Below, in pieces: positions 1 through 64,000 of a stretch of DNA of 64,000 nucleotides. The DNA is from Octopus bimaculoides. Lineage: Eukaryota. Made by a program: the position numbers and the translations under genes. The stretch is taken from positions 79,632,066 to 79,696,065 of the forward strand of contig NC_068987.1 in NCBI RefSeq assembly GCF_001194135.2. Reading direction: 5' to 3'. Each line of letters opens with the position of its first letter. Position 1 is the first letter of the stretch. The notes under the pieces were generated by a model. That model searched no databases. It was not told the DNA's origin and saw nothing but the letters and a program-made list of their open reading frames with translations.

Positions 1-224
1 TGTCAGTGTGTTCGTGTGTGTGTGCGCCCGTGTATCTGTATGCGCGTGTTCGGGAGCAAAATGAAGAACGTCCTGGTAAATATGACATAGACGCAAAGAC
101 ATATAACATCTAAATCATCTTATATACAGTATATCGTATTACACAAATGATTTATTACTTGTACGTATCTTGGAGACCTTGGCAATTACGTATACTTGCA
201 CATATTCAAGCTGATATATAAATA

Positions 225-578
225 TACATGGTGGCAAAGATCCCTGCATCGCCATCAAACCACAGGACAAAATACTACAACATTTTGGGTTTCAAGGGTC
301 CAGAGCTCTTGAATATGCTTCCAAAATGCATGAGAGGCCTGCATGGTGTGGATGTAAGTGTCTTTAAAACAAAACTGAATCTCTGCCTATCAAGAGTTCC
401 AGACGAGCCTACGTCACGACAGGAAACACAGATGAGGGCAGCAGGATTAAACTACCTCATTGACCAAATGCTACGTATCACAGGTGGTTTTAAACAATGG
501 TATAGCACAGGCAACTGTGGTGCTCCAGCATGGCTGGAGCTTTGAAGTTGAAACATTTTAAAGAAATGAAAGACATTA
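225..578 (+). mobile_element. 3' end of a decayed L2/CR1-group LINE ORF2 plus short 3' tail
   Basis: ORF 228-545 reads GFKGPELLNMLPK...DVSVFKTKLNLCLSRVPDEP...AAGLNYLIDQM. This matches my recollection of the 'GP.LFN.LP...VFK.KLD..L..VPDEP...AA.SNSL..Q' C-terminus of invertebrate L2/CR1-group LINEs. It ends in an A-rich tail before (TA)n/(TG)n. Clade assignment is from memory. Confidence 0.7.
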
Positions 579-579
579 C

Positions 580-641
<62 letters not shown>

Positions 642-1299
642 NNNNNNNNNNNNNNNNNNNNNNNNNNNNNNNNNNNNNNNNNNNNNNNNNNNNNNNNNNN
701 NNNNNNNNNNNNNNNNNNNNNNNNNNNNNNNNNNNNNNNNNNNNNNNNNNNNNNNNNNNNNNNNNNNNNNNNNNNNNNNNNNNNNNNNNNNNNNNNNNNN
801 NNNNNNNNNNNNNNNNNNNNNNNNNNNNNNNNNNNNNNNNNNNNNNNNNNNNNNNNNNNNNNNNNNNNNNNNNNNNNNNNNNNNNNNNNNNNNNNNNNNN
901 NNNNNNNNNNNNNNNNNNNNNNNNNNNNNNNNNNNNNNNNNNNNNNNNNNNNNNNNNNNNNNNNNNNNNNNNNNNNNNNNNNNNNNNNNNNNNNNNNNNN
1001 NNNNNNNNNNNNNNNNNNNNNNNNNNNNNNNNNNNNNNNNNNNNNNNNNNNNNNNNNNNNNNNNNNNNNNNNNNNNNNNNNNNNNNNNNNNNNNNNNNNN
1101 NNNNNNNNNNNNNNNNNNNNNNNNNNNNNNNNNNNNNNNNNNNNNNNNNNNNNNNNNNNNNNNNNNNNNNNNNNNNNNNNNNNNNNNNNNNNNNNNNNNN
1201 NNNNNNNNNNNNNNNNNNNNNNNNNNNNNNNNNNNNNNNNNNNNNNNACACACACACACACACACATACACACGCGCACACACACAGATATATATATTT

Positions 1300-1466
1300 A
1301 TATATGAAGGGCTCCTTTTAGTTTCTGTATACAAAAGCCGCTCACAAGACATTGGTTGACTCAAGGCTATAGTAGAAACACTCGACGAAGGTGCCACGCA
1401 GTGTGACCGAACCGGGAACCATGTGGTTGGGAAGCAAGCTTCTTACCATACAGCCGCGCCTGCGCC
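1300..1466 (-). mobile_element. SINE family A (tRNA head + CORE-like box), 5' half
   Basis: Reverse complement GGCGCAGGCGCGGCTGTATGGTAAGAAGCTTGCTTCCCAACCACATGGTTCCCGGTTC...GGCACCTTCG... is homologous to the copies at 22026, 37299, 40368 and 48346, and runs into a microsatellite/gap. Confidence 0.85.
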
Positions 1467-1528
1467 ATGTACATATATTTGCATATAATTAATTACCTTT
1501 CTTTCTCTTTCCTTACATATCTCTCTTC

Positions 1529-1577
<49 letters not shown>

Positions 1578-2079
1578 TCACTCTCTCCTTGTCACTCTCA
1601 GTCACGTGTATCGACATGCTGGCATTTCATTTGAAAATATGTTTTTTCATCTGATATAATTAATATAATGTGATTCCATGTCGTGGTCGTTTATTCGTTA
1701 ACTTCAAATGCTCCAAGTTTATTGTTCAAAATATAAAGTGATTGATTGCTTTTCCGATATTTAAAATTTAATTAATTGAAGCCAATACAATCAAGGTCGA
1801 TGTATGTGACTCCGTATGTGTGAACATACATACATAGATACACACACACGCGCGCACATATATATATGTATATGTATATACATATTAATGTTTGTTTTTA
1901 TTTTCAGTTATAATCACAATTTTCCATTAATTTGATGGGTTACTTTATACTTTTGTAGAGTAGAAATTTACCATTCTTATGCAAGAAATTTGATAGCAGT
2001 GACTTCGAAGTTTTGTGCAGCTAACCAATCATCACAGTCCGTTGACGGCTTAGCTGTCAACGACATTCTTGGAAAAATA

Positions 2080-2110
<31 letters not shown>

Positions 2111-3617
2111 GATATATATATATANNNNNNNNNNNNNNNNNNNNNNNNNNNNNNNNNNNNNNNNNNNNNNNNNNNNNNNNNNNNNNNNNNNNNNNNNNNN
2201 NNNNNNNNNNNNNNNNNNNNNNNNNNNNNNNNNNNNNNNNNNNNNNNNNNNNNNNNNNNNNNNNNNNNNNNNNNNNNNNNNNNNNNNNNNNNNNNNNNNN
2301 NNNNNNNNNNNNNNNNNNNNNNNNNNNNNNNNNNNNNNNNNNNNNNNNNNNNNNNNNNNNNNNNNNNNNNNNNNNNNNNNNNNNNNNNNNNNNNNNNNNN
2401 NNNNNNNNNNNNNNNNNNNNNNNNNNNNNNNNNNNNNNNNNNNNNNNNNNNNNNNNNNNNNNNNNNNNNNNNNNNNNNNNNNNNNNNNNNNNNNNNNNNN
2501 NNNNNNNNNNNNNNNNNNNNNNNNNNNNNNNNNNNNNNNNNNNNNNNNNNNNNNNNNNNNNNNNNNNNNNNNNNNNNNNNNNNNNNNNNNNNNNNNNNNN
2601 NNNNNNNNNNNNNNNNNNNNNNNNNNNNNNNNNNNNNNNNNNNNNNNNNNNNNNNNNNNNNNNNNNNNNNNNNNNNNNNNNNNNNNNNNNNNNNNNNNNN
2701 NNNNNNNNNNNNNNNNNNNNNNNNNNNNNNNNNNNNNNNNNNNNNNNNNNNNNNNNNNNNNNNNNNNNNNNNNNNNNNNNNNNNNNNNCAAATTCCTAGT
2801 TTTCCCATTATACCAACGCTCAGACAACACCACTGACCAAACACGAATAAATAGGGAAAATAATCTTATTCAAAAATACAGACCACAGCTCAACATACTC
2901 TAACATAAGCCCCCTCCCCAGGTGCACGCCCAAAACAAAGACACACAGATACGCAAAATCACACACACACCAATACAATGCAAACCTCCGACACGAACAC
3001 ACTTACACACATATATACACACACACACAATCAAAATATCTCCACACTAGAGCACAAACCCGCATACATTTCAAGAAAAAACACATGCATATATACACTT
3101 ACAATACAATTGTAGCAACCACAACCAACACCCATACACACATATGTAAACAGGTACATGCACACACCTACACACCACTCCGGCAACCACAAATCATATT
3201 CACACACGCATATTTGCATACATATGTACACACACATACAAACACCATACGCCTGTTCCCCAGTAAAAATGTCACACANNNNNNNNNNNNNNNNNNNNNN
3301 NNNNNNNNNNNNNNNNNNNNNNNNNNNNNNNNNNNNNNNNNNNNNNNNNNNNNNNNNNNNNNNNNNNNNNNNNNNNNNNNNNNNNNNNNNNNNNNNNNNN
3401 NNNNNNNNNNNNNNNNNNNNNNNNNNNNNNNNNNNNNNNNNNNNNNNNNNNNNNNNNNNNNNNNNNNNNNNNNNNNNNNNNNNNNNNNNNNNNNNNGCAA
3501 TTGTTTTCGTTCCAGCACACGATCTCAGATCAGGTCACTTGCTATGCAAGTACATCTCCGTAGGATGTCGGTATGCACATACCTGTACGTATATATGCAT
3601 ATACTCATTTACTATTT

Positions 3618-3656
<39 letters not shown>

Positions 3657-4261
3657 TATATATGTATATATATGTACATATCTGCATACATACGTGCACA
3701 CACACAAATACACAGACACACACAAACACACAAATGTACACACATCCATGCACCCGTACACACAAAGTATTAATAAGGTACAGAAAATATATTTGATATT
3801 TTACGCTTTATAAATCTATGCGTGTTTCGTTAAATTCACTGGCAGTATTACATAATTGCATTTTGAAAAGTATATAATCTAAATAAAATACTTCAGCGTT
3901 ATGCAAAATATACAAAGAATCTTTAATTGCACAGTATATATCCACGTAATATCCACGTAAGTAGTGTAGCGGGACCCGAGGTTCAGTGCAATAGGAGAAA
4001 TCACACAGGGAACAGATGATCGAGGCTCATTTATTGGCTTGATAGACACACTAACTTGTATATACACACACCCACTCTCATATGTATGCAGCACAGAAGA
4101 AAGAAGGAACGAGACAACTACAATCTTGTAAATAAGACAACTCAGGCATCAACAACTTGAACAATGACCACAATTTCTGCAATACCAAAGCCAGGCCTAC
4201 CGATAATGATAATAATGACAATGATAATACTAATAAGAACCATAATAATCGTTTCATGCTT

Positions 4262-4420
4262 TAGCACACGGCCAGCAATTTCGGGAAGGAGTTAAATCGA
4301 CCCCAGTGTTCAACTGGTACTTATTTTATCGACCCTGAAAGGATAAATGGCAAGGTCGGCTTCGGCTAAATTTGAAATCCGAACGTAAAGACGAACGAAA
4401 TGCCGTTAAGCATTTTATCT
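4262..4420 (-). mobile_element. SINE family C (tRNA-derived; ...CATCCTTTCGGGGTCGATAAA...CTGGGGTCGAT body), partial
   Basis: ATCGACCCCAGTG...TTTATCGACCCTGAAAGGATAAATGGCAAGGTCG is homologous to the 9088-9321 and 37815-38040 copies. Confidence 0.8.
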
Positions 4421-5106
4421 AGAACCTCATAATAATACCTATTAATGATATCTACGGTAAGAATGGCAGCGAGAATATGAGCAGCCCCTGCCATAAATTA
4501 GGTTCAAGGGAGCAAGTGGTCAGTTTATTGTCAAGTTTATGAAGACCGCTTCAAACAATTCGCTTGGGCGTCTTGATAAAAATATATTGGTGATCGATAG
4601 TCAATGATCTTCGAGACGTTGTACACCAACCACCACTCTCCGTACCACACACATGCATTAACATCCCATGTGAGATACCCCACGCGTTCAGGCAATCTAC
4701 GTGTCCATACACATATCTACATACCCATACACACACATACATACACACACAGATACACACGCACAGACACACATATACATACACGCGCAAAGACAGAGGT
4801 ACATACACATCTACACACGCACATACAGAGATTCACACGTAAATGCGTATATGTTCAGTGAGGCATCTAGGCGATCATATTACAGCATCACACATGAACA
4901 AATACCTCACCATCGTACCAGAGTGTAACTCCTTTCTAATCTTACATCATTCCTCACCCTGCGCTCACCTACCTCTTGTCGAAGGCAAGCGTTTAAGTTC
5001 GTAGATATTCATTAAAACTTGGCAGATTATCTAAATATATAATGTACATCAATTTGATACTGTAAGTCAATATGGTTTCTCACTCTGCAGTAGTACTGGA
5101 CGCGTG

Positions 5107-5400
5107 GAAGAGCGTAGCTTAGTGGTTACGGTATTCGGCTCATTATCCTTAGGCTGTAAGTATGATTTCCAGCAGTCCATTGTGTCCTTGGGCTAAACGC
5201 TTTATTTCACGTTGATCCAGCTCATTCATGAGTAATATTTGTAATTCAAAGCGTCAACCATGACACATTCTGTGTCATGCTGAAACCCCCTGAGAACTGC
5301 GTGGAAGGTATGCTTGTCTGTGGAATGCTCAACCACTTGCTCGTTAATAATCACGCCCGACTGTTCCTTCAATCGGATCAACTGGGACCCTCGTCGTCGT
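5107..5400 (+). mobile_element. Chimeric SINE: family-B tRNA head joined to family-D 3' module
   Basis: Head GCGTAGCTTAGTGGTTA...TGTGTCCTTGGGCTAAACGCTTTATTTCACGTTG matches 36605. Tail CTGTGGAATGCTCAACCACTTGCTCGTTAAT...CGGATCAACTGGGACCCTCGTCGTCGT matches the reverse complement of 32070-32230. Confidence 0.8.
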
Positions 5401-5401
5401 G

Positions 5402-5700
5402 AGCATTTGCTGTAGTGGTTAAGAGCGCGAGCTACTAACTCCAAGATTTCGAGTTCGATTCCAAGCAGTGACCTGAACAATAATAATAATAATAATAATA
5501 ATGATGATGATGATGATGATAATAATAATAATAATGATGATGATGATGATAATAATAATAATAATAATGATGATGATGATAACATCGAAAAAAACCTTAA
5601 GAATGAGAACCCAGGTTCGAAATTTCCCCAAGACACCTGAAGAAGGCTGGAGGATGTATCAGTCGAATGTAAATAATGTAAATAATATAAATAAGAATAT
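5402..5700 (+). mobile_element. tRNA-headed SINE-like element with (AAT)n/(GAT)n linker and a partial hammerhead-like tail
   Basis: A-box-like GCTGTAGTGGTT; anticodon-like loop CTACTAA; B-box GTTCGATTCC at 5453-5462; trinucleotide linker 5478-5582. Then CTGAAGA (5637-5643)-A-GGCTG/CAGTC stem (5645-5664)-GAA, followed by (ATGTAAATA)-like repeats. Confidence 0.65.
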
Positions 5701-6796
5701 ATTTATCCATAACCATACTTTTCCACCCAATGTAGAGTACTGTCCCTTTCACACAATTTTTGTCGATGCTAAAGCCTTACTACAAAAGAAATAATGATGA
5801 ATTCACCATCCCAAAGCAGAGAGTCAAGATGTTTGACAGAGCGACAGAGTCACATTTAAAGAGCCACAAATCCACATCATCATCACAAGTCTTTGGTAAA
5901 AGATGAAAGGAAAAGAAAGAGGGCGTTAATACTCAGCAAAATATCTTAGAATGTTCCAACTGTCTATATTTTCAGAATATTCCAGTGTCATTCAGATCAT
6001 ATTTAGTTAGGCTGCTTTTTAGATTAATAAAAAAGAACAGTGAAAAGTGACCACAATTTCAAAAGGTTACGTACAGATACCATAAATTGATTACATGTAC
6101 AGTCGACCAAATTCAGTCTACCGACACAGAAGAATCAATGTCTTGGTAACATGTACAATACTTTCGCTAATTACTAAGCTGCCTATCATACTCCGATATC
6201 GAGACGCACTAGGTCACCTTATTCGTAAGCCAGCAAAACATCCAGGATGTAATAGCTGAAGGAACAGAGGTTTCTACTAGCACACTGGCTAGTGTTCATT
6301 ACAGCTAAGTAGCCTTGAGTAACGTGAAATGAAGTGTCTGGAATCTAAATGCTTCAATTCTGGTACGTAATGCTTGCAGTGATCGGATGAGCGAATTCTT
6401 TTAGGCTGTGGTTGACAATGTTCTTTCATATTTAAACATCGTAACAATAAAACTGCTTACGGAATATCTATACAAATCTAATTATCCATCTATACGTTTC
6501 TCAGGAGATGTACGTATATAAGGTCTAGAAAAAGCAATTTTCGATATTCATACAATTAACACACTAAAGATTATTTATCAAATTTGTGCAGTGCATTCGG
6601 GATAAAACCAGATAGGGGGAAAAACCTAACAAATAAATATACGCATATTAACGCACGTATATATATATATATATATATATATAGATAGATGTATACATAT
6701 ATATTCAGTTACATTTACGCACATTTGTGTTAATGCCGAAGATGTTGATATTGACGCTGATGTTGGTAGGGAAATTAGAGCTTTTGTTAACACTAT

Positions 6797-6870
<74 letters not shown>

Positions 6871-7817
6871 GATATATATATTTATATACACACAGAAACA
6901 AATATGTAGAAATATACATTATATATGTGCATATATTTGTGTGTATGCGATCGTGTGTGTGTATGCGTCCATTTCAATGTGTGCATATATTTGTATGTAT
7001 GCAAGTGTGTGTGTGTGTGTTACAGAGAGAGCGAGAGAGTCCATTTCCACGTGCGTATGCGTGTGTATTCCCCATTCTGCGAAAATAATAGACTCTTTAA
7101 ACGTAATTAAATAAATACTGTTTTGGCTTCTACATTAATTATTTCCAGCTCACCCTTCATACACAATTATAGAGAGCTCCTGACAACTGCCGCCATTTTG
7201 TTTTCAGCCATGTTGTGTTTGTCTCCTACTTATGCATTCCGCTGCAATTAAATAATCATTTCAAGCTTTCCCTTTTATTAATTTTGATGCATCTTTCCCT
7301 CCGTTATATCGTCATATACTAACAGATCCTATTACACTTTTCCCTCCACTAACAAACTTAATCCTATTAGATGAGCTAAGTGTTTGCAGACCCGTTTCTG
7401 CCCAAGAATTACTTTTCTTTTCACATAATTGTATTATTCCGCCCTATTTACTTTTTTTTATAATCGTTTATGTTATTTTACTTTGAATATTTTTTATCAT
7501 CCTATAGACTTATATGTATTCGCATCAACATTAAATATATTCAAAGTTAGATACCAGATCTATGGAGCTACCCTCATTTTTACACCACGGATTGCTAACA
7601 TGCAATTTTGCTCACTCTGTTAACCTTAATTCACATCAGAAGAGAAAGTAAAGGCTAACTTAGTATTTTATATCTCTCTACTGCAAATACTGAATACTAA
7701 ATGCATTTAATTTTCTTTATGATATAGAATTGCTGTCGCCGTCATATATATTGGTACCAAGCTTAAGCAGCTTTTTACTAACATGATTTCGATATATATA
7801 TATATATATATATATAT

Positions 7818-7864
7818 AATAAGCAACACGGATTTCAAAGGTTTTCAAATCCGTGTTGCTTATT
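7818..7864. repeat. Perfect 18-bp inverted repeat (hairpin) with 11-nt loop, abutting (TA)n
   Basis: AATAAGCAACACGGATTT (7818-7835) is the exact reverse complement of AAATCCGTGTTGCTTATT (7847-7864). Confidence 0.95.
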
Positions 7865-8081
7865 TTTTTGATTTTAATCACCTATCCTTTTGGGATGCGA
7901 TATTCGGGTGCCTACGCATAAGTACCATATTCAACCTTGAATCTATATCTAAACCGTATATATATATATATATTAATCAAAGAAATTCCAACTTTGATTT
8001 TCACGCTTTATTTACAATCTTATAATACGATAATATAATATAATATAATGAAATGATAGAATATTAAATGTCTATTCTGAT

Positions 8082-8126
8082 TGAACTAGTACTTTCATGC
8101 ATTAAACTATGCAATCTTCAGGTTCA
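8082..8126 (-). ncRNA. Minimal type-I hammerhead ribozyme motif
   Basis: Minus strand reads TGAAC-CTGAAGA-TTGCATAGTTTAATGCAT-GAAA-GTAC-TA-GTTCA. Stem I is TGAAC/GTTCA (5 bp). Stem II is TGCAT/ATGCA (5 bp, with a U.U closing mismatch). Stem III is the palindrome AGTACT. The predicted CUA cleavage triplet ends at 8087. Confidence 0.8.
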
Positions 8127-8494
8127 TATAGTATTCTAAATTGTAAAACATAACTGTCACNNNNNNNNNNNNNNNNNNNNNNNNNNNNNNNNNNNNNNNN
8201 NNNNNNNNNNNNNNNNNNNNNNNNNNNNNNNNNNNNNNNNNNNNNNNNNNNNNNNNNNNNNNNNNNNNNNNNNNNNNNNNNNNNNNNNNNNNNNNNNNNN
8301 NNNNNNNNNNNNNNNNNNNNNNNNNNNNNNNNNNNNNNNNNNNNNNNNNNNNNNNNNNNNNNNNNNNNNNNNNNNNNNNNNNNNNNNNNNNNNNNNNNNN
8401 NNNNNNNNNNNNNNNNNNNNNNNNNNNNNNNNNNNNNNNNNNNNNNNNNNNNNNNNNNNNNNNNNNNNNNNNNNNNNNNNNNNNNNNNNNNNNN

Positions 8495-8554
<60 letters not shown>

Positions 8555-8884
8555 ACTCTTCCTCCTTGACTCTCTCGTCACTGACACGTGACAAAAGGGA
8601 ATCTCACTTTCTGTCCACTGCCTTCCTAAAGAAAAGGCGAGTTTTTTCCGTCTCTTCTCTCATGGCACGTCTACCTAGCGTTCATAATAACAGCCCTCAC
8701 TGTTTGTTTTTACTGTCTTGTTCTCACTGTCCTGTTCTTGTTAACACTTTCACCCTCCACAAAAAATTCCAGATTTTATTTAATTTGCTTTGCGAGAAAG
8801 AGCATCATAGCCATGTCATGAGAGGAATTCTTTGGGGTTTGGATAATTCACATTTGGAAACATGGATGTTTTGTCCAACACTCT

Positions 8885-9082
8885 TCAGCAACCCTTATTC
8901 AAGGACCTTTTGAGCAGGATAGGCTACTCGACTTGAAGAAAATTCTGCAAGGTCATGCGCTGTTTACCTTGATGTGAGATCACTATGCCGCGAACATATG
9001 GTTGTGATGCATGTGCCCCTCGTGTATTTTATTAGACGGGTAGTCAAAATGGGTATACTTAGCATCCTATATTTTACCCTAG
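8885..9082. repeat. Interspersed repeat fragment, copy 1 of a local direct pair
   Basis: CTGCAAGGTCATGCGCTGTTT...CATATGGTTGTGATGCAT...GGGTAGTCA...TATATTTTACCC recurs at about 9366-9500. Confidence 0.75.
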
Positions 9083-9087
9083 TATTA

Positions 9088-9321
9088 CTTCTTATTTCTT
9101 TATTGCCCACGAGGGCCTAAACATAGAGGGGACAAACAAGGACAGACAAACGGATTAAGTCGATTACATCGACCCCAGTGCGTAACTGAAACTTAATGTA
9201 TCGACCCCGAAAGGATGAAAGGCAAAGTCAACCTCAGCGGAACTGGAACTCAGAACGTAACGGCAGACGAAACACCGCTAAGCATTTCGCCCGGCGTGCT
9301 AACGCTTCTGCCAGCTCACCC
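9088..9321 (-). mobile_element. SINE family C, near full length
   Basis: Reverse complement begins GGTGAGCTGGCAGAAGCGTTAGCACGCCGGGCGAAATGCTTAGCGG...GTTCTGAGTTCC and contains CATCCTTTCGGGGTCGATAC...CACTGGGGTCGATGTAATCGAC. Confidence 0.9.
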
Positions 9322-9339
9322 TAGTGTTACTTCGATGGG

Positions 9340-9520
9340 CTGAATAAAATTTTAACCGGCCTCCACCTGCAAGGTCATGCGCTGTTTATCTTGATGTGAG
9401 GTCACCATGTCGCGCACATATGGTTGTGATGCATCTGCCTGGTGTACCCTTATCAGATGGGTAGTCATGATGGGTATTCTGTGCTTCCTATATTTTACCC
9501 GTGTCATTTCGGTGGCATGC
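9340..9520. repeat. Interspersed repeat fragment, copy 2 of the local direct pair
   Basis: Homologous to 8947-9082, with substitutions. Confidence 0.75.
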
Positions 9521-10099
9521 ACTACTTTGTCACTCAATAATAATAATAATAATTATTTTTGTTATTGTTGTTGTTATTATTATTATGAATATTATTATTG
9601 TTATTGTCCTTGTTGTTATTTTAGTGAGCGTACACGTTTAACTTCTCTATGAAGAGCAGATGCTGTGAGATCAAATCATATGTTTTTGTCTCTTCGGTCA
9701 AGAAACAATCCTTGTGACTATTTCAGCATTTCTGTTACAACATCATCGGAGATCAATTGGTTATTTCTCTCACCACAGATGCAATGGTATGTAATAGATT
9801 ATATCAATTGATGGCATACAGAGATTCGAACAGAACTAGTTCTTTTATTAGTTAATTATTTTACATTGCCAACGATTTCATTCTAATGCAATTTAGAACA
9901 AACCAATTTACGTCTGTCCAAAGATTGCGCATATTATAAATAGATATAAACTATTTTGTCTATTATGAGGAAAATGAGTAAGAAAAAGCTGATGAAATAA
10001 AAAAAAAACATTGACACTGGTTTGGTCTGTTGTTTTCTTATTGCTACAAAGAGAGAAAAATGTGTGTTTTAACCAGAGTTACTGCATTTCACAGTGAGT

Positions 10100-10503
10100 G
10101 GGGTTCCTTGGCCCGGCAGTTCTACCGCGGGCGCTACCGGTTCGAAATAAACTCTACTTGTCCGAAATGCGCACACAATGATGAAACCGTTCTGCATGCC
10201 CACGTTCAGTGTTCGGGCAGTACTGACTTGTGCGGTTATGCCGAATAGCTGCTGTCACGTGTGAGACGGATCCGTCTGTCGGTCGCGTCTGTAGTGATGA
10301 TCGCACCGTCGCCCTCCTTCAATCGGCAGGCAAGGCAGTTTTTATTTGCCTGGTGGTTGTGGCGAAATAGGCTGTTTGATGGACAAGGCTGAAAAGCATG
10401 AGGACAGATACATTCCTCTTTGGTAGAATTCTCATTGACTTCTTCAAGATTCACTTGAAAAGGAAATTGAGAGTGGAGGGGGTGATGTCTTCGAGTGAAT
10501 TTG
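10100..10503 (+). mobile_element. L1/Tx1-clade LINE ORF2 C-terminal remnant (zf-RVT-like)
   Basis: Frameshifted translation gives SLARQFYRG/ALPVRNKLY..CPKCAHNDETVLHAHVQC..DLCGYAE*LLSRVRRIRLS..DTFLFGRILIDFFKIHLKRKLRVE. This has the C-x2-C...ET..H...C zinc finger typical of L1/Tx1 C-termini. Confidence 0.75.
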
Positions 10504-11115
10504 AAATACACTACAAAATCAACACTCCTGCTTACTGGTATGAACATCTTCCTGAGCCAGTCGCTGAAGGTAAAAATATTAGTATCCTCTCGGATTATCC
10601 AGTCAACACCGACAGAACAATCAAGGATAATCGACCACAGACATTAAAGACAGGGAAGAAAATACTTGTAATAGATCTAATAGACGTAAGTGTTCCCACT
10701 GATAAAAATATATCTGTAAAAGAATTTTACAAATTAAGTAAATACAATGACCTAGAAATTGAAATACCAAAATGTGGCATCTTAAGGCGAGAGCTGTTTC
10801 TGTCACTGTGGATGCCCTAGGCATGTTAAGAAAGGGATGTCAAAAACAATTAGAAAATATCTCAGGAGAACCATGTCTCAGAGAAATCCAAAAGATTTTG
10901 CTAATGAGCACTGCCCACATCCTTAGAAAAATCCTATCAATTTAAATGTCTGTGTTGTATTACATGAAGATATTTTGCTACAGCCCTTGCAACTTCCCTT
11001 CCCCAAGCTTTCAGTCATATTGTAACATTTCTTATCCTTCACTCGCCGTAGGACGTTGGGTGTGTCTCGTCAAGTGATTGTAACAAACATGTAGATTAAA
11101 TGTAAGTAATAACAA
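10504..11115 (+). mobile_element. R4/Dong-type RLE non-LTR retrotransposon 3' end (restriction-like endonuclease + 3' UTR)
   Basis: Translation HYKINTPAYWYEHLPEPVAEGKNISILSDYPVNTDRTIKDNRP..LIDVSVPTDKNISVKEFYKLSKYNDLEIEI, then after a frameshift ALGMLRKGCQKQLENISGEPCLREIQKILLMSTAHILRKILSI* (stop 10943-10945). The PD..D-x-K-Y-type RLE signature is recognisable; the 3' UTR ends in TAATAACAAC. Confidence 0.85.
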
Positions 11116-13505
11116 CAGCGAGAGGGTCATTAGATGAGTTTGGACAAAGATGCAAAACTAATTCTACTTTTCAATAATAGAAATTCAAATATAAATTAAC
11201 ATTATAATGTAATTATATATTTCTGTTTTATATGTAAACACCTATGTAAATACCTATGTTCATTCAACATACCTATCGAACTATCCGCTTACATAATCGC
11301 ATATACGCATACATATTATATGAACTCGTGTAAAAATCAGCTCATATTGCATTCATGTCCTACATGTACTGAGAATATATTTATCACCAACTTAAGTGAT
11401 TGATAAGGAAATCTAAAGAAACACAGGTTTGGTTTGAAGTTTATCTGACACTAAATAAATAAGCAATGTCCTCTTGTATTCTTTTCTTTGTCTTCTAACA
11501 CTTGTCGGAAAGTGAGACACTGCAAAACATACATTCACAATCTTCTACGACTTGCAGCTATATTTAAATAAAATTTAATCTTTAAATTTCTCTCTGCTTA
11601 ATTCATGCAATATTGTCTCTCACATGCATTTTTATTTAAAGTAAACTGTTATCTCGCCTGACCTTTTTGAACATTATTTTCTTCGGCCATGATAAATTAT
11701 TAAATGAATTTTACTATTTTCTAGTATGTTTACACATTCTTGCTCGTTGTACACTAACTGAACATTGCCTGAATTATTTTGTTATCATTTTAGCAAAACA
11801 ATTTTCCTTTAACTTCGTAAGTTTTATTTTTCACCGGAATATTGCAATACCAGCAGCTTGCTGTCTAACAATACCGTAGAATTAACTGTATTCGTGGTGA
11901 ACTGTAAGAATACCAAGAATAAAAACACACATGAACTTGTTTAATGTGGGATTAAGTTAGATATGTATGATGGGAGAAGAAAATGTACCATTGGTGAACA
12001 GTTTTCGAACAATTGAAATCGTGATCCCTAGTTGAGCATGCAAACTCTGAATATATATATCTACAATCTGAAATCACACCCAGTTTAATGCACAGAAATC
12101 TTTACTTCAGTGTCACTGCTAAATTATTGTACCGATGTATCTATCAGCCGTGCGCTTTTGAAACCGAAAGTACTTTACTAAATTGCTAGAAAGTAGAATA
12201 ATACCGCTTTCCAGCGGTTATTTTGAAGACGTTTAAAAAAAGGTTTAAAAACTTTCTCGTCATGCTCGTTTCTCAGATAATACGAAACAAGCATTGGCTT
12301 CATACAAAAATTCCATATTCAGATATTAGCTGTGTTGAAGTAACCTCTCACACAATTAAACACGATGTCCTGGTACATATGATCTTCTACACAGTAGTAA
12401 TGCTCCATATTGCTAGAGCTCATAACACTTCCTCTTTACTTTCATTCTATCGATCTATGTTCGCCACGTTTATTAAGAAATACTTATTAGCTGCCTTCAA
12501 AGCAAGAGCCGTCTGCTCTTGCTTTGAAGAACAGATGACTGTTTTTTCAGCTTATTACTTTCGTTTCGCCCTCAGCATTTTCACACGGCTAAATTATAAA
12601 GCTCACATGTTAGGACGCTCGGTTTATCGCAGACGATACTTAAAACTTTTCAGACGATACTTAAAACTTTTCAGACGACAGACCTTTAGAAATATATTTA
12701 TTCCTATTAAAGTAATACAAAACGCATCAACTATGAATGAGACGTTCACAGAATTACTTGGCGGCAATTCCAATTCCTGTTTCTGTTTGTAATAGGGTTC
12801 CACAAGTGACAACAGTTTGCAAATACCAAAGAACCAAGTGAATTTGAAACTTTCACGTTTAATGTATTCTTAACTTCCCTCAAAGTTTCAGTACATTCCT
12901 CTTCTTTAGTCATAGAGGTAACTGTTCATTATTGCTTGTTGTTGTCTTGAACGTCGGTTCATATTCCAAAGATATAGTGTCTGAGAGTGAACTGGAATTG
13001 ATACTAGTTTCTACCTCCAAAAATTACGACTGCATATGACTCTTGATATAACCACGAACTTGGCATGACCAAGGATTTATTGTACAGCTGCAAAATAGAT
13101 TTATGGAGAGTTAGTTCGTGTGGCTAAAACGTACGAATGTAGTATTTTCATATCTTGAAAGTTTCGCTAAAATATGTGAGAAACACATACACACTCATGT
13201 ATATATATAACAGATAGTAATAACAGAGATAGAAGACAAGAGAATATAGTGTTCAATTATTTATTAATAACACTTTATATGTTTCAGTGACAATTATGCA
13301 ATGATAACTAAATTTATTATATTACCATTATAGCCTAAAATCCTGTAACATGGTATTATCTGTGTAATAACGCGGCTTTTCTTTCTATGAATCTTTTATC
13401 GAGGAGTGTTATACAACATATGGAGTTCTAACTCAGAGATGAATATATATGTATGGATATGTCTTGCACATGAAAGGCGTCTCTCCTACGCTCTGCTTTT
13501 CTCTT

Positions 13506-13539
<34 letters not shown>

Positions 13540-13756
13540 GCCATATGTACACAAATATGTGTGTATATATNNNNNNNNNNNNNNNNNNNNNNNNNNNNNN
13601 NNNNNNNNNNNNNNNNNNNNNNNNNNNNNNNNNNNNNNNNNNNNNNNNNNNNNNNNNNNNNNNNNNNNNNNNNNNNNNNNNNNNNNNNNNNNNNNNNNNN
13701 NNNNNNNNNNNNNNNNNNNNNNNNNNNNNNNNNNNNNNNNNNNNNNNNNNNNNNNN

Positions 13757-13791
<35 letters not shown>

Positions 13792-15740
13792 GTGTTTGTA
13801 TATACATACGTATATATATATACATGTATATATATGCGTACAAATATGTATTATTTTAAAATTAAATAGATATATCTGCACATGTATGTGCGTGGTGCAG
13901 TGTGTTAATCCATGTATGTATATTTGTCTGTTTTTATGTATGGTTTGTGTAGTACTACACTGAATTGTCTCCGAACGTATGTTTTGTATGTCCACATCTA
14001 TGTATAATATTCTGTGTGCACACATTAATGTTATTCTGTACCTCGGCATTATATAATTAGTTATGTCTACAAATGGAAGCTAAAATTCGTAAACTACATC
14101 CAATATTCATATCCTCTGTGAACTTTAGATTTAATACAGAAATTACATTACCATCTGCAATTGGCAGACATTCCAAACCACTTTAGAAATAATTAAAAAT
14201 CAAATGATGATAAAAGCTTCAATAGATGGAAAAATTTAATCACACTGTTTCTACAAAAGTAATATAAACAAATTAAAGCTAGTTTCATATTTTCAGTTTT
14301 AACTGGGATTCATTTCTTCTTACTCAATTGGCGTAAAACATAATATCAAAATACATACGAAAAAAATAATGCAAAAATTCTAGAGCTACGAAGAGCCGAA
14401 ACGTAAGAAACATTAGCGAAACTAATACCAAGATATACAAAAAAAAAAAAGACGGAATATTTCCATTAAGTGCACCCATAATGATAAACCTTCTAAATTC
14501 CTTGATTCTTGTAGATGCTGAAAATTAAATATGTTTCTGTGAAATGCATTAAATCTCATTTGCTGCTTTTTCGGAATCCTCATGCCATTTATTCCTCTAT
14601 GCTTTTGTTTCTGTTCATTAGTTTCTCTCTCTGCAGTGAATAGAGAAATGGTCTTAGGCAAATGTCGAGATCATTTTAGAAATACAGTCTTTAGTAAACT
14701 ATTTAAATTCAATGGCTGAATTGTTTCTCTTTGATTGAAAATTTATTTCATAAGCTAAACTATTTACCTATTATGTGTAATTCTTTCATTCAGCTTGCCA
14801 GATTATTTGATTTCCACGGCTAAATTGTTTACCTTGTACGCTTAAATTGTTTTACTTTAATCACTCAATTCATTCATTATGAACATCAAATTTCTATCTT
14901 CAATGTACACGTTGCTTTGTTTTCAGCTGTAAATTATATAATTCTGCGGACTAAATTGTTTAATTCTAATTTATAAATTGTTTTTCTCTTCATTGTCAAA
15001 TTCTTGTGATTTCGAAAGCTAAACTGTTCAACAAGTATGCATATATTGCTTCAATTATTAGGTAAATTATTCTATTTCAAAGTTTAGATTATTTAACTTG
15101 CATCAATAAATTGCTTCACATTCAGTAAATTATTTAATTTTGGTAGATTTCAAAGATAATTTCGGTTTCTGTTTTTAACCTTTTTAAACCGTTGTACTCT
15201 TTTTTGACTCTTAACACAACATTTTTCACCTACAATGCAAGCAAAACGAATGAGAGGTGATTTGAATGTATTTTCTAAACAAACTCTAAATTGCCTACAA
15301 TGAATCACCTTCTTAAATTGTAGGCGAGAGGCAAAATATATTTGACTGATAAACTTGGTTTTTATGATTCTCTCAATTTTGAAATATCTATGTTACCAAT
15401 GAATGAATGAATGAATGAATGCACAAATAATTGAAGAATCGACTTAATTATACTTTACCCGCATGAAAATTTCATTCATTATTTTTTTTTTTTATCGGAT
15501 TGCTACAGAAGGAAAGGTAGCGCCTTCGAATCATTACCTTTTCAGGACCTTCAAGACTGCTGCGAAGAAGAAAGGAATTTATCCATAAATCTGAAATCTC
15601 TCTTGCAAGCATTCGAGTGGTACGCATGAAAGTTGCCAGAGCATGGTATTAAATCGGACAATGGATTAAGTCTAACATCCAAATACATAGAATTTAAAGA
15701 GCCAGACAAACTCTAACTCTAATAATTCCATCAGTCCACA

Positions 15741-15761
15741 ATGCTTACATGCATACACACA

Positions 15762-15801
<40 letters not shown>

Positions 15802-15876
15802 NNNNNNNNNNNNNNNNNNNNNNNNNNNNNNNNNNNNNNNNNNNNNNNNNNNNNNNNNNNNNNNNNNNNNNNNNNN

Positions 15877-15914
<38 letters not shown>

Positions 15915-16118
15915 TTATACATACGTACATCTATACACACGCACATATTTACGATTGTCTTAAATTTATTCATTTGGTAAAGCTGCAAATCTCTTACCAG
16001 GATATCTTTGCAATTAACTTTCATTCTCTGTCATATAATTTGTGCTTTGAATTATTGATCAAGGATTCTGCCTTAATTTTAATGAAGGCTTTACATCAAA
16101 ATTCAGATGCTTCATATA
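15741..16118. repeat. Left arm of long inverted repeat (partner 17354-17647)
   Basis: Non-microsatellite core 15949-16118 is the reverse complement of 17354-17524, with about four substitutions by manual comparison. Confidence 0.92.
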
Positions 16119-16139
16119 CCTTAATCTTTATTTCAAAGT

Positions 16140-16440
16140 TCGGCACATTGCCAGAAATTTCGGCACTATGAATATGTGATTAGAATGCCGCAAGAAAAAT
16201 TCCCAGGACGAATACTTCAAGTCGAGCGAACCAGTAGTGGACCTAGAGATACACCGAGAACGGGATGTTTGTATAGTATCTACAATTTCAGTTGGCCATA
16301 CTTGGAAACCCAACCGGAAAGTGCAATTACAACAGGTTGCTTTTAATAGGACCCTATTGAGGAAGATGTCCGAGGCTTTAGCCCTACGGTCTTGCAGGAA
16401 TTGTGGGCCGAGAAGTTGAATGGAAAGGATGATGGAAAAC
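16140..16440 (+). mobile_element. RTE-clade LINE ORF2 3' end, decayed
   Basis: Frameshifted translation VIRMPQEKFPGRILQVE.TSSGPRDTPRT..C/W...SWPYLETQPES...QVAFNRTLLRKMSEALALR resembles the RTE C-terminal 'GHV.RM...R.P..IL......RPRGRPR.RW' motif. Confidence 0.65.
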
Positions 16441-17129
16441 AAATATGATTTCGCTGAGTCTTGAAATCAGAAAGCAGAGAACGAATCTGTACAGCAAGGA
16501 GATACCCTTAATCTTTGACTATTCTGTCCATTCCGGAAAAACAAAAAGTAAATCTACTACGTAAGAATTCGAACTCGGAAATTGTAGGGACAAAAATAAC
16601 TGCCTTAAGCGATATATCTTAATTATATACTTAAATCAAATACTTTGCCCTTTAATAATGGGTCGACCTACAGATGGGTGCAATCAATGCTTCTTACTAA
16701 ATTTAGGACGTCATTTAAACCGCGATATGATAGATATAACAGCAACGTATAAATGGAAAAAAAAACATCTAATGATAATATAACCATGGGCTTTCAAACA
16801 CACAGAATGGTCACAAATTTAGATACTTTTTTCCTAGGTCTGCCCGAGTAGAATATTCGACCATGCGTTTTTAGTGGTTCGATTCATTTAATTATCTCCT
16901 CGGGTGGATTACATTCTGTAATTCAAAACGTGCAGCCTTGATACACACACACTCATAGGCTGCCAACTCTCCCAGAGAATCATGTTAAGTCTGAAAGTCA
17001 CTGTGACATGGTCCGCCAATTACAGCTAAATTAAAGAATAGATAATTCTCTTCATCATCCAAATGAAACCTTGTCGTTTCTTTCTGAAGATCCACCAACG
17101 CCACCACTGCTAGCATCAGCAAAACTACT

Positions 17130-17348
17130 AAACTGAGGTAACAGAACCATTGGTACGCCAGGAAAAATGCTTACCTATATTTCTTCCGTCTTTACGCTCG
17201 GAGTTCAAATGCTACGATCGGTGTTCAATTTCGCCTTCCATCCTTTCGGGGTCGTTAAAATAAGTACGATTTGAGCACTGGAATTGATTAATCGACATAG
17301 CCCCTCCTTCGAAATTTCTGGCATTATGCTAAACTTTCAAATCAATAT
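17130..17348 (+). mobile_element. SINE family C, diverged
   Basis: GGAGTTCAAAT...GCCTTCCATCCTTTCGGGGTCGTTAAAATAAGTAC...GAGCACTGG matches the family C body. Confidence 0.8.
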
Positions 17349-17353
17349 TGAGA

Positions 17354-17647
17354 TATATGAAACATCTGAATTTTGATGTAAAGCCTTCATTAAAATTAAG
17401 GCAGAATCCTTGATCAATAATTCAAAGCACAAATTATATGACAGAGAATGAAAGTTAATTGCAAAGATATCCTGGTAAGAGATTTGCTGTTTTACCAAAT
17501 GAATAAATTTAGGACAATCGTAAATAATATATGTGCGTGTGTATAGATGTACGTATGTATAAGTGTATGTTTGTGTGTGTGCATGTGCGGGGATGTGTAT
17601 GCATATGTATATATACATATGTGAGTGTGTGTATGCATCTAAGCATA
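17354..17647. repeat. Right arm of long inverted repeat (partner 15741-16118)
   Basis: The ORF track shows the same peptide (KFIHLVK.QISYQDIFAINFHSLSYNLCFELLIKDSALILMKALHQNSD) on opposite strands at the two loci. Confidence 0.92.
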
Positions 17648-18076
17648 TATATAAGCATGTGCGTTTGTGCATGTGTGTTAGTATTTCCTCAACGAAGTTA
17701 TGCAGTTTATGTATTGTAATGGTTGTTGTATATAAAGCCTATAAGCATTAGTCGTCTAGAGGATATGAAATTCGCGGTAAATAACCAATAAAGAGATATT
17801 CATCCTATTATAACGATAAAGCGTTGCTCATAAAAATTTATGGCACGAATAACAAAAATATTAATTAATTTCAATGAAATATATGAACTGAAATTGATAA
17901 TGTATATCTTTAATGAAAAATGTATAAATCGTGATAATCTATTGCTTTCTCGTATATTATTATTTATTCATCATTATTTCCTATCTTTTGTTAAAATATG
18001 TTTTTGATTCTTTGCTGCACGAAACAAAAGGCGTACATATATACTCTCCCTCCCTCCATCTCTCACTCTCTCTCAT

Positions 18077-18114
<38 letters not shown>

Positions 18115-18319
18115 TTATATATGAATTTATCTAAAACATTTGCATATTACACATGCATTGCGTATGTATATATCGATATCAGGTGAAAATGAGNNNNNNN
18201 NNNNNNNNNNNNNNNNNNNNNNNNNNNNNNNNNNNNNNNNNNNNNNNNNNNNNNNNNNNNNNNNNNNNNNNNNNNNNNNNNNNNNNNNNNNNNNNNNNNN
18301 NNNNNNNNNNNNNNNNNNN

Positions 18320-18355
<36 letters not shown>

Positions 18356-18370
18356 ATATGTACATACATT

Positions 18371-18434
<64 letters not shown>

Positions 18435-18724
18435 CATATGTGTGTATGCGTGCGTGGTGTGTATGTGCTTGCGTATAAGAATGTAAGCTTGTTTAATTCA
18501 CACTATGTTAAGAAATGTCTAACAGACTCTTCCGCAGTTTAACCGAACATTTCTTATAAAACTGTTTCCCGATTTCATTCCCCAGTTGATAGCATTAACT
18601 ATTCAGTTTTCATATAAAGCACTCACAAATTACGCTATTGCCGTAGTGGATAATATTATTTCCATAGTTGTATTTTAGAAGATATACGTACATGCATAAA
18701 TACATACATACGAAACAGGAAGAG

Positions 18725-18815
18725 CTGTAAAATGTGCAGACCTTGTGGAGTTAAGCCCGAAGATATGACCCACATCATAACCAGTTGTCCAAAAATGTCT
18801 TCACGGTATTATCTA
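18725..18815 (+). mobile_element. CCHC zinc-knuckle fragment of an RLE-type (R2/R4/CRE-like) non-LTR element
   Basis: CRPCGVKPEDMTHIITSCPKMSSRYYL fits C-x2-C-x8-H-x4-C followed by a 'SSRYYL' context typical of RLE elements. The fragment is short. Confidence 0.65.
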
Positions 18816-19019
18816 CACAAATCTTGCAAAATAGCTACCCAGATTTTCCTGGTTGAAATAATTTATTCCGCCATTTATGAAGCTGCAAGCATGGTCGTTT
18901 GTCAGTTGTTGTTTTAGTTAAGTCGTATATCAATAACCAACGAGTCGGCCTCGGATGCACATGTAGAGTCAAATATAAATGTCCTCTAGGACAAGAATGC
19001 GATGTATCTTCCGTTGTTT

Positions 19020-19300
19020 ATGATGCATAGGTTTCAACAAACTACGACAATGGTTGTACAAATGAAACGTTTTTTCGGCATCGTGGAAGAAAGCTTAAAG
19101 AAGGGACCAATTTCGATGTCAAATGGAAAGTCTTCTCTAAATCCAAACCCTAAATTAACGGATCAGTGCGTTCGCTTGAAAACCTGTATTCATGAAAACA
19201 CTTGGGAACCCCCAACGAATACATAAATTCGAGGAAGATTTTTTTCATTATGTCTATATTTCAAAAATACATCTTGCTGGAACTTAAAACTGTACCACAA
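19020..19300 (+). mobile_element. Penelope-like element, C-terminal part of the GIY-YIG region, heavily decayed
   Basis: Frameshifted pieces HRF.., SASWK/LKEGTNFDVKWKVFSKSKP*INGSVR..LENLYS*KHLGTPNEYINSRKIFSLCLYFK resemble the PLE tail 'W.LK....F.I.WKI.....PY..G...C.LC..EK..I......LN.R.E....C.H'. Confidence 0.55.
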
Positions 19301-19538
19301 GATACTCAGTAAACCATTAAAATATTGTAACGTTGGTTATCTCGCTTGTGTTTTATCATTTTTTCGTCTTTTCAAGCGTCTCTTGTTTTAACGCTAAAAA
19401 AAAAAGAAAAATAGAAAAAGAAAAAGCTGGCAAACTGTCTTGCTTTCAGCTTGATTAATGACGGAATGGATTATTATCTCGACCAGGTAACCTGTGTAGC
19501 TATTTGCAAGATTTTGGGGTTTTAATTGAAGGTTATAC

Positions 19539-19571
<33 letters not shown>

Positions 19572-22188
19572 AGCAGTGTAGTTCGCTTGGAGCATTGTAT
19601 TATTTATATATGAGCTCGCACACACATATATATATATACACGTGTGTGTATATGTAGATGTATGTATGTATGCTTGTATGTATGTATGCATGCATGTATT
19701 TATTCAATGCCGGTTATTGGATTCAGACAATGAAGCATGGTAAACATTCAAAATGTACGATATATCGTCTGAAGAGAAACTCTATCTCTCTTGCAATTGC
19801 GTGGTAAGGAACATGATCTGAAATCATGAGCCTTAACTAAATCATTCGGAACGCAACGATAATATTTGTCATTTCGAACATCAGAAATGACCTTCTGCGT
19901 TACTCTACGTTAATTACTATCCAACCTCCTGGGGTGTTAAATGACAATTCACCTCAGCAAATACTAAAGATATATTTCTTGCCTGCACGCTCAATCCCTG
20001 GCCATCTAAGAAGGCACATACCCAATAAAGATATTTCACCATTTCATAATAACTTAAACCCTCATCGCTCCTGAAATCATTCTTCCCCATTTGTCGTAAC
20101 CTCCGCGAATTTTGTCATCCTATCTGTTAGGTATGAACGTAAACATCAATGGCATAACCAACGCTCATATCTTTAATATCTCATCTAGTTCATTCGTAAC
20201 ATATGATGGGGTTGTACAGGCGATGTATACTACTTACAACATATAACATTTAGTTCTCATCACTAACTAGAAGAAATTTACCCACCATTGTAACACCCGC
20301 AAGGCGAGCGTCTGGTGAGCAAAATACCTTCTATCGTTGTTTTATATCTCTATTCTTTCCCAAATTGCCTTCTGAATCTTAAGGCGATGGCCTGTGCTGA
20401 ATTTTTAGATTGTTCAGCAAGGAGTTCATATATGTATGTGTATGTCTGAATGTACATGGACATATATATGAATATACATGTACAGAAACACCGTTTAGAG
20501 CCTCAGGTTAAAAGCTTATAAAGGAAGCGCGTATGATTATACCATGCACAATCCAGCCTCATACCATCTCGGGGTACCCGAAAGGAGAGGGAAGAATACT
20601 CTCTCTTTTTTTTTTAACTGACAGTAACAGTTTACAGCTGAGAGAGTAGGTTTCCAGTGTATTCTGCTAACATATTTATAACTTCAGCTTTGTTGTTGTT
20701 TTTTTATCTACAGCGTATTAATATCTCTACGGGAGTTACTTTAATTTCTCGACTCACTTATGCGGAATAACTATTAGTCAACTTGATGTCTGCTTTTCTT
20801 GTTCATGGTTATGTGGGCCTACAGTAGCCGAAGTCATATGTCATACTTTATATTAGATGCAGAAATTTATTAATGCGTGCGTATGTAAAGGTGAGCGCAG
20901 TGTGCGTGTGTGTGAAGGTGCATCTGCGTGGATGTATGACCGAATAAATGCACCACTAAGTATAACGTAATTTTATTCGTAACGTTTAGGAAATATTAAC
21001 ATTAAGTTACGTACCAAACATTTTGGTGGGCTAAATTCCCTTCTTAGTGACACTTTGGAAGGAGAATGTAGTGGCTATGCTGAAACGGACGGGAGAGAGA
21101 GAGAGAGAGAGACAGACAGACAAAGACAGAGAGACAGAGAGACAGAAAGAAAGTATTATAAATAGTGATCGTTTAGATAAATAGATAGATGGGAGACTGG
21201 CTCAGCAGGTTGCTAATCAAATAGCCATGAGCAAGAAGTTAGATATAGTTAAGGATAAAAGAAAAAGAGAAAGAGATAGCATCGGTAAAAGAGAAGAGAT
21301 TGAAAGGTAAAAGATAAAGCTTTGCTCTAGAGACGAATAATTAGACATCTGATATTAAAAAAATTAGAGAAACCGAGCGACTGATACATAGAGTTACAGG
21401 AAGGTGAGGAGACAGAATAAGATTAAGAAAGAGAGTGAGAGAAAATAATCCATATATTATGTCTAGTGGCAAAATTTGATTGAGAGAAAGAAGAGAAGTA
21501 TGTATGTTCACAAGTGTGTGTGTGCGTGCTTGCATGTGTTGTGGAGGGGGAGTTAGGGAGGGAAGAAATGAAGCCAAATACTTCATTATAACAAAGGGAA
21601 ATAAGTGCAGATGAAAAGAAACATTGTATGAAATTAAACACAGAAGAAATAATAATAGAGCAGACTTAAAGTAAAATTATTAAGAATGAGTTAAAGGAAA
21701 CAGAAATAAATCACATCATTTTCCAAGGGTCCTACACGTGTAGTATTTACACATTTATTAGTACAATTTGTTTGAATTGATTTACATCTTCATATTTGTC
21801 AGTTACAAATAATTATTCATTTTTTTTGTAGTGTTTTCTTTTTTTGTAATATTTACGAAGTTTAGAACTACAAAGCTAATGTTGAACAGTAAATGTTAAA
21901 AAAAAACACTATCATAAGAATAATATACAAAACAAAATCAGAATAATATATAAAATTATGCACCAAAATTAGCGCATACCGATATATAAATATAGAAACA
22001 CATGGAGAGACACGTCTCTTTAATAGGCACAGGACTGGCTGTGTGTTAATAACCTTGCTTAGCAACCACATGGTTCCAGGTTCAGCCCCACTTCGTGGCA
22101 CCATGGACGAGTGTCTTCTGCTATAGCCTCGGGCCGACCAAAGCCTTGTGAGTGGATTTGGTAGAGGGAGACTGAAAGAAGCCTGTCG

Positions 22189-22282
<94 letters not shown>

Positions 22283-22284
<2 letters not shown>

Positions 22285-22462
22285 GGGTTGAATTCGCAAA
22301 CCGAAAACAACAGACGAAGACAGGTGGTGTAGAAAACAAATAGATGTATTAGTATAACACTCGGGAATTGAGAAAGTCTTTAACGTTTCGAGCCTACGCT
22401 CTTCCACAGAAAGGAATACAGAAAGAAACAAGGAGAGAAAAAAATGTGTGTAGTGGTCAGCG
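22283..22462 (-). mobile_element. Short non-coding element carrying a hammerhead-like motif, inserted antisense at the SINE A microsatellite
   Basis: The sequence is absent from the other family A copies (37299, 40368). Its minus-strand 3' end reads ...AACCCTATA directly into the (CA)n tract. Confidence 0.75.
22378..22413 (-). ncRNA. Minimal type-I hammerhead-like motif with variant core CUGUGGA
   Basis: Minus strand reads CTTT-CTGTGGA-A-GAGC-GTAG-GCTC-GAAA-CG-TT-AAAG. Stem I is CTTT/AAAG, stem II is GAGC/GCTC, and stem III is the ACGT palindrome. A6 is replaced by U and the triplet is GUU, so activity is uncertain. Confidence 0.6.
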
Positions 22463-23090
22463 TCCCTCCACCTTCACTTGACAACCGATGCTGGTGTGTT
22501 TACGTCCCTGTAACTTAGCGGTTCGGCAAAAGTGACTGATAGAATAAGTACTAGACTTACAAAGACTAAGTCCTGGGGTCGATTTCTTCCGCTAAAAAAA
22601 AGGGGGTGCTCCAGTCAAATCACTGAAGCAAATAAAAGAAGATATATTAATGAAGATTGAATTATATTGTATATTATATCTTGGATGGCGATGCACGAGC
22701 AGGAATCAAGTAAAATACCCGGACAGAGGTACTTCCACGCTCAGTAGTCGAGTCTTACTAAACACGCTCTGGGTTAGGTCTGCACTCCCGTATACATACT
22801 GGTTCTATGGATTGGTGAAGCGCTAAGTGTTTTGGATAGATTTTTGACACGGTATAAACACAAAGCTATTGACTGATCTGATCACCACATGAATTATTGT
22901 CGCAGCCAGCACCGCCATCACCGCCCTCGTCTTCTTCTGTCGCCGTCGTTGTCGACGTCGTCAACGTCATGATATTCATGCGCAATAGCAGCAGCATTCA
23001 AGGGGACAGTATTGACCTGTTAAATTAGAAATTACAGTATAATTAAAAATTAATGAAGAAATAGGTTAATGAGCAAAAGATTTTATATAC

Positions 23091-23150
<60 letters not shown>

Positions 23151-23349
23151 CAAATTAAAAGGGTAAAGGATTATCAATTTATTAATTAATAAATCAATTA
23201 ACAATTAACAATTTTTACCAAGCCCATCGGTATGAAAGCACCATTATTATATATATAAACTGTTTCAGACAGGTCTAGGTAAATGAATGAAGGAATGAAA
23301 GTAGATGAATGAATAAATAAATGAGTAAATGAGGTCTAAATTTAGTATT

Positions 23350-23919
23350 TCCATCATCATCACCACCATCGTTATCATCATCGTCGTCACAATCGTCACT
23401 GACATCGTCGTCATCACCTCAATCACCGGCAATGATTGACAAGAAGACGATTACCACCGTCGGCGTCATCACAAGCATCCCCATCATGATCATAATGATC
23501 ATCACCACCACCGGAAGCAGACAGATGACGAAATGAATGAGAAAGAACTGGACAAAGGAAAAGCTCTACATTTAATGATTATTCTCATCATCATCATCAT
23601 CATCATCATCATTCTAATGACCACCATCATCTATATTAGGGGGTCTCCAAAGTTATCAATATCGACCCCTGGGGGTCGATGGGATTATTCTAGGGGGTCG
23701 ATAAATGTTCATATACTTAATTATTATCATTATTTATTTGTTTATTTTCTTGTACATGTTTGGTGGGGGGGGGGTCAATGAGGAGTCACGGATTCTATGA
23801 AGGGGTCGATAGTCTAAAAAGCTTCAGGACCCTTGATACATACCATCGCCACCACTATCGACATCATCGTCTTCACCATCTGAATAGTTAGCAACAGAAC
23901 CACCGTCGTCGATATCGTG

Positions 23920-23970
<51 letters not shown>

Positions 23971-24186
23971 TTCATCACCATTATCACCATCTTCATCACC
24001 CTCACACCACGGCCAACAACATCTCCACCACCACAACCTTTGACGTCATCATTATCGTCGTTACCATCACCCCTTCATCATCACATCTTCATCACCCCTT
24101 CATCATCATCATCGTTGTAGTCATTATCATCATCATCATCATCATCATAATCGTCGTCGTCGTCGTCGCCATCGTCGTCGCCATCG

Positions 24187-24220
<34 letters not shown>
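23350..24220. repeat. Compound (CAT)n/(CGT)n/(CAC)n trinucleotide region interrupted by a MITE
   Basis: Directly visible in the sequence; it produces the poly-I/M/D ORF artefacts in the track. Confidence 0.9.
23637..23835. mobile_element. hAT/Charlie-type MITE (~200 bp)
   Basis: Imperfect TIRs TAGGGGTCTCCAAAGT ... AGCTTCAGGACCCTTG; internal GGGGTCGAT repeats; near-palindrome ATCGACCCC-TG-GGGGTCGAT at 23661-23680. Flanking 8-mers ATCTATAT/ATACATAC match at 5 of 8 positions (degraded TSD at best). Confidence 0.65.
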
Positions 24221-24221
<1 letters not shown>

Positions 24222-24454
24222 TAAATGGCGAATTCGATCATATATATAGGACTAAAATCAAATGAACCCAGACACTAATGAATTGTCAAAGTTTAACTAA
24301 TAAAGCTTTAATAGGTTGTCAATAATTAATGAATAATTTCTTGTCCATTTGAGTGGGAAGTGCTCCAATAGACTTTTTAATGTCGAAGCCAAAAAGCAAG
24401 GTGAAAATATTATCTACATATTAAAACGCGACTGATTTTTGTCTACCTAATGAT

Positions 24455-24670
24455 ACTGATTTCGAATTTGAGCCAAGTGCCAGCAATTTCGAATGTGGGG
24501 GGTAAATTGACTACATCTACCCCAGCGCTCGACAGTTACTTACTTTATCGATCCCGAAAGAATGAAAAGAAAAGTCGATCTCAATGGAAATTAAACTCAG
24601 AACGTGAACGGACGAATAGCCGCTAAGCATTTCGCCCAGTATGGTAGCGATTCGACCAGCTCATCGCCTT
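24455..24670 (-). mobile_element. SINE family C
   Basis: TTTATCGATCCCGAAAGAATGAAAAGAAAAGTCGATCTC...AACTCAGAACGTG...CGCTAAGCATTTCGCCC...CCAGCTCATCGCC. Confidence 0.85.
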
Positions 24671-25111
24671 TTTCTAGTTAATCAGATTAAATCCATATTA
24701 TTTAAAAAGTGAAACAGCCTAATTAATTGTAATCCGAATTTCAATTTTCTATTGAATTTGACCAATAATTATATATTGTATCATTTTACGTCTATGATTT
24801 ACTTGTCTCAGTCATTGGACAGTCGTCATGCTGTCCAAGCACAATTATTTAGGCTTAGCAGCCCTTCCTGTTTCTTTTCACTGTCCTGTTTGTGTTACCA
24901 ATTTTGACCCTCCGCAAAAAACCCAAATTATATTTAATATGCTTTGCAGGAACAACTGCTTTATCAAAAGCGTATATTGTTGTTAAATGCTCGACATACG
25001 AGAGTAGAAAAACAGCCAACAAATGATGAAGGGTCGTTCTTTATGTTGTTTGTCTTGTTTTTCATTGTGTCTTTCGTTGCTCGAAAAAATAGTTCATATT
25101 CCATGTACTCG

Positions 25112-25154
<43 letters not shown>

Positions 25155-25159
25155 ATAAA

Positions 25160-25225
25160 TGTAGGCGCAATATCCTAGTGGTTTAGGCAGTGGACTCGCG
25201 GCCTCGATTCCCATCTGTCCGACGA
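25160..25225 (+). mobile_element. SINE family D tRNA head only
   Basis: GGCGCAATATCCTAGTGGTTTAGGCAGTGGACTCGCGG..TCGATTCCC matches the head of the 32070-32429 copy. Confidence 0.6.
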
Positions 25226-25356
25226 ACGGGAACCTAAAACTTGGAGTAACAGCTTTTGTTATATTTCTGCTGCTTTTAAATTTTGCACATTATTCTACTT
25301 CTAGTATTTGAGTACTCTTTTTTCCACCTTGTTTCACATTTATGCGCTTTCTCCGG

Positions 25357-25394
<38 letters not shown>

Positions 25395-25697
25395 GATGGG
25401 TGGATGTATAACATGTGTCACCATATGTAATTCTTTTGTTTGAGTGTATATAATATAAATATTTGTGATTAGTAACACAAAAAGAGAACATAACGTCTTC
25501 AAAATAGCAGTTACTGATTATTTAATTAGATCAATAAAAAGGAATTTAAAAAGAAAAACATGTCATTATTATATGTAAATAATATCATACGGTGACCTAC
25601 ACGCACTCACACGCACGCGCCTCAAAAGGAGACATGTTTCTATGTTTATATTCATACATGTTGGTATTTGACCATATACATGTGTATGCTTTCTTCC

Positions 25698-25699
<2 letters not shown>

Positions 25700-25741
<42 letters not shown>

Positions 25742-25848
25742 ATCTATCTATCTATCTATCTATCTATATATGTATCTCTATCTCCTTCCCTCTATCTATG
25801 GATATATCTATGTATCTATGTATCTATGTATCTATGTATCTATGTATG

Positions 25849-25881
<33 letters not shown>

Positions 25882-25929
25882 GTATATCTATCTATCCATC
25901 TATAATTATGTGTGCTTGTGCGCATTTCT

Positions 25930-26005
<76 letters not shown>

Positions 26006-26140
26006 ATTACATACATACATATATATATATATAATATACACATGTATATTACATATATACATATACGTATACATATGCACATACATACATACGTACATAC
26101 ATACATACATACATACATACATACATACATACGTACATAT
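25700..26140. repeat. Compound microsatellite (CT)n, (CTAT)n, (GTATCTAT)n, (TA)n, (CATA)n
   Basis: Directly visible in the sequence. Confidence 0.95.
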
Positions 26141-27501
26141 ATACATATCGAATAAATGCATAAACACGATGTACAGTGCCTACAACGCTAACAGAAACAA
26201 TAATAACGAAAGAAAAATATTTAAAAAAAAACATCAAACAATCCCAATGAAATATAAAATATTATTAAAACGACGTAAGACATGTTTACGATAAAACAGA
26301 GATTATTCATTCTTGCTGTGATGCTATTTAAACTATTGCGCTTAGTGGCATGTCTATATTTGACGGAGCCATACATATTCGGAACTGACGCCTGGCGCCA
26401 AATAGTAGGAAGCAGGATACAGGTTGCTTGGCAGCCTATGTGATTTTCCTTACAGCCATCCCATTAGATGTCATGATGAATTTATTAAAATCAATCATAA
26501 TTTCTAATTAGCAAGTTAGCAACGCGTCTGTTAGAGTAAAATCAAATATGTAAGACTATGACTGTGTGAGCGAGTCTGTTGGAGAAAGTGCGTGTTGTTG
26601 AGGAAGGATATTTGTTAGTATTATTATGTCTGGCTCTTTTCTCCTCGCTCCTTGTGGATTTCTTTCTCCCTCTCTCTCTCTCTGTATATATATATATATA
26701 TNNNNNNNNNNNNNNNNNNNNNNNNNNNNNNNNNNNNNNNNNNNNNNNNNNNNNNNNNNNNNNNNNNNNNNNNNNNNNNNNNNNNNNNNNNNNNNNNNNN
26801 NNNNNNNNNNNNNNNNNNNNNNNNNNNNNNNNNNNNNNNNNNNNNNNNNNNNNNNNNNNNNNNNNNNNNNNNNNNNNNNNNNNNNNNNNNNNNNNNNNNN
26901 NNNNNNNNNNNNNNNNNNNNNNNNNNNNNNNNNNNNNNNNNNNNNNNNNNNNNNNNNNNNNNNNNNNNNNNNNNNNNNNNNNNNNNNNNNNNNNNNNNNN
27001 NNNNNNNNNNNNNNNNNNNNNNNNNNNNNNNNNNNNNNNNNNNNNNNNNNNNNNNNNNNNNNNNNNNNNNNNNNNNNNNNNNNNNNNNNNNNNNNNNNNN
27101 NNNNNNNNNNNNNNNNNNNNNNNNNNNNNNNNNNNNNNNNNNNNNNNNNNNNNNNNNNNNNNNNNNNNNNNNNNNNNNNNNNNNNNNNNNNNNNNNNNNN
27201 NNNNNNNNNNNNNNNNNNNNNNNNNNNNNNNNNNNNNNNNNNNNNNNNNNNNNNNNNNNNNNNNNNNNNNNNNNNNNNNNNNNNNNNNNNNNNNNNNNNN
27301 NNNNNNNNNNNNNNNNNNNNNNNNNNNNNNNNNNNNNNNNNNNNNNNNNNNNNNNNNNNNNNNNNNNNNNNNNNNNNNNNNNNNNNNNNNNNNNNNNNNN
27401 NNNNNNNNNNNNNNNNNNNNNNNNNNNNNNNNNNNNNNNNNNNNNNNNNNNNNNNNNNNNNNNNNNNNNNNNNNNNNNNNNNNNNNNNNNNNNNNNNNNN
27501 N

Positions 27502-27544
<43 letters not shown>

Positions 27545-28805
27545 ATATATATACATACACGGGCTTCTTACGTATGTGTGTATCGTATATACCATCTCTC
27601 CATGGAACCTGTTTGCTTCTGGCATCTCCATGGTGTTGCAGCTGCTACATAATGGTTATTACGTCTGTTTGTAATATTATATCTCTCCTAAATCTATAAC
27701 GTCGCTACATTTAATATACGACGCACTAAACTACTTAAACCTACTCACATCTAAATATCTATTCGACCAATGGTCACATTGGACTAAACAACATCAACAA
27801 CAAAAACAACGACAACGACAGCATTATGAATGGTAGAGGGAATTTAAAATGCGATGAAAGATGAAACTTATCCTGGTTTATCTCAATTTTCATCACCACT
27901 GACTTGAGAAAAGCAACACGACTTGGAGTAATATATCCTAGGGGTATTGTATTTTCGGGTGATAACTCAAAGAATTATAGCTGTTCAGCTGTATCAATGT
28001 AGTACCAGAACACTTACACATTTCTCTAAATATAATAGCCCGTAGATCGTGCCAAACAAGGAAATCAATGTTTTATTCTTCCATGATTCATTTAAAATTA
28101 GTCTTTATTTTTCTAAATATTCATATACCATGTCATATTCCTGGTGAGTTTTTCTGAGAAATTTCATGACAGCCAGCTGATGCCAAGTATTTATATATAG
28201 ATATGTGTTTGCGTATATGTATATATAAGATNNNNNNNNNNNNNNNNNNNNNNNNNNNNNNNNNNNNNNNNNNNNNNNNNNNNNNNNNNNNNNNNNNNNN
28301 NNNNNNNNNNNNNNNNNNNNNNNNNNNNNNNNNNNNNNNNNNNNNNNNNNNNNNNNNNNNNNNNNNNNNNNNNNNNNNNNNNNNNNNNNNNNNNNNNNNN
28401 NNNNNNNNNNNNNNNNNNNNNNNNNNNNNNNNNNNNNNNNNNNNNNNNNNNNNNNNNNNNNNNNNNNNNNNNNNNNNNNNNNNNNNNNNNNNNNNNNNNN
28501 NNNNNNNNNNNNNNNNNNNNNNNNNNNNNNNNNNNNNNNNNNNNNNNNNNNNNNNNNNNNNNNNNNNNNNNNNNNNNNNNNNNNNNNNNNNNNNNNNNNN
28601 NNNNNNNNNNNNNNNNNNNNNNNNNNNNNNNNNNNNNNNNNNNNNNNNNNNNNNNNNNNNNNNNNNNNNNNNNNNNNNNNNNNNNNNNNNNNNNNNNNNN
28701 NNNNNNNNNNNNNNNNNNNNNNNNNNNNNNNNNNNNNNNNNNNNNNNNNNNNNNNNNNNNNNNNNNNNNNNNNNNNNNNNNNNNNNNNNNNNNNNNNNNN
28801 NNATA

Positions 28806-29555
28806 CAGGTGTTGAACAAAATTATGGAAACACCTAGCATCATACCATCATAATTTTGAAATATCTACAAAACCATCAAAACTTTGTTTAATTTTATGTT
28901 TTTTGATTTATTATTAGTGCTAAAATTGTTGTTTCTTTTCAGATAGTCAGAAAAAGGTAATTAAAATTCATTAAAATGATAGATTTATCGGTCTTTCAAT
29001 GAGGTCAAATTGTCGCTAGTAGTGTAGCAGGCGCTAGCCTAACGAAAACAGTCGAAATATTTGGTCTATCAAGAAGTACTGTCTCGAAAATAATGACAGC
29101 TTTTGTGAAAGAGGGAAAAACCTACCCGTCGAAACAAAACTCCGGAAGAAAACCAAAACTTTCAGATAGGGAGCGTCGGGCTCTTAGGCGAATTGTTAGA
29201 AAGAAGCACAGAAGTACAGCTCCCAAAATTACTGCAGAGCTTAATGACCGCCTCGAGAACACAGTTTCCACAAAAACTCTTCGCCGGGAGCTGCACAAAG
29301 CTGGACTTTAAGGGAGGGCTGCAATCAGAAAACCACTACTTCCAAAAACAACCGTTGCAAAGCGTTTAGAGTGCAGTAAAAGCCTACAGAACTGGTCGCT
29401 AGAGCAGTGGAAGAATGTTGTTTTCTCGGACGAGTCATCCTTGACCTTATTTCCGAGCACCGGCCGAGTATACGTGAGGAGCATTTGACTCAGACTGCCT
29501 TCTTCCAACTGTTAAATATGGAGGAGGAACTGTGATGATCTGGGGGGTTATATCA
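28806..29555 (+). mobile_element. Tc1-like DNA transposon: left end and decayed 5' part of the transposase
   Basis: TA (28804-28805) followed by CAGGTGTTGAACAAAATTATGGAAACACC as the left TIR. ATG at 28976 gives MIDLSVFQ*GQIV..AGASLTKTVEIFGLSRSTVSKIMTAF..SGRKPKLSDRERRALRRIV..RRELHKAGL*GRAAIRKPLL..WKNVVFSDES..VKYGGGTVMIWG (paired-like HTH plus the first catalytic D). It has internal stops, and no right TIR was found. Confidence 0.92.
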
Positions 29556-30809
29556 CAAAGGTGATAATTATTCAGGTACGCATCTTGGGTAGTGATTCTT
29601 CAAATGTTCCCATACACCCATGAAAATATAATTCAAGTTATATAACTGAAGAAGTTAACATGTTGCCCACAAGACAGAACCTTATAACAATCAGACAGCG
29701 TCTAATCAGTTGTTCGTTATTTTCGATACAGCTATTAAATCTCCCGAGAATTACCTCTCTCCACTGAGGTATGTCCTAGACATACTAAACTAGAAAAAAT
29801 AACGGGATGGTCACGTCTGTAATGTCTGTGATCATAAGTTTACTTACTCAAAAGTTGAGCAAAGGGTCCAAGCAACAAAGAAACTGAAGCACTGCAAGCA
29901 AGAAATTAAACAAAGAGCTTAGAAACGAAATGCAAGAAAATCCATAACTCAGTCAGTAGAATATCATATGAATTAATTAGTAGTATTAACGATCATATGA
30001 GACAGTTTAATAATAACAGCTCCAGGCGACCTACCTGGATATCGTCAATAATCAAACTCATTTATCAAACGCTTTCCAAATATCAGATTGCGAAGGTTTC
30101 ACATGGACAAGAATATTCACTATATGCAACAGATGCAATATTAGATTAAAAGAGACATATGTGTATCGTACTTAATGTATATAAATCGGGAAAAAGAAAT
30201 TTACTACGGTATTCTCCGGGAGATAATATCTCCTGTAGACGTGCATTGTTTAAAAACACAAATATATCAGTAGCAGCGATAGATATATTTATATAAGGTA
30301 TCATATATATACGAGGCTATTTTAATCTAATACTGCTTCTGAGTCATATAGCGGATTTTTATTCAGCCGTGCGGTTACTTGCAACACCAAGGATTTTTTT
30401 CAATCACTGTTTTCTTATAGTAGTAGCGAGAGGTTTTGTCTTAGAAAGCGGTTAACAGTGAGTATATGCTACTGACAATGCACAACGAGGTGGAAATGCT
30501 TGTGTAGCATCTTCACATGCGCTGCTAGATGGTTTTTCCCTTAAACTCATATATTTGTGTTTTTAAACACAGCACGTAACATAGGACGAATGCTACTGTC
30601 TGTGAAGTGCTTGATTTCAGATCCCACCGTAGTCAGTTTGGGCAGTAATTTCATAAGAATCGATAAATAAAGTATCCGTTGCAATACGCAGTAGATTTAT
30701 TCTCTCTCTTTCACAATGCGTTGTACCTGCAATTCAATGATTCACCCTTGGTATTGAGTACTCTTTTCTTCCGACGGTTAATACTAAATGCGCACGCATG
30801 TGTGTGTGT

Positions 30810-30855
<46 letters not shown>

Positions 30856-30974
30856 ACGTGTGTCTGCATCAGTGTAGAGTGTATTCGATTAAGCCTATAC
30901 ATTGGAAAGAGAAAATGTACCGACCACATAGAAGTATATATGTATGTGAGTGTGCGTATTGTGTGAGTGCGAGT

Positions 30975-31160
30975 GTTTGTGTTTGTCAACGACCACCGCT
31001 TCACAACTGGTGTTGGTATGTTTATGTACTCGTAACTTAGTAGTTTAGCAAAAGAACTGATAGAATAAGTACCAGGCAGGTTACTATGATCCATGCAATC
31101 GCCTAAGAACCCTTGATGGCAATACCCATCACAGACCAATAACTGAAACAGGTAAAATAA
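30975..31160 (+). mobile_element. SINE family A 3' half, diverged
   Basis: CACAACTGGTGTTGGTATGTTTATGTACTCGTAACTTAG...GATAGAATAAGTACCAGG...AACTGAAACAGGTAAAA. Confidence 0.75.
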
Positions 31161-31199
31161 CGATTGTGATCTCTTCACAAGCAAGGACAGTACTTTTTA

Positions 31200-31370
31200 A
31201 GGGGAAGGTATTAGTCGATAGCATAAACATCAGTGCTTGGCTGGCACTTCATTGCCCCATGCTGGGAGGAAAACCAGAGATGACGCCAGAGGGACTGAAC
31301 TAATAATGTAAAGTGCTGGGAGATATATCAGAGAACATTTTTCTCCGCTACTCTAACGATTCTACCAGAA
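31200..31370 (-). mobile_element. SINE family C, highly diverged
   Basis: GGGGAAGG...AGTCGATAGCATAAACATCAGTGCTTGGCTGGCAC...GAACTAATAATGTAAAG...CTAACGATTCTACCAG. Confidence 0.5.
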
Positions 31371-31769
31371 AACCACCTTTGAAACAAGCAATACTTATTG
31401 TTATAATTGGAGTGGGATGTTAGTGTTAAACATCCTACGAGGTTTATGTCACACATTGGCATCTAATCATGAAAGAAACGCAATGAAAATCAGTCTATTA
31501 TACATTTTTTAGATTGTTTTTTATTACATGCTACCGAAATCAATTTTGCCTTTGATCGTTTCTGGATCGATAAGATATACACCAGTTGAGTACTGATCGA
31601 TGAAATTAATTATATCATTCTTCCTAAAATTACTGTATATTCCAAAATGTTTTACCCATTATTTATTATCATGATCATTGCGTGATGAAGTGCATAGCGG
31701 ACTGTATTTTAAGTAACATGACAGAATATGTTTTCTATTCTTATGTGAAGAGGTTGCTAAACCCATCGC

Positions 31770-32060
31770 TCAACCGTATTGAATTCCAGAATACTGACGT
31801 TCTGGAAAGGAAGGTGTAGCTGAATTGGTCGGTGACAGACTTGGAGTAGGATTGACAGAATATGGATGACGAGAGAAAAGAAGATGAATATATTAGGTGT
31901 GCTTCGGTGGTGTTAGTACGACACAAATCAGCTCCGGGAAGGAGAGGCCTGTGTAGTAGGGAAAACAGATTGATGATATTGCATGTGGGGGGAAAAAACG
32001 CGGAGTGTGTTGGTGAGATACTTCATAGGAATAAGTAAGGTAGTCATTAGGTGGAGTGGC
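31770..32060 (-). mobile_element. L2/CR1-group LINE ORF2 3' end, decayed
   Basis: Minus frames give HAISSICFPYYTGLSFPEL..SRHPYSV.. and TDQFSYTFLSRTSVFWNS, resembling the 'RR.VSSL..FYRYY.G.CS.EL..HPY..RT..F..SF..RT..LWN.LP' C-terminus. Confidence 0.7.
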
Positions 32061-32069
32061 GAGATGTGG

Positions 32070-32429
32070 TTGGTTGGCACTCCATCGGTTTCGACGACGA
32101 GAGTTTCAGTTGATCCGATCAACGGAACAGCCTGCTCGTGAAATTAACGTGCAAGTGGCTGAGCACTCCACAGACACGTGTACCCTTAACGTAGTTCTCG
32201 GGGAGATTCAACGTGACACGGCTGGCCCTTTGAAATACAGGTACAACAAAAACAGGAAGAAAGAGGGAGAGAAAGAGTACAGCAGGGTTCGCCACCACCC
32301 CTTACCGGAGCCTTGTGGAACTTTAGGTGTTTTCGCTCAGTAAACACTCACAGCGCCCGGTCTGGGAATCGAAATCGCAATCCTACGACCGCGAGTCCGC
32401 TGCCCTAAACACTGGACCATTGTGTCTCC
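32070..32429 (-). mobile_element. SINE family D, full length (tRNA-derived head)
   Basis: Reverse complement GGAGACACAATGGTCCAGTGTTTAGGGCAGCGGACTCGCGGTCGTAGGATTGCGATTTCGATTCCCAGACC... with A/B-box-like motifs. Its 3' module is shared with 5240-5400 and 47690-47836. Confidence 0.9.
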
Positions 32430-33316
32430 ACAGTGGCGAGTTGTAATTTTATGTTAAATGATTATTTAAAAGAATTTTTTTTTTCTATAATATCATTAAA
32501 TGTAAAACTGTGTCAAAGGAAATGTAAAATGTAAAACTATGTCAAAATGAGCATCGGTGAGATAACTGACATGAAATAGCATCAGCCAATAAAATAATGG
32601 TGGAAACTATGTCATGTGGGTCTGACCACAATGGAATACACCCCCCTCTCCCCATCTCATAGTACACCTACTGTTGTTAATAAACATTTGTGAGATGTTG
32701 TGTCAGCCCCATTACCGCATGAGGTATGCTGGTAATCTCAGTCGGAATGCCAGTCTTCCATACCTGCTGAAAGCCATTTTAGTTCATTTAAATGGCTGAA
32801 GCCTTTCAGAGGGTAACAACCTCACAGCATTACTCACTTATTTTTTACCCGCACATACACACATACAAACGTGCATATATGCATAAACACACACATACAA
32901 CACCCACATACAACACACACACATACAACACACACACGCACTCACACAATATACATATGTATTATGTATGTAAGCATGTATATATGCATGTTTGTATGTA
33001 TGTATGGTTGGATGGATGGATGGATGGATGGATGTGTGTGTTTGTATGTATGTATGTATGTATGTATGTATGTATGTATATATGTGTGTGTATCAAGGGG
33101 AAGTGGGGGTAAATGCTTTGTCTGTCGTAAAGAAACTAATAGCTTTGAAATATTTGTGAGGCGATGCATAATTCAAGAGAAATGTCAATTTAAAAATTCG
33201 ATAAATATGGAATGAAAGAAAAATAAAGCAAAAAAAAAATATGAAGAGAAGTATAGGAAAAGTGAATTTCTGGAAAATAGATAAATAAATGAACAAATAA
33301 ACAAATATTAGACAAG

Positions 33317-33667
33317 TGAAGAAGAAGAAGAAGAAGAAGAAGAAGAAGAAGAAGATAATGATGATGATGATGATGATCACGACGACGACGAAAGAGGAGT
33401 AGTATCAGCAGCAGCAGTAGCAGCATCGGCAGTTGCTGCAGCAGCAGCAGTAGTACCAGTAGTAACAGCAGTAGTAGCCTCAGTAACAGCAGCACCAGCA
33501 GCAGTAGCAGCAGTAGTAGTAGTTGTAGAAGAAGAAGAAGAAGAAGAAGAAAAAGAAAAAGAAAAAGAAAAAGAAAAAAGAAGAAGAAGAAGAAGAAGAT
33601 GAAGATGAAGAAGAAGAAGAAGAAGAAGAAGAAGAAGAAGAAGAAGAAGAAGAAGAAGAAGAAGAAA
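33317..33667. repeat. Compound trinucleotide array (GAA)n-(GAT)n-(GAC)n-(CAG/TAG)n-(GAA)n with (GAAAAA)n
   Basis: Directly visible in the sequence; source of the poly-L/F ORFs. Confidence 0.95.
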
Positions 33668-34323
33668 TTACAAACGAAACGCATTAATGAAGGAAAGAAT
33701 AGAATTATTTGAAAATATACCGCAAACAGAACCGTTGGCAGTTTTCTTGTGGCCTTGAATAAGCTACTTGCCTGCGGTAAGTAGGCTAAGGGCAATTATC
33801 TCTACCTTTATATGGCATAACAAGACTCGCTACTTTATAGCTGATGATTCTACATAAGCTTCTTAACACCTTACTAAATCTAAGAAATCCCTTGCAATAG
33901 AACGTGTCAGAACCTCTACAAAACACGCACGTTTCTTTCAGTCAGTTTTTCCCATTGAAAAGCAAAGGACGTCTAGTGCACGCACTCTCACCACAAGTCG
34001 GCTTACCGAGCATAGAATAAAGCTGACAGGATACCTTATCATGTGAAAGTTCTTTTAAGTAGAAAGGAAGAGGGGGAAGTATGGCGAGCAATGTGAAAGA
34101 TAGAGAGAGAGAATTGGAAGGGGAGAAAAGGGAATTTGATGCGAGAGTAGTAAAGAATAGTGGTAGAGGGGGTAGGACTTTAAAGAAATATATTAAAAGA
34201 TATTAAAAGTATTAAAGGAAATAAGAGTAATCTTAAGTCAGGGAAAGACAGTTTGAGTTAATAGTGTGAGAACAGTGAAAGATATACGGGGTGAGGGAAA
34301 TTAGAAAGTAAAATAATACGTGT

Positions 34324-34361
<38 letters not shown>

Positions 34362-35559
34362 TTGTGTATGTGTGCGTTGGGAGAGACATTTGAAGAAAAG
34401 GAAATATAGACAGATTCGCTACAATTTGCTTCAAGAAATATCAAAGGAAAGACGAAAGCAAATAATTGTGAGTGAGCTTTGAAAAATATATAAAATAAAA
34501 TTATAGAAATGAAAATTATGAATAAATAAACTAATTGAAGCAGAAGAAAAAATTTCTTTAAAATCAGAGGAAAAGTAAATAAATTGACAAAATGAGGTGG
34601 CTTATGTTGATTAAAACAGTTTATTTTGTTTTGTACTTAGAATATTCGTGAAAATTATTGGTGTTTTAACTGAACCTTTACAACTGCGTTAATTTGAGGT
34701 AATTATTATAAAAAGTAGTTTTTTTTTCATGTTAATTTCAAATAGATGTTAATATTTTGTATTTAGTTTTGACTTATATTTATATTTATAATTGATATTT
34801 ATTTCTCAAGATTTTTTAAAGTTATTTTTTTATGTGAATGCGTGGAGATTTTCTTTTAGAAAAAAAAACTATATAAATAGATTTTGGCGGGTTAAAGCGA
34901 TAAATACAATAATCGGCTTTTAGCAATCAGTGGAAATGGTGTTTAAATGTTGTTCAAGTTTCAAAAATGAAAAAAAAAGTAATAATAATAATTAAGAAAA
35001 ATAGACGTTAAAATGTCTTAATTAAAAATGGGACATTTATTTCATAGGAAGTTGTAGATAGCTAATCAAGGATAATTAGTGCTGATTTTGTTTTTAATGA
35101 TTCAAATTCTATAAACATTCAGGAAAAAACATCCAACCCCTTAATTCGTTAATTGCTAAATTGATTCCATTCGTCTTTTTACATATTGTAAAGCCATTCA
35201 GGTAGTTAAGTGTAATTTTCATAGCAGTTTGATTTGTTGTTTTAATTTCTTTTATTGCCTTCATATACGAACTGCAAATTAGTAAACGATTTGAAATGTA
35301 AACGTTTCTGAATGACAAATCTGTAAAGTGAGGAGTCATATACTTGTACGTTGATATTTTTATTAAGAGTAAAAGACAAACACGATATCCAGTTTGCCCG
35401 TACTCCAGCTTAAGTCTTAGCTCAAGCCAATCCTTCAGTATAGCATTTTGCACCAAATAAACTTTATCCTGCAAATTTTGAATCTCATTTTACGAAAAGT
35501 ACTGTCAGTTTTGTATGAGCAGAAATGACTCGAGGATCACATGACATTTGAAAGTCTGA

Positions 35560-35800
35560 AATATGTCGTCGTCTTAGACGGCGTTTTATCGGGTGTTCGA
35601 TAAATTATTTGGTTTCTTCTTGACCACTTCTTCCCCTCTGTTCGTGTTCATGCCTCAGATGACTAATGAGGCCGATTCTTGCATGGAGGTGTCTGTTGCA
35701 AAGTTTATAAGAGATCCGTGGTGGAGACTTTGGTTAAGCTCAGGACAGGCCCGGCTGACAACATTCCATCTCCATTGTGACAAATCATTTTGAAGCTCAT
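35560..35800 (-). mobile_element. RTE (BovB-like) LINE 3' end
   Basis: Minus translation LCNRHLHARIGLISHLRHEH matches the RTE/BovB C-terminal 'C..C.R...ARIGL.SH.R.H'. It is followed by GAAGAAGTGGTC and a (GAC)n-like tail. Confidence 0.7.
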
Positions 35801-35894
35801 TTCTGAAATATGTAATACCCAATTAAAAACACCCTGTGGTTGTTTTGTGGATGATTGAACATAACACAAAATCTCTTTCTTTTGTTCATCTTTA

Positions 35895-36020
35895 TATAGG
35901 TTTCAAATTGTTGGTGCAAGGCTAGCAATTTTAGGGAGTGGATACGTCAATTACATCGACCCCATTACTCAACTGGTACATATTCTATCCTGAAAGGATG
36001 AAGGGCAACGTCTGGCTATA
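35895..36020 (-). mobile_element. SINE family C 3' half
   Basis: CAATTACATCGACCCCATTACTCAACTGGTAC...TCCTGAAAGGATGAAGGGCAA. Confidence 0.7.
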
Positions 36021-36604
36021 CGAGGCAAACGGTATAGGACACAGATCGTGTGGTATAGCAAGCTGGAGACGATATCTCCTGGTGCTAAATTACAGCAACA
36101 TTAGTTCTAAACCAGGACTGCCATGTTATGTTGGCAAACAATCTTTACTACAAATTATTTGAGGTTCTAAATTTAGATTAACAAGTGGCATGTCAGGCGT
36201 TAAAAAACTTAAGGCTTTTCCTAGCATACGGTGGGAAAATATTTGGAGAATTCATAAACAATTTAAGAACGTTAGCCACAAATAAATATTTCAAGATACT
36301 AGATAATCTTGAATTTTGTGTGTATGTATATGTGTTTGTGTGTGCGTGTATGTAAATGTACGTGTGTGTCGAACGATTATCAAACTATATTAATCTACGT
36401 CGTACTTGGTGAACATTGAAATCGTCATTTTCACAATCCCAGCACGCCAATTTTTTATTCACTATATTGTCTGTGTTACTTGGGTGGAACAATACCACAT
36501 AACATCTACTTTTGCACGCAGTTTTCTCGGGAGTTTTTTGTTGAAGTTCACCAAGGCAGAAGATATAGGAAAATATATTCCCAAGAATGTATATCTGTAA
36601 AGTG

Positions 36605-36930
36605 AAGGCGCATGGTTCAGTGGTTAGAGCGTTGAGCTTACGATCGTGAGTTTGTGAGTTCGAATCCCGGACCGGGCTGCGTGTGGTGTTCTTGAGCAAG
36701 ACACTTTATTTCACGTTGCTCCAGTTCACTCAGCTGTAGAAATGAGTTGCGACGTCACAGGTGGCAAGTTGTATCGGCCTATGCCTTTCCCTTTGGATAA
36801 CATCGGTGGAGGGGAGGCTGGTATACATGGGCGACTCCTGGTCTTTCATAAACAACCTTGCCCGGACTTGTGCCTGGGAGGGCAACTTTCTAGGTGCAAA
36901 CCCATGGTCAGTCATGACCGAAGGGGTCCT
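36605..36930 (+). mobile_element. SINE family B, full length (tRNA head with A box and B box GTTCGAATCC; CORE-like TGTTCTTGAGCAAGACACTTT)
   Basis: GGCGCATGGTTCAGTGGTTAGAGCG...GAGTTCGAATCCCGGACC, then a conserved box shared with 5107, 47610, 56880 and 57902. Confidence 0.9.
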
Positions 36931-36979
36931 AATCTGTAAATATACTAAATATATTTTTATATGTATGTCTCTCTCATCC

Positions 36980-37021
<42 letters not shown>

Positions 37022-37298
37022 CCCGACCAAATTTTACAATTAAATAAAAGCGATTGCTACAGGATTATGTGGTATGTGCTGTTCTGTGGTATGGAACGAA
37101 TGATCACGTGTTTACGGAGGAAACTTCTTAACTGTAGAACCAGACATGTATTAGAGTTTTGTATTATCTGATTAGTGAAATATGTATGAGATCATCGCTC
37201 CGTATTGTATATCTAGCAGATTAACTCACAGTATCTCTCACTAATCTCCAACTACTGGTATGACAATTACAGTTTTTCTCATTTCCGACAATCTAATT

Positions 37299-37468
37299 GC
37301 AGGCATGACTGTGTCGTAAGAAGCTTGCTTCCCGACCACATGGTTCCGTGTTCAGTCCCACTGCGTGGTACCTTGTGCGAGTGTCTTCTACTATAGCCTC
37401 GGGCCGACTAAGACCTTCTAGGTGGATTTGGTAGGAAACGGAAAGAAGCACGTCGCACACACACACAC

Positions 37469-37518
<50 letters not shown>

Positions 37519-37758
37519 ACACACACATATATACACACACACATACGCATACAGACACACGCACGCACGCACATATATATGCTTGTGTGTCTGTGTTTGT
37601 TCCTTCACCATCGCCTGACAACCGATGTTGGTGCGTTTGCGTCTCCGTATCTAGCTGTCGGCTTACAAAGAATAGATCCTGGAGTCAACTTGTTCGACTA
37701 AAGACGGTGCTCCAGCATGGCCACAGTCAAATGACTGAAACGAGTAAAGGAATAAAAT
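37299..37758 (+). mobile_element. SINE family A, full length with internal (CA)n linker
   Basis: Head, linker 37457-37580, and tail ending GGTGCTCCAGCATGGCCACAGTCAAATGACTGAAAC...AATAAAAT. Confidence 0.92.
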
Positions 37759-37814
37759 AATATCAAGTGGTTAGACCGCTGAACTGTACTTATTTGATAT
37801 TTCTACGCGCAATC

Positions 37815-38040
37815 GTGGCGAGCTAGCAGCATCATTGACACGCCGGGCGAAACGCTTTGCGGTATTTCGTTCGTCTTTTCGTTCTCAGTTCAAATTCCGC
37901 CGAAGTCGACTTTGCTATTCATCATTTCGGGGTCGATAGTATAAATATCAGCTGAGGACTAGGATTCGATGTAAACGACATCCCCCACTCCCTCATCCCG
38001 AATTTTCTGACTTTGATCCAAAATTTCAAACCAATATTTC
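37815..38040 (+). mobile_element. SINE family C, full length
   Basis: GTGGCGAGCTAGCAGCATCATTGACACGCCGGGCGAAACGCTT...GTTCAAATTCCGCCGAAGTCGACTTTGC...CGGGGTCGATAG. Confidence 0.9.
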
Positions 38041-38059
38041 TATACGTAAGAGAAAGCAT

Positions 38060-38180
38060 AGTTATGTAGTTAAGAAGCTCACTTTGTAATACTTCGTCAG
38101 GACGTTCAATCCCACTGCATGATACCTTCTCCTATAGGGAATTTGGTAGGTGGAAAATTTGTAGGAGCCTGCCGTATATA
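38060..38180 (+). mobile_element. SINE family A head, diverged and internally deleted
   Basis: GTAGTTAAGAAGCTC...GTTCAATCCCACTGCATGATACCTT...GAATTTGGTAGGTGGAAA...GCCTGCCGTATATA. Confidence 0.65.
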
Positions 38181-38966
38181 TATATATATATATATATATN
38201 NNNNNNNNNNNNNNNNNNNNNNNNNNNNNNNNNNNNNNNNNNNNNNNNNNNNNNNNNNNNNNNNNNNNNNNNNNNNNNNNNNNNNNNNNNNNNNNNNNNN
38301 NNNNNNNNNNNNNNNNNNNNNNNNNNNNNNNNNNNNNNNNNNNNNNNNNNNNNNNNNNNNNNNNNNNNNNNNNNNNNNNNNNNNNNNNNNNNNNNNNNNN
38401 NNNNNNNNNNNNNNNNNNNNNNNNNNNNNNNNNNNNNNNNNNNNNNNNNNNNNNNNNNNNNNNNNNNNNNNNNNNNNNNNNNNNNNNNNNNNNNNNNNNN
38501 NNNNNNNNNNNNNNNNNNNNNNNNNNNNNNNNNNNNNNNNNNNNNNNNNNNNNNNNNNNNNNNNNNNNNNNNNNNNNNNNNNNNNNNNNNNNNNNNNNNN
38601 NNNNNNNNNNNNNNNNNNNNNNNNNNNNNNNNNNNNNNNNNNNNNNNNNNNNNNNNNNNNNNNNNNNNNNNNNNNNNNNNNNNNNNNNNNNNNNNNNNNN
38701 NNNNNNNNNNNNNNNNNNNNNNNNNNNNNNNNNNNNNNNNNNNNNNNNNNNNNNNNNNNNNNNNNNNNNNNNNNNNNNNNNNNNNNNNNNNNNNNNNNNN
38801 NNNNNNNNNNNNNNNNNNNNNNNNNNNNNNNNNNNNNNNNNNNNNNNNNNNNNNNNNNNNNNNNNNNNNNNNNNNNNNNNNNNNNNNNNNNNNNNNNNNN
38901 NNNNNNNNNNNNNNNNNNNNNNNNNNNNNNNNNNNNNNNNNNNNNNNNNNNNNNNNNNNNNNNNNN

Positions 38967-39238
38967 CTTCTGGGTTTTTAATCTGTTGTCGATGTACCCG
39001 TGAGCGTTCCGATAGTGCATTACCTGTCTGGCCAACGTACAGTTCTTCACAATTAGGGCATTTGAGGCAGTAGATTAGATTTCTACTTTTGCAGTTCATG
39101 TTCGCATTGGTGAATATTTTCCCTGTTTTTGTGTTCATATATGGGCCGGTATGGATTGATCGGCATGTGCCGCATCGGCTATCATTGCATTTGGATACAG
39201 TGAATGTTTGATTTGTGTTGCTGAGGTCAAACCTTGCC
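38967..39238 (-). mobile_element. Penelope-like element: Cys linker + GIY-YIG endonuclease, open frame running into the gap
   Basis: Minus frame reads GKVDLSNTNQTFTVSKCNDSRCGTCRSIHTGPYMNTKTGKIFTNANMNCKSRNLIYCLKCPNCEELYVGQTGNALSERSRVHRQQIKNPE. It contains the C-x4-C-x2-C linker and 'NLIY-C-x2-C-x2-YVGQT...R...H' GIY-YIG motif characteristic of canonical PLE C-termini. Confidence 0.92.
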
Positions 39239-39408
39239 TATATATATATACGAAAAAGGATGGCCACTAAGTGGACATCCTTTACGATAGAAGTCAACCA
39301 TCAACGGTGAAACCACAAAACAAAACAAAAAAGAATGTTCTGCAGGAAAATTCAATGCACCCCAGAACATGAGCAAGACAAATGAAAATATCCAAAAAAT
39401 AAAGAATT

Positions 39409-39489
39409 AGTCGTAGACCAGGTTTCGCGAATTAATAGATTAACGTAATTTTTACTTGCATACCCCATCCGAGGCTCATCAGTACAACC
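39409..39489 (-). ncRNA. Type-I hammerhead ribozyme motif with enlarged stem II
   Basis: Minus strand reads GGTTGTA-CTGATGA-GC(45 nt)GC-GAAA-CCTGG-TC-TACGACT. Stem I is 7 bp (two G.U). The core is canonical, stem III is ACC-T-GGT, and the predicted GUC cleavage site is after 39416. Confidence 0.85.
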
Positions 39490-39924
39490 GTTCTATACAA
39501 TATAATTTGCAGAACAATACACGGATTGTCCACATAAAATTAGACATGTGTACAGTTCTACCGATTACATTGGAGTTCTTTTCAAAAGTCTCAGCTCTGG
39601 CGCGTTAAATACTGGAAACAATTCCGCAGAAGATAATTCACTGCAGTAACCGTTGCCGACTAGAGAACATAATTATCAAAATTAAAATAGAACTTACCTC
39701 TCCAAAAAAGCCCATATATTTTCAATGCGCAACGATTTCTCAGAGCTTCATGTCTCATAGATCAATAGCATTAAGATTCGGCAATAACAATTTTCTGATA
39801 ACCATTCAGTCAACTACGGCGATACTTCTCCTAAAGATTTGGACACGTTATGCCCTGTTTGTTTGTTTTTATCTCGTCTTAGAATTTTTTTTTTTTACTT
39901 TTTGCAGAATATAGGCCATTACGT

Positions 39925-40182
39925 TTCAGCCAGGGTTCAGAGGTCTCTCAAGCGTCCTCGTAAAAGTTTGCTGTTAAAATTTCTCTGCAATAAACTGGTT
40001 ATAATTCTACAATACACAGAATATTTGAAAATTTTTTTTAAAAATTTAGTTCCTAATATTTAGTTATAAAAATATAGTGGGACTGTCTAAAACATCAAAT
40101 GTTGTATATTAGGGTCCAGGAAAAGTAAAATAATAATCAAAGGGGTCAAAAAGCGAAAAAGAAAAATGGCTGAGAATCACTG
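39925..40182. mobile_element. hAT-type MITE, right end clear, left end decayed
   Basis: Ends AAAAATGGCTGAGAATCACTG (reverse complement CAGTGATTCTCAGCCATTTTT, a Charlie-like TIR), with subterminal GGGTCC/GGGGTC motifs. The left boundary is approximate. Confidence 0.5.
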
Positions 40183-40187
40183 GTGTA

Positions 40188-40541
40188 GGCGCAGGCGGGG
40201 CTGAGTGGCAAGAGGTTTACTCCCCACCTACATGGTTCTGCGTTCAGTCCCACTCTGTGACACCTCGGACTAATGACTTCTACTATAGCCTCAGGCCAAC
40301 CACAGTCATATGAATGGATTTGGAAGATGGAAACTGAAAGAAACCTGTACTATATGTGCATATCATAGGCGGAGGAGTAGCTGTGTGGTAAGTAGCTTGC
40401 TTACCAACCACATGGTTCCGGGTTCAGTCTCACTGCGTGGCACCTTGGGCAAGTGTCTTCTACTATAGCATCGGGCCGACCAAAGCCTTGTGAGTGGATT
40501 TGCAGACGGAAACTGAAAGAAGCCTGTCTTATATATGTATG

Positions 40542-40576
<35 letters not shown>

Positions 40577-41062
40577 GTATGTATATGTATGTATATGTGT
40601 GTATATGTTTGTGTGTCTGTACTTGTCCCGCAACATCGCTTGACAACCGATGCTGGTGTTTTTACGTTCCCGTAACTTAGCGGTTCGACAAAAGAACCGA
40701 TAGAATAAGTACTAGGCTTACAAAGAATAAGTCCTGGNNNNNNNNNNTAGGCTTACAAAGAATAAGTCCTGGGGTTGATTTGCTCGACTAAAGGCGGTGC
40801 TCCAGCATGGCCATAGTCAAATGACTGAAACAAGTAAAAGAGTAAAAGAGTATATCTATATTTGTACCCCACTACTACTTGACAAACGGTGTTGGTACAT
40901 TTATGACCCCGTAACTTAGCAGTTTCATAAGAGTGACCGATAGAACATGTACCAAGCTTTAAAAAGACATTATAATGACTAGAGTCGATTCGTTCGAAAG
41001 AAAATTCTTCAAGATGGCGCACCAGTATAGCCACTCTCTAATAACTGAAACAAGAGAAAGGT
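40188..41062 (+). mobile_element. Older SINE family A copy split by a younger family A copy (head 40188-40350, tail 40858-41062)
   Basis: The order is head - complete copy - tail; the outer parts are more diverged from the other family A copies. Confidence 0.8.
40368..40850 (+). mobile_element. SINE family A, young full-length copy nested in an older copy
   Basis: GGCGGAGGAGTAGCTGTGTGGTAAGTAGCTTGCTTACCAACCACATGGTTCCGGGTTCAG...GGCACCTTGGGCAAGTGTC...(TA)n...GGTGCTCCAGCATGGCCATAGTCAAATGACTGAAACAAGTAAAAGAGTAAAAGAG. Confidence 0.95.
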
Positions 41063-41221
41063 ATAACCGATAAAAAAAAGCAATTTCTGTTTCATGACAC
41101 CTCTAATATTTCGTTATTCGTTAAAATAAGCTTTAAGGCCGGTAAAGAGCGAACATGTCATAAACTGCTTTAACTGTTGTTAATAACATCCTACCACGGT
41201 TGCTACAGACGCTACACCTGC

Positions 41222-41253
<32 letters not shown>

Positions 41254-42071
41254 TTGCTGCTGCAGCTACTTTTTACTCTTCCTATTACTGCAATCAATGC
41301 TGCCATTAATGTTGTGTCAGCACTTAACTCAGCTTACCAACAACATAAGTAAAATCGTAAATAGATTATGAATGGTCAATATAAAGTGGGGGAAAAACCG
41401 ATCAACGAAATTCTTATCTGTGAAATGCATATGCACATACATAGGCACGCATGTACGCACTCATACCCACACTTATAAAAACAGAAACACAAACACGACT
41501 CTATATATACATACATATATATATATACTTATATACACATATAATATATATACATATATACACATACATATATATACATATACATATATATATGTATATA
41601 TATATATATGTATATATATATATGTATATATATATATGTGTGTACATATATATATTTAAATATATGTGTGCATGTGTGTGTATATTTGTATGTATGTGTG
41701 TGTGTACATGCATAAGTACGCGTGGTAAAACCGAAAATAGATCATTATGAAATGCAACCAGAGGCGAATTACTTGTGGTTTAGATATTATTCATTTAAGG
41801 CTTTTAGTCTCACCTAATCGAAATTAATCAATTTTTCATTGACTGCAAGACTGCGAGACTCAAAAGCAAATAACTTTAGACTTAGGAAGAGACACAGTCC
41901 CGTAAGTCCTTTCATATTGATTAGCAAATGCTGTATGTATGTATGTATGTATGCATGTATGTATGTATGTATGTATGTATGTATGTATGTATGTATACAT
42001 ATACAACATACATTACAATAGATTCATGCATATATGTGTGTGCATGTGTGAGTGTGTGCGCGTGTGTGTTC

Positions 42072-42147
<76 letters not shown>

Positions 42148-42382
42148 GTACGTATATGTATATATTGAGATAGGCAGGTACGTTGATAAATATATTACCC
42201 TACATGTGGGTACATGAGTGTACATGTGTGTGCATGCGTGTGTGTGTGCGTGTGCGTGGATACGTGTTGATGTGAGTGTGTTGTATACTGTTCGTATGAG
42301 TTTGTGTGAAAAAGAAAATGATGGTATGATGAAAGCACGTGGTTAAAAGAAGAAAATGCATTTAGAGTTCATTTCAACGAAA

Positions 42383-42433
<51 letters not shown>

Positions 42434-43659
42434 GTAATCAGTTGTTAGATTTTAAAGAAGCATTCATTATTACCCAGCGAATAACTTTACAATTGGCGTT
42501 CATTCATGCATGAATAATCGGCGCTGATCTGTACATTTAGTTACCATGAAAAATACCTTTGCCAAAAGCTCTATGTTCAAGCAGCTTTGATTGTGGAGTT
42601 TTTTTTCTTTACCTTTTCGTTGTCGTTTTGTTTTGTCTTTATTTCATGCCCTCTAGACACTTTTAAGAAGGTAATAAGTGTGGGCTTAAGTGCTACTTGG
42701 CCAAGAGCACATTGAACAAACACAAAGCACCTGAACTTACTTGACTGAAATATAATCATAAAGATTATCATTATCATAGTAAGAATCATAACCCTCACCG
42801 TTATTATAATCATTACTATCCGTTACTCTTATTATTACCGTGTCTGTTCCTGCTCTTATTTCTTCCCCTCTGATTTCAGTTTTTTTTTTTTTTTTAAGTA
42901 AAGAAAAATATCAGGTCAGCTTAGAGTACAATGTGGTTCGATTTCTGATAGGACTCATTTTAATTAAGGCAATTTATATGACTATAGATCTTCCAAAACG
43001 TGTAAATGAGTCACAGACCAATTTTTCATTTTCTGTTCACTCGGAGACGCTTTGGGTATAAGCAAGAGAGAGGACTCTTGTTAGGTGGAATATAAATACA
43101 TATCCTTTACTAATTTTTATAGTAAATTTAAAATTCGTATATTTTAAAATAAAACAATTTTTTGCTCAGGTTCGTTAGATTTTCAGCAACTTAAAAAAAA
43201 AAACAAGTTTTAGGCACATTTAAACAAATTTGCAGAAGTGGAAATGATGTCGACTGTAGTGGAAGTCTTCCGTCTACTCTCCTTTGCAGCAGACGGAAAA
43301 TCTTTAGATGTTTGTAACACCTCATAAGTGTTACCTCGGTCTGTGCTCTCTACTACTAGAAAGTGTTGCAAGTCACTTCGCAGAGTGATCAGGCCTGGGA
43401 TGGCATTGTTGCTTTCTTGATTAATTTAGATCAATAGCTTCATCTCTGTGTCCGAACAATTTTTGTTTTGCAGCCTCTGCAGATTTTCTGTTTTTCTGCA
43501 TCAAGTAAATCGCCGCTACCAGACAGCGCATCGCACATCGCACACATTAATATCTTATACTGTCAGGCTGGGGTAGGTCAGTATGAGGTTCGGTTCGTCA
43601 CTCTTTAGGAATGTTACAGAATGTTTTCTGGCTTCAGTGAGGAAGCTTTCTGTAACAAT

Positions 43660-44330
43660 CCTATATAGCAATGTCCCAAATCTGACCATAACCGTACCGA
43701 AACTTTTATCTCAAACAATGTAGGATTTGGTGCCCTAATTTCATCCAAGACAATTTTCAATCTGGGTTTGTTTCGCTTGCTCTGCTTTCCTGTATTTCAG
43801 TCCTATATACATATACAGAGAAATTATATATGTAGAGATTCCCATTTGGTGTACACATCAGAAGGCACGAAACACAACTTGATTTATGCTGGTTGTACAA
43901 CAGAACAATTAAACAAAAGATTCAATGGGCACAGATATTACGTCAAGCACAATAACAGTAGTTCGACAGAACCTACCGAACATTTTGCTTCAAACGGCTG
44001 CAATTTTGAAAAAGACTTGAAAGTGCATATTCTCAGAAAATATTCTGAATCTGCTACACCTTCAGTACTCAAAATGCATGAGGAGAAATGTGTTTGCGAA
44101 TTATTAACATCACGCCCTGGAAGAATGAATAAAATGACAGGAGAATAACATCAAATTTACACAAAACTGTTTGATTAAATACTCTTCGTTTTCGTTTTCC
44201 TTTTTTTCTTCCTTTTCTTTTTTCTCTGTTTTACTTTCTTTTTCTTTTTGCCAGTTGTAAAATTAAACTTTGAAGACTGATGAGGTCATTCCATCAACGT
44301 ATGGACGCTGGTTGCTCTCGTTCATATTTT
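43660..44330 (+). mobile_element. Penelope-like element GIY-YIG remnant with 3' region containing a broken hammerhead-like motif
   Basis: ORF 43768-44148 reads YICRDSHLVY...IYAGCTTEQLNKRFNGHRYYVKH...EHFASNGCNFEKDLKVHIL...EEKCVCELLTSRPGRMNK (PLE 'YVG.T...L..RF.GH...EHF...E..W...L....P.G.N'). CTGATGA at 44277-44283 is followed by a TCCAT/ATGGA hairpin, but GAAA is missing. Confidence 0.8.
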
Positions 44331-44457
44331 AGATTTGAATTTCTATACTTTAGAATTTTTATCACTTTTCATTGTGAACTCGACAAAGACAAGCTTGCTG
44401 TCGAAATATCCTTCAACCAATAAAATATCAATTGCAATCGCATCGTGTTCTTTGTAT

Positions 44458-44516
44458 TGTATAATAATAATAATGATAATAATAATAAGGAGAAGAAGAA
44501 GAAGAAGAAGAAGAAG

Positions 44517-44610
<94 letters not shown>
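44458..44610. repeat. In-phase compound array (AAT)n-(AGA)n-(AGT)n
   Basis: Directly visible in the sequence. Confidence 0.95.
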
Positions 44611-46122
44611 CTGCAAGCCCGTTGAATTGATTGTAACTGTTTTAATATGACAGATATAATCCGTCGCTCAATTTCAATAAACAGCCGGGTCATTTGGCTC
44701 CTTTATGGAAGGTAAACTATTGCAAACATTCGTGTCCAGATCTCACTGGTTTGGGATAACTTGCGTCATTGTTAGCACAATTTGTAACCCCTTTTATGAC
44801 TATCCTTCGTTTACTTGATAAGATACAAAAATGGCAAAATCCTCAGAGCATAAGACCGAACTCAAATTTCTTGCATTGATAAAATGAAGTCTCAGTTAAA
44901 CTCTGGGGTCTACCAAATCGACTTATTGTGTCTTCTCAACGCGAGACAAAATGTCTTTTAGCATTAGGACATATCGATCTAAAAAAGTTTGAATTCAAAT
45001 TTTCCGGTATGTAGCACAGTTTTTCTTACGATAGAGGTGGAAAACATATTTAATTCTGCTATAAATGGAATACTATAGCAAGCCTTATATTCCTGCTTTT
45101 TAACTCTCATCGAATCAGGTCTCTTTGTCAATTTCTTAAATACAGCTCTTACAATTAGTGTCATTTTGAATGTTTCAAATTCGCAGTTTATACCGAATAA
45201 TATAAACTTGATGGCTCATTGAAAGATACCTAAGATCAGAAATTGTCAAACAATTGATTCTATTAATACTTACTATACAATGTGGGATATAAATGAAAAC
45301 ATATTTGTCTAAAATATTCTCACTTCTCATGTAAGTAAGTCAATCCTAGTAAGTTGTAAACATTATCTTGAATCAACTAAATCAGATATTTTCCACTCCT
45401 GGGCAAAGATCTTCATTGTATTTCTCCATAACTTTTCATTTTGTTTCTGATATTTAATTTTGATTTTTCCAACTTTCGTCAAATATTTTCAGTCTCACCG
45501 CCACCCCATCTTCTTTGTTGTCCCCTGTTTCTCTTGCAGAATCTCAGAATACAACATGTCAGCTTTTTTCTTTCCTTTTCTTTCTGTCTATTTGTTGTGT
45601 CAAATACCAATTTATAAAGATGCTGCAAGTTATTTATTTAATAATTACACATAACACTTCAATCTGATTGACTTAATTCTCCCTCTCCAATGGCTTTTTT
45701 CAGATATCATTTTTGCTCCATTTTAGACTACAAATATATATTCATTGTATTCTGTTTCCTCAAACCTCTGTTTTATCAAAAGCATTTCTTTCTTCACACA
45801 AAAACAGAAGAATGCTTCTGCAAGTTAGTTACCGATCGTGTCGAATGTGAATTAATTTCACTTTCAGTGTTAATACTTTCAGTGTTAATACTTTCAGGAT
45901 AATAAAAACATTGCACTGCAATGTTCTTATTCATATAAACCATAGCGACGCTTGAGGGGGCCGTGACTTCACAAGGAAGCAGCAAATGTTAAGCTTTGAG
46001 TGTTTAAAATTGTCGAGAGAAATAGAATAATTAAACTAACTAGAATAAGTAAAGGTTAGAATATGATCAATCATCAGAAACATTATGGATGACGCAATCA
46101 CGGTCTAATATAATTCATTATA

Positions 46123-47363
46123 CTGAGTGTGAGAGATATTTGAGAACAACTTTGGTAATTTGATAAAACAACTCTAATCTAATGAAACCAAGAGTATTTT
46201 AATAAACAAAATTTAAAGTATTTTTTGATAAAATTATTCTTTGAATCTGCCTTCGGCTTCGATGACTGCTTCAATACTAGATCGGAATTGTTGACATACT
46301 TGCACTAAATGGACGTTATTCCTTTCAGACATCACCAGGGCAGTGGCGGCCTTCATTAAATCTATATTATTGTGAAGTTTTTGAATAGTCTCCTTCTCAA
46401 CAATGTTCTAAACGTACTGGTCGATGAGATTTAAATATGATGAGTTTGGCGACCATAACTATGATGTTGCTTGATCATAAAAAATTGTCTAGCATCGATT
46501 CTTGTGTTAGATGATCTCTGTGAGAAGGTTCTATGTCTTGTTTAAATATGTATAACCTTCTGCTGTCCTACTTCATCCACCCAGAACTTAACAACCTTCT
46601 TCAGTACTTCAGTGTATTAGCAGCAGTTAGTCTAAGATTCTGTGGAAAGATGAGAAGTGGCATGACCATTGCTACTCACCACTTCTAAGGTCATCTCAGT
46701 TGCAGGAAACTTAGTGTGCATCATTCTAAGAACATTGGAATGCTCTGTACATAACCATCTGTCGTTTTTGTACTTATATTCTTGGTCTTGTCGAAGATTT
46801 TCTGATCATAAAGAACTAAAGTATGCCATATTCGCGGGGATTTTTATCATTGCCAAGTAACCGTTGATACCGATAAAACACTTTTTCTGGTTCTTTGCAA
46901 GCAAAAGTTGGCATCCTTTCAGCATATACAACTTTTGTAAAATGTCCTTGCTCACAACAGTTCTGAGGTCTACACAGAGACCTGAAGATGTTTTTAACGA
47001 TGACCCTACTTCATTCTTCGAGATTATCATGGATAATGTTTTGAACCCGTTAGATAAACTTTTGTGTCCTTATAGCGTCTGGATATTTAGCTTTTTCCTT
47101 CCTTAGAAACAGTTGAAACATTCTCGCCAAAAGCTTCCAAATCCATCCGAACTTCATGTATAAAAGGTTTTTCAGTATTTCGAAAGTTGGCAATTACTAA
47201 TCCCTGTGTTCCGCACACAGAGCTACAATTACTGCATACTTTTCATTTCTTGTGTCAGCGTTTTCCCTACCATGAGAATCCGAAAGAAATAAAAAAAACT
47301 TTGAATTGGTTTGAAGGGAGAAGCATACTGATAATTAAGTGTTCTCAAATAGCTCACACATGG
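46123..47363 (-). mobile_element. Full-length (~1.24 kb) decayed DD37D/maT-type Tc1/mariner transposon with both TIRs and TA flanks
   Basis: Left end TA|CTGAGTGTGAGAGATATTTGAGAAC (46121-46147); right end GTTCTCAAATAGCTCACACATGG|TA (47341-47365). Minus translation TKFPATEMTLEVVSSNGH..IFPQNLRLTAAN.TEVLKKVVKFWVDEV..YIFKQDIEPSH..TQE..DNF..WSPNSSYLNLIDQYV*NIVEKET..KAA..CQQFRSSIEAVIEAEG resembles Bmmar1/maT-type transposases. Many stops and frameshifts. Confidence 0.88.
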
Positions 47364-47609
47364 TATAAGTAATATCCATGAAGCTTTAACATAGAGTGAA
47401 CTAGTTTCCTCAAGTATCTAAAAGAATGCAATACAAACTGGTTGGAATGTGAGAAGAAAATACGTAAAATAAATCCGCGTAGGGAGGAAGCTTAATGTAA
47501 TAATGTGTCGATTTGTTTTATTTAAAATCATTGGTCTTCGTGAAACACCATTGAGTAAAAGGATGGGTATGGAGTCAAGAAAGTTTAAGATTCACTGATA
47601 TAAAATAAA

Positions 47610-47836
47610 CGGTTTCATGCTTTATTTCATGTTGCACCAGTCCATCCAGCTGCCAGAAATAAATAGTACCTGTATTTCAATGAGTCTGCCTTGTCTCATA
47701 TTGTGTCACACTGAATCTCCCTGAGAACTACGTTAAGGTTACGCCGATTTGTGGACTACTTAGTCACTTGCACATTGATTTCCCGAGCAGGCTGTTCTGT
47801 TGATCAGATCAGCTGGAACCCTCGTCATCGTAAACG
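47610..47836 (+). mobile_element. Chimeric SINE (family-B box + family-D 3' module), diverged
   Basis: GCTTTATTTCATGTTGCACCAGTCCATCCAGCTG...GTACCTGTATTTCAA...CTGAATCTCCCTGAGAACTACGTTAAGG...GGAACCCTCGTCATCGT. Confidence 0.75.
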
Positions 47837-47964
47837 GTTACTTTTGGAGAAAAAAAATGTATTCAGCTTGGCATTTGATTCTTCCACTTCGAACGACGAA
47901 AAGTTCATGATGAAAACTTTTCATTTTTATTTTTCTTCATCCTTAGACTTCATTAAGTCTTCCT

Positions 47965-48222
47965 CCAGTTTAACGGCGTATAAATAACCGAGACCACAAC
48001 ATTCCACGGAAGTTAATGCCGGACCGTTGCAATGTTGAAGGCTAGCAATTTTCACGAGACTGGACAAATCAATAAATAAATCGTACTTTATTTCATAGAC
48101 CCCTGAAGGATGAAAGCCAAAGCTAATTTCTGCGGTATTTGAACTTAGAAGCGAAAGAGCTAAAGAGCCAGATGAAATGTCGCTAACCATTTCATAGAAC
48201 ACGCTACCAATTCTGCCAACTC
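47965..48222 (-). mobile_element. SINE family C
   Basis: CCCCTGAAGGATGAAAGCCAAAGC...TTTGAACTTAGAAGCG...CGCTAACCATTTC...CTACCAATTCTGCCAACTC. Confidence 0.75.
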
Positions 48223-48345
48223 CACATCTTTCACAACGAAATGTAGTTCGTTTTTGTATTTCGATTGTAAGATTCTTGATGTGAATTTATGTTGGTGTGA
48301 TAACCCTACAAACAAAGATTTTTTAATGTTCTCTATAGTGCTAGA

Positions 48346-48490
48346 GGCGCGGGAGTGGCTGAGTACAACCGAATGGTTTCAGGTTCAGTCCCACTGCGTG
48401 GCATTTTGGGAAAGTGTCGTTTACCATAACCTTGGGCTGACCAAATCCTTCTGTGTGGATTTGGTAGATGGAAACCGAAAGAAGCCCGCC

Positions 48491-48524
<34 letters not shown>

Positions 48525-48848
48525 NNNNNNNNNNNNNNNNNNNNNNNNNNNNNNNNNNNNNNNNNNNNNNNNNNNNNNNNNNNNNNNNNNNNNNNNNNNN
48601 NNNNNNNNNNNNNNNNNNNNNNNNNNNNNNNNNNNNNNNNNNNNNNNNNNNNNNNNNNNNNNNNNNNNNNNNNNNNNNNNNNNNNNNNNNNNNNNNNNNN
48701 NNNNNNNNNNNNNNNNNNNNNNNNNNNNNNNNNNNNNNNNNNNNNNNNNNNNNNNNNNNNNNNNNNNNNNNNNNNNNNNNNNNNNNNNNNNNNNNNNNNN
48801 NNNNNNNNNNNNNNNNNNNNNNNNNNNNNNNNNNNNNNNNNNNNNNNN

Positions 48849-48888
<40 letters not shown>

Positions 48889-49122
48889 TGAATGTGTGTC
48901 CGTGTCTGTGTGTATGTGTGTGTCTTTGTGTCTGTGTTTGTCTCATGCCACCACTTGACAACCAGTGTTGGTGTATTTACGTCCTCGTAACCCAGAAGTT
49001 CGGCAAAATATACCGATCGAATAAATACTGGGGTCGATTCATTCGACGAAGATTCCTTAAGGCAGTGCCCCAGCATAGCCGCAGTCTAATGATTGAAATA
49101 ACTAAAACATAAAAGATAAAAG
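48346..49122 (+). mobile_element. SINE family A, full length, linker spanning an assembly gap
   Basis: Head 48346-48492; (TA)n, N-gap, (TA)n; tail to GCAGTGCCCCAGCATAGCCGCAGTCTAATGATTGAAA...ATAAAAG. Confidence 0.88.
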
Positions 49123-49978
49123 CCCTGTATAAACTATACAAACAAAAACTATTTAAACAAATTAAAAACAGTGGTATGATTACAATTGAAATTGTTGTAG
49201 AAAGCTACACCCAATCTCTTGCACGTGCTTATCTGTTGTTGTTGATGCTCGTGGTGGTGGTGGTGGTGGTACTCTTTTCTTGTTTTTCTTTTTTCTTTTG
49301 CATTGTATTATATACGTATATTTTTTGTCGGAGCTTGCGTGCCTGGGTCTCGGTGCTTTATGAAGGTTGAGACATCAAAAAAAAAAAAAAAAAAAAAANN
49401 NNNNNNNNNNNNNNNNNNNNNNNNNNNNNNNNNNNNNNNNNNNNNNNNNNNNNNNNNNNNNNNNNNNNNNNNNNNNNNNNNNNNNNNNNNNNNNNNNNNN
49501 NNNNNNNNNNNNNNNNNNNNNNNNNNNNNNNNNNNNNNNNNNNNNNNNNNNNNNNNNNNNNNNNNNNNNNNNNNNNNNNNNNNNNNNNNNNNNNNNNNNN
49601 NNNNNNNNNNNNNNNNNNNNNNNNNNNNNNNNNNNNNNNNNNNNNNNNNNNNNNNNNNNNNNNNNNNNNNNNNNNNNNNNNNNNNNNNNNNNNNNNNNNN
49701 NNNNNNNNNNNNNNNNNNNNNNNNNNNNNNNNNNNNNNNNNNNNNNNNNNNNNNNNNNNNNNNNNNNNNNNNNNNNNNNNNNNNNNNNNNNNNNNNNNNN
49801 NNNNNNNNNNNNNNNNNNNNNNNNNNNNNNNNNNNNNNNNNNNNNNNNNNNNNNNNNNNNNNNNNNNNNNNNNNNNNNNNNNNNNNNNNNNNNNNNNNNN
49901 NNNNNNNNNNNNNNNNNNNNNNNNNNNNNNNNNNNNNNNNNNNNNNNNNNNNNNNNNNNNNNNNNNNNNNNNNNNNNN

Positions 49979-50010
<32 letters not shown>

Positions 50011-50920
50011 AAAGTTTAGAACTGTAGAAAGAGGAATCTACATGGAAAACTAAAACAAAGAAAGAAGGAAGGAAACAGCTACAAAAAAAAACAAAAATAC
50101 AAAGATCATAGAAAAGAAAGAAAATAAAAAATAAATAGAAAGGACGAGAGTGAAGAAAAAAGAGGAGAAAAAAGGACAAAGAAGAAAAGAAGGAAAGAAG
50201 GTAGAAAGTGGGTGGGGAATAGAAAAGAAGAATAAAGCAAAGGTGGGTAATCTGGTGGAATAATTGTTTTTGAGCCATTGTAGAGGGGGTGGAGAGGAAG
50301 AATTAAAAAGAAAAATAACGGGAGTGGTGGGGAGAGTGGGGTAACTAAAAAAAATGGATGAGGTCAGAGCGATACGGTAAGGCGACGAGGCACGAGGTAA
50401 GACATAGGGTAGCTGATAGACCACCACCACTACCACCACAACCACAACCACAATAATAATAATCTTCGTCGCTGTTGTCATCATCAGCATCAACATCATC
50501 TTCATCATCATCATCATCGTCATCATCATCATTATGACCATCACCAACCTTAACATCGTCATCATCATCATTATCGTCATAATCTACCAGGTAATATCGT
50601 CAAATTTCAATACCATTTTCTTATCTTTATCTCATATCTCTTCAATCTTTTTCTTTATAATTTGTCTTCTTTTCACCTTTTTGGTCATTCTTCCTTCATT
50701 TCTTTCTGTCTTTCTTTTTATCTTTCTTTCTTTCTCTTCTCTTTCGCCTCCACCCTTTCACACGATTTATCTTTCTAACGAATCTCGCCATCCGTCCCTG
50801 CATACTATTTGCCACCAACAGCCCCCCCCCACTCCAATGATACAGTTCTTTGTCTCAACAACTATTTTAGACCACCTCACTCTCTTCTACATGCATATAT
50901 TTTCGCTTTCAACTCACCGT

Positions 50921-50973
<53 letters not shown>

Positions 50974-51749
50974 AAAAACACGCACTCACACACGGACACG
51001 CCTAAACAAACAACAACATATATAGGTCTACGTGCATGTTCATACATACTTATATATATATATACGTACATATATATGTATATACAAGGACACACACACA
51101 CACACATATATATATGCATGTGTATGTGCGTATGTATGTATGTATGTATTTATGTATGTATGTATGTATGTATGTGTGTGTGTATGTATGTATGCGAGTA
51201 CGCGCAGAGAGCGGAGGAAGAAGAAAAAAAAACCTCGCTAAAGAATGTACAAAAGCAGACATACATAGGATATAATTAGCGCACACATAATTCCACACGC
51301 ATGTAATTACTAGCACCTTTCTTAAACATCTATATATATAATTAGTAGCGTTGCATGCACGCTGAGCTGCATTCTCACACATACCCTTATGAAAAAAATC
51401 TATATACATGCACACCCACAGACAATTGAATACGTATGATATATATATACATACATGCATACATATGTATATATATATATATATATATATGTATATACAT
51501 ATACATGCAAAATACGGACATGTACACATACATATTAATACTTGTATGTGTATACACATACATAAACGTAAATGTGTGTGTGTATGTATATATATGTATA
51601 TGTATATATGTGTGGATGTGTGTGTCTATATGTATATATATATATGTGTGTGTCTGTGTGTGTGTGTGTATGTATATATGTATATATATGCATAGGCATA
51701 CTTACAGACAGACATACATAAATACGTACTACTAATAAACATATATATG

Positions 51750-51788
<39 letters not shown>

Positions 51789-51911
51789 GTGTGTCTGTTT
51801 GTGTGTGTGCATGTATGTATGTATAAAGTCTGCATATACACATATACGGATTTTCATAAGCATACAAACAAATACATGTACATATATATATATATATATA
51901 TACATCCACAT

Positions 51912-51957
<46 letters not shown>

Positions 51958-52435
51958 ACACACACTTACACGCACACACACACACGGAAACAGTGATCAC
52001 CACATATCTACCTACCTGCCTATTATAGTTTCCACTGACTCATTCATTTATGAGAATTAAAGAATTCTCGTGACAGAATTTATATATTCTTTCATGCTTC
52101 TTTGATATTAAATATAGAACTGAGAACAGAGTATGCAAAAAAAAAACAAAATTAAAACAACAGAAAATTGATAAAAAAAATATAACAAAACCATTTAAAA
52201 AAAAACGTATCTCAGAATACACATGGAAAAAAATTGACAAGTCTACAACCTTGGTAATAAAATATAACACTTTCTGGAACTTTGTAGACCTCTCTCGTCT
52301 TATATTCCTATAATCAGCAGACGGAGTTTTTGTTTTTTATTTCATGATACTAATAGAATATTTTCGTTTATTGTGAAATCCATTATTATTACGCTAGTTA
52401 GTAAAACCTGTGCAGGGGTAACTATAGTCACTCAA

Positions 52436-52503
<68 letters not shown>

Positions 52504-52881
52504 NNNNNNNNNNNNNNNNNNNNNNNNNNNNNNNNNNNNNNNNNNNNNNNNNNNNNNNNNNNNNNNNNNNNNNNNNNNNNNNNNNNNNNNNNNNNNNNNN
52601 NNNNNNNNNNNNNNNNNNNNNNNNNNNNNNNNNNNNNNNNNNNNNNNNNNNNNNNNNNNNNNNNNNNNNNNNNNNNNNNNNNNNNNNNNNNNNNNNNNNN
52701 NNNNNNNNNNNNNNNNNNNNNNNNNNNNNNNNNNNNNNNNNNNNNNNNNNNNNNNNNNNNNNNNNNNNNNNNNNNNNNNNNNNNNNNNNNNNNNNNNNNN
52801 NNNNNNNNNNNNNNNNNNNNNNNNNNNNNNNNNNNNNNNNNNNNNNNNNNNNNNNNNNNNNNNNNNNNNNNNNNNNNNNNN

Positions 52882-52915
<34 letters not shown>

Positions 52916-53120
52916 GAGTGATTGGGTACCTAAGTTGAGGCACCAGAATTTAGTACAGTATTATCCATACAGTTTCAAAATAAGGTGATTAAAATCAAAA
53001 TAAGCAACAGGATATCCATAGATAATGCAGTACGATCGTTTCCAGCGACTCCATTTAATTGAACAATGCAACCATTACATCAATTTAAATGCAGAGCAGT
53101 CCTCAGTTGCATATATATAT

Positions 53121-53320
53121 AAGGCGAACTGGCAGAAACGTTAACACGCCGGATAAAATGCTTAGTGAACTTCATTTTTTTTCCGGTTTTATGTTCTAAG
53201 TTTAAATTCCGGGATCTACTTTACGTTTCTTCCTCTGAAAGGCCATATAATAATTACCAGTAGAGTACTGGGGTCGATGTATCGATTTACCCCTAACTCT
53301 CAATTTGCTAGCCAAAATGT
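53121..53320 (+). mobile_element. SINE family C
   Basis: AAGGCGAACTGGCAGAAACGTTAACACGCCGGATAAAATGCTTAG...GTACTGGGGTCGATG. Confidence 0.8.
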
Positions 53321-53331
53321 GGAAATGACGT

Positions 53332-53368
<37 letters not shown>

Positions 53369-53649
53369 NNNNNNNNNNNNNNNNNNNNNNNNNNNNNNNN
53401 NNNNNNNNNNNNNNNNNNNNNNNNNNNNNNNNNNNNNNNNNNNNNNNNNNNNNNNNNNNNNNNNNNNNNNNNNNNNNNNNNNNNNNNNNNNNNNNNNNNN
53501 NNNNNNNNNNNNNNNNNNNNNNNNNNNNNNNNNNNNNNNNNNNNNNNNNNNNNNNNNNNNNNNNNNNNNNNNNNNNNNNNNNNNNNNNNNNNNNNNNNNN
53601 NNNNNNNNNNNNNNNNNNNNNNNNNNNNNNNNNNNNNNNNNNNNNNNNN

Positions 53650-54106
53650 CATCGATACCTGCGTGCCATCAGAAAAGTTCGCAAACTGGGTCAATGGGTT
53701 TCTCACAAACTTTCTGAGTCTAACCGCGCGCAGAGAGTGAATATGTGCTCTTTTTTTGCTGTCACGTCTCACGAATGAAACTTTTTTGGAGCCGAAAGCT
53801 GACTGGTGACGAGAAATAAGTTCTCTATAAAAATGTCAAACGTCGAAGACAGTGGGTAAGGAAAGGAGAAACACCAGCACCCACGTAAGGTGTTGCTATT
53901 TGTTCGGTGGGTCCCCATCCACCATATTCGTCGGACATTACCCCATCTGATTATCATTTATTCCGCAGTCTTCAAAATCATTTGGACAGAAAAGATATGA
54001 ATTTTGTAGACGAGGTAAGAACAGTAATGGAAGAGTAATTTTCGTTACGGACAACTGAACTTTGGAAGAGGGGCCTTGCAAGTCTACCAGACAGATGGAA
54101 AAGAAA
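53650..54106 (+). mobile_element. mariner (DD34D-type) transposase remnant with internal deletion
   Basis: Translation HRYLRAIRKVRKLGQWVSHKLSESNRAQRVNMCSFLL..TGDEK*VLYKNVKRRRQW..HPRKVLL.VRW / HPPYSSDITPSDYHLFRSLQNHLD..DEV..GLASLPDRWKRI, i.e. WVPH-like, TGDEKW-like and YSPDLAP-like motifs. The region between 'W' and 'HPPYS' is deleted. Confidence 0.92.
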
Positions 54107-55029
54107 TATATCTAGCCATTTTTCTCACTTGCTAACAATTCTGCCAGCTCACCGTCTGATAACACAGTTTCTACTTAATAATTTAGAAACCAGTTTTCCT
54201 TCATATCTTGTGGGGCGAATTATGACAAATTGGTTTATATATGTATGTACATATGAATGTTTGTATGTATGTATATATATATATATATATATNNNNNNNN
54301 NNNNNNNNNNNNNNNNNNNNNNNNNNNNNNNNNNNNNNNNNNNNNNNNNNNNNNNNNNNNNNNNNNNNNNNNNNNNNNNNNNNNNNNNNNNNNNNNNNNN
54401 NNNNNNNNNNNNNNNNNNNNNNNNNNNNNNNNNNNNNNNNNNNNNNNNNNNNNNNNNNNNNNNNNNNNNNNNNNNNNNNNNNNNNNNNNNNNNNNNNNNN
54501 NNNNNNNNNNNNNNNNNNNNNNNNNNNNNNNNNNNNNNNNNNNNNNNNNNNNNNNNNNNNNNNNNNNNNNNNNNNNNNNNNNNNNNNNNNNNNNNNNNNN
54601 NNNNNNNNNNNNNNNNNNNNNNNNNNNNNNNNNNNNNNNNNNNNNNNNNNNNNNNNNNNNNNNNNNNNNNNNNNNNNNNNNNNNNNNNNNNNNNNNNNNN
54701 NNNNNNNNNNNNNNNNNNNNNNNNNNNNNNNNNNNNNNNNNNNNNNNNNNNNNNNNNNNNNNNNNNNNNNNNNNNNNNNNNNNNNNNNNNNNNNNNNNNN
54801 NNNNNNNNNNNNNNNNNNNNNNNNNNNNNNNNNNNNNNNNNNNNNNNNNNNNNNNNNNNNNNNNNNNNNNNNNNNNNNNNNNNNNNNNNNNNNNNNNNNN
54901 NNNNNNNNNNNNNNNNNNNNNNNNNNNNNNNNNNNNNNNNNNNNNNNNNNNNNNNNNNNNNNNNNNNNNNNNNNNNNNNNNNNNNNNNNNNNNNNNNNNN
55001 NNNNNNNNNNNNNNNNNNNNNNNNNNNNN

Positions 55030-55182
55030 ATGGGTTTGTGGTTAAGAAGCTCCTTTGAAATCACGTGGTTCCAGGTTCAGTCTCGCTGTACAACAACTTG
55101 GGAAATTGTCTTCAGCTGTAGCCCCGAGCAAGTGAATTTGGAAGTGAATTTCGTAAAGGAAATCTGTGTGAAAATCTGTCGA

Positions 55183-55229
<47 letters not shown>

Positions 55230-55415
55230 TGTGTGTATTAATGTGTGTATGTATGTATTTATGTGTATATGTATGAATGTGTGTATGTGAATATGTGTAT
55301 GTTTATAAGTATACGTATGTGCGTGTGTGTGTGTATCGTGTGTGTGTGTGCGTGTGTGTCCGTGTGTCTTCGCGACTGTATTTGTCCATTCATCACTGAA
55401 ACAAGAAATGTAGAG
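55030..55415 (+). mobile_element. SINE family A, diverged with truncated tail
   Basis: GTGGTTAAGAAGCTC...CACGTGGTTCCAGGTTCAGTC...CTTGGGAAATTGTCTTC, (TG)n linker, CACTGAAACAAG tail remnant. Confidence 0.65.
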
Positions 55416-55493
55416 TTTGAACAGTAATATGTAGTGAATGTGGAAGATGGATATGTTATTATACACCATTCAAGCCAAAATTTTCCTTTACAA

Positions 55494-55790
55494 CAGAGAT
55501 TCTCAAACTTTTTGCCCCCCCCTCTCATGGCCACATAATACCCTCAGCGTCCCCAGCCCTATTTTAGATTTTATTAATATATGTATGCTATGAATCATTT
55601 GATATTTAATATAATATATAATTTGTATACAATAATATAACAATATCATAATAAATTCATAGCGTTCTCCAATCCACTGCCCTCTCCCAACGCCTCCTTT
55701 TATCTCTATCACCTCCCTTAGGCACCTCTGCCCACCTGGACCGCCTCAACGCCCACTGGGGGGCGGTAGCACCCACTTTGAGAACCTACA
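55494..55790. mobile_element. hAT/Charlie-type MITE (~300 bp)
   Basis: TIR-like ends CAGAGATTCTCAAACTTT ... CACTTTGAGAACC, with GC-rich subterminal regions around an AT-rich middle. Confidence 0.65.
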
Positions 55791-56513
55791 CATTAGAACA
55801 ATCAGTTTCTATGGCAGTAGTATATTAGAATAGTTAGGCAGGAGTCGGGGAACTTTTATAACCAATTACGCCAAAATATATTTATTAATGCTGACGTTAC
55901 CCCACTTTATTTGAAAAGAAGAAAATCATAAATTCTTTGAATTCAAGTTTTAGTGAATCTATTTGGAGAATGCAATTATAAATATAAAAGTATAAAACAA
56001 ATGCGATTAAATAAATCAATATCCTCATTAGAAGACAAAAGAACTTTTCTAGAAACGTTTTCACTTCAGGTTTTGGAGAAATGACGTTGTTTCATTTTTG
56101 AAACAATTACATCAAAATTAGGGCATTTTGATACCAGAACAATTTGGATGCAGTATTAGGGGCCCAATCCATTACTGTGCTTTGGTTTTATGTTCACTAG
56201 AGTGGAAAAGCCTTGTTTGCAAAGTTAGGTTGCTGCAATAGGCAGGAACTTTTTCATCAATTCCTCATTACCCCCAAGAATTTAATTTTTAATCCACTTG
56301 GAGTAATTTACCTTCGTTCGCAGACCCCTGATTTAGAGTGTCATCCAAATTGCCTTTGTCGTATTTCCGCTATTTTCGTTCTGGTTTCATATACCGCAGA
56401 AGTTTGCCGTTTGTCTCTCCAATCGATTGAATAATATCAACCACAGGATTACGAAAGAATCAACTAGTCCCCCTTCTCAATACTGATGACTTTGTAAGCA
56501 AATTAGAAGCAAA

Positions 56514-56690
56514 GGAGACGCGGGCTGGCAGAATTGTTTAACCGTCTCATAAATTCCTCGAAGCCATTGTTCTGGTGCTTTTACATTGAATTAAATACTT
56601 CCGGCGTTCACTTTGATTTTCATTTTCCCGAGATCGATCAAATCAAGTAAGTTTTGAGTACTGGGATCGAATTAATCGATTAATATCTTC
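56514..56690 (+). mobile_element. SINE family C, diverged
   Basis: GGGCTGGCAGAATTGTTTA...TTCCCGAGATCGATCAAATCAAGTA...GTACTGGGATCGAA. Confidence 0.65.
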
Positions 56691-56879
56691 ACCCGACTTT
56701 GTTGTGGTTTGGCCTGTGTTAGAATCATTTATTATAATCAATATATTAATGGATTACGTGATAACGTGTTCGACCGGGCAGACGGATGTTGCTACATTTT
56801 GCACCGTTTCACTTTTCGAATGATACCATCCCGCTGGCTAGTTGAGCAGGCCAACGTACCAACCCACCGTACTGAAAGG

Positions 56880-56960
56880 CTAATCCGCCGCAGGGTGACA
56901 CTTTTACAGCTGAGTAGACTGGAGCAAAATGTTTTGCTCAAGAACATAACACGCCGCTCG
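56880..56960 (-). mobile_element. SINE family B central box fragment
   Basis: Reverse complement GCGTGTTATGTTCTTGAGCAAAACATTTTGCTCCAGTCTACTCAGCTGTAAAA. Confidence 0.65.
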
Positions 56961-57034
56961 CTCGAGACAACGAAGCTATGATATATCGATCGTTAGTGCA
57001 CGTACCGTCACATACTGGTTTCAAATTTTAAAAA

Positions 57035-57135
57035 GAATGGAAGACAAAGTCGACCTCAGTGGCATTTGAACTCAGAAAGTAAAGACAGACAAAATGCCTC
57101 TAAGCGGTTTGCCCGGCGTGCTAACAACCCTGCCT
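57035..57135 (-). mobile_element. SINE family C 5' half
   Basis: AAAGTCGACCTCAGTGGCATTTGAACTCAGAA...GCCCGGCGTGCTAAC. Confidence 0.8.
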
Positions 57136-57901
57136 TCAAGCAGCTTCACATATTAATGAATAACTCCTGTTAATAGACCTAAATGAGTTGGTTCATGGTT
57201 GACACACTAGTCTACTACAAAATACGTATCAGTGAATGAATATCATTCTCTTTTTTTTTCTGTAATTCTTTGTATCAGATGCCTTCAGAGAATAGCGCAA
57301 TCTCATTGCTATTGCCTGATTATCTTCCATTTTCAACAGTATTCATGTCTTTATATCGTAGTAACTCTATGGTTACATCTGTCTTCGGCAGGAAATTTTC
57401 TAATACGTTTGAGGATTGATGATAGAGCAGCTACAAAGTATCATAGGTGATTAATTATATCAAACTTTTGGGGCTCACTCACCATAACGAGTTAAGTTAT
57501 CGTTTACGCTCAACAGACTTTGCTACTGTCTGTTAGGCTTGTTATCAATTTTTGAAATCTTCAGATATGCATGATCTACTTCATTCGATTTTATACTAAA
57601 GAATATTTCAGAATTATATCTTTCCAGACTTTGTTTAATGTCTTGAAGAAAATAAAATTAAGGTTCGTATGTGGGCCAACGTGATATCTGATTAAGTACA
57701 ATGGTTCAGCTGACAGTATCTGGAGCTCGCAGCGCAGTTTCAATTCTTCTATCTAACAATCCAAATATCATGCTATTGATCCTGTTCCGCTAAACATTTT
57801 AACGCTCACACTTAGAAAAAATGTTGGTGCTCATATCTTCCGAGCATAAAGGTGTGTATATGTGTGTATATGTGTGTATATATGTGTGTATGTATCTATT
57901 T

Positions 57902-58160
57902 GAAGGCGCATAGCTTAGTGGTTATAGTGTTGTATTTATGATCTGAGATATTGGTTTCAGTTACTGGACAGAGAGGTGAGTTCTGTTCTTGAGTAAAATG
58001 CAACTATCTCACGTTGCTCTGTGATTGATTCGATACCTGACGTGTGATACGACATGCACCAGTTCACGCAACATCGATGTGATGGAGGGAGTGAGCTAAA
58101 GTACAGCACAAGCATTTGATCGCTACAAATCAAATCATTTGTGCAGATTGTTCAGCAAGA
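57902..58160 (+). mobile_element. SINE with family-B head and a third type of 3' module
   Basis: GAAGGCGCATAGCTTAGTGGTTATAG...TGTTCTTGAGTAAAATGC...TCACGTTGCTCTGTG, then a tail unrelated to the 36605 or 5107 tails. Confidence 0.7.
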
Positions 58161-58800
58161 ATTTGCAAAACCCTCTTTCTCGGACTACGAAGGCGCGCGC
58201 ATGTGTGTATGGGTGTGTATGTGCTTATCTCTGTTCAGCCTTTTGCTCCGTAATCATGAAATCTCGTTTACAAATCTACACTTTATGTGCTTTCTTCTGT
58301 TGTAAACCTTCGACCAATTGACAACAAGTAGGTCGATAAAAACTGCCCATAAGCCCTCGACCGGACTCCATCTTCTTTTCAAAGAATCAACCCATTTACG
58401 CCATGTTACCATGTTATTTTGTCCGATGATAACATCACAAATACAACTGATAATACCTTGATAGTTACGTGGATTGAAAACCATTTGAATATACGTAGGA
58501 AATTTGAAGTGTGCTCTGAACTGATTAAGTTAAGATATAGCGGCAACACAATGTACTATTTCTTTATTAGATTCGGGTTTAAAAAGTATTTGAAATGGAT
58601 TTTTTTTTCTTTATAGCTTTTATCAAAGAGAAATTACAAGATGATATATATTTAGCATGAAGATTGATATAAAAAAAAAAAATTAAATAAACAGTCTCCT
58701 TCCTTGTCAGAACACAGCACATATTTTATTTTGGTTTGTTGGCATGTACTTATTTAACACTCATAAATTAGTGATGAAAACTATAGAACATATGTATATA

Positions 58801-58840
<40 letters not shown>

Positions 58841-59189
58841 NNNNNNNNNNNNNNNNNNNNNNNNNNNNNNNNNNNNNNNNNNNNNNNNNNNNNNNNNNNN
58901 NNNNNNNNNNNNNNNNNNNNNNNNNNNNNNNNNNNNNNNNNNNNNNNNNNNNNNNNNNNNNNNNNNNNNNNNNNNNNNNNNNNNNNNNNNNNNNNNNNNN
59001 NNNNNNNNNNNNNNNNNNNNNNNNNNNNNNNNNNNNNNNNNNNNNNNNNNNNNNNNNNNNNNNNNNNNNNNNNNNNNNNNNNNNNNNNNNNNNNNNNNNN
59101 NNNNNNNNNNNNNCCATGTGGAAATAAATATATAGAAATGTGTGTGCATGTGTATGTGTGTGTGTGAGTGAGTGTGTGTGTGTGTGTGT

Positions 59190-59233
<44 letters not shown>

Positions 59234-59666
59234 ATTTGCGTAGATACGGCTTAACTAATAAATAAATCCTCATGCGTATAGCTTCGGAGGCACGCACAAA
59301 TGAGAAATAACCACACGAGGAAAGCGTTCAATTAAAAACACATAAAAATTTTTCAATTATACACAGAAGAGATAAATAAATTTAAACATAAACATATACA
59401 CACTCTAACAGATGAATACACTGACGCATTCTCATGCACACATAGATACACATACAACATTCACACATATATTTGCATAAATATACGCAAATTTATACAA
59501 ATATACTCACTTACATATATTTACATGCACCCAAGGTTATTTGAATTGATACCTATACACACATATTTTTGCAAACACAAATGGTATTGCCATATTTAAA
59601 TATTCGCTAATAGTGTATATCTAATACGTTTTTCCCCTTTTTTCAGTAATTCAATGTTCCTGACAT

Positions 59667-59709
<43 letters not shown>

Positions 59710-62700
59710 NNNNNNNNNNNNNNNNNNNNNNNNNNNNNNNNNNNNNNNNNNNNNNNNNNNNNNNNNNNNNNNNNNNNNNNNNNNNNNNNNNNNNNNNNNN
59801 NNNNNNNNNNNNNNNNNNNNNNNNNNNNNNNNNNNNNNNNNNNNNNNNNNNNNNNNNNNNNNNNNNNNNNNNNNNNNNNNNNNNNNNNNNNNNNNNNNNN
59901 NGTATTTGTGTGTTTTCTAAGCACTAAAAAGAATACAAGCAAAGTATAAATTCAATTTCGATATTAAACATATTAGAAATTATTTTTGGCAATTTGCAAA
60001 CGAAACAGCGTGAGCAAATTATTGGAAATTTGCTAAATGTATAATTCTGTTGTATTTTTAAAAAATTTTTTTAGAAAATATTTTTAACTGAATCGGAAGT
60101 TAAAAGCAATGCTATGATAATAAATATAAGATGTATGTTTATGTATTTCTCGCTTTAGCTGTATATATTTGTACTTGTAGTCTCTTATGCATAAAGATAA
60201 CTTCAAATGTATATACAAATATGTGTGCTAGAGTTATTTGTGCATACATGTATATATATGTGAGTTTGTATTTGTGTATGTGAGTGTGTATGTGTGTGTG
60301 TATACATAGCAATATATTTATATATACATAATACATATATATATATACACACACATATATATATATATGTACGCATGAATTTAGGGTTATCTTCGTGTAA
60401 ATATAACTAAGTTTATGTGTCACAAACCTAAAATATATGCATATGCATTTACATTTGCATATGTATATGTATGTATATATACATACATACATATATATAT
60501 ATATATACATATATATATATTTTTTTCATATGCACAAACACACACAGACGCGCACACGCACACACGCAATACATATATATTTATGTGTGCATGTGTATAT
60601 GTATGTATACATATATATCTGCGTGTGCATATACATATATGTGTGTGCAGGATAATATTATACCTCATAATCTAGTTAGACAATAAAACTAAGTATATTA
60701 TCAGAGTGTTTTTGGTCAGGATGTGAACATTAATATTTGTGGTGTCGTCCCTCTTAAGGCTGCATTCCTCATATACGGAGAGAATACGCTATATATATTA
60801 GAATGTCGAAGATACATGTATGTACTTTGAAAAATATTTACTTAAAAGAGACATGTAGTATGTACATATTTCATCTCAATTCCGTACTGTTATGGCAATT
60901 AGTATGTATATGATACACATTGTTTATTGTACAGAGTTACAGATATGCCAGCGGATATAGCAACTAGCCGAATACATAATTTTTATAAATTTAAATCTAC
61001 GAGTTCTTTCCCTTGTTTCGCTTTATTGTTTATTGATTTTCATTTCGGAAATTTCAGTGATTTTATTTTTCTTACCTCACTGCATTAAATGTAATTTTCA
61101 GCACCTTTTCATTCAGAAACATCTTTTGATAAGATCAACAGGCTAAGACACCTGCACCTTCAAATGAGTTTGCAACATCCACTGAAAATTCCAGCTATTT
61201 GTCTCCTCTGCAAGTGCTCAACATTAGTGAAGTTCTGAGCATTAATATTGATATTTCCGTTTGTTGAGGATTTCTTTTCAAATTTGTACTATTCAAAATA
61301 TTTCCCACATTGCATTTTCATATCGCAGTATCTTACATTGCTACATCAGAGCTAGAGAAGATTTCCCCGGCTTAAATGAGTGTCCACTGATCCACTGGTA
61401 GGAAGCTTGATATCAGAACACATGTCTATGCATAGGACGAAAGATATCTTATAAAGTCCAAAAGGTAGGGAAAAAACGGTGAGACACGGGAAAACTGGTG
61501 CACATTAATTGTGACATTTTGATACAAGAGTTGAACTTCAGGATTGCTATGCAAAATGGGAACATTAAGCAGTCGTTCATACACCGTCTCCAGACCAAGA
61601 AATACTATAAATACATAGACCTGTCCTTCTCCTCATTATCTTTGTTACCAACCCGGAAGCATGAATAACATCGGCTGCTGCACTTTCTTAAAGGGATCTA
61701 TATTGGCAGTGTATCATGGGGATAATTTTATGTAATCTGGCATGCTGGATATGGAGGTGGTTCATGCACTCACTGACATCAACAACAATCTTTCTGCTTG
61801 GTATTGTGATACTGATCACCCAAACCAACGCTACTTTGCAATCTGTGGTAATTAATTGAAGAGTCACATGAAATACTGTTTCACAATTTATAGCTAGTTT
61901 CCTAATATCTGAAGTAATTTCCTCTACACAGAAAATCTTGCATATGTTTCGTTTCTCTGGCGTTGGCTTCTTTGTCTTCTGTTGTACTGGAGATTGCACG
62001 GTGATTGGCTCAAGACTTGGTGAGAGAACTCTTCATAATATACAATTGAGAAGCTTTCACTTGAATGGCAGAATGACGAGCGGATCAGAAATAAGCCGAA
62101 TATCATTACCCTTGCTGCTCATAATCTGGCCCGGATCTATAACCGATCAATAGTATTCAAAGGTTCAGTGACATATTTTATTGATTACCATTCCATAAAT
62201 GTAATCAATTATTCGTATAGGACATCATAAAAAAGTTAGTCCGTTTTAAAGTGATACTGAATTCATATCATGGATGCTACTATTTGGATCTCGTAAACCA
62301 CATGAATTCTCCTTTCATGAGAACACTTTGCTGATGAACCGCCTTTAAGCTACTTTCTCTCCAGCGTCTTGGCGACGAAATCTCAAATTTGGTCAACAAT
62401 GTTATTCAACAACTGTTCTCTTACTGTTTAGCACTGATATCGAGAGCACCGATGCAAATCACTTGATCGTCTCCGCATTCATTAGTCTTTCGTCGTCTGA
62501 TCGTTCAAAACCATTCATGCATGTTCAGAGAAGCAGTCAAGAACAAAGACTGAACCTGAGAAGAGTATGGAGGATTCTCTTTGGTGAATGAGGAACGGAA
62601 CCTAACAGAACCACTTTCATATAAAGCGGTCAGTTTTAACTCTTGCTGAAGCAGCTCTAAGTAGTCGATCTGAGCCGAGATCTTACAACGGATGTTTTTA

Positions 62701-62973
62701 TACAAAATATTGGAGATAAGCAGGTCATGAAGTGCAAAACTGACTAGGTTGTAGCTATTTCCATACTTCCCATTTTTATAACTCCGCACCAAGGAATTGA
62801 TCACGGACGTCATTCGCTGCGTCTACCTCTCAAGATGTCGAATATAAGAAGAAAGCTACCTTGGCACGTATTCCAAATCATATGGAACTGGGTTAAATTG
62901 CTATCGTGAGTGTGTATTTGTGTGTGTGTGTGTGTGTGTGTGTGCATGTGTATCTGTATATATACATGTATGT

Positions 62974-63034
<61 letters not shown>

Positions 63035-63159
63035 TACACACACGCTCACTCCCACAAACACACACACGCATATACATTCATACATACACTGGTGCTTATA
63101 CATGCTTTTAATCTTTTAGCTTCTGTATAAATACTTATGCGTATGTGTGTGTCTTTTGT

Positions 63160-63370
63160 GTTTATGTGTCCCCCTTGCCACCGCTACAAGACCGGTGTTT
63201 GTTTGTTTACGTTTCCGTATCTTATCGGTTCGGGCAAAGAGATTGAAAGAATGAGTACCAGACTTCAAAAACAATAAGGATTGGGATGGATTTGTTTGAC
63301 TAAAGTCCTCCAAATTTGTTCCCCAGTTTGATCGCCGTCCAATGATTGAAGCAAGCAAAAGATAAAAGAT
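63160..63370 (+). mobile_element. SINE family A 3' half
   Basis: CTACAAGACCGGTGTTTG...CGGTTCGGGCAAAGAG...GAATGAGTACCAGAC...AATGATTGAAGCAAGCAAAAGATAAAAG. Confidence 0.7.
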
Positions 63371-63947
63371 ATATTGAGATACTCGCCTTGAAATACACAT
63401 CAGAACAGTTTCACAGACATGCACAAAGGAGAGAACAACGGATGAACGCCAATACATAACCTCAGAAATTCAAACTATTATATATTCCTATTATTTTTAA
63501 GTTACATAAGTACTTGATTCCACGTATGCAAAGTGAAAGAAAGATGGAAGAAGACAAAGGAAGGAAGTTAGGAAGGAAAGAGATAAACCAATCTTTTCTT
63601 CTCTCTATAAACGCAAAATCTACGAACGCGAGAACAAAGACGCGAAGTCGACAAAGCAATTTTATCTTCGAATATTGCTTGATGCATGTTCGTTGAGGAA
63701 GAATAGACGTGCGTCGAGATTTATCATGGTGATAGAGTTAGAAAGAAAATGTAAAGTGTATGTATGGCTACTTATACACACATATACATACATACATGCA
63801 CAATCTGATACGTGCAGGAATTCATGCACACATACCTACATTCTTACATAAATTGATACATGCATGGCTGTAAAATTCATATATACATCCATATACATCC
63901 ATATACATACATGCATAAATACATACAAGCATACATTCTACCATATA

Positions 63948-64000
<53 letters not shown>

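What the first reader, a model, noticed from the sequence alone, without database searches (positions are those of the whole stretch)
5402..44330. Candidate system: dispersed minimal hammerhead ribozymes in short, microsatellite-anchored elements alongside Penelope GIY-YIG remnants
SEEN: five HHR-like motifs in unrelated flanking sequence (5637 +, 8082 -, 22378 -, 39409 -, 44277 +). The three minus-strand motifs share type-I topology and a tiny palindromic or near-palindromic stem III (AGTACT, ACGT, ACCTGGT). Each is followed about 100-170 nt downstream by an abrupt end at a (TA)n or TATA-(CA)n tract. The window also holds three PLE GIY-YIG remnants (19020, 38967, 43768), two of them within ~300 nt of an HHR motif. 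KNOWN: PLE pseudo-LTRs carry minimal type-I HHRs whose palindromic stem III allows cleavage as dimers. INFERENCE: this genome hosts several non-autonomous, ribozyme-bearing PLE parasites (retrozyme-like) that insert into, or seed, TA microsatellites. That would link ribozymes, PLEs and the extreme microsatellite load. Whether these particular families are already catalogued is unknown to me.
Basis: partly seen in the sequence, partly recalled or inferred. Interest (0 to 1): 0.85.

Follow-up and report, generated by a model that had tools for sequence, protein, structure and literature searches.

The report
Penelope retrotransposon tails with hammerhead motifs
The window holds decayed 3' end fragments of Penelope-like retrotransposons, a few of which still carry the small hammerhead-ribozyme motif typical of these elements and lie in TA/CA microsatellites; this layout is already described for such elements, so the finding is real but ordinary.

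Summary
The finding is partly real.

**Hammerhead-like motifs (five reported)**
- 8129-8079(-) is a complete type-I hammerhead with a palindromic helix III.
- 22413-22378(-) has the same architecture with one core substitution (CUGUGGA).
- 39489-39409(-) has both core boxes, a 7-bp stem I and a near-palindromic helix III. Its "helix II" is a 49-nt stretch with little structure.
- 44277(+) is a CUGAUGA box 119 nt from a GAAAUAU box. Both boxes are conserved in the closest outside copy, but the fold is not.
- 5637(+) is not a hammerhead.

**GIY-YIG remnants (three reported)**
- Two are confirmed. 39238-38967(-) is Neptune-type, with a CX4CxxC linker. 43831-44148(+) is the C-terminus of 1200-1460-aa RT+GIY-YIG proteins.
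- 19020 is not supported.
- A further remnant lies at 2790-2900(+).

**Outside evidence**
Related PLE copies from other invertebrate assemblies carry the same hammerhead architecture in their 3' UTRs, about 40-90 nt before a (TA)n in three of the five loci. A covariance model built only from those copies ranks 8129-8079 first in the window (E about 0.08).

**Interpretation**
The 22413 element sits inside a SINE's internal microsatellite. The best reading is 5'-truncated PLE tails inserted into microsatellites, as published in 2014 and 2021. There are no tandem repeats, so these are not retrozymes. Interest is low.

The parts
8079..8129 (-). Complete minimal type-I hammerhead motif. Stem I 8126-8122 with 8086-8082; CUGAAGA 8121-8115; stem II 8113-8109 with 8102-8098, flanked by U.U; GAAA 8096-8093; palindrome AGUACU 8093-8088; predicted cleavage after A8087.
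   Evidence: Descriptor scans. Top window hit of model R2, built only from outside PLE hammerheads: 18.1 bits, E about 0.08. The centroid fold gives stems I and II.
7957..8078 (-). Tail of the 8129 element, ending in an 8-bp hairpin (AATCAAAG/CTTTGATT) and (TA)8 at 7973-7957.
   Evidence: The upstream extent is unknown because gap 8161-8494 starts 32 nt 5' of the motif.
22378..22413 (-). Hammerhead-like motif with one core substitution. CUUU/CUGUGGA (22409-22403)/A/GAGC-GUAG-GCUC/GAAA/CG/U/U/AAAG; ACGU is palindromic.
   Evidence: The one-mismatch palindrome descriptor finds it against 0.01 expected. It has the unpaired nucleotide after A9 and the G10.1-C11.1 pair listed for PLE hammerheads in PMC4209133.
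22281..22452 (-). Element of about 170 bp that carries the 22413 motif, inserted in the internal (CA)n/(TA)n of a SINE copy. Boundaries are approximate. Microsatellite 22189-22280; SINE head 22031-22187; SINE tail 22474-22576.
   Evidence: SINE head and tail BLAST. Two other full SINE copies have only 89-156 bp between head and tail; for 40372-40737 that interval reads as microsatellite. Sequence.
39409..39489 (-). Hammerhead-core motif with an expanded 'helix II'. GGUUGUA/CUGAUGA (39482-39476)/49 nt/GAAA/CCUGG/U/C/UACGACU.
   Evidence: The 49-nt segment has only 2 closing bp and z +0.47. Not found by R2.
39239..39408 (-). Tail after the 39489 motif. It contains a 14-nt-arm hairpin (39283-39255), then (TA)6 at 39250-39239, which abuts or overlaps the start of the next PLE fragment.
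38967..39238 (-). 5'-truncated Neptune-type PLE copy: RT-EN linker with CX4CxxC (CNDSRCGTC), and a GIY-YIG core with an internal CxxC. It is cut by gap 38200-38966.
   Evidence: Pfam GIY-YIG E=0.0016. Homologues at 75% identity. Longer homologues have HTH_animal upstream and end just after the EN domain. tblastn E=2e-43.
43831..44178 (+). C-terminal GIY-YIG EN remnant of a second PLE family, without the internal CC. There is a premature stop at 44146-44148; homology to relatives continues to ...KLFD* near 44178.
   Evidence: 138 homologues, 22 of them at E<=1e-10. [quoted passage not shown] The family HMM scores 148 bits. Alignment with L004 and L005.
44179..44465 (+). 3' UTR of that PLE copy. 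UUGAAG 44270-44275; CUGAUGA 44277-44283; GAAAUAU 44403-44409; C 44410; CUUCAA 44411-44416. It ends at (AAT)n.
   Evidence: Both boxes are conserved in L005/L006, but position 17 is G there and stem I is not kept. L004, L007 and L010 lack the first box.
2790..2900 (+). The CA-rich sequence downstream has no hammerhead box.
   Evidence: tblastn E about 3e-10. Sequence. CUGANGA list.

Best explanation
These are dead, mostly 5'-truncated copies of Penelope-like retrotransposons (PLEs) from at least two families. One is Neptune-type, with a CX4CxxC linker before a C-terminal GIY-YIG endonuclease (EN). The other encodes a long RT+GIY-YIG protein whose endonuclease lacks the internal cysteine pair.

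**How the layout arises (established knowledge)**
PLEs copy themselves by target-primed reverse transcription starting at the RNA's 3' region. Incomplete copies therefore keep the 3' UTR and lose the 5' part. That 3' UTR (the 'pseudo-LTR') carries a minimal type-I hammerhead whose helix III is a short palindrome, so two copies in one tandem transcript can pair to form the active ribozyme. The endonuclease of several PLE clades prefers (TA)n and related microsatellites.

**What is shown here**
- The motifs and their positions.
- The endonuclease homologies.
- The same hammerhead architecture, and in three of the five loci a (TA)n end, in related outside copies.
- One insertion inside a pre-existing microsatellite.

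**What is inferred**
- The three short minus-strand pieces are truncated PLE tails rather than independent elements.
- As isolated, partly mutated single copies they no longer cleave.
For: **Endonuclease remnants**
- The two EN fragments are homologous to PLE proteins.
- Relatives of the 39238-38967 fragment end right after the EN domain and carry the post-RT HTH_animal region upstream.

**Hammerheads in outside PLE copies**
- Sites: L015:4644-4684 and its inverted partner 828-868, L016:1035-1081, L017:2129-2177 (Pinctada imbricata), L018:2277-2320, and L019:2214-2249 with 532-567.
- All read stem I/CUGAAGA (UUGAAGA in L017)/variable stem II/GAAA/4-nt palindrome/U/H/stem I. In L015, L017 and L019 this lies about 40-90 nt before a (TA)n.
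- Stem I and stem II covary among them: 8 of 12 pairs change on both sides, 0 of 500 shuffles reach the observed score, and slid controls drop to 37-47% paired.

**Window motifs**
- Model R2, built without any window sequence, puts 8129-8079 first in the window.
- L016, the outside copy with a readable 3' UTR whose EN is closest to the window's (61% aa identity), has the same U...U-flanked stem II as 8129-8079.
- Motif counts exceed shuffles.
- The three minus-strand motifs lie 92-149 nt from a TA/CA tract, against p=0.12 each by chance.
- The 22413 element lies inside a SINE's internal microsatellite.
- The second-family full-length copy L003 has the same tail at both ends and stops at (TA)n.

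**Literature**
PMC4209133 (PLE hammerheads, mostly single truncated copies, active only as dimers); PMC8557442 ((TA)n bias; split 'HHR_half_core' at 35-50 nt); PMC11167929 (3'-internal initiation, tails).
Against: - No reverse-transcriptase remnant is detectable in the window.
- For 8129-8079 and 22413-22378 there is no adjacent PLE coding sequence. Their assignment rests on motif architecture and on the tail plus microsatellite layout.
- None of the tails has detectable nucleotide similarity to the outside PLE 3' UTRs.
- R2's E-value for 8129-8079 is only about 0.08 and is rough. R2 does not find the other motifs.
- 8129-8079 lacks the G10.1-C11.1 pair that PMC4209133 calls highly conserved.
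- 39489-39409 and 44277-44416 lack a credible helix II.
- Thermodynamic z-scores are unremarkable.
- The descriptors were fixed after seeing the motifs.
- Gaps hide the 5' side of the 8129 element and the 3' UTR of the 38967 copy.
Confidence: 0.8

Rival explanations
1. The short hammerhead-bearing pieces are independent non-autonomous elements (retrozyme-like or SINE-like) that borrow PLE enzymes and spread as ribozyme-processed, possibly circular, RNAs.
For: - The 22413 element is only about 170 bp, with clean microsatellite flanks.
- Neither 8129 nor 22413 has adjoining PLE coding sequence.
- The literature links animal retrozymes to PLE pseudo-LTRs (PMC7229834; 10.64898/2026.07.22.740005).
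Against: - Animal retrozymes are defined by tandem 150-450-bp monomers, each with a hammerhead (PMC7229834). No tandem or second copy exists in the window.
- Severe 5' truncation gives the same picture.
- Two of the motifs lie directly next to PLE EN remnants.
- One 64-kb window cannot show a fixed 5' end or a copy number.
Confidence: 0.12
2. The motifs are chance matches in AT-rich, repeat-rich DNA and have nothing to do with ribozymes.
For: - Rfam finds no hammerhead at any threshold tried.
- Fold energies equal those of shuffles.
- 5637 is a bare CUGAAGA.
- 22 CUGANGA boxes occur in the window.
- The best independent E-value is only about 0.08.
Against: - Structured descriptors give 2 loci against 0.01-0.095 expected.
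- The architecture of 8129-8079 matches the hammerheads of homologous PLEs elsewhere, down to the U...U-flanked stem II.
- Rfam also misses those outside hammerheads.
- The motifs co-locate with EN remnants and microsatellites.
Confidence: 0.05
3. 39489-39409 and 44277-44416 are working hammerheads of an unusual kind, with a large insertion (49 or 119 nt) in helix II.
For: - Both core boxes, a 6-7-bp stem I and a (near-)palindromic helix III are present.
- Both boxes of the 44277 motif are kept in the closest relative, L005/L006.
- The 147-nt stretch folds somewhat better than shuffles (z -1.72).
- Similar split cores at 35-50 nt were noted in Naiad PLEs (PMC8557442).
Against: - The 49-nt insert is closed by 2 bp and is unstructured.
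- In L005 position 17 is G and stem I is not kept.
- More distant relatives lack the first box.
- Conservation of two 7-mers at about 75% overall identity is weak evidence.
- Stem I of the 44277 motif needs a bulge next to the core.
Confidence: 0.03

Closest known systems
Minimal type-I hammerheads of Penelope-like elements (Cervera & de la Pena 2014, PMC4209133)
   Same: - Type-I topology, short stem I (4-7 bp), and a tiny palindromic helix III (AGUACU, ACGU, AUAU).
- An unpaired nucleotide after A9 in 22413-22378. In 8129-8079 the base after A9 (U8114) is also unpaired, but opposite another unpaired U.
- Mostly single dispersed copies attributed to truncated PLEs, and predicted to act only as dimers.
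   Different: - 8129-8079 has U.U in place of the G10.1-C11.1 pair.
- 22413-22378 has U at invariant A6.
- 39489 and 44277 have 49- and 119-nt segments where helix II should be.
- No cleavage data exist for any of them.
Neptune-clade PLEs (CX2-5CxxC linker plus CCHH GIY-YIG EN; (TA)n-linked targeting; Arkhipova 2006 as cited in PMC8557442)
   Same: - The 39238-38967 fragment has CX4CxxC followed by a GIY-YIG core with an internal CxxC.
- Relatives have a C-terminal EN.
- The 3' ends of relatives L015, L017 and L019 abut (TA)n.
   Different: - Only about 90 aa survive in the window, and no RT is present.
- Clade assignment rests on the linker and EN motifs only. No RT phylogeny was done, and Naiad endonucleases are reported to be nearly indistinguishable from Neptune ones.
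Hydra-clade PLEs (PMC8557442)
   Same: The 43831-44148 EN is C-terminal and lacks the internal CC of other PLE endonucleases. The full-length relative L003 ends in (TA)n and has the same tail at both ends.
   Different: - Hydra elements are described as short (<3 kb) with canonical hammerheads.
- Relatives here encode 1200-1460 aa, and L003 shows only a degenerate hammerhead-like stretch.
- Membership in this clade was not tested.
Metazoan non-LTR retrozymes (Cervera & de la Pena 2020, PMC7229834; Li et al. 2026 preprint)
   Same: Type-I hammerheads, low GC content, and a proposed dependence on or descent from PLE pseudo-LTRs.
   Different: Retrozymes are tandem arrays of 150-450-bp monomers expressed as circular RNAs. 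The window's motifs are single, non-repeated, and partly adjacent to PLE coding remnants.

Membership tests
Hammerhead ribozyme, type I (PLE minimal variant) | Conserved core: CUGANGA ... GAAA ... U-H(not G) | tested here: met
   - Met by 8129-8079 and 39489-39409.
- Not met by 22413-22378 (CUGUGGA, A6 to U) or by 5637 (no GAAA).
- 44277 has both boxes, but they are 119 nt apart.
Hammerhead ribozyme, type I (PLE minimal variant) | Three-way junction: stem I closing the motif, and a hairpin stem II between the two boxes | tested here: inconclusive
   - 8129-8079: stem I 5 bp, stem II 5 bp with a U.U closing mismatch.
- 22413-22378: stem I 4 bp, stem II 4 bp.
- 39489-39409: stem I 7 bp, but only 2 bp close a 49-nt segment.
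- 44277: stem I needs a bulge, and helix II closure is 3 bp, two of them G.U (read from the sequence).
Hammerhead ribozyme, type I (PLE minimal variant) | Short palindromic helix III that allows dimer formation (PMC4209133) | tested here: met
   AGUACU (8093-8088), ACGU (22413 motif) and AUAU (44406-44409) are palindromic. ACCUGGU (39489 motif) is palindromic apart from a central U.
Hammerhead ribozyme, type I (PLE minimal variant) | [quoted passage not shown] | tested here: inconclusive
   Both are present in 22413-22378 (A, then GAGC/GCUC). 8129-8079 has U...U flanking UGCAU/AUGCA and no G-C closing pair; the outside PLE hammerhead L016 shares this.
Hammerhead ribozyme, type I (PLE minimal variant) | Match to curated Rfam hammerhead models | tested here: not met
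   No hit at gathering threshold. No hit at E<=10 in 221-nt and 301-nt searches around 8121 and 39482. As a control, Rfam also misses the hammerheads of outside PLE copies L015-L019, so the test has little power for this variant.
Hammerhead ribozyme, type I (PLE minimal variant) | Self-cleavage at H17 (as monomer or dimer) | not testable with these tools
   Needs in vitro transcription of monomer and tandem-dimer constructs.
Penelope-like element (EN+) | GIY-YIG endonuclease of PLE type | tested here: met
   - 38967-39238(-): Pfam GIY-YIG E=0.0016, tblastn E=2e-43, CX4CxxC plus an internal CxxC.
- 43831-44148(+): family HMM 148 bits; relatives are RT+GIY-YIG proteins.
- 2790-2900(+): tblastn E about 3e-10.
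- 19020: not met.
Penelope-like element (EN+) | PLE/telomerase-like reverse transcriptase | tested here: not met
   tblastn of 258 fetched proteins, including full-length RT-bearing ones (P0013, P0048, P0051, P0064), hits only EN regions in the window. The copies are truncated or cut by gaps.
Penelope-like element (EN+) | Pseudo-LTR or partial tandem arrangement, with a hammerhead in the repeat | tested here: inconclusive
   - 39489 motif + tail + (TA)6 + 5'-truncated EN copy is a tail-to-head layout, but the downstream copy's own 3' UTR lies in gap 38200-38966, so identity of the two tails cannot be checked.
- Outside copies L003, L015 and L019 do show direct or inverted partner copies with the same tail or hammerhead.
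Penelope-like element (EN+) | Insertion bias for (TA)n and related microsatellites (PMC8557442) | tested here: met
   - Distances of 92-149 nt to a TA/CA tract, against p=0.12 per site by chance.
- The 22413 element lies within a SINE-internal microsatellite.
- L003, L015, L017 and L019 end in (TA)n.
Metazoan non-LTR retrozyme | Tandem repeats of 150-450-bp monomers, each with a type-I hammerhead (PMC7229834) | tested here: not met
   Self-BLAST finds no second copy of any motif-bearing segment in the window. TRF finds only short-unit repeats (periods 2 and 5) around 8129. Caveat: gap 8161-8494 could hide a neighbouring copy.
Metazoan non-LTR retrozyme | Expression as small circular RNAs | not testable with these tools
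   No transcriptome data are available here.

The most novel reading that the evidence does not exclude
The split-core motifs (39489-39409 with a 49-nt insert; 44277-44416 with a 119-nt insert, both boxes kept in the nearest relative) could be a working hammerhead variant with a large, loosely structured helix II domain that PLE tails in this lineage maintain. In addition, the long hairpins that directly precede (TA)n in the tails at 39283-39255 and 7864-7818 could be the 3' recognition signal for the PLE enzyme.
Probability: 0.05. Interest if true: 0.45.

Novelty: new member of a known kind. Interest (0 to 1): 0.15.

Why it matters
It matters little beyond annotation. These pieces should be masked as Penelope-like element remnants, and the hammerhead-like motifs should not be read as host ribozyme genes.

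The window gives a clean single-locus example of a PLE tail inserted into a microsatellite that already existed inside a SINE. This supports microsatellite targeting rather than microsatellite seeding.

It also shows that Rfam's hammerhead models do not detect PLE-type minimal hammerheads, which is useful to know when scanning invertebrate genomes.

Tried and rejected
**Searches that found nothing**
- Rfam at gathering and at E<=10, on the whole window and on two short stretches: no hammerhead. The control on outside PLE hammerheads was also negative.
- Word-index homologue search with the 43768 ORF: nothing. The exhaustive search worked instead.
- Metagenome scan for relatives of the Neptune-type EN: nothing.
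- BLAST of motif flanks against the window and against the first four fetched loci (L001-L004): no shared tails.
- A literature look-up of the SRA run prefix of the closest outside contigs returned an unrelated paper. The host species is not established; the SINE and the composition suggest a mollusc, but only from memory.

**Modelling limits**
- MAFFT could not align five outside hammerheads in register. I built a two-sequence model, let Infernal align the others, and rebuilt.
- The two-sequence model R1 gave 8129-8079 only 11 bits.
- Thermodynamic z-scores gave no signal.

**Ideas dropped**
- I considered that the 39238-38967 fragment was the N-terminus of a Naiad element. Longer homologues have RT-side sequence upstream and stop just after the EN domain, so I rejected this.
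- I considered that the (TA)6 at 39250-39239 was a pure target-site tract. It partly aligns with PLE codons in L001 and L016, so this is left open.
- A shared 8-mer (GCGTAGGC) between 7900-7930 and the 22413 motif, and the AAGACTT..TCTCAATTCC resemblance to L003, are within chance.

Full report
**Setting**

The window is AT-rich and broken by 18 assembly gaps. It carries about 1.9 TA/CA tracts per kb of read sequence. It also holds many copies of a SINE that has a tRNA-like head, an internal microsatellite and a conserved tail. The host species was not established.

**The five motifs**

- 5637(+) is only a CUGAAGA box. There is no GAAA and no stem I.
- 8129-8079(-) reads UGAAC/CUGAAGA/U-UGCAU-aguuua-AUGCA-U/GAAA/GUAC/U/A/GUUCA. 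This is a complete type-I hammerhead, with a palindromic AGUACU where helix III should be.
- 22413-22378(-) reads CUUU/CUGUGGA/A-GAGC-guag-GCUC/GAAA/CG/U/U/AAAG. The architecture is the same. It has the extra base after position 9 and a G-C closing pair, but U replaces the invariant A6.
- 39489-39409(-) has CUGAUGA, GAAA, CCUGG-U-C and a 7-bp stem I. Between the boxes lie 49 nt closed by only 2 bp, and this segment folds no better than shuffles.
- 44277(+) is CUGAUGA with no nearby GAAA. A GAAAUAU-C box lies 119 nt downstream, and UUGAAG/CUUCAA could form stem I if one A is bulged.

**Chance and curated models**

A relaxed descriptor finds 2 loci against 0.095 expected in dinucleotide shuffles (0 of 200 reach 2). 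A descriptor that requires a palindromic helix III and allows one core mismatch finds exactly 8121 and 22409, against 0.01 expected. Both descriptors were fixed after seeing the motifs.

Rfam finds no hammerhead at gathering threshold. It also finds none at E<=10 in 221-nt and 301-nt searches around 8121 and 39482. It likewise misses the hammerheads of more intact outside PLE copies, so this negative has little weight for the PLE variant.

**Coding remnants**

39238-38967(-) encodes ...ARFDLSNTNQTFTVSKCNDSRCGTC...NLIYCLKCPNCEELYVGQTGNALSERSRVHRQQI. That is a CX4CxxC linker followed by a GIY-YIG core with an internal CxxC (Pfam E=0.0016; 75%-identical homologues). A profile search gave 295 relatives. 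Longer ones (P0143, P0204, P0153) carry the post-RT region (HTH_animal...SKRQPxNLKRLLTKAKF) upstream and end just after the EN domain. The fragment is therefore a 5'-truncated PLE with a C-terminal endonuclease of the Neptune type. It runs into gap 38200-38966.

43831-44148(+) is the C-terminal GIY-YIG of a second family that lacks the internal CC. It has 138 homologues, and full-length relatives of 1200-1460 aa have RVT_1 plus a C-terminal GIY-YIG. One such copy, L003, has the same tail at both ends and stops at (TA)n.

The claimed remnant at 19020 has no support from Pfam, from tblastn with 258 PLE proteins, or from family HMMs. A further Neptune-type EN end lies at 2790-2900(+). No RT remnant was detected.

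**Outside copies give the key evidence**

Contigs that encode relatives of the Neptune-type EN carry a type-I hammerhead in the 3' UTR:

- L015: UAUUUACUUUC/CUGAAGA/UCAAUGGA/GAAA/CAUG/U/A/GAAAGUAAAUA, in both a direct and an inverted copy.
- L016: UUCAC/CUGAAGA/U-UGUU-guaa-AACA-U/GAAA/GAUC/U/U/GUGAA.
- L017 (Pinctada imbricata): CUCC/UUGAAGA/GUCCA...UGGAU/GAAA/ACGU/U/A/GGAG.
- L018: AUUUCCA/CUGAAGA/GCC...GGC/GAAA/ACGU/U/A/UGGAAAU.
- L019: AUUGCC/CUGAAGA/UAG/GAAA/CCGG/U/U/GGCAAU.

In L015, L017 and L019 these lie about 40-90 nt before a (TA)n. L016's contig ends first, and L018 has only AT-rich sequence there.

Among the four distinct sequences in alignment A6, 8 of 12 pairs change on both sides. 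No shuffle of 500 reaches the observed covariation, and sliding the partners drops pairing from 92% to 37-47%. The alignment was fitted to the model, which favours the structure somewhat.

A covariance model built only from these outside sequences (R2) puts 8129-8079 first in the window at 18.1 bits, with a rough E of about 0.08. It does not find the other motifs. L016 shares with 8129-8079 the unusual U...U-flanked stem II.

**The second-family 3' UTR**

The closest copy (L005/L006) keeps both the CUGAUGA and CGAAAUAU boxes. However, it has G at position 17 and a different stem I. More distant copies (L004, L007, L010) lack the first box. At the place homologous to window 44385-44410, L007 has CUUGAAGAA-GACAG-cauu-CUGUU-GAAA-CGU-C, a near-hammerhead. 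The 44277 motif is therefore best called a degenerate or unresolved PLE 3'-UTR hammerhead region.

**Microsatellites**

The three minus-strand motifs lie 102, 92 and 149 nt upstream of a TA/CA tract. A random position does so with p=0.12.

The 22413 element (about 22452-22281) lies between the head (22031-22187) and tail (22474-22576) of a SINE copy, next to its internal (CA)n(TA)n. The two other full SINE copies have only 89-156 bp between head and tail; for 40372-40737 that interval reads as microsatellite. The element therefore entered an existing microsatellite and did not create it.

The (TA)6 at 39250-39239 is less clean. It aligns in part with the codons for ...RLLTK... in L001 and L016. 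It may be the junction of a truncated copy with a target tract, or an internal AT-rich stretch.

**Retrozyme test**

No motif-bearing segment has a second copy or a tandem partner in the window. This defining retrozyme feature (PMC7229834) is not met, with the caveat that gap 8161-8494 starts 32 nt from the 8129 motif.

**Interpretation**

These are 5'-truncated PLE tails from at least two families, lodged in microsatellites.

The mechanism below is established knowledge and was not shown here. PLEs reverse-transcribe from the 3' region (PMC11167929), so short copies keep the 3' UTR with its hammerhead. The palindromic helix III permits cleavage only when two copies pair (PMC4209133). Several PLE clades target (TA)n (PMC8557442).

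As isolated and partly mutated copies, the window's motifs are most likely inactive relics. Split cores such as 39489-39409 resemble the 'HHR_half_core' cases noted for Naiad PLEs (PMC8557442).

**Verdict**

The system is already described in the literature, so interest is low.

Noticed in passing
window 2790-2900 (+): An extra Neptune-type PLE endonuclease C-terminal remnant (...FLVFPLYQRSDNTTDQTRINRENNLIQKYRPQLN) that starts at gap 2125-2788. The CA-rich sequence downstream shows no hammerhead box.
   Followed up: partly
window 22031-22576, 37309-37652, 40372-40737 (+). Fragments at 1310-1454(-), 30994-31077, 40200-40348, 40878-40967, 48366-48486, 55037-55122.: An abundant SINE with a tRNA-like head, an internal TA/CA microsatellite of about 90-150 bp, and a conserved tail. 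ARAGORN calls no tRNA in the window.
   Followed up: partly
window 39283-39255, 7864-7818 and 7996-7974 (all minus strand): On the minus strand, long hairpins (14-nt arms at 93%, 22-nt arms at 95%, and an 8-bp stem) sit immediately before (TA)n tracts. Two of them end hammerhead-bearing tails. This is not seen at the ends of the outside PLE tails and remains unexplained.
   Followed up: partly
window about 18690-18790 (+): The peptide CRPCGVKPEDMTHIITSCP has a CxxC...H...C pattern. From memory this resembles the C-terminal zinc knuckle of some LINE ORF2 proteins.
   Followed up: no
L017:2129-2177 (Pinctada imbricata) and L007 (near position 760): PLE 3'-UTR hammerhead motifs whose first box is UUGAAGA (U at position 3 with G8 retained) instead of CUGAAGA.
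   Followed up: no
L015-L019 (outside loci): Rfam release 15 hammerhead models give no match at E<=10 to hammerhead motifs of more intact PLE copies. Stem II in these motifs ranges from 0 to 5 bp (L019 has only UAG between the two core boxes).
   Followed up: yes
window 5400-5470 (+): A tRNA-like stretch (…GTGGTTAAGAGCGCGAGCTACTAACTCCAAGATTTCGAGTTCGATTCC…) followed by (AAT/GAT)n, just upstream of the rejected 5637 motif. It is probably a different SINE.
   Followed up: no
L001:1381-1450 (minus strand): On the strand opposite a decayed Neptune-type EN copy: CUGAUGA-A-GGGACCAG...CUGGCC-GAAG, a hammerhead-like stretch with GAAG in place of GAAA. It may belong to an inverted partner copy.
   Followed up: no
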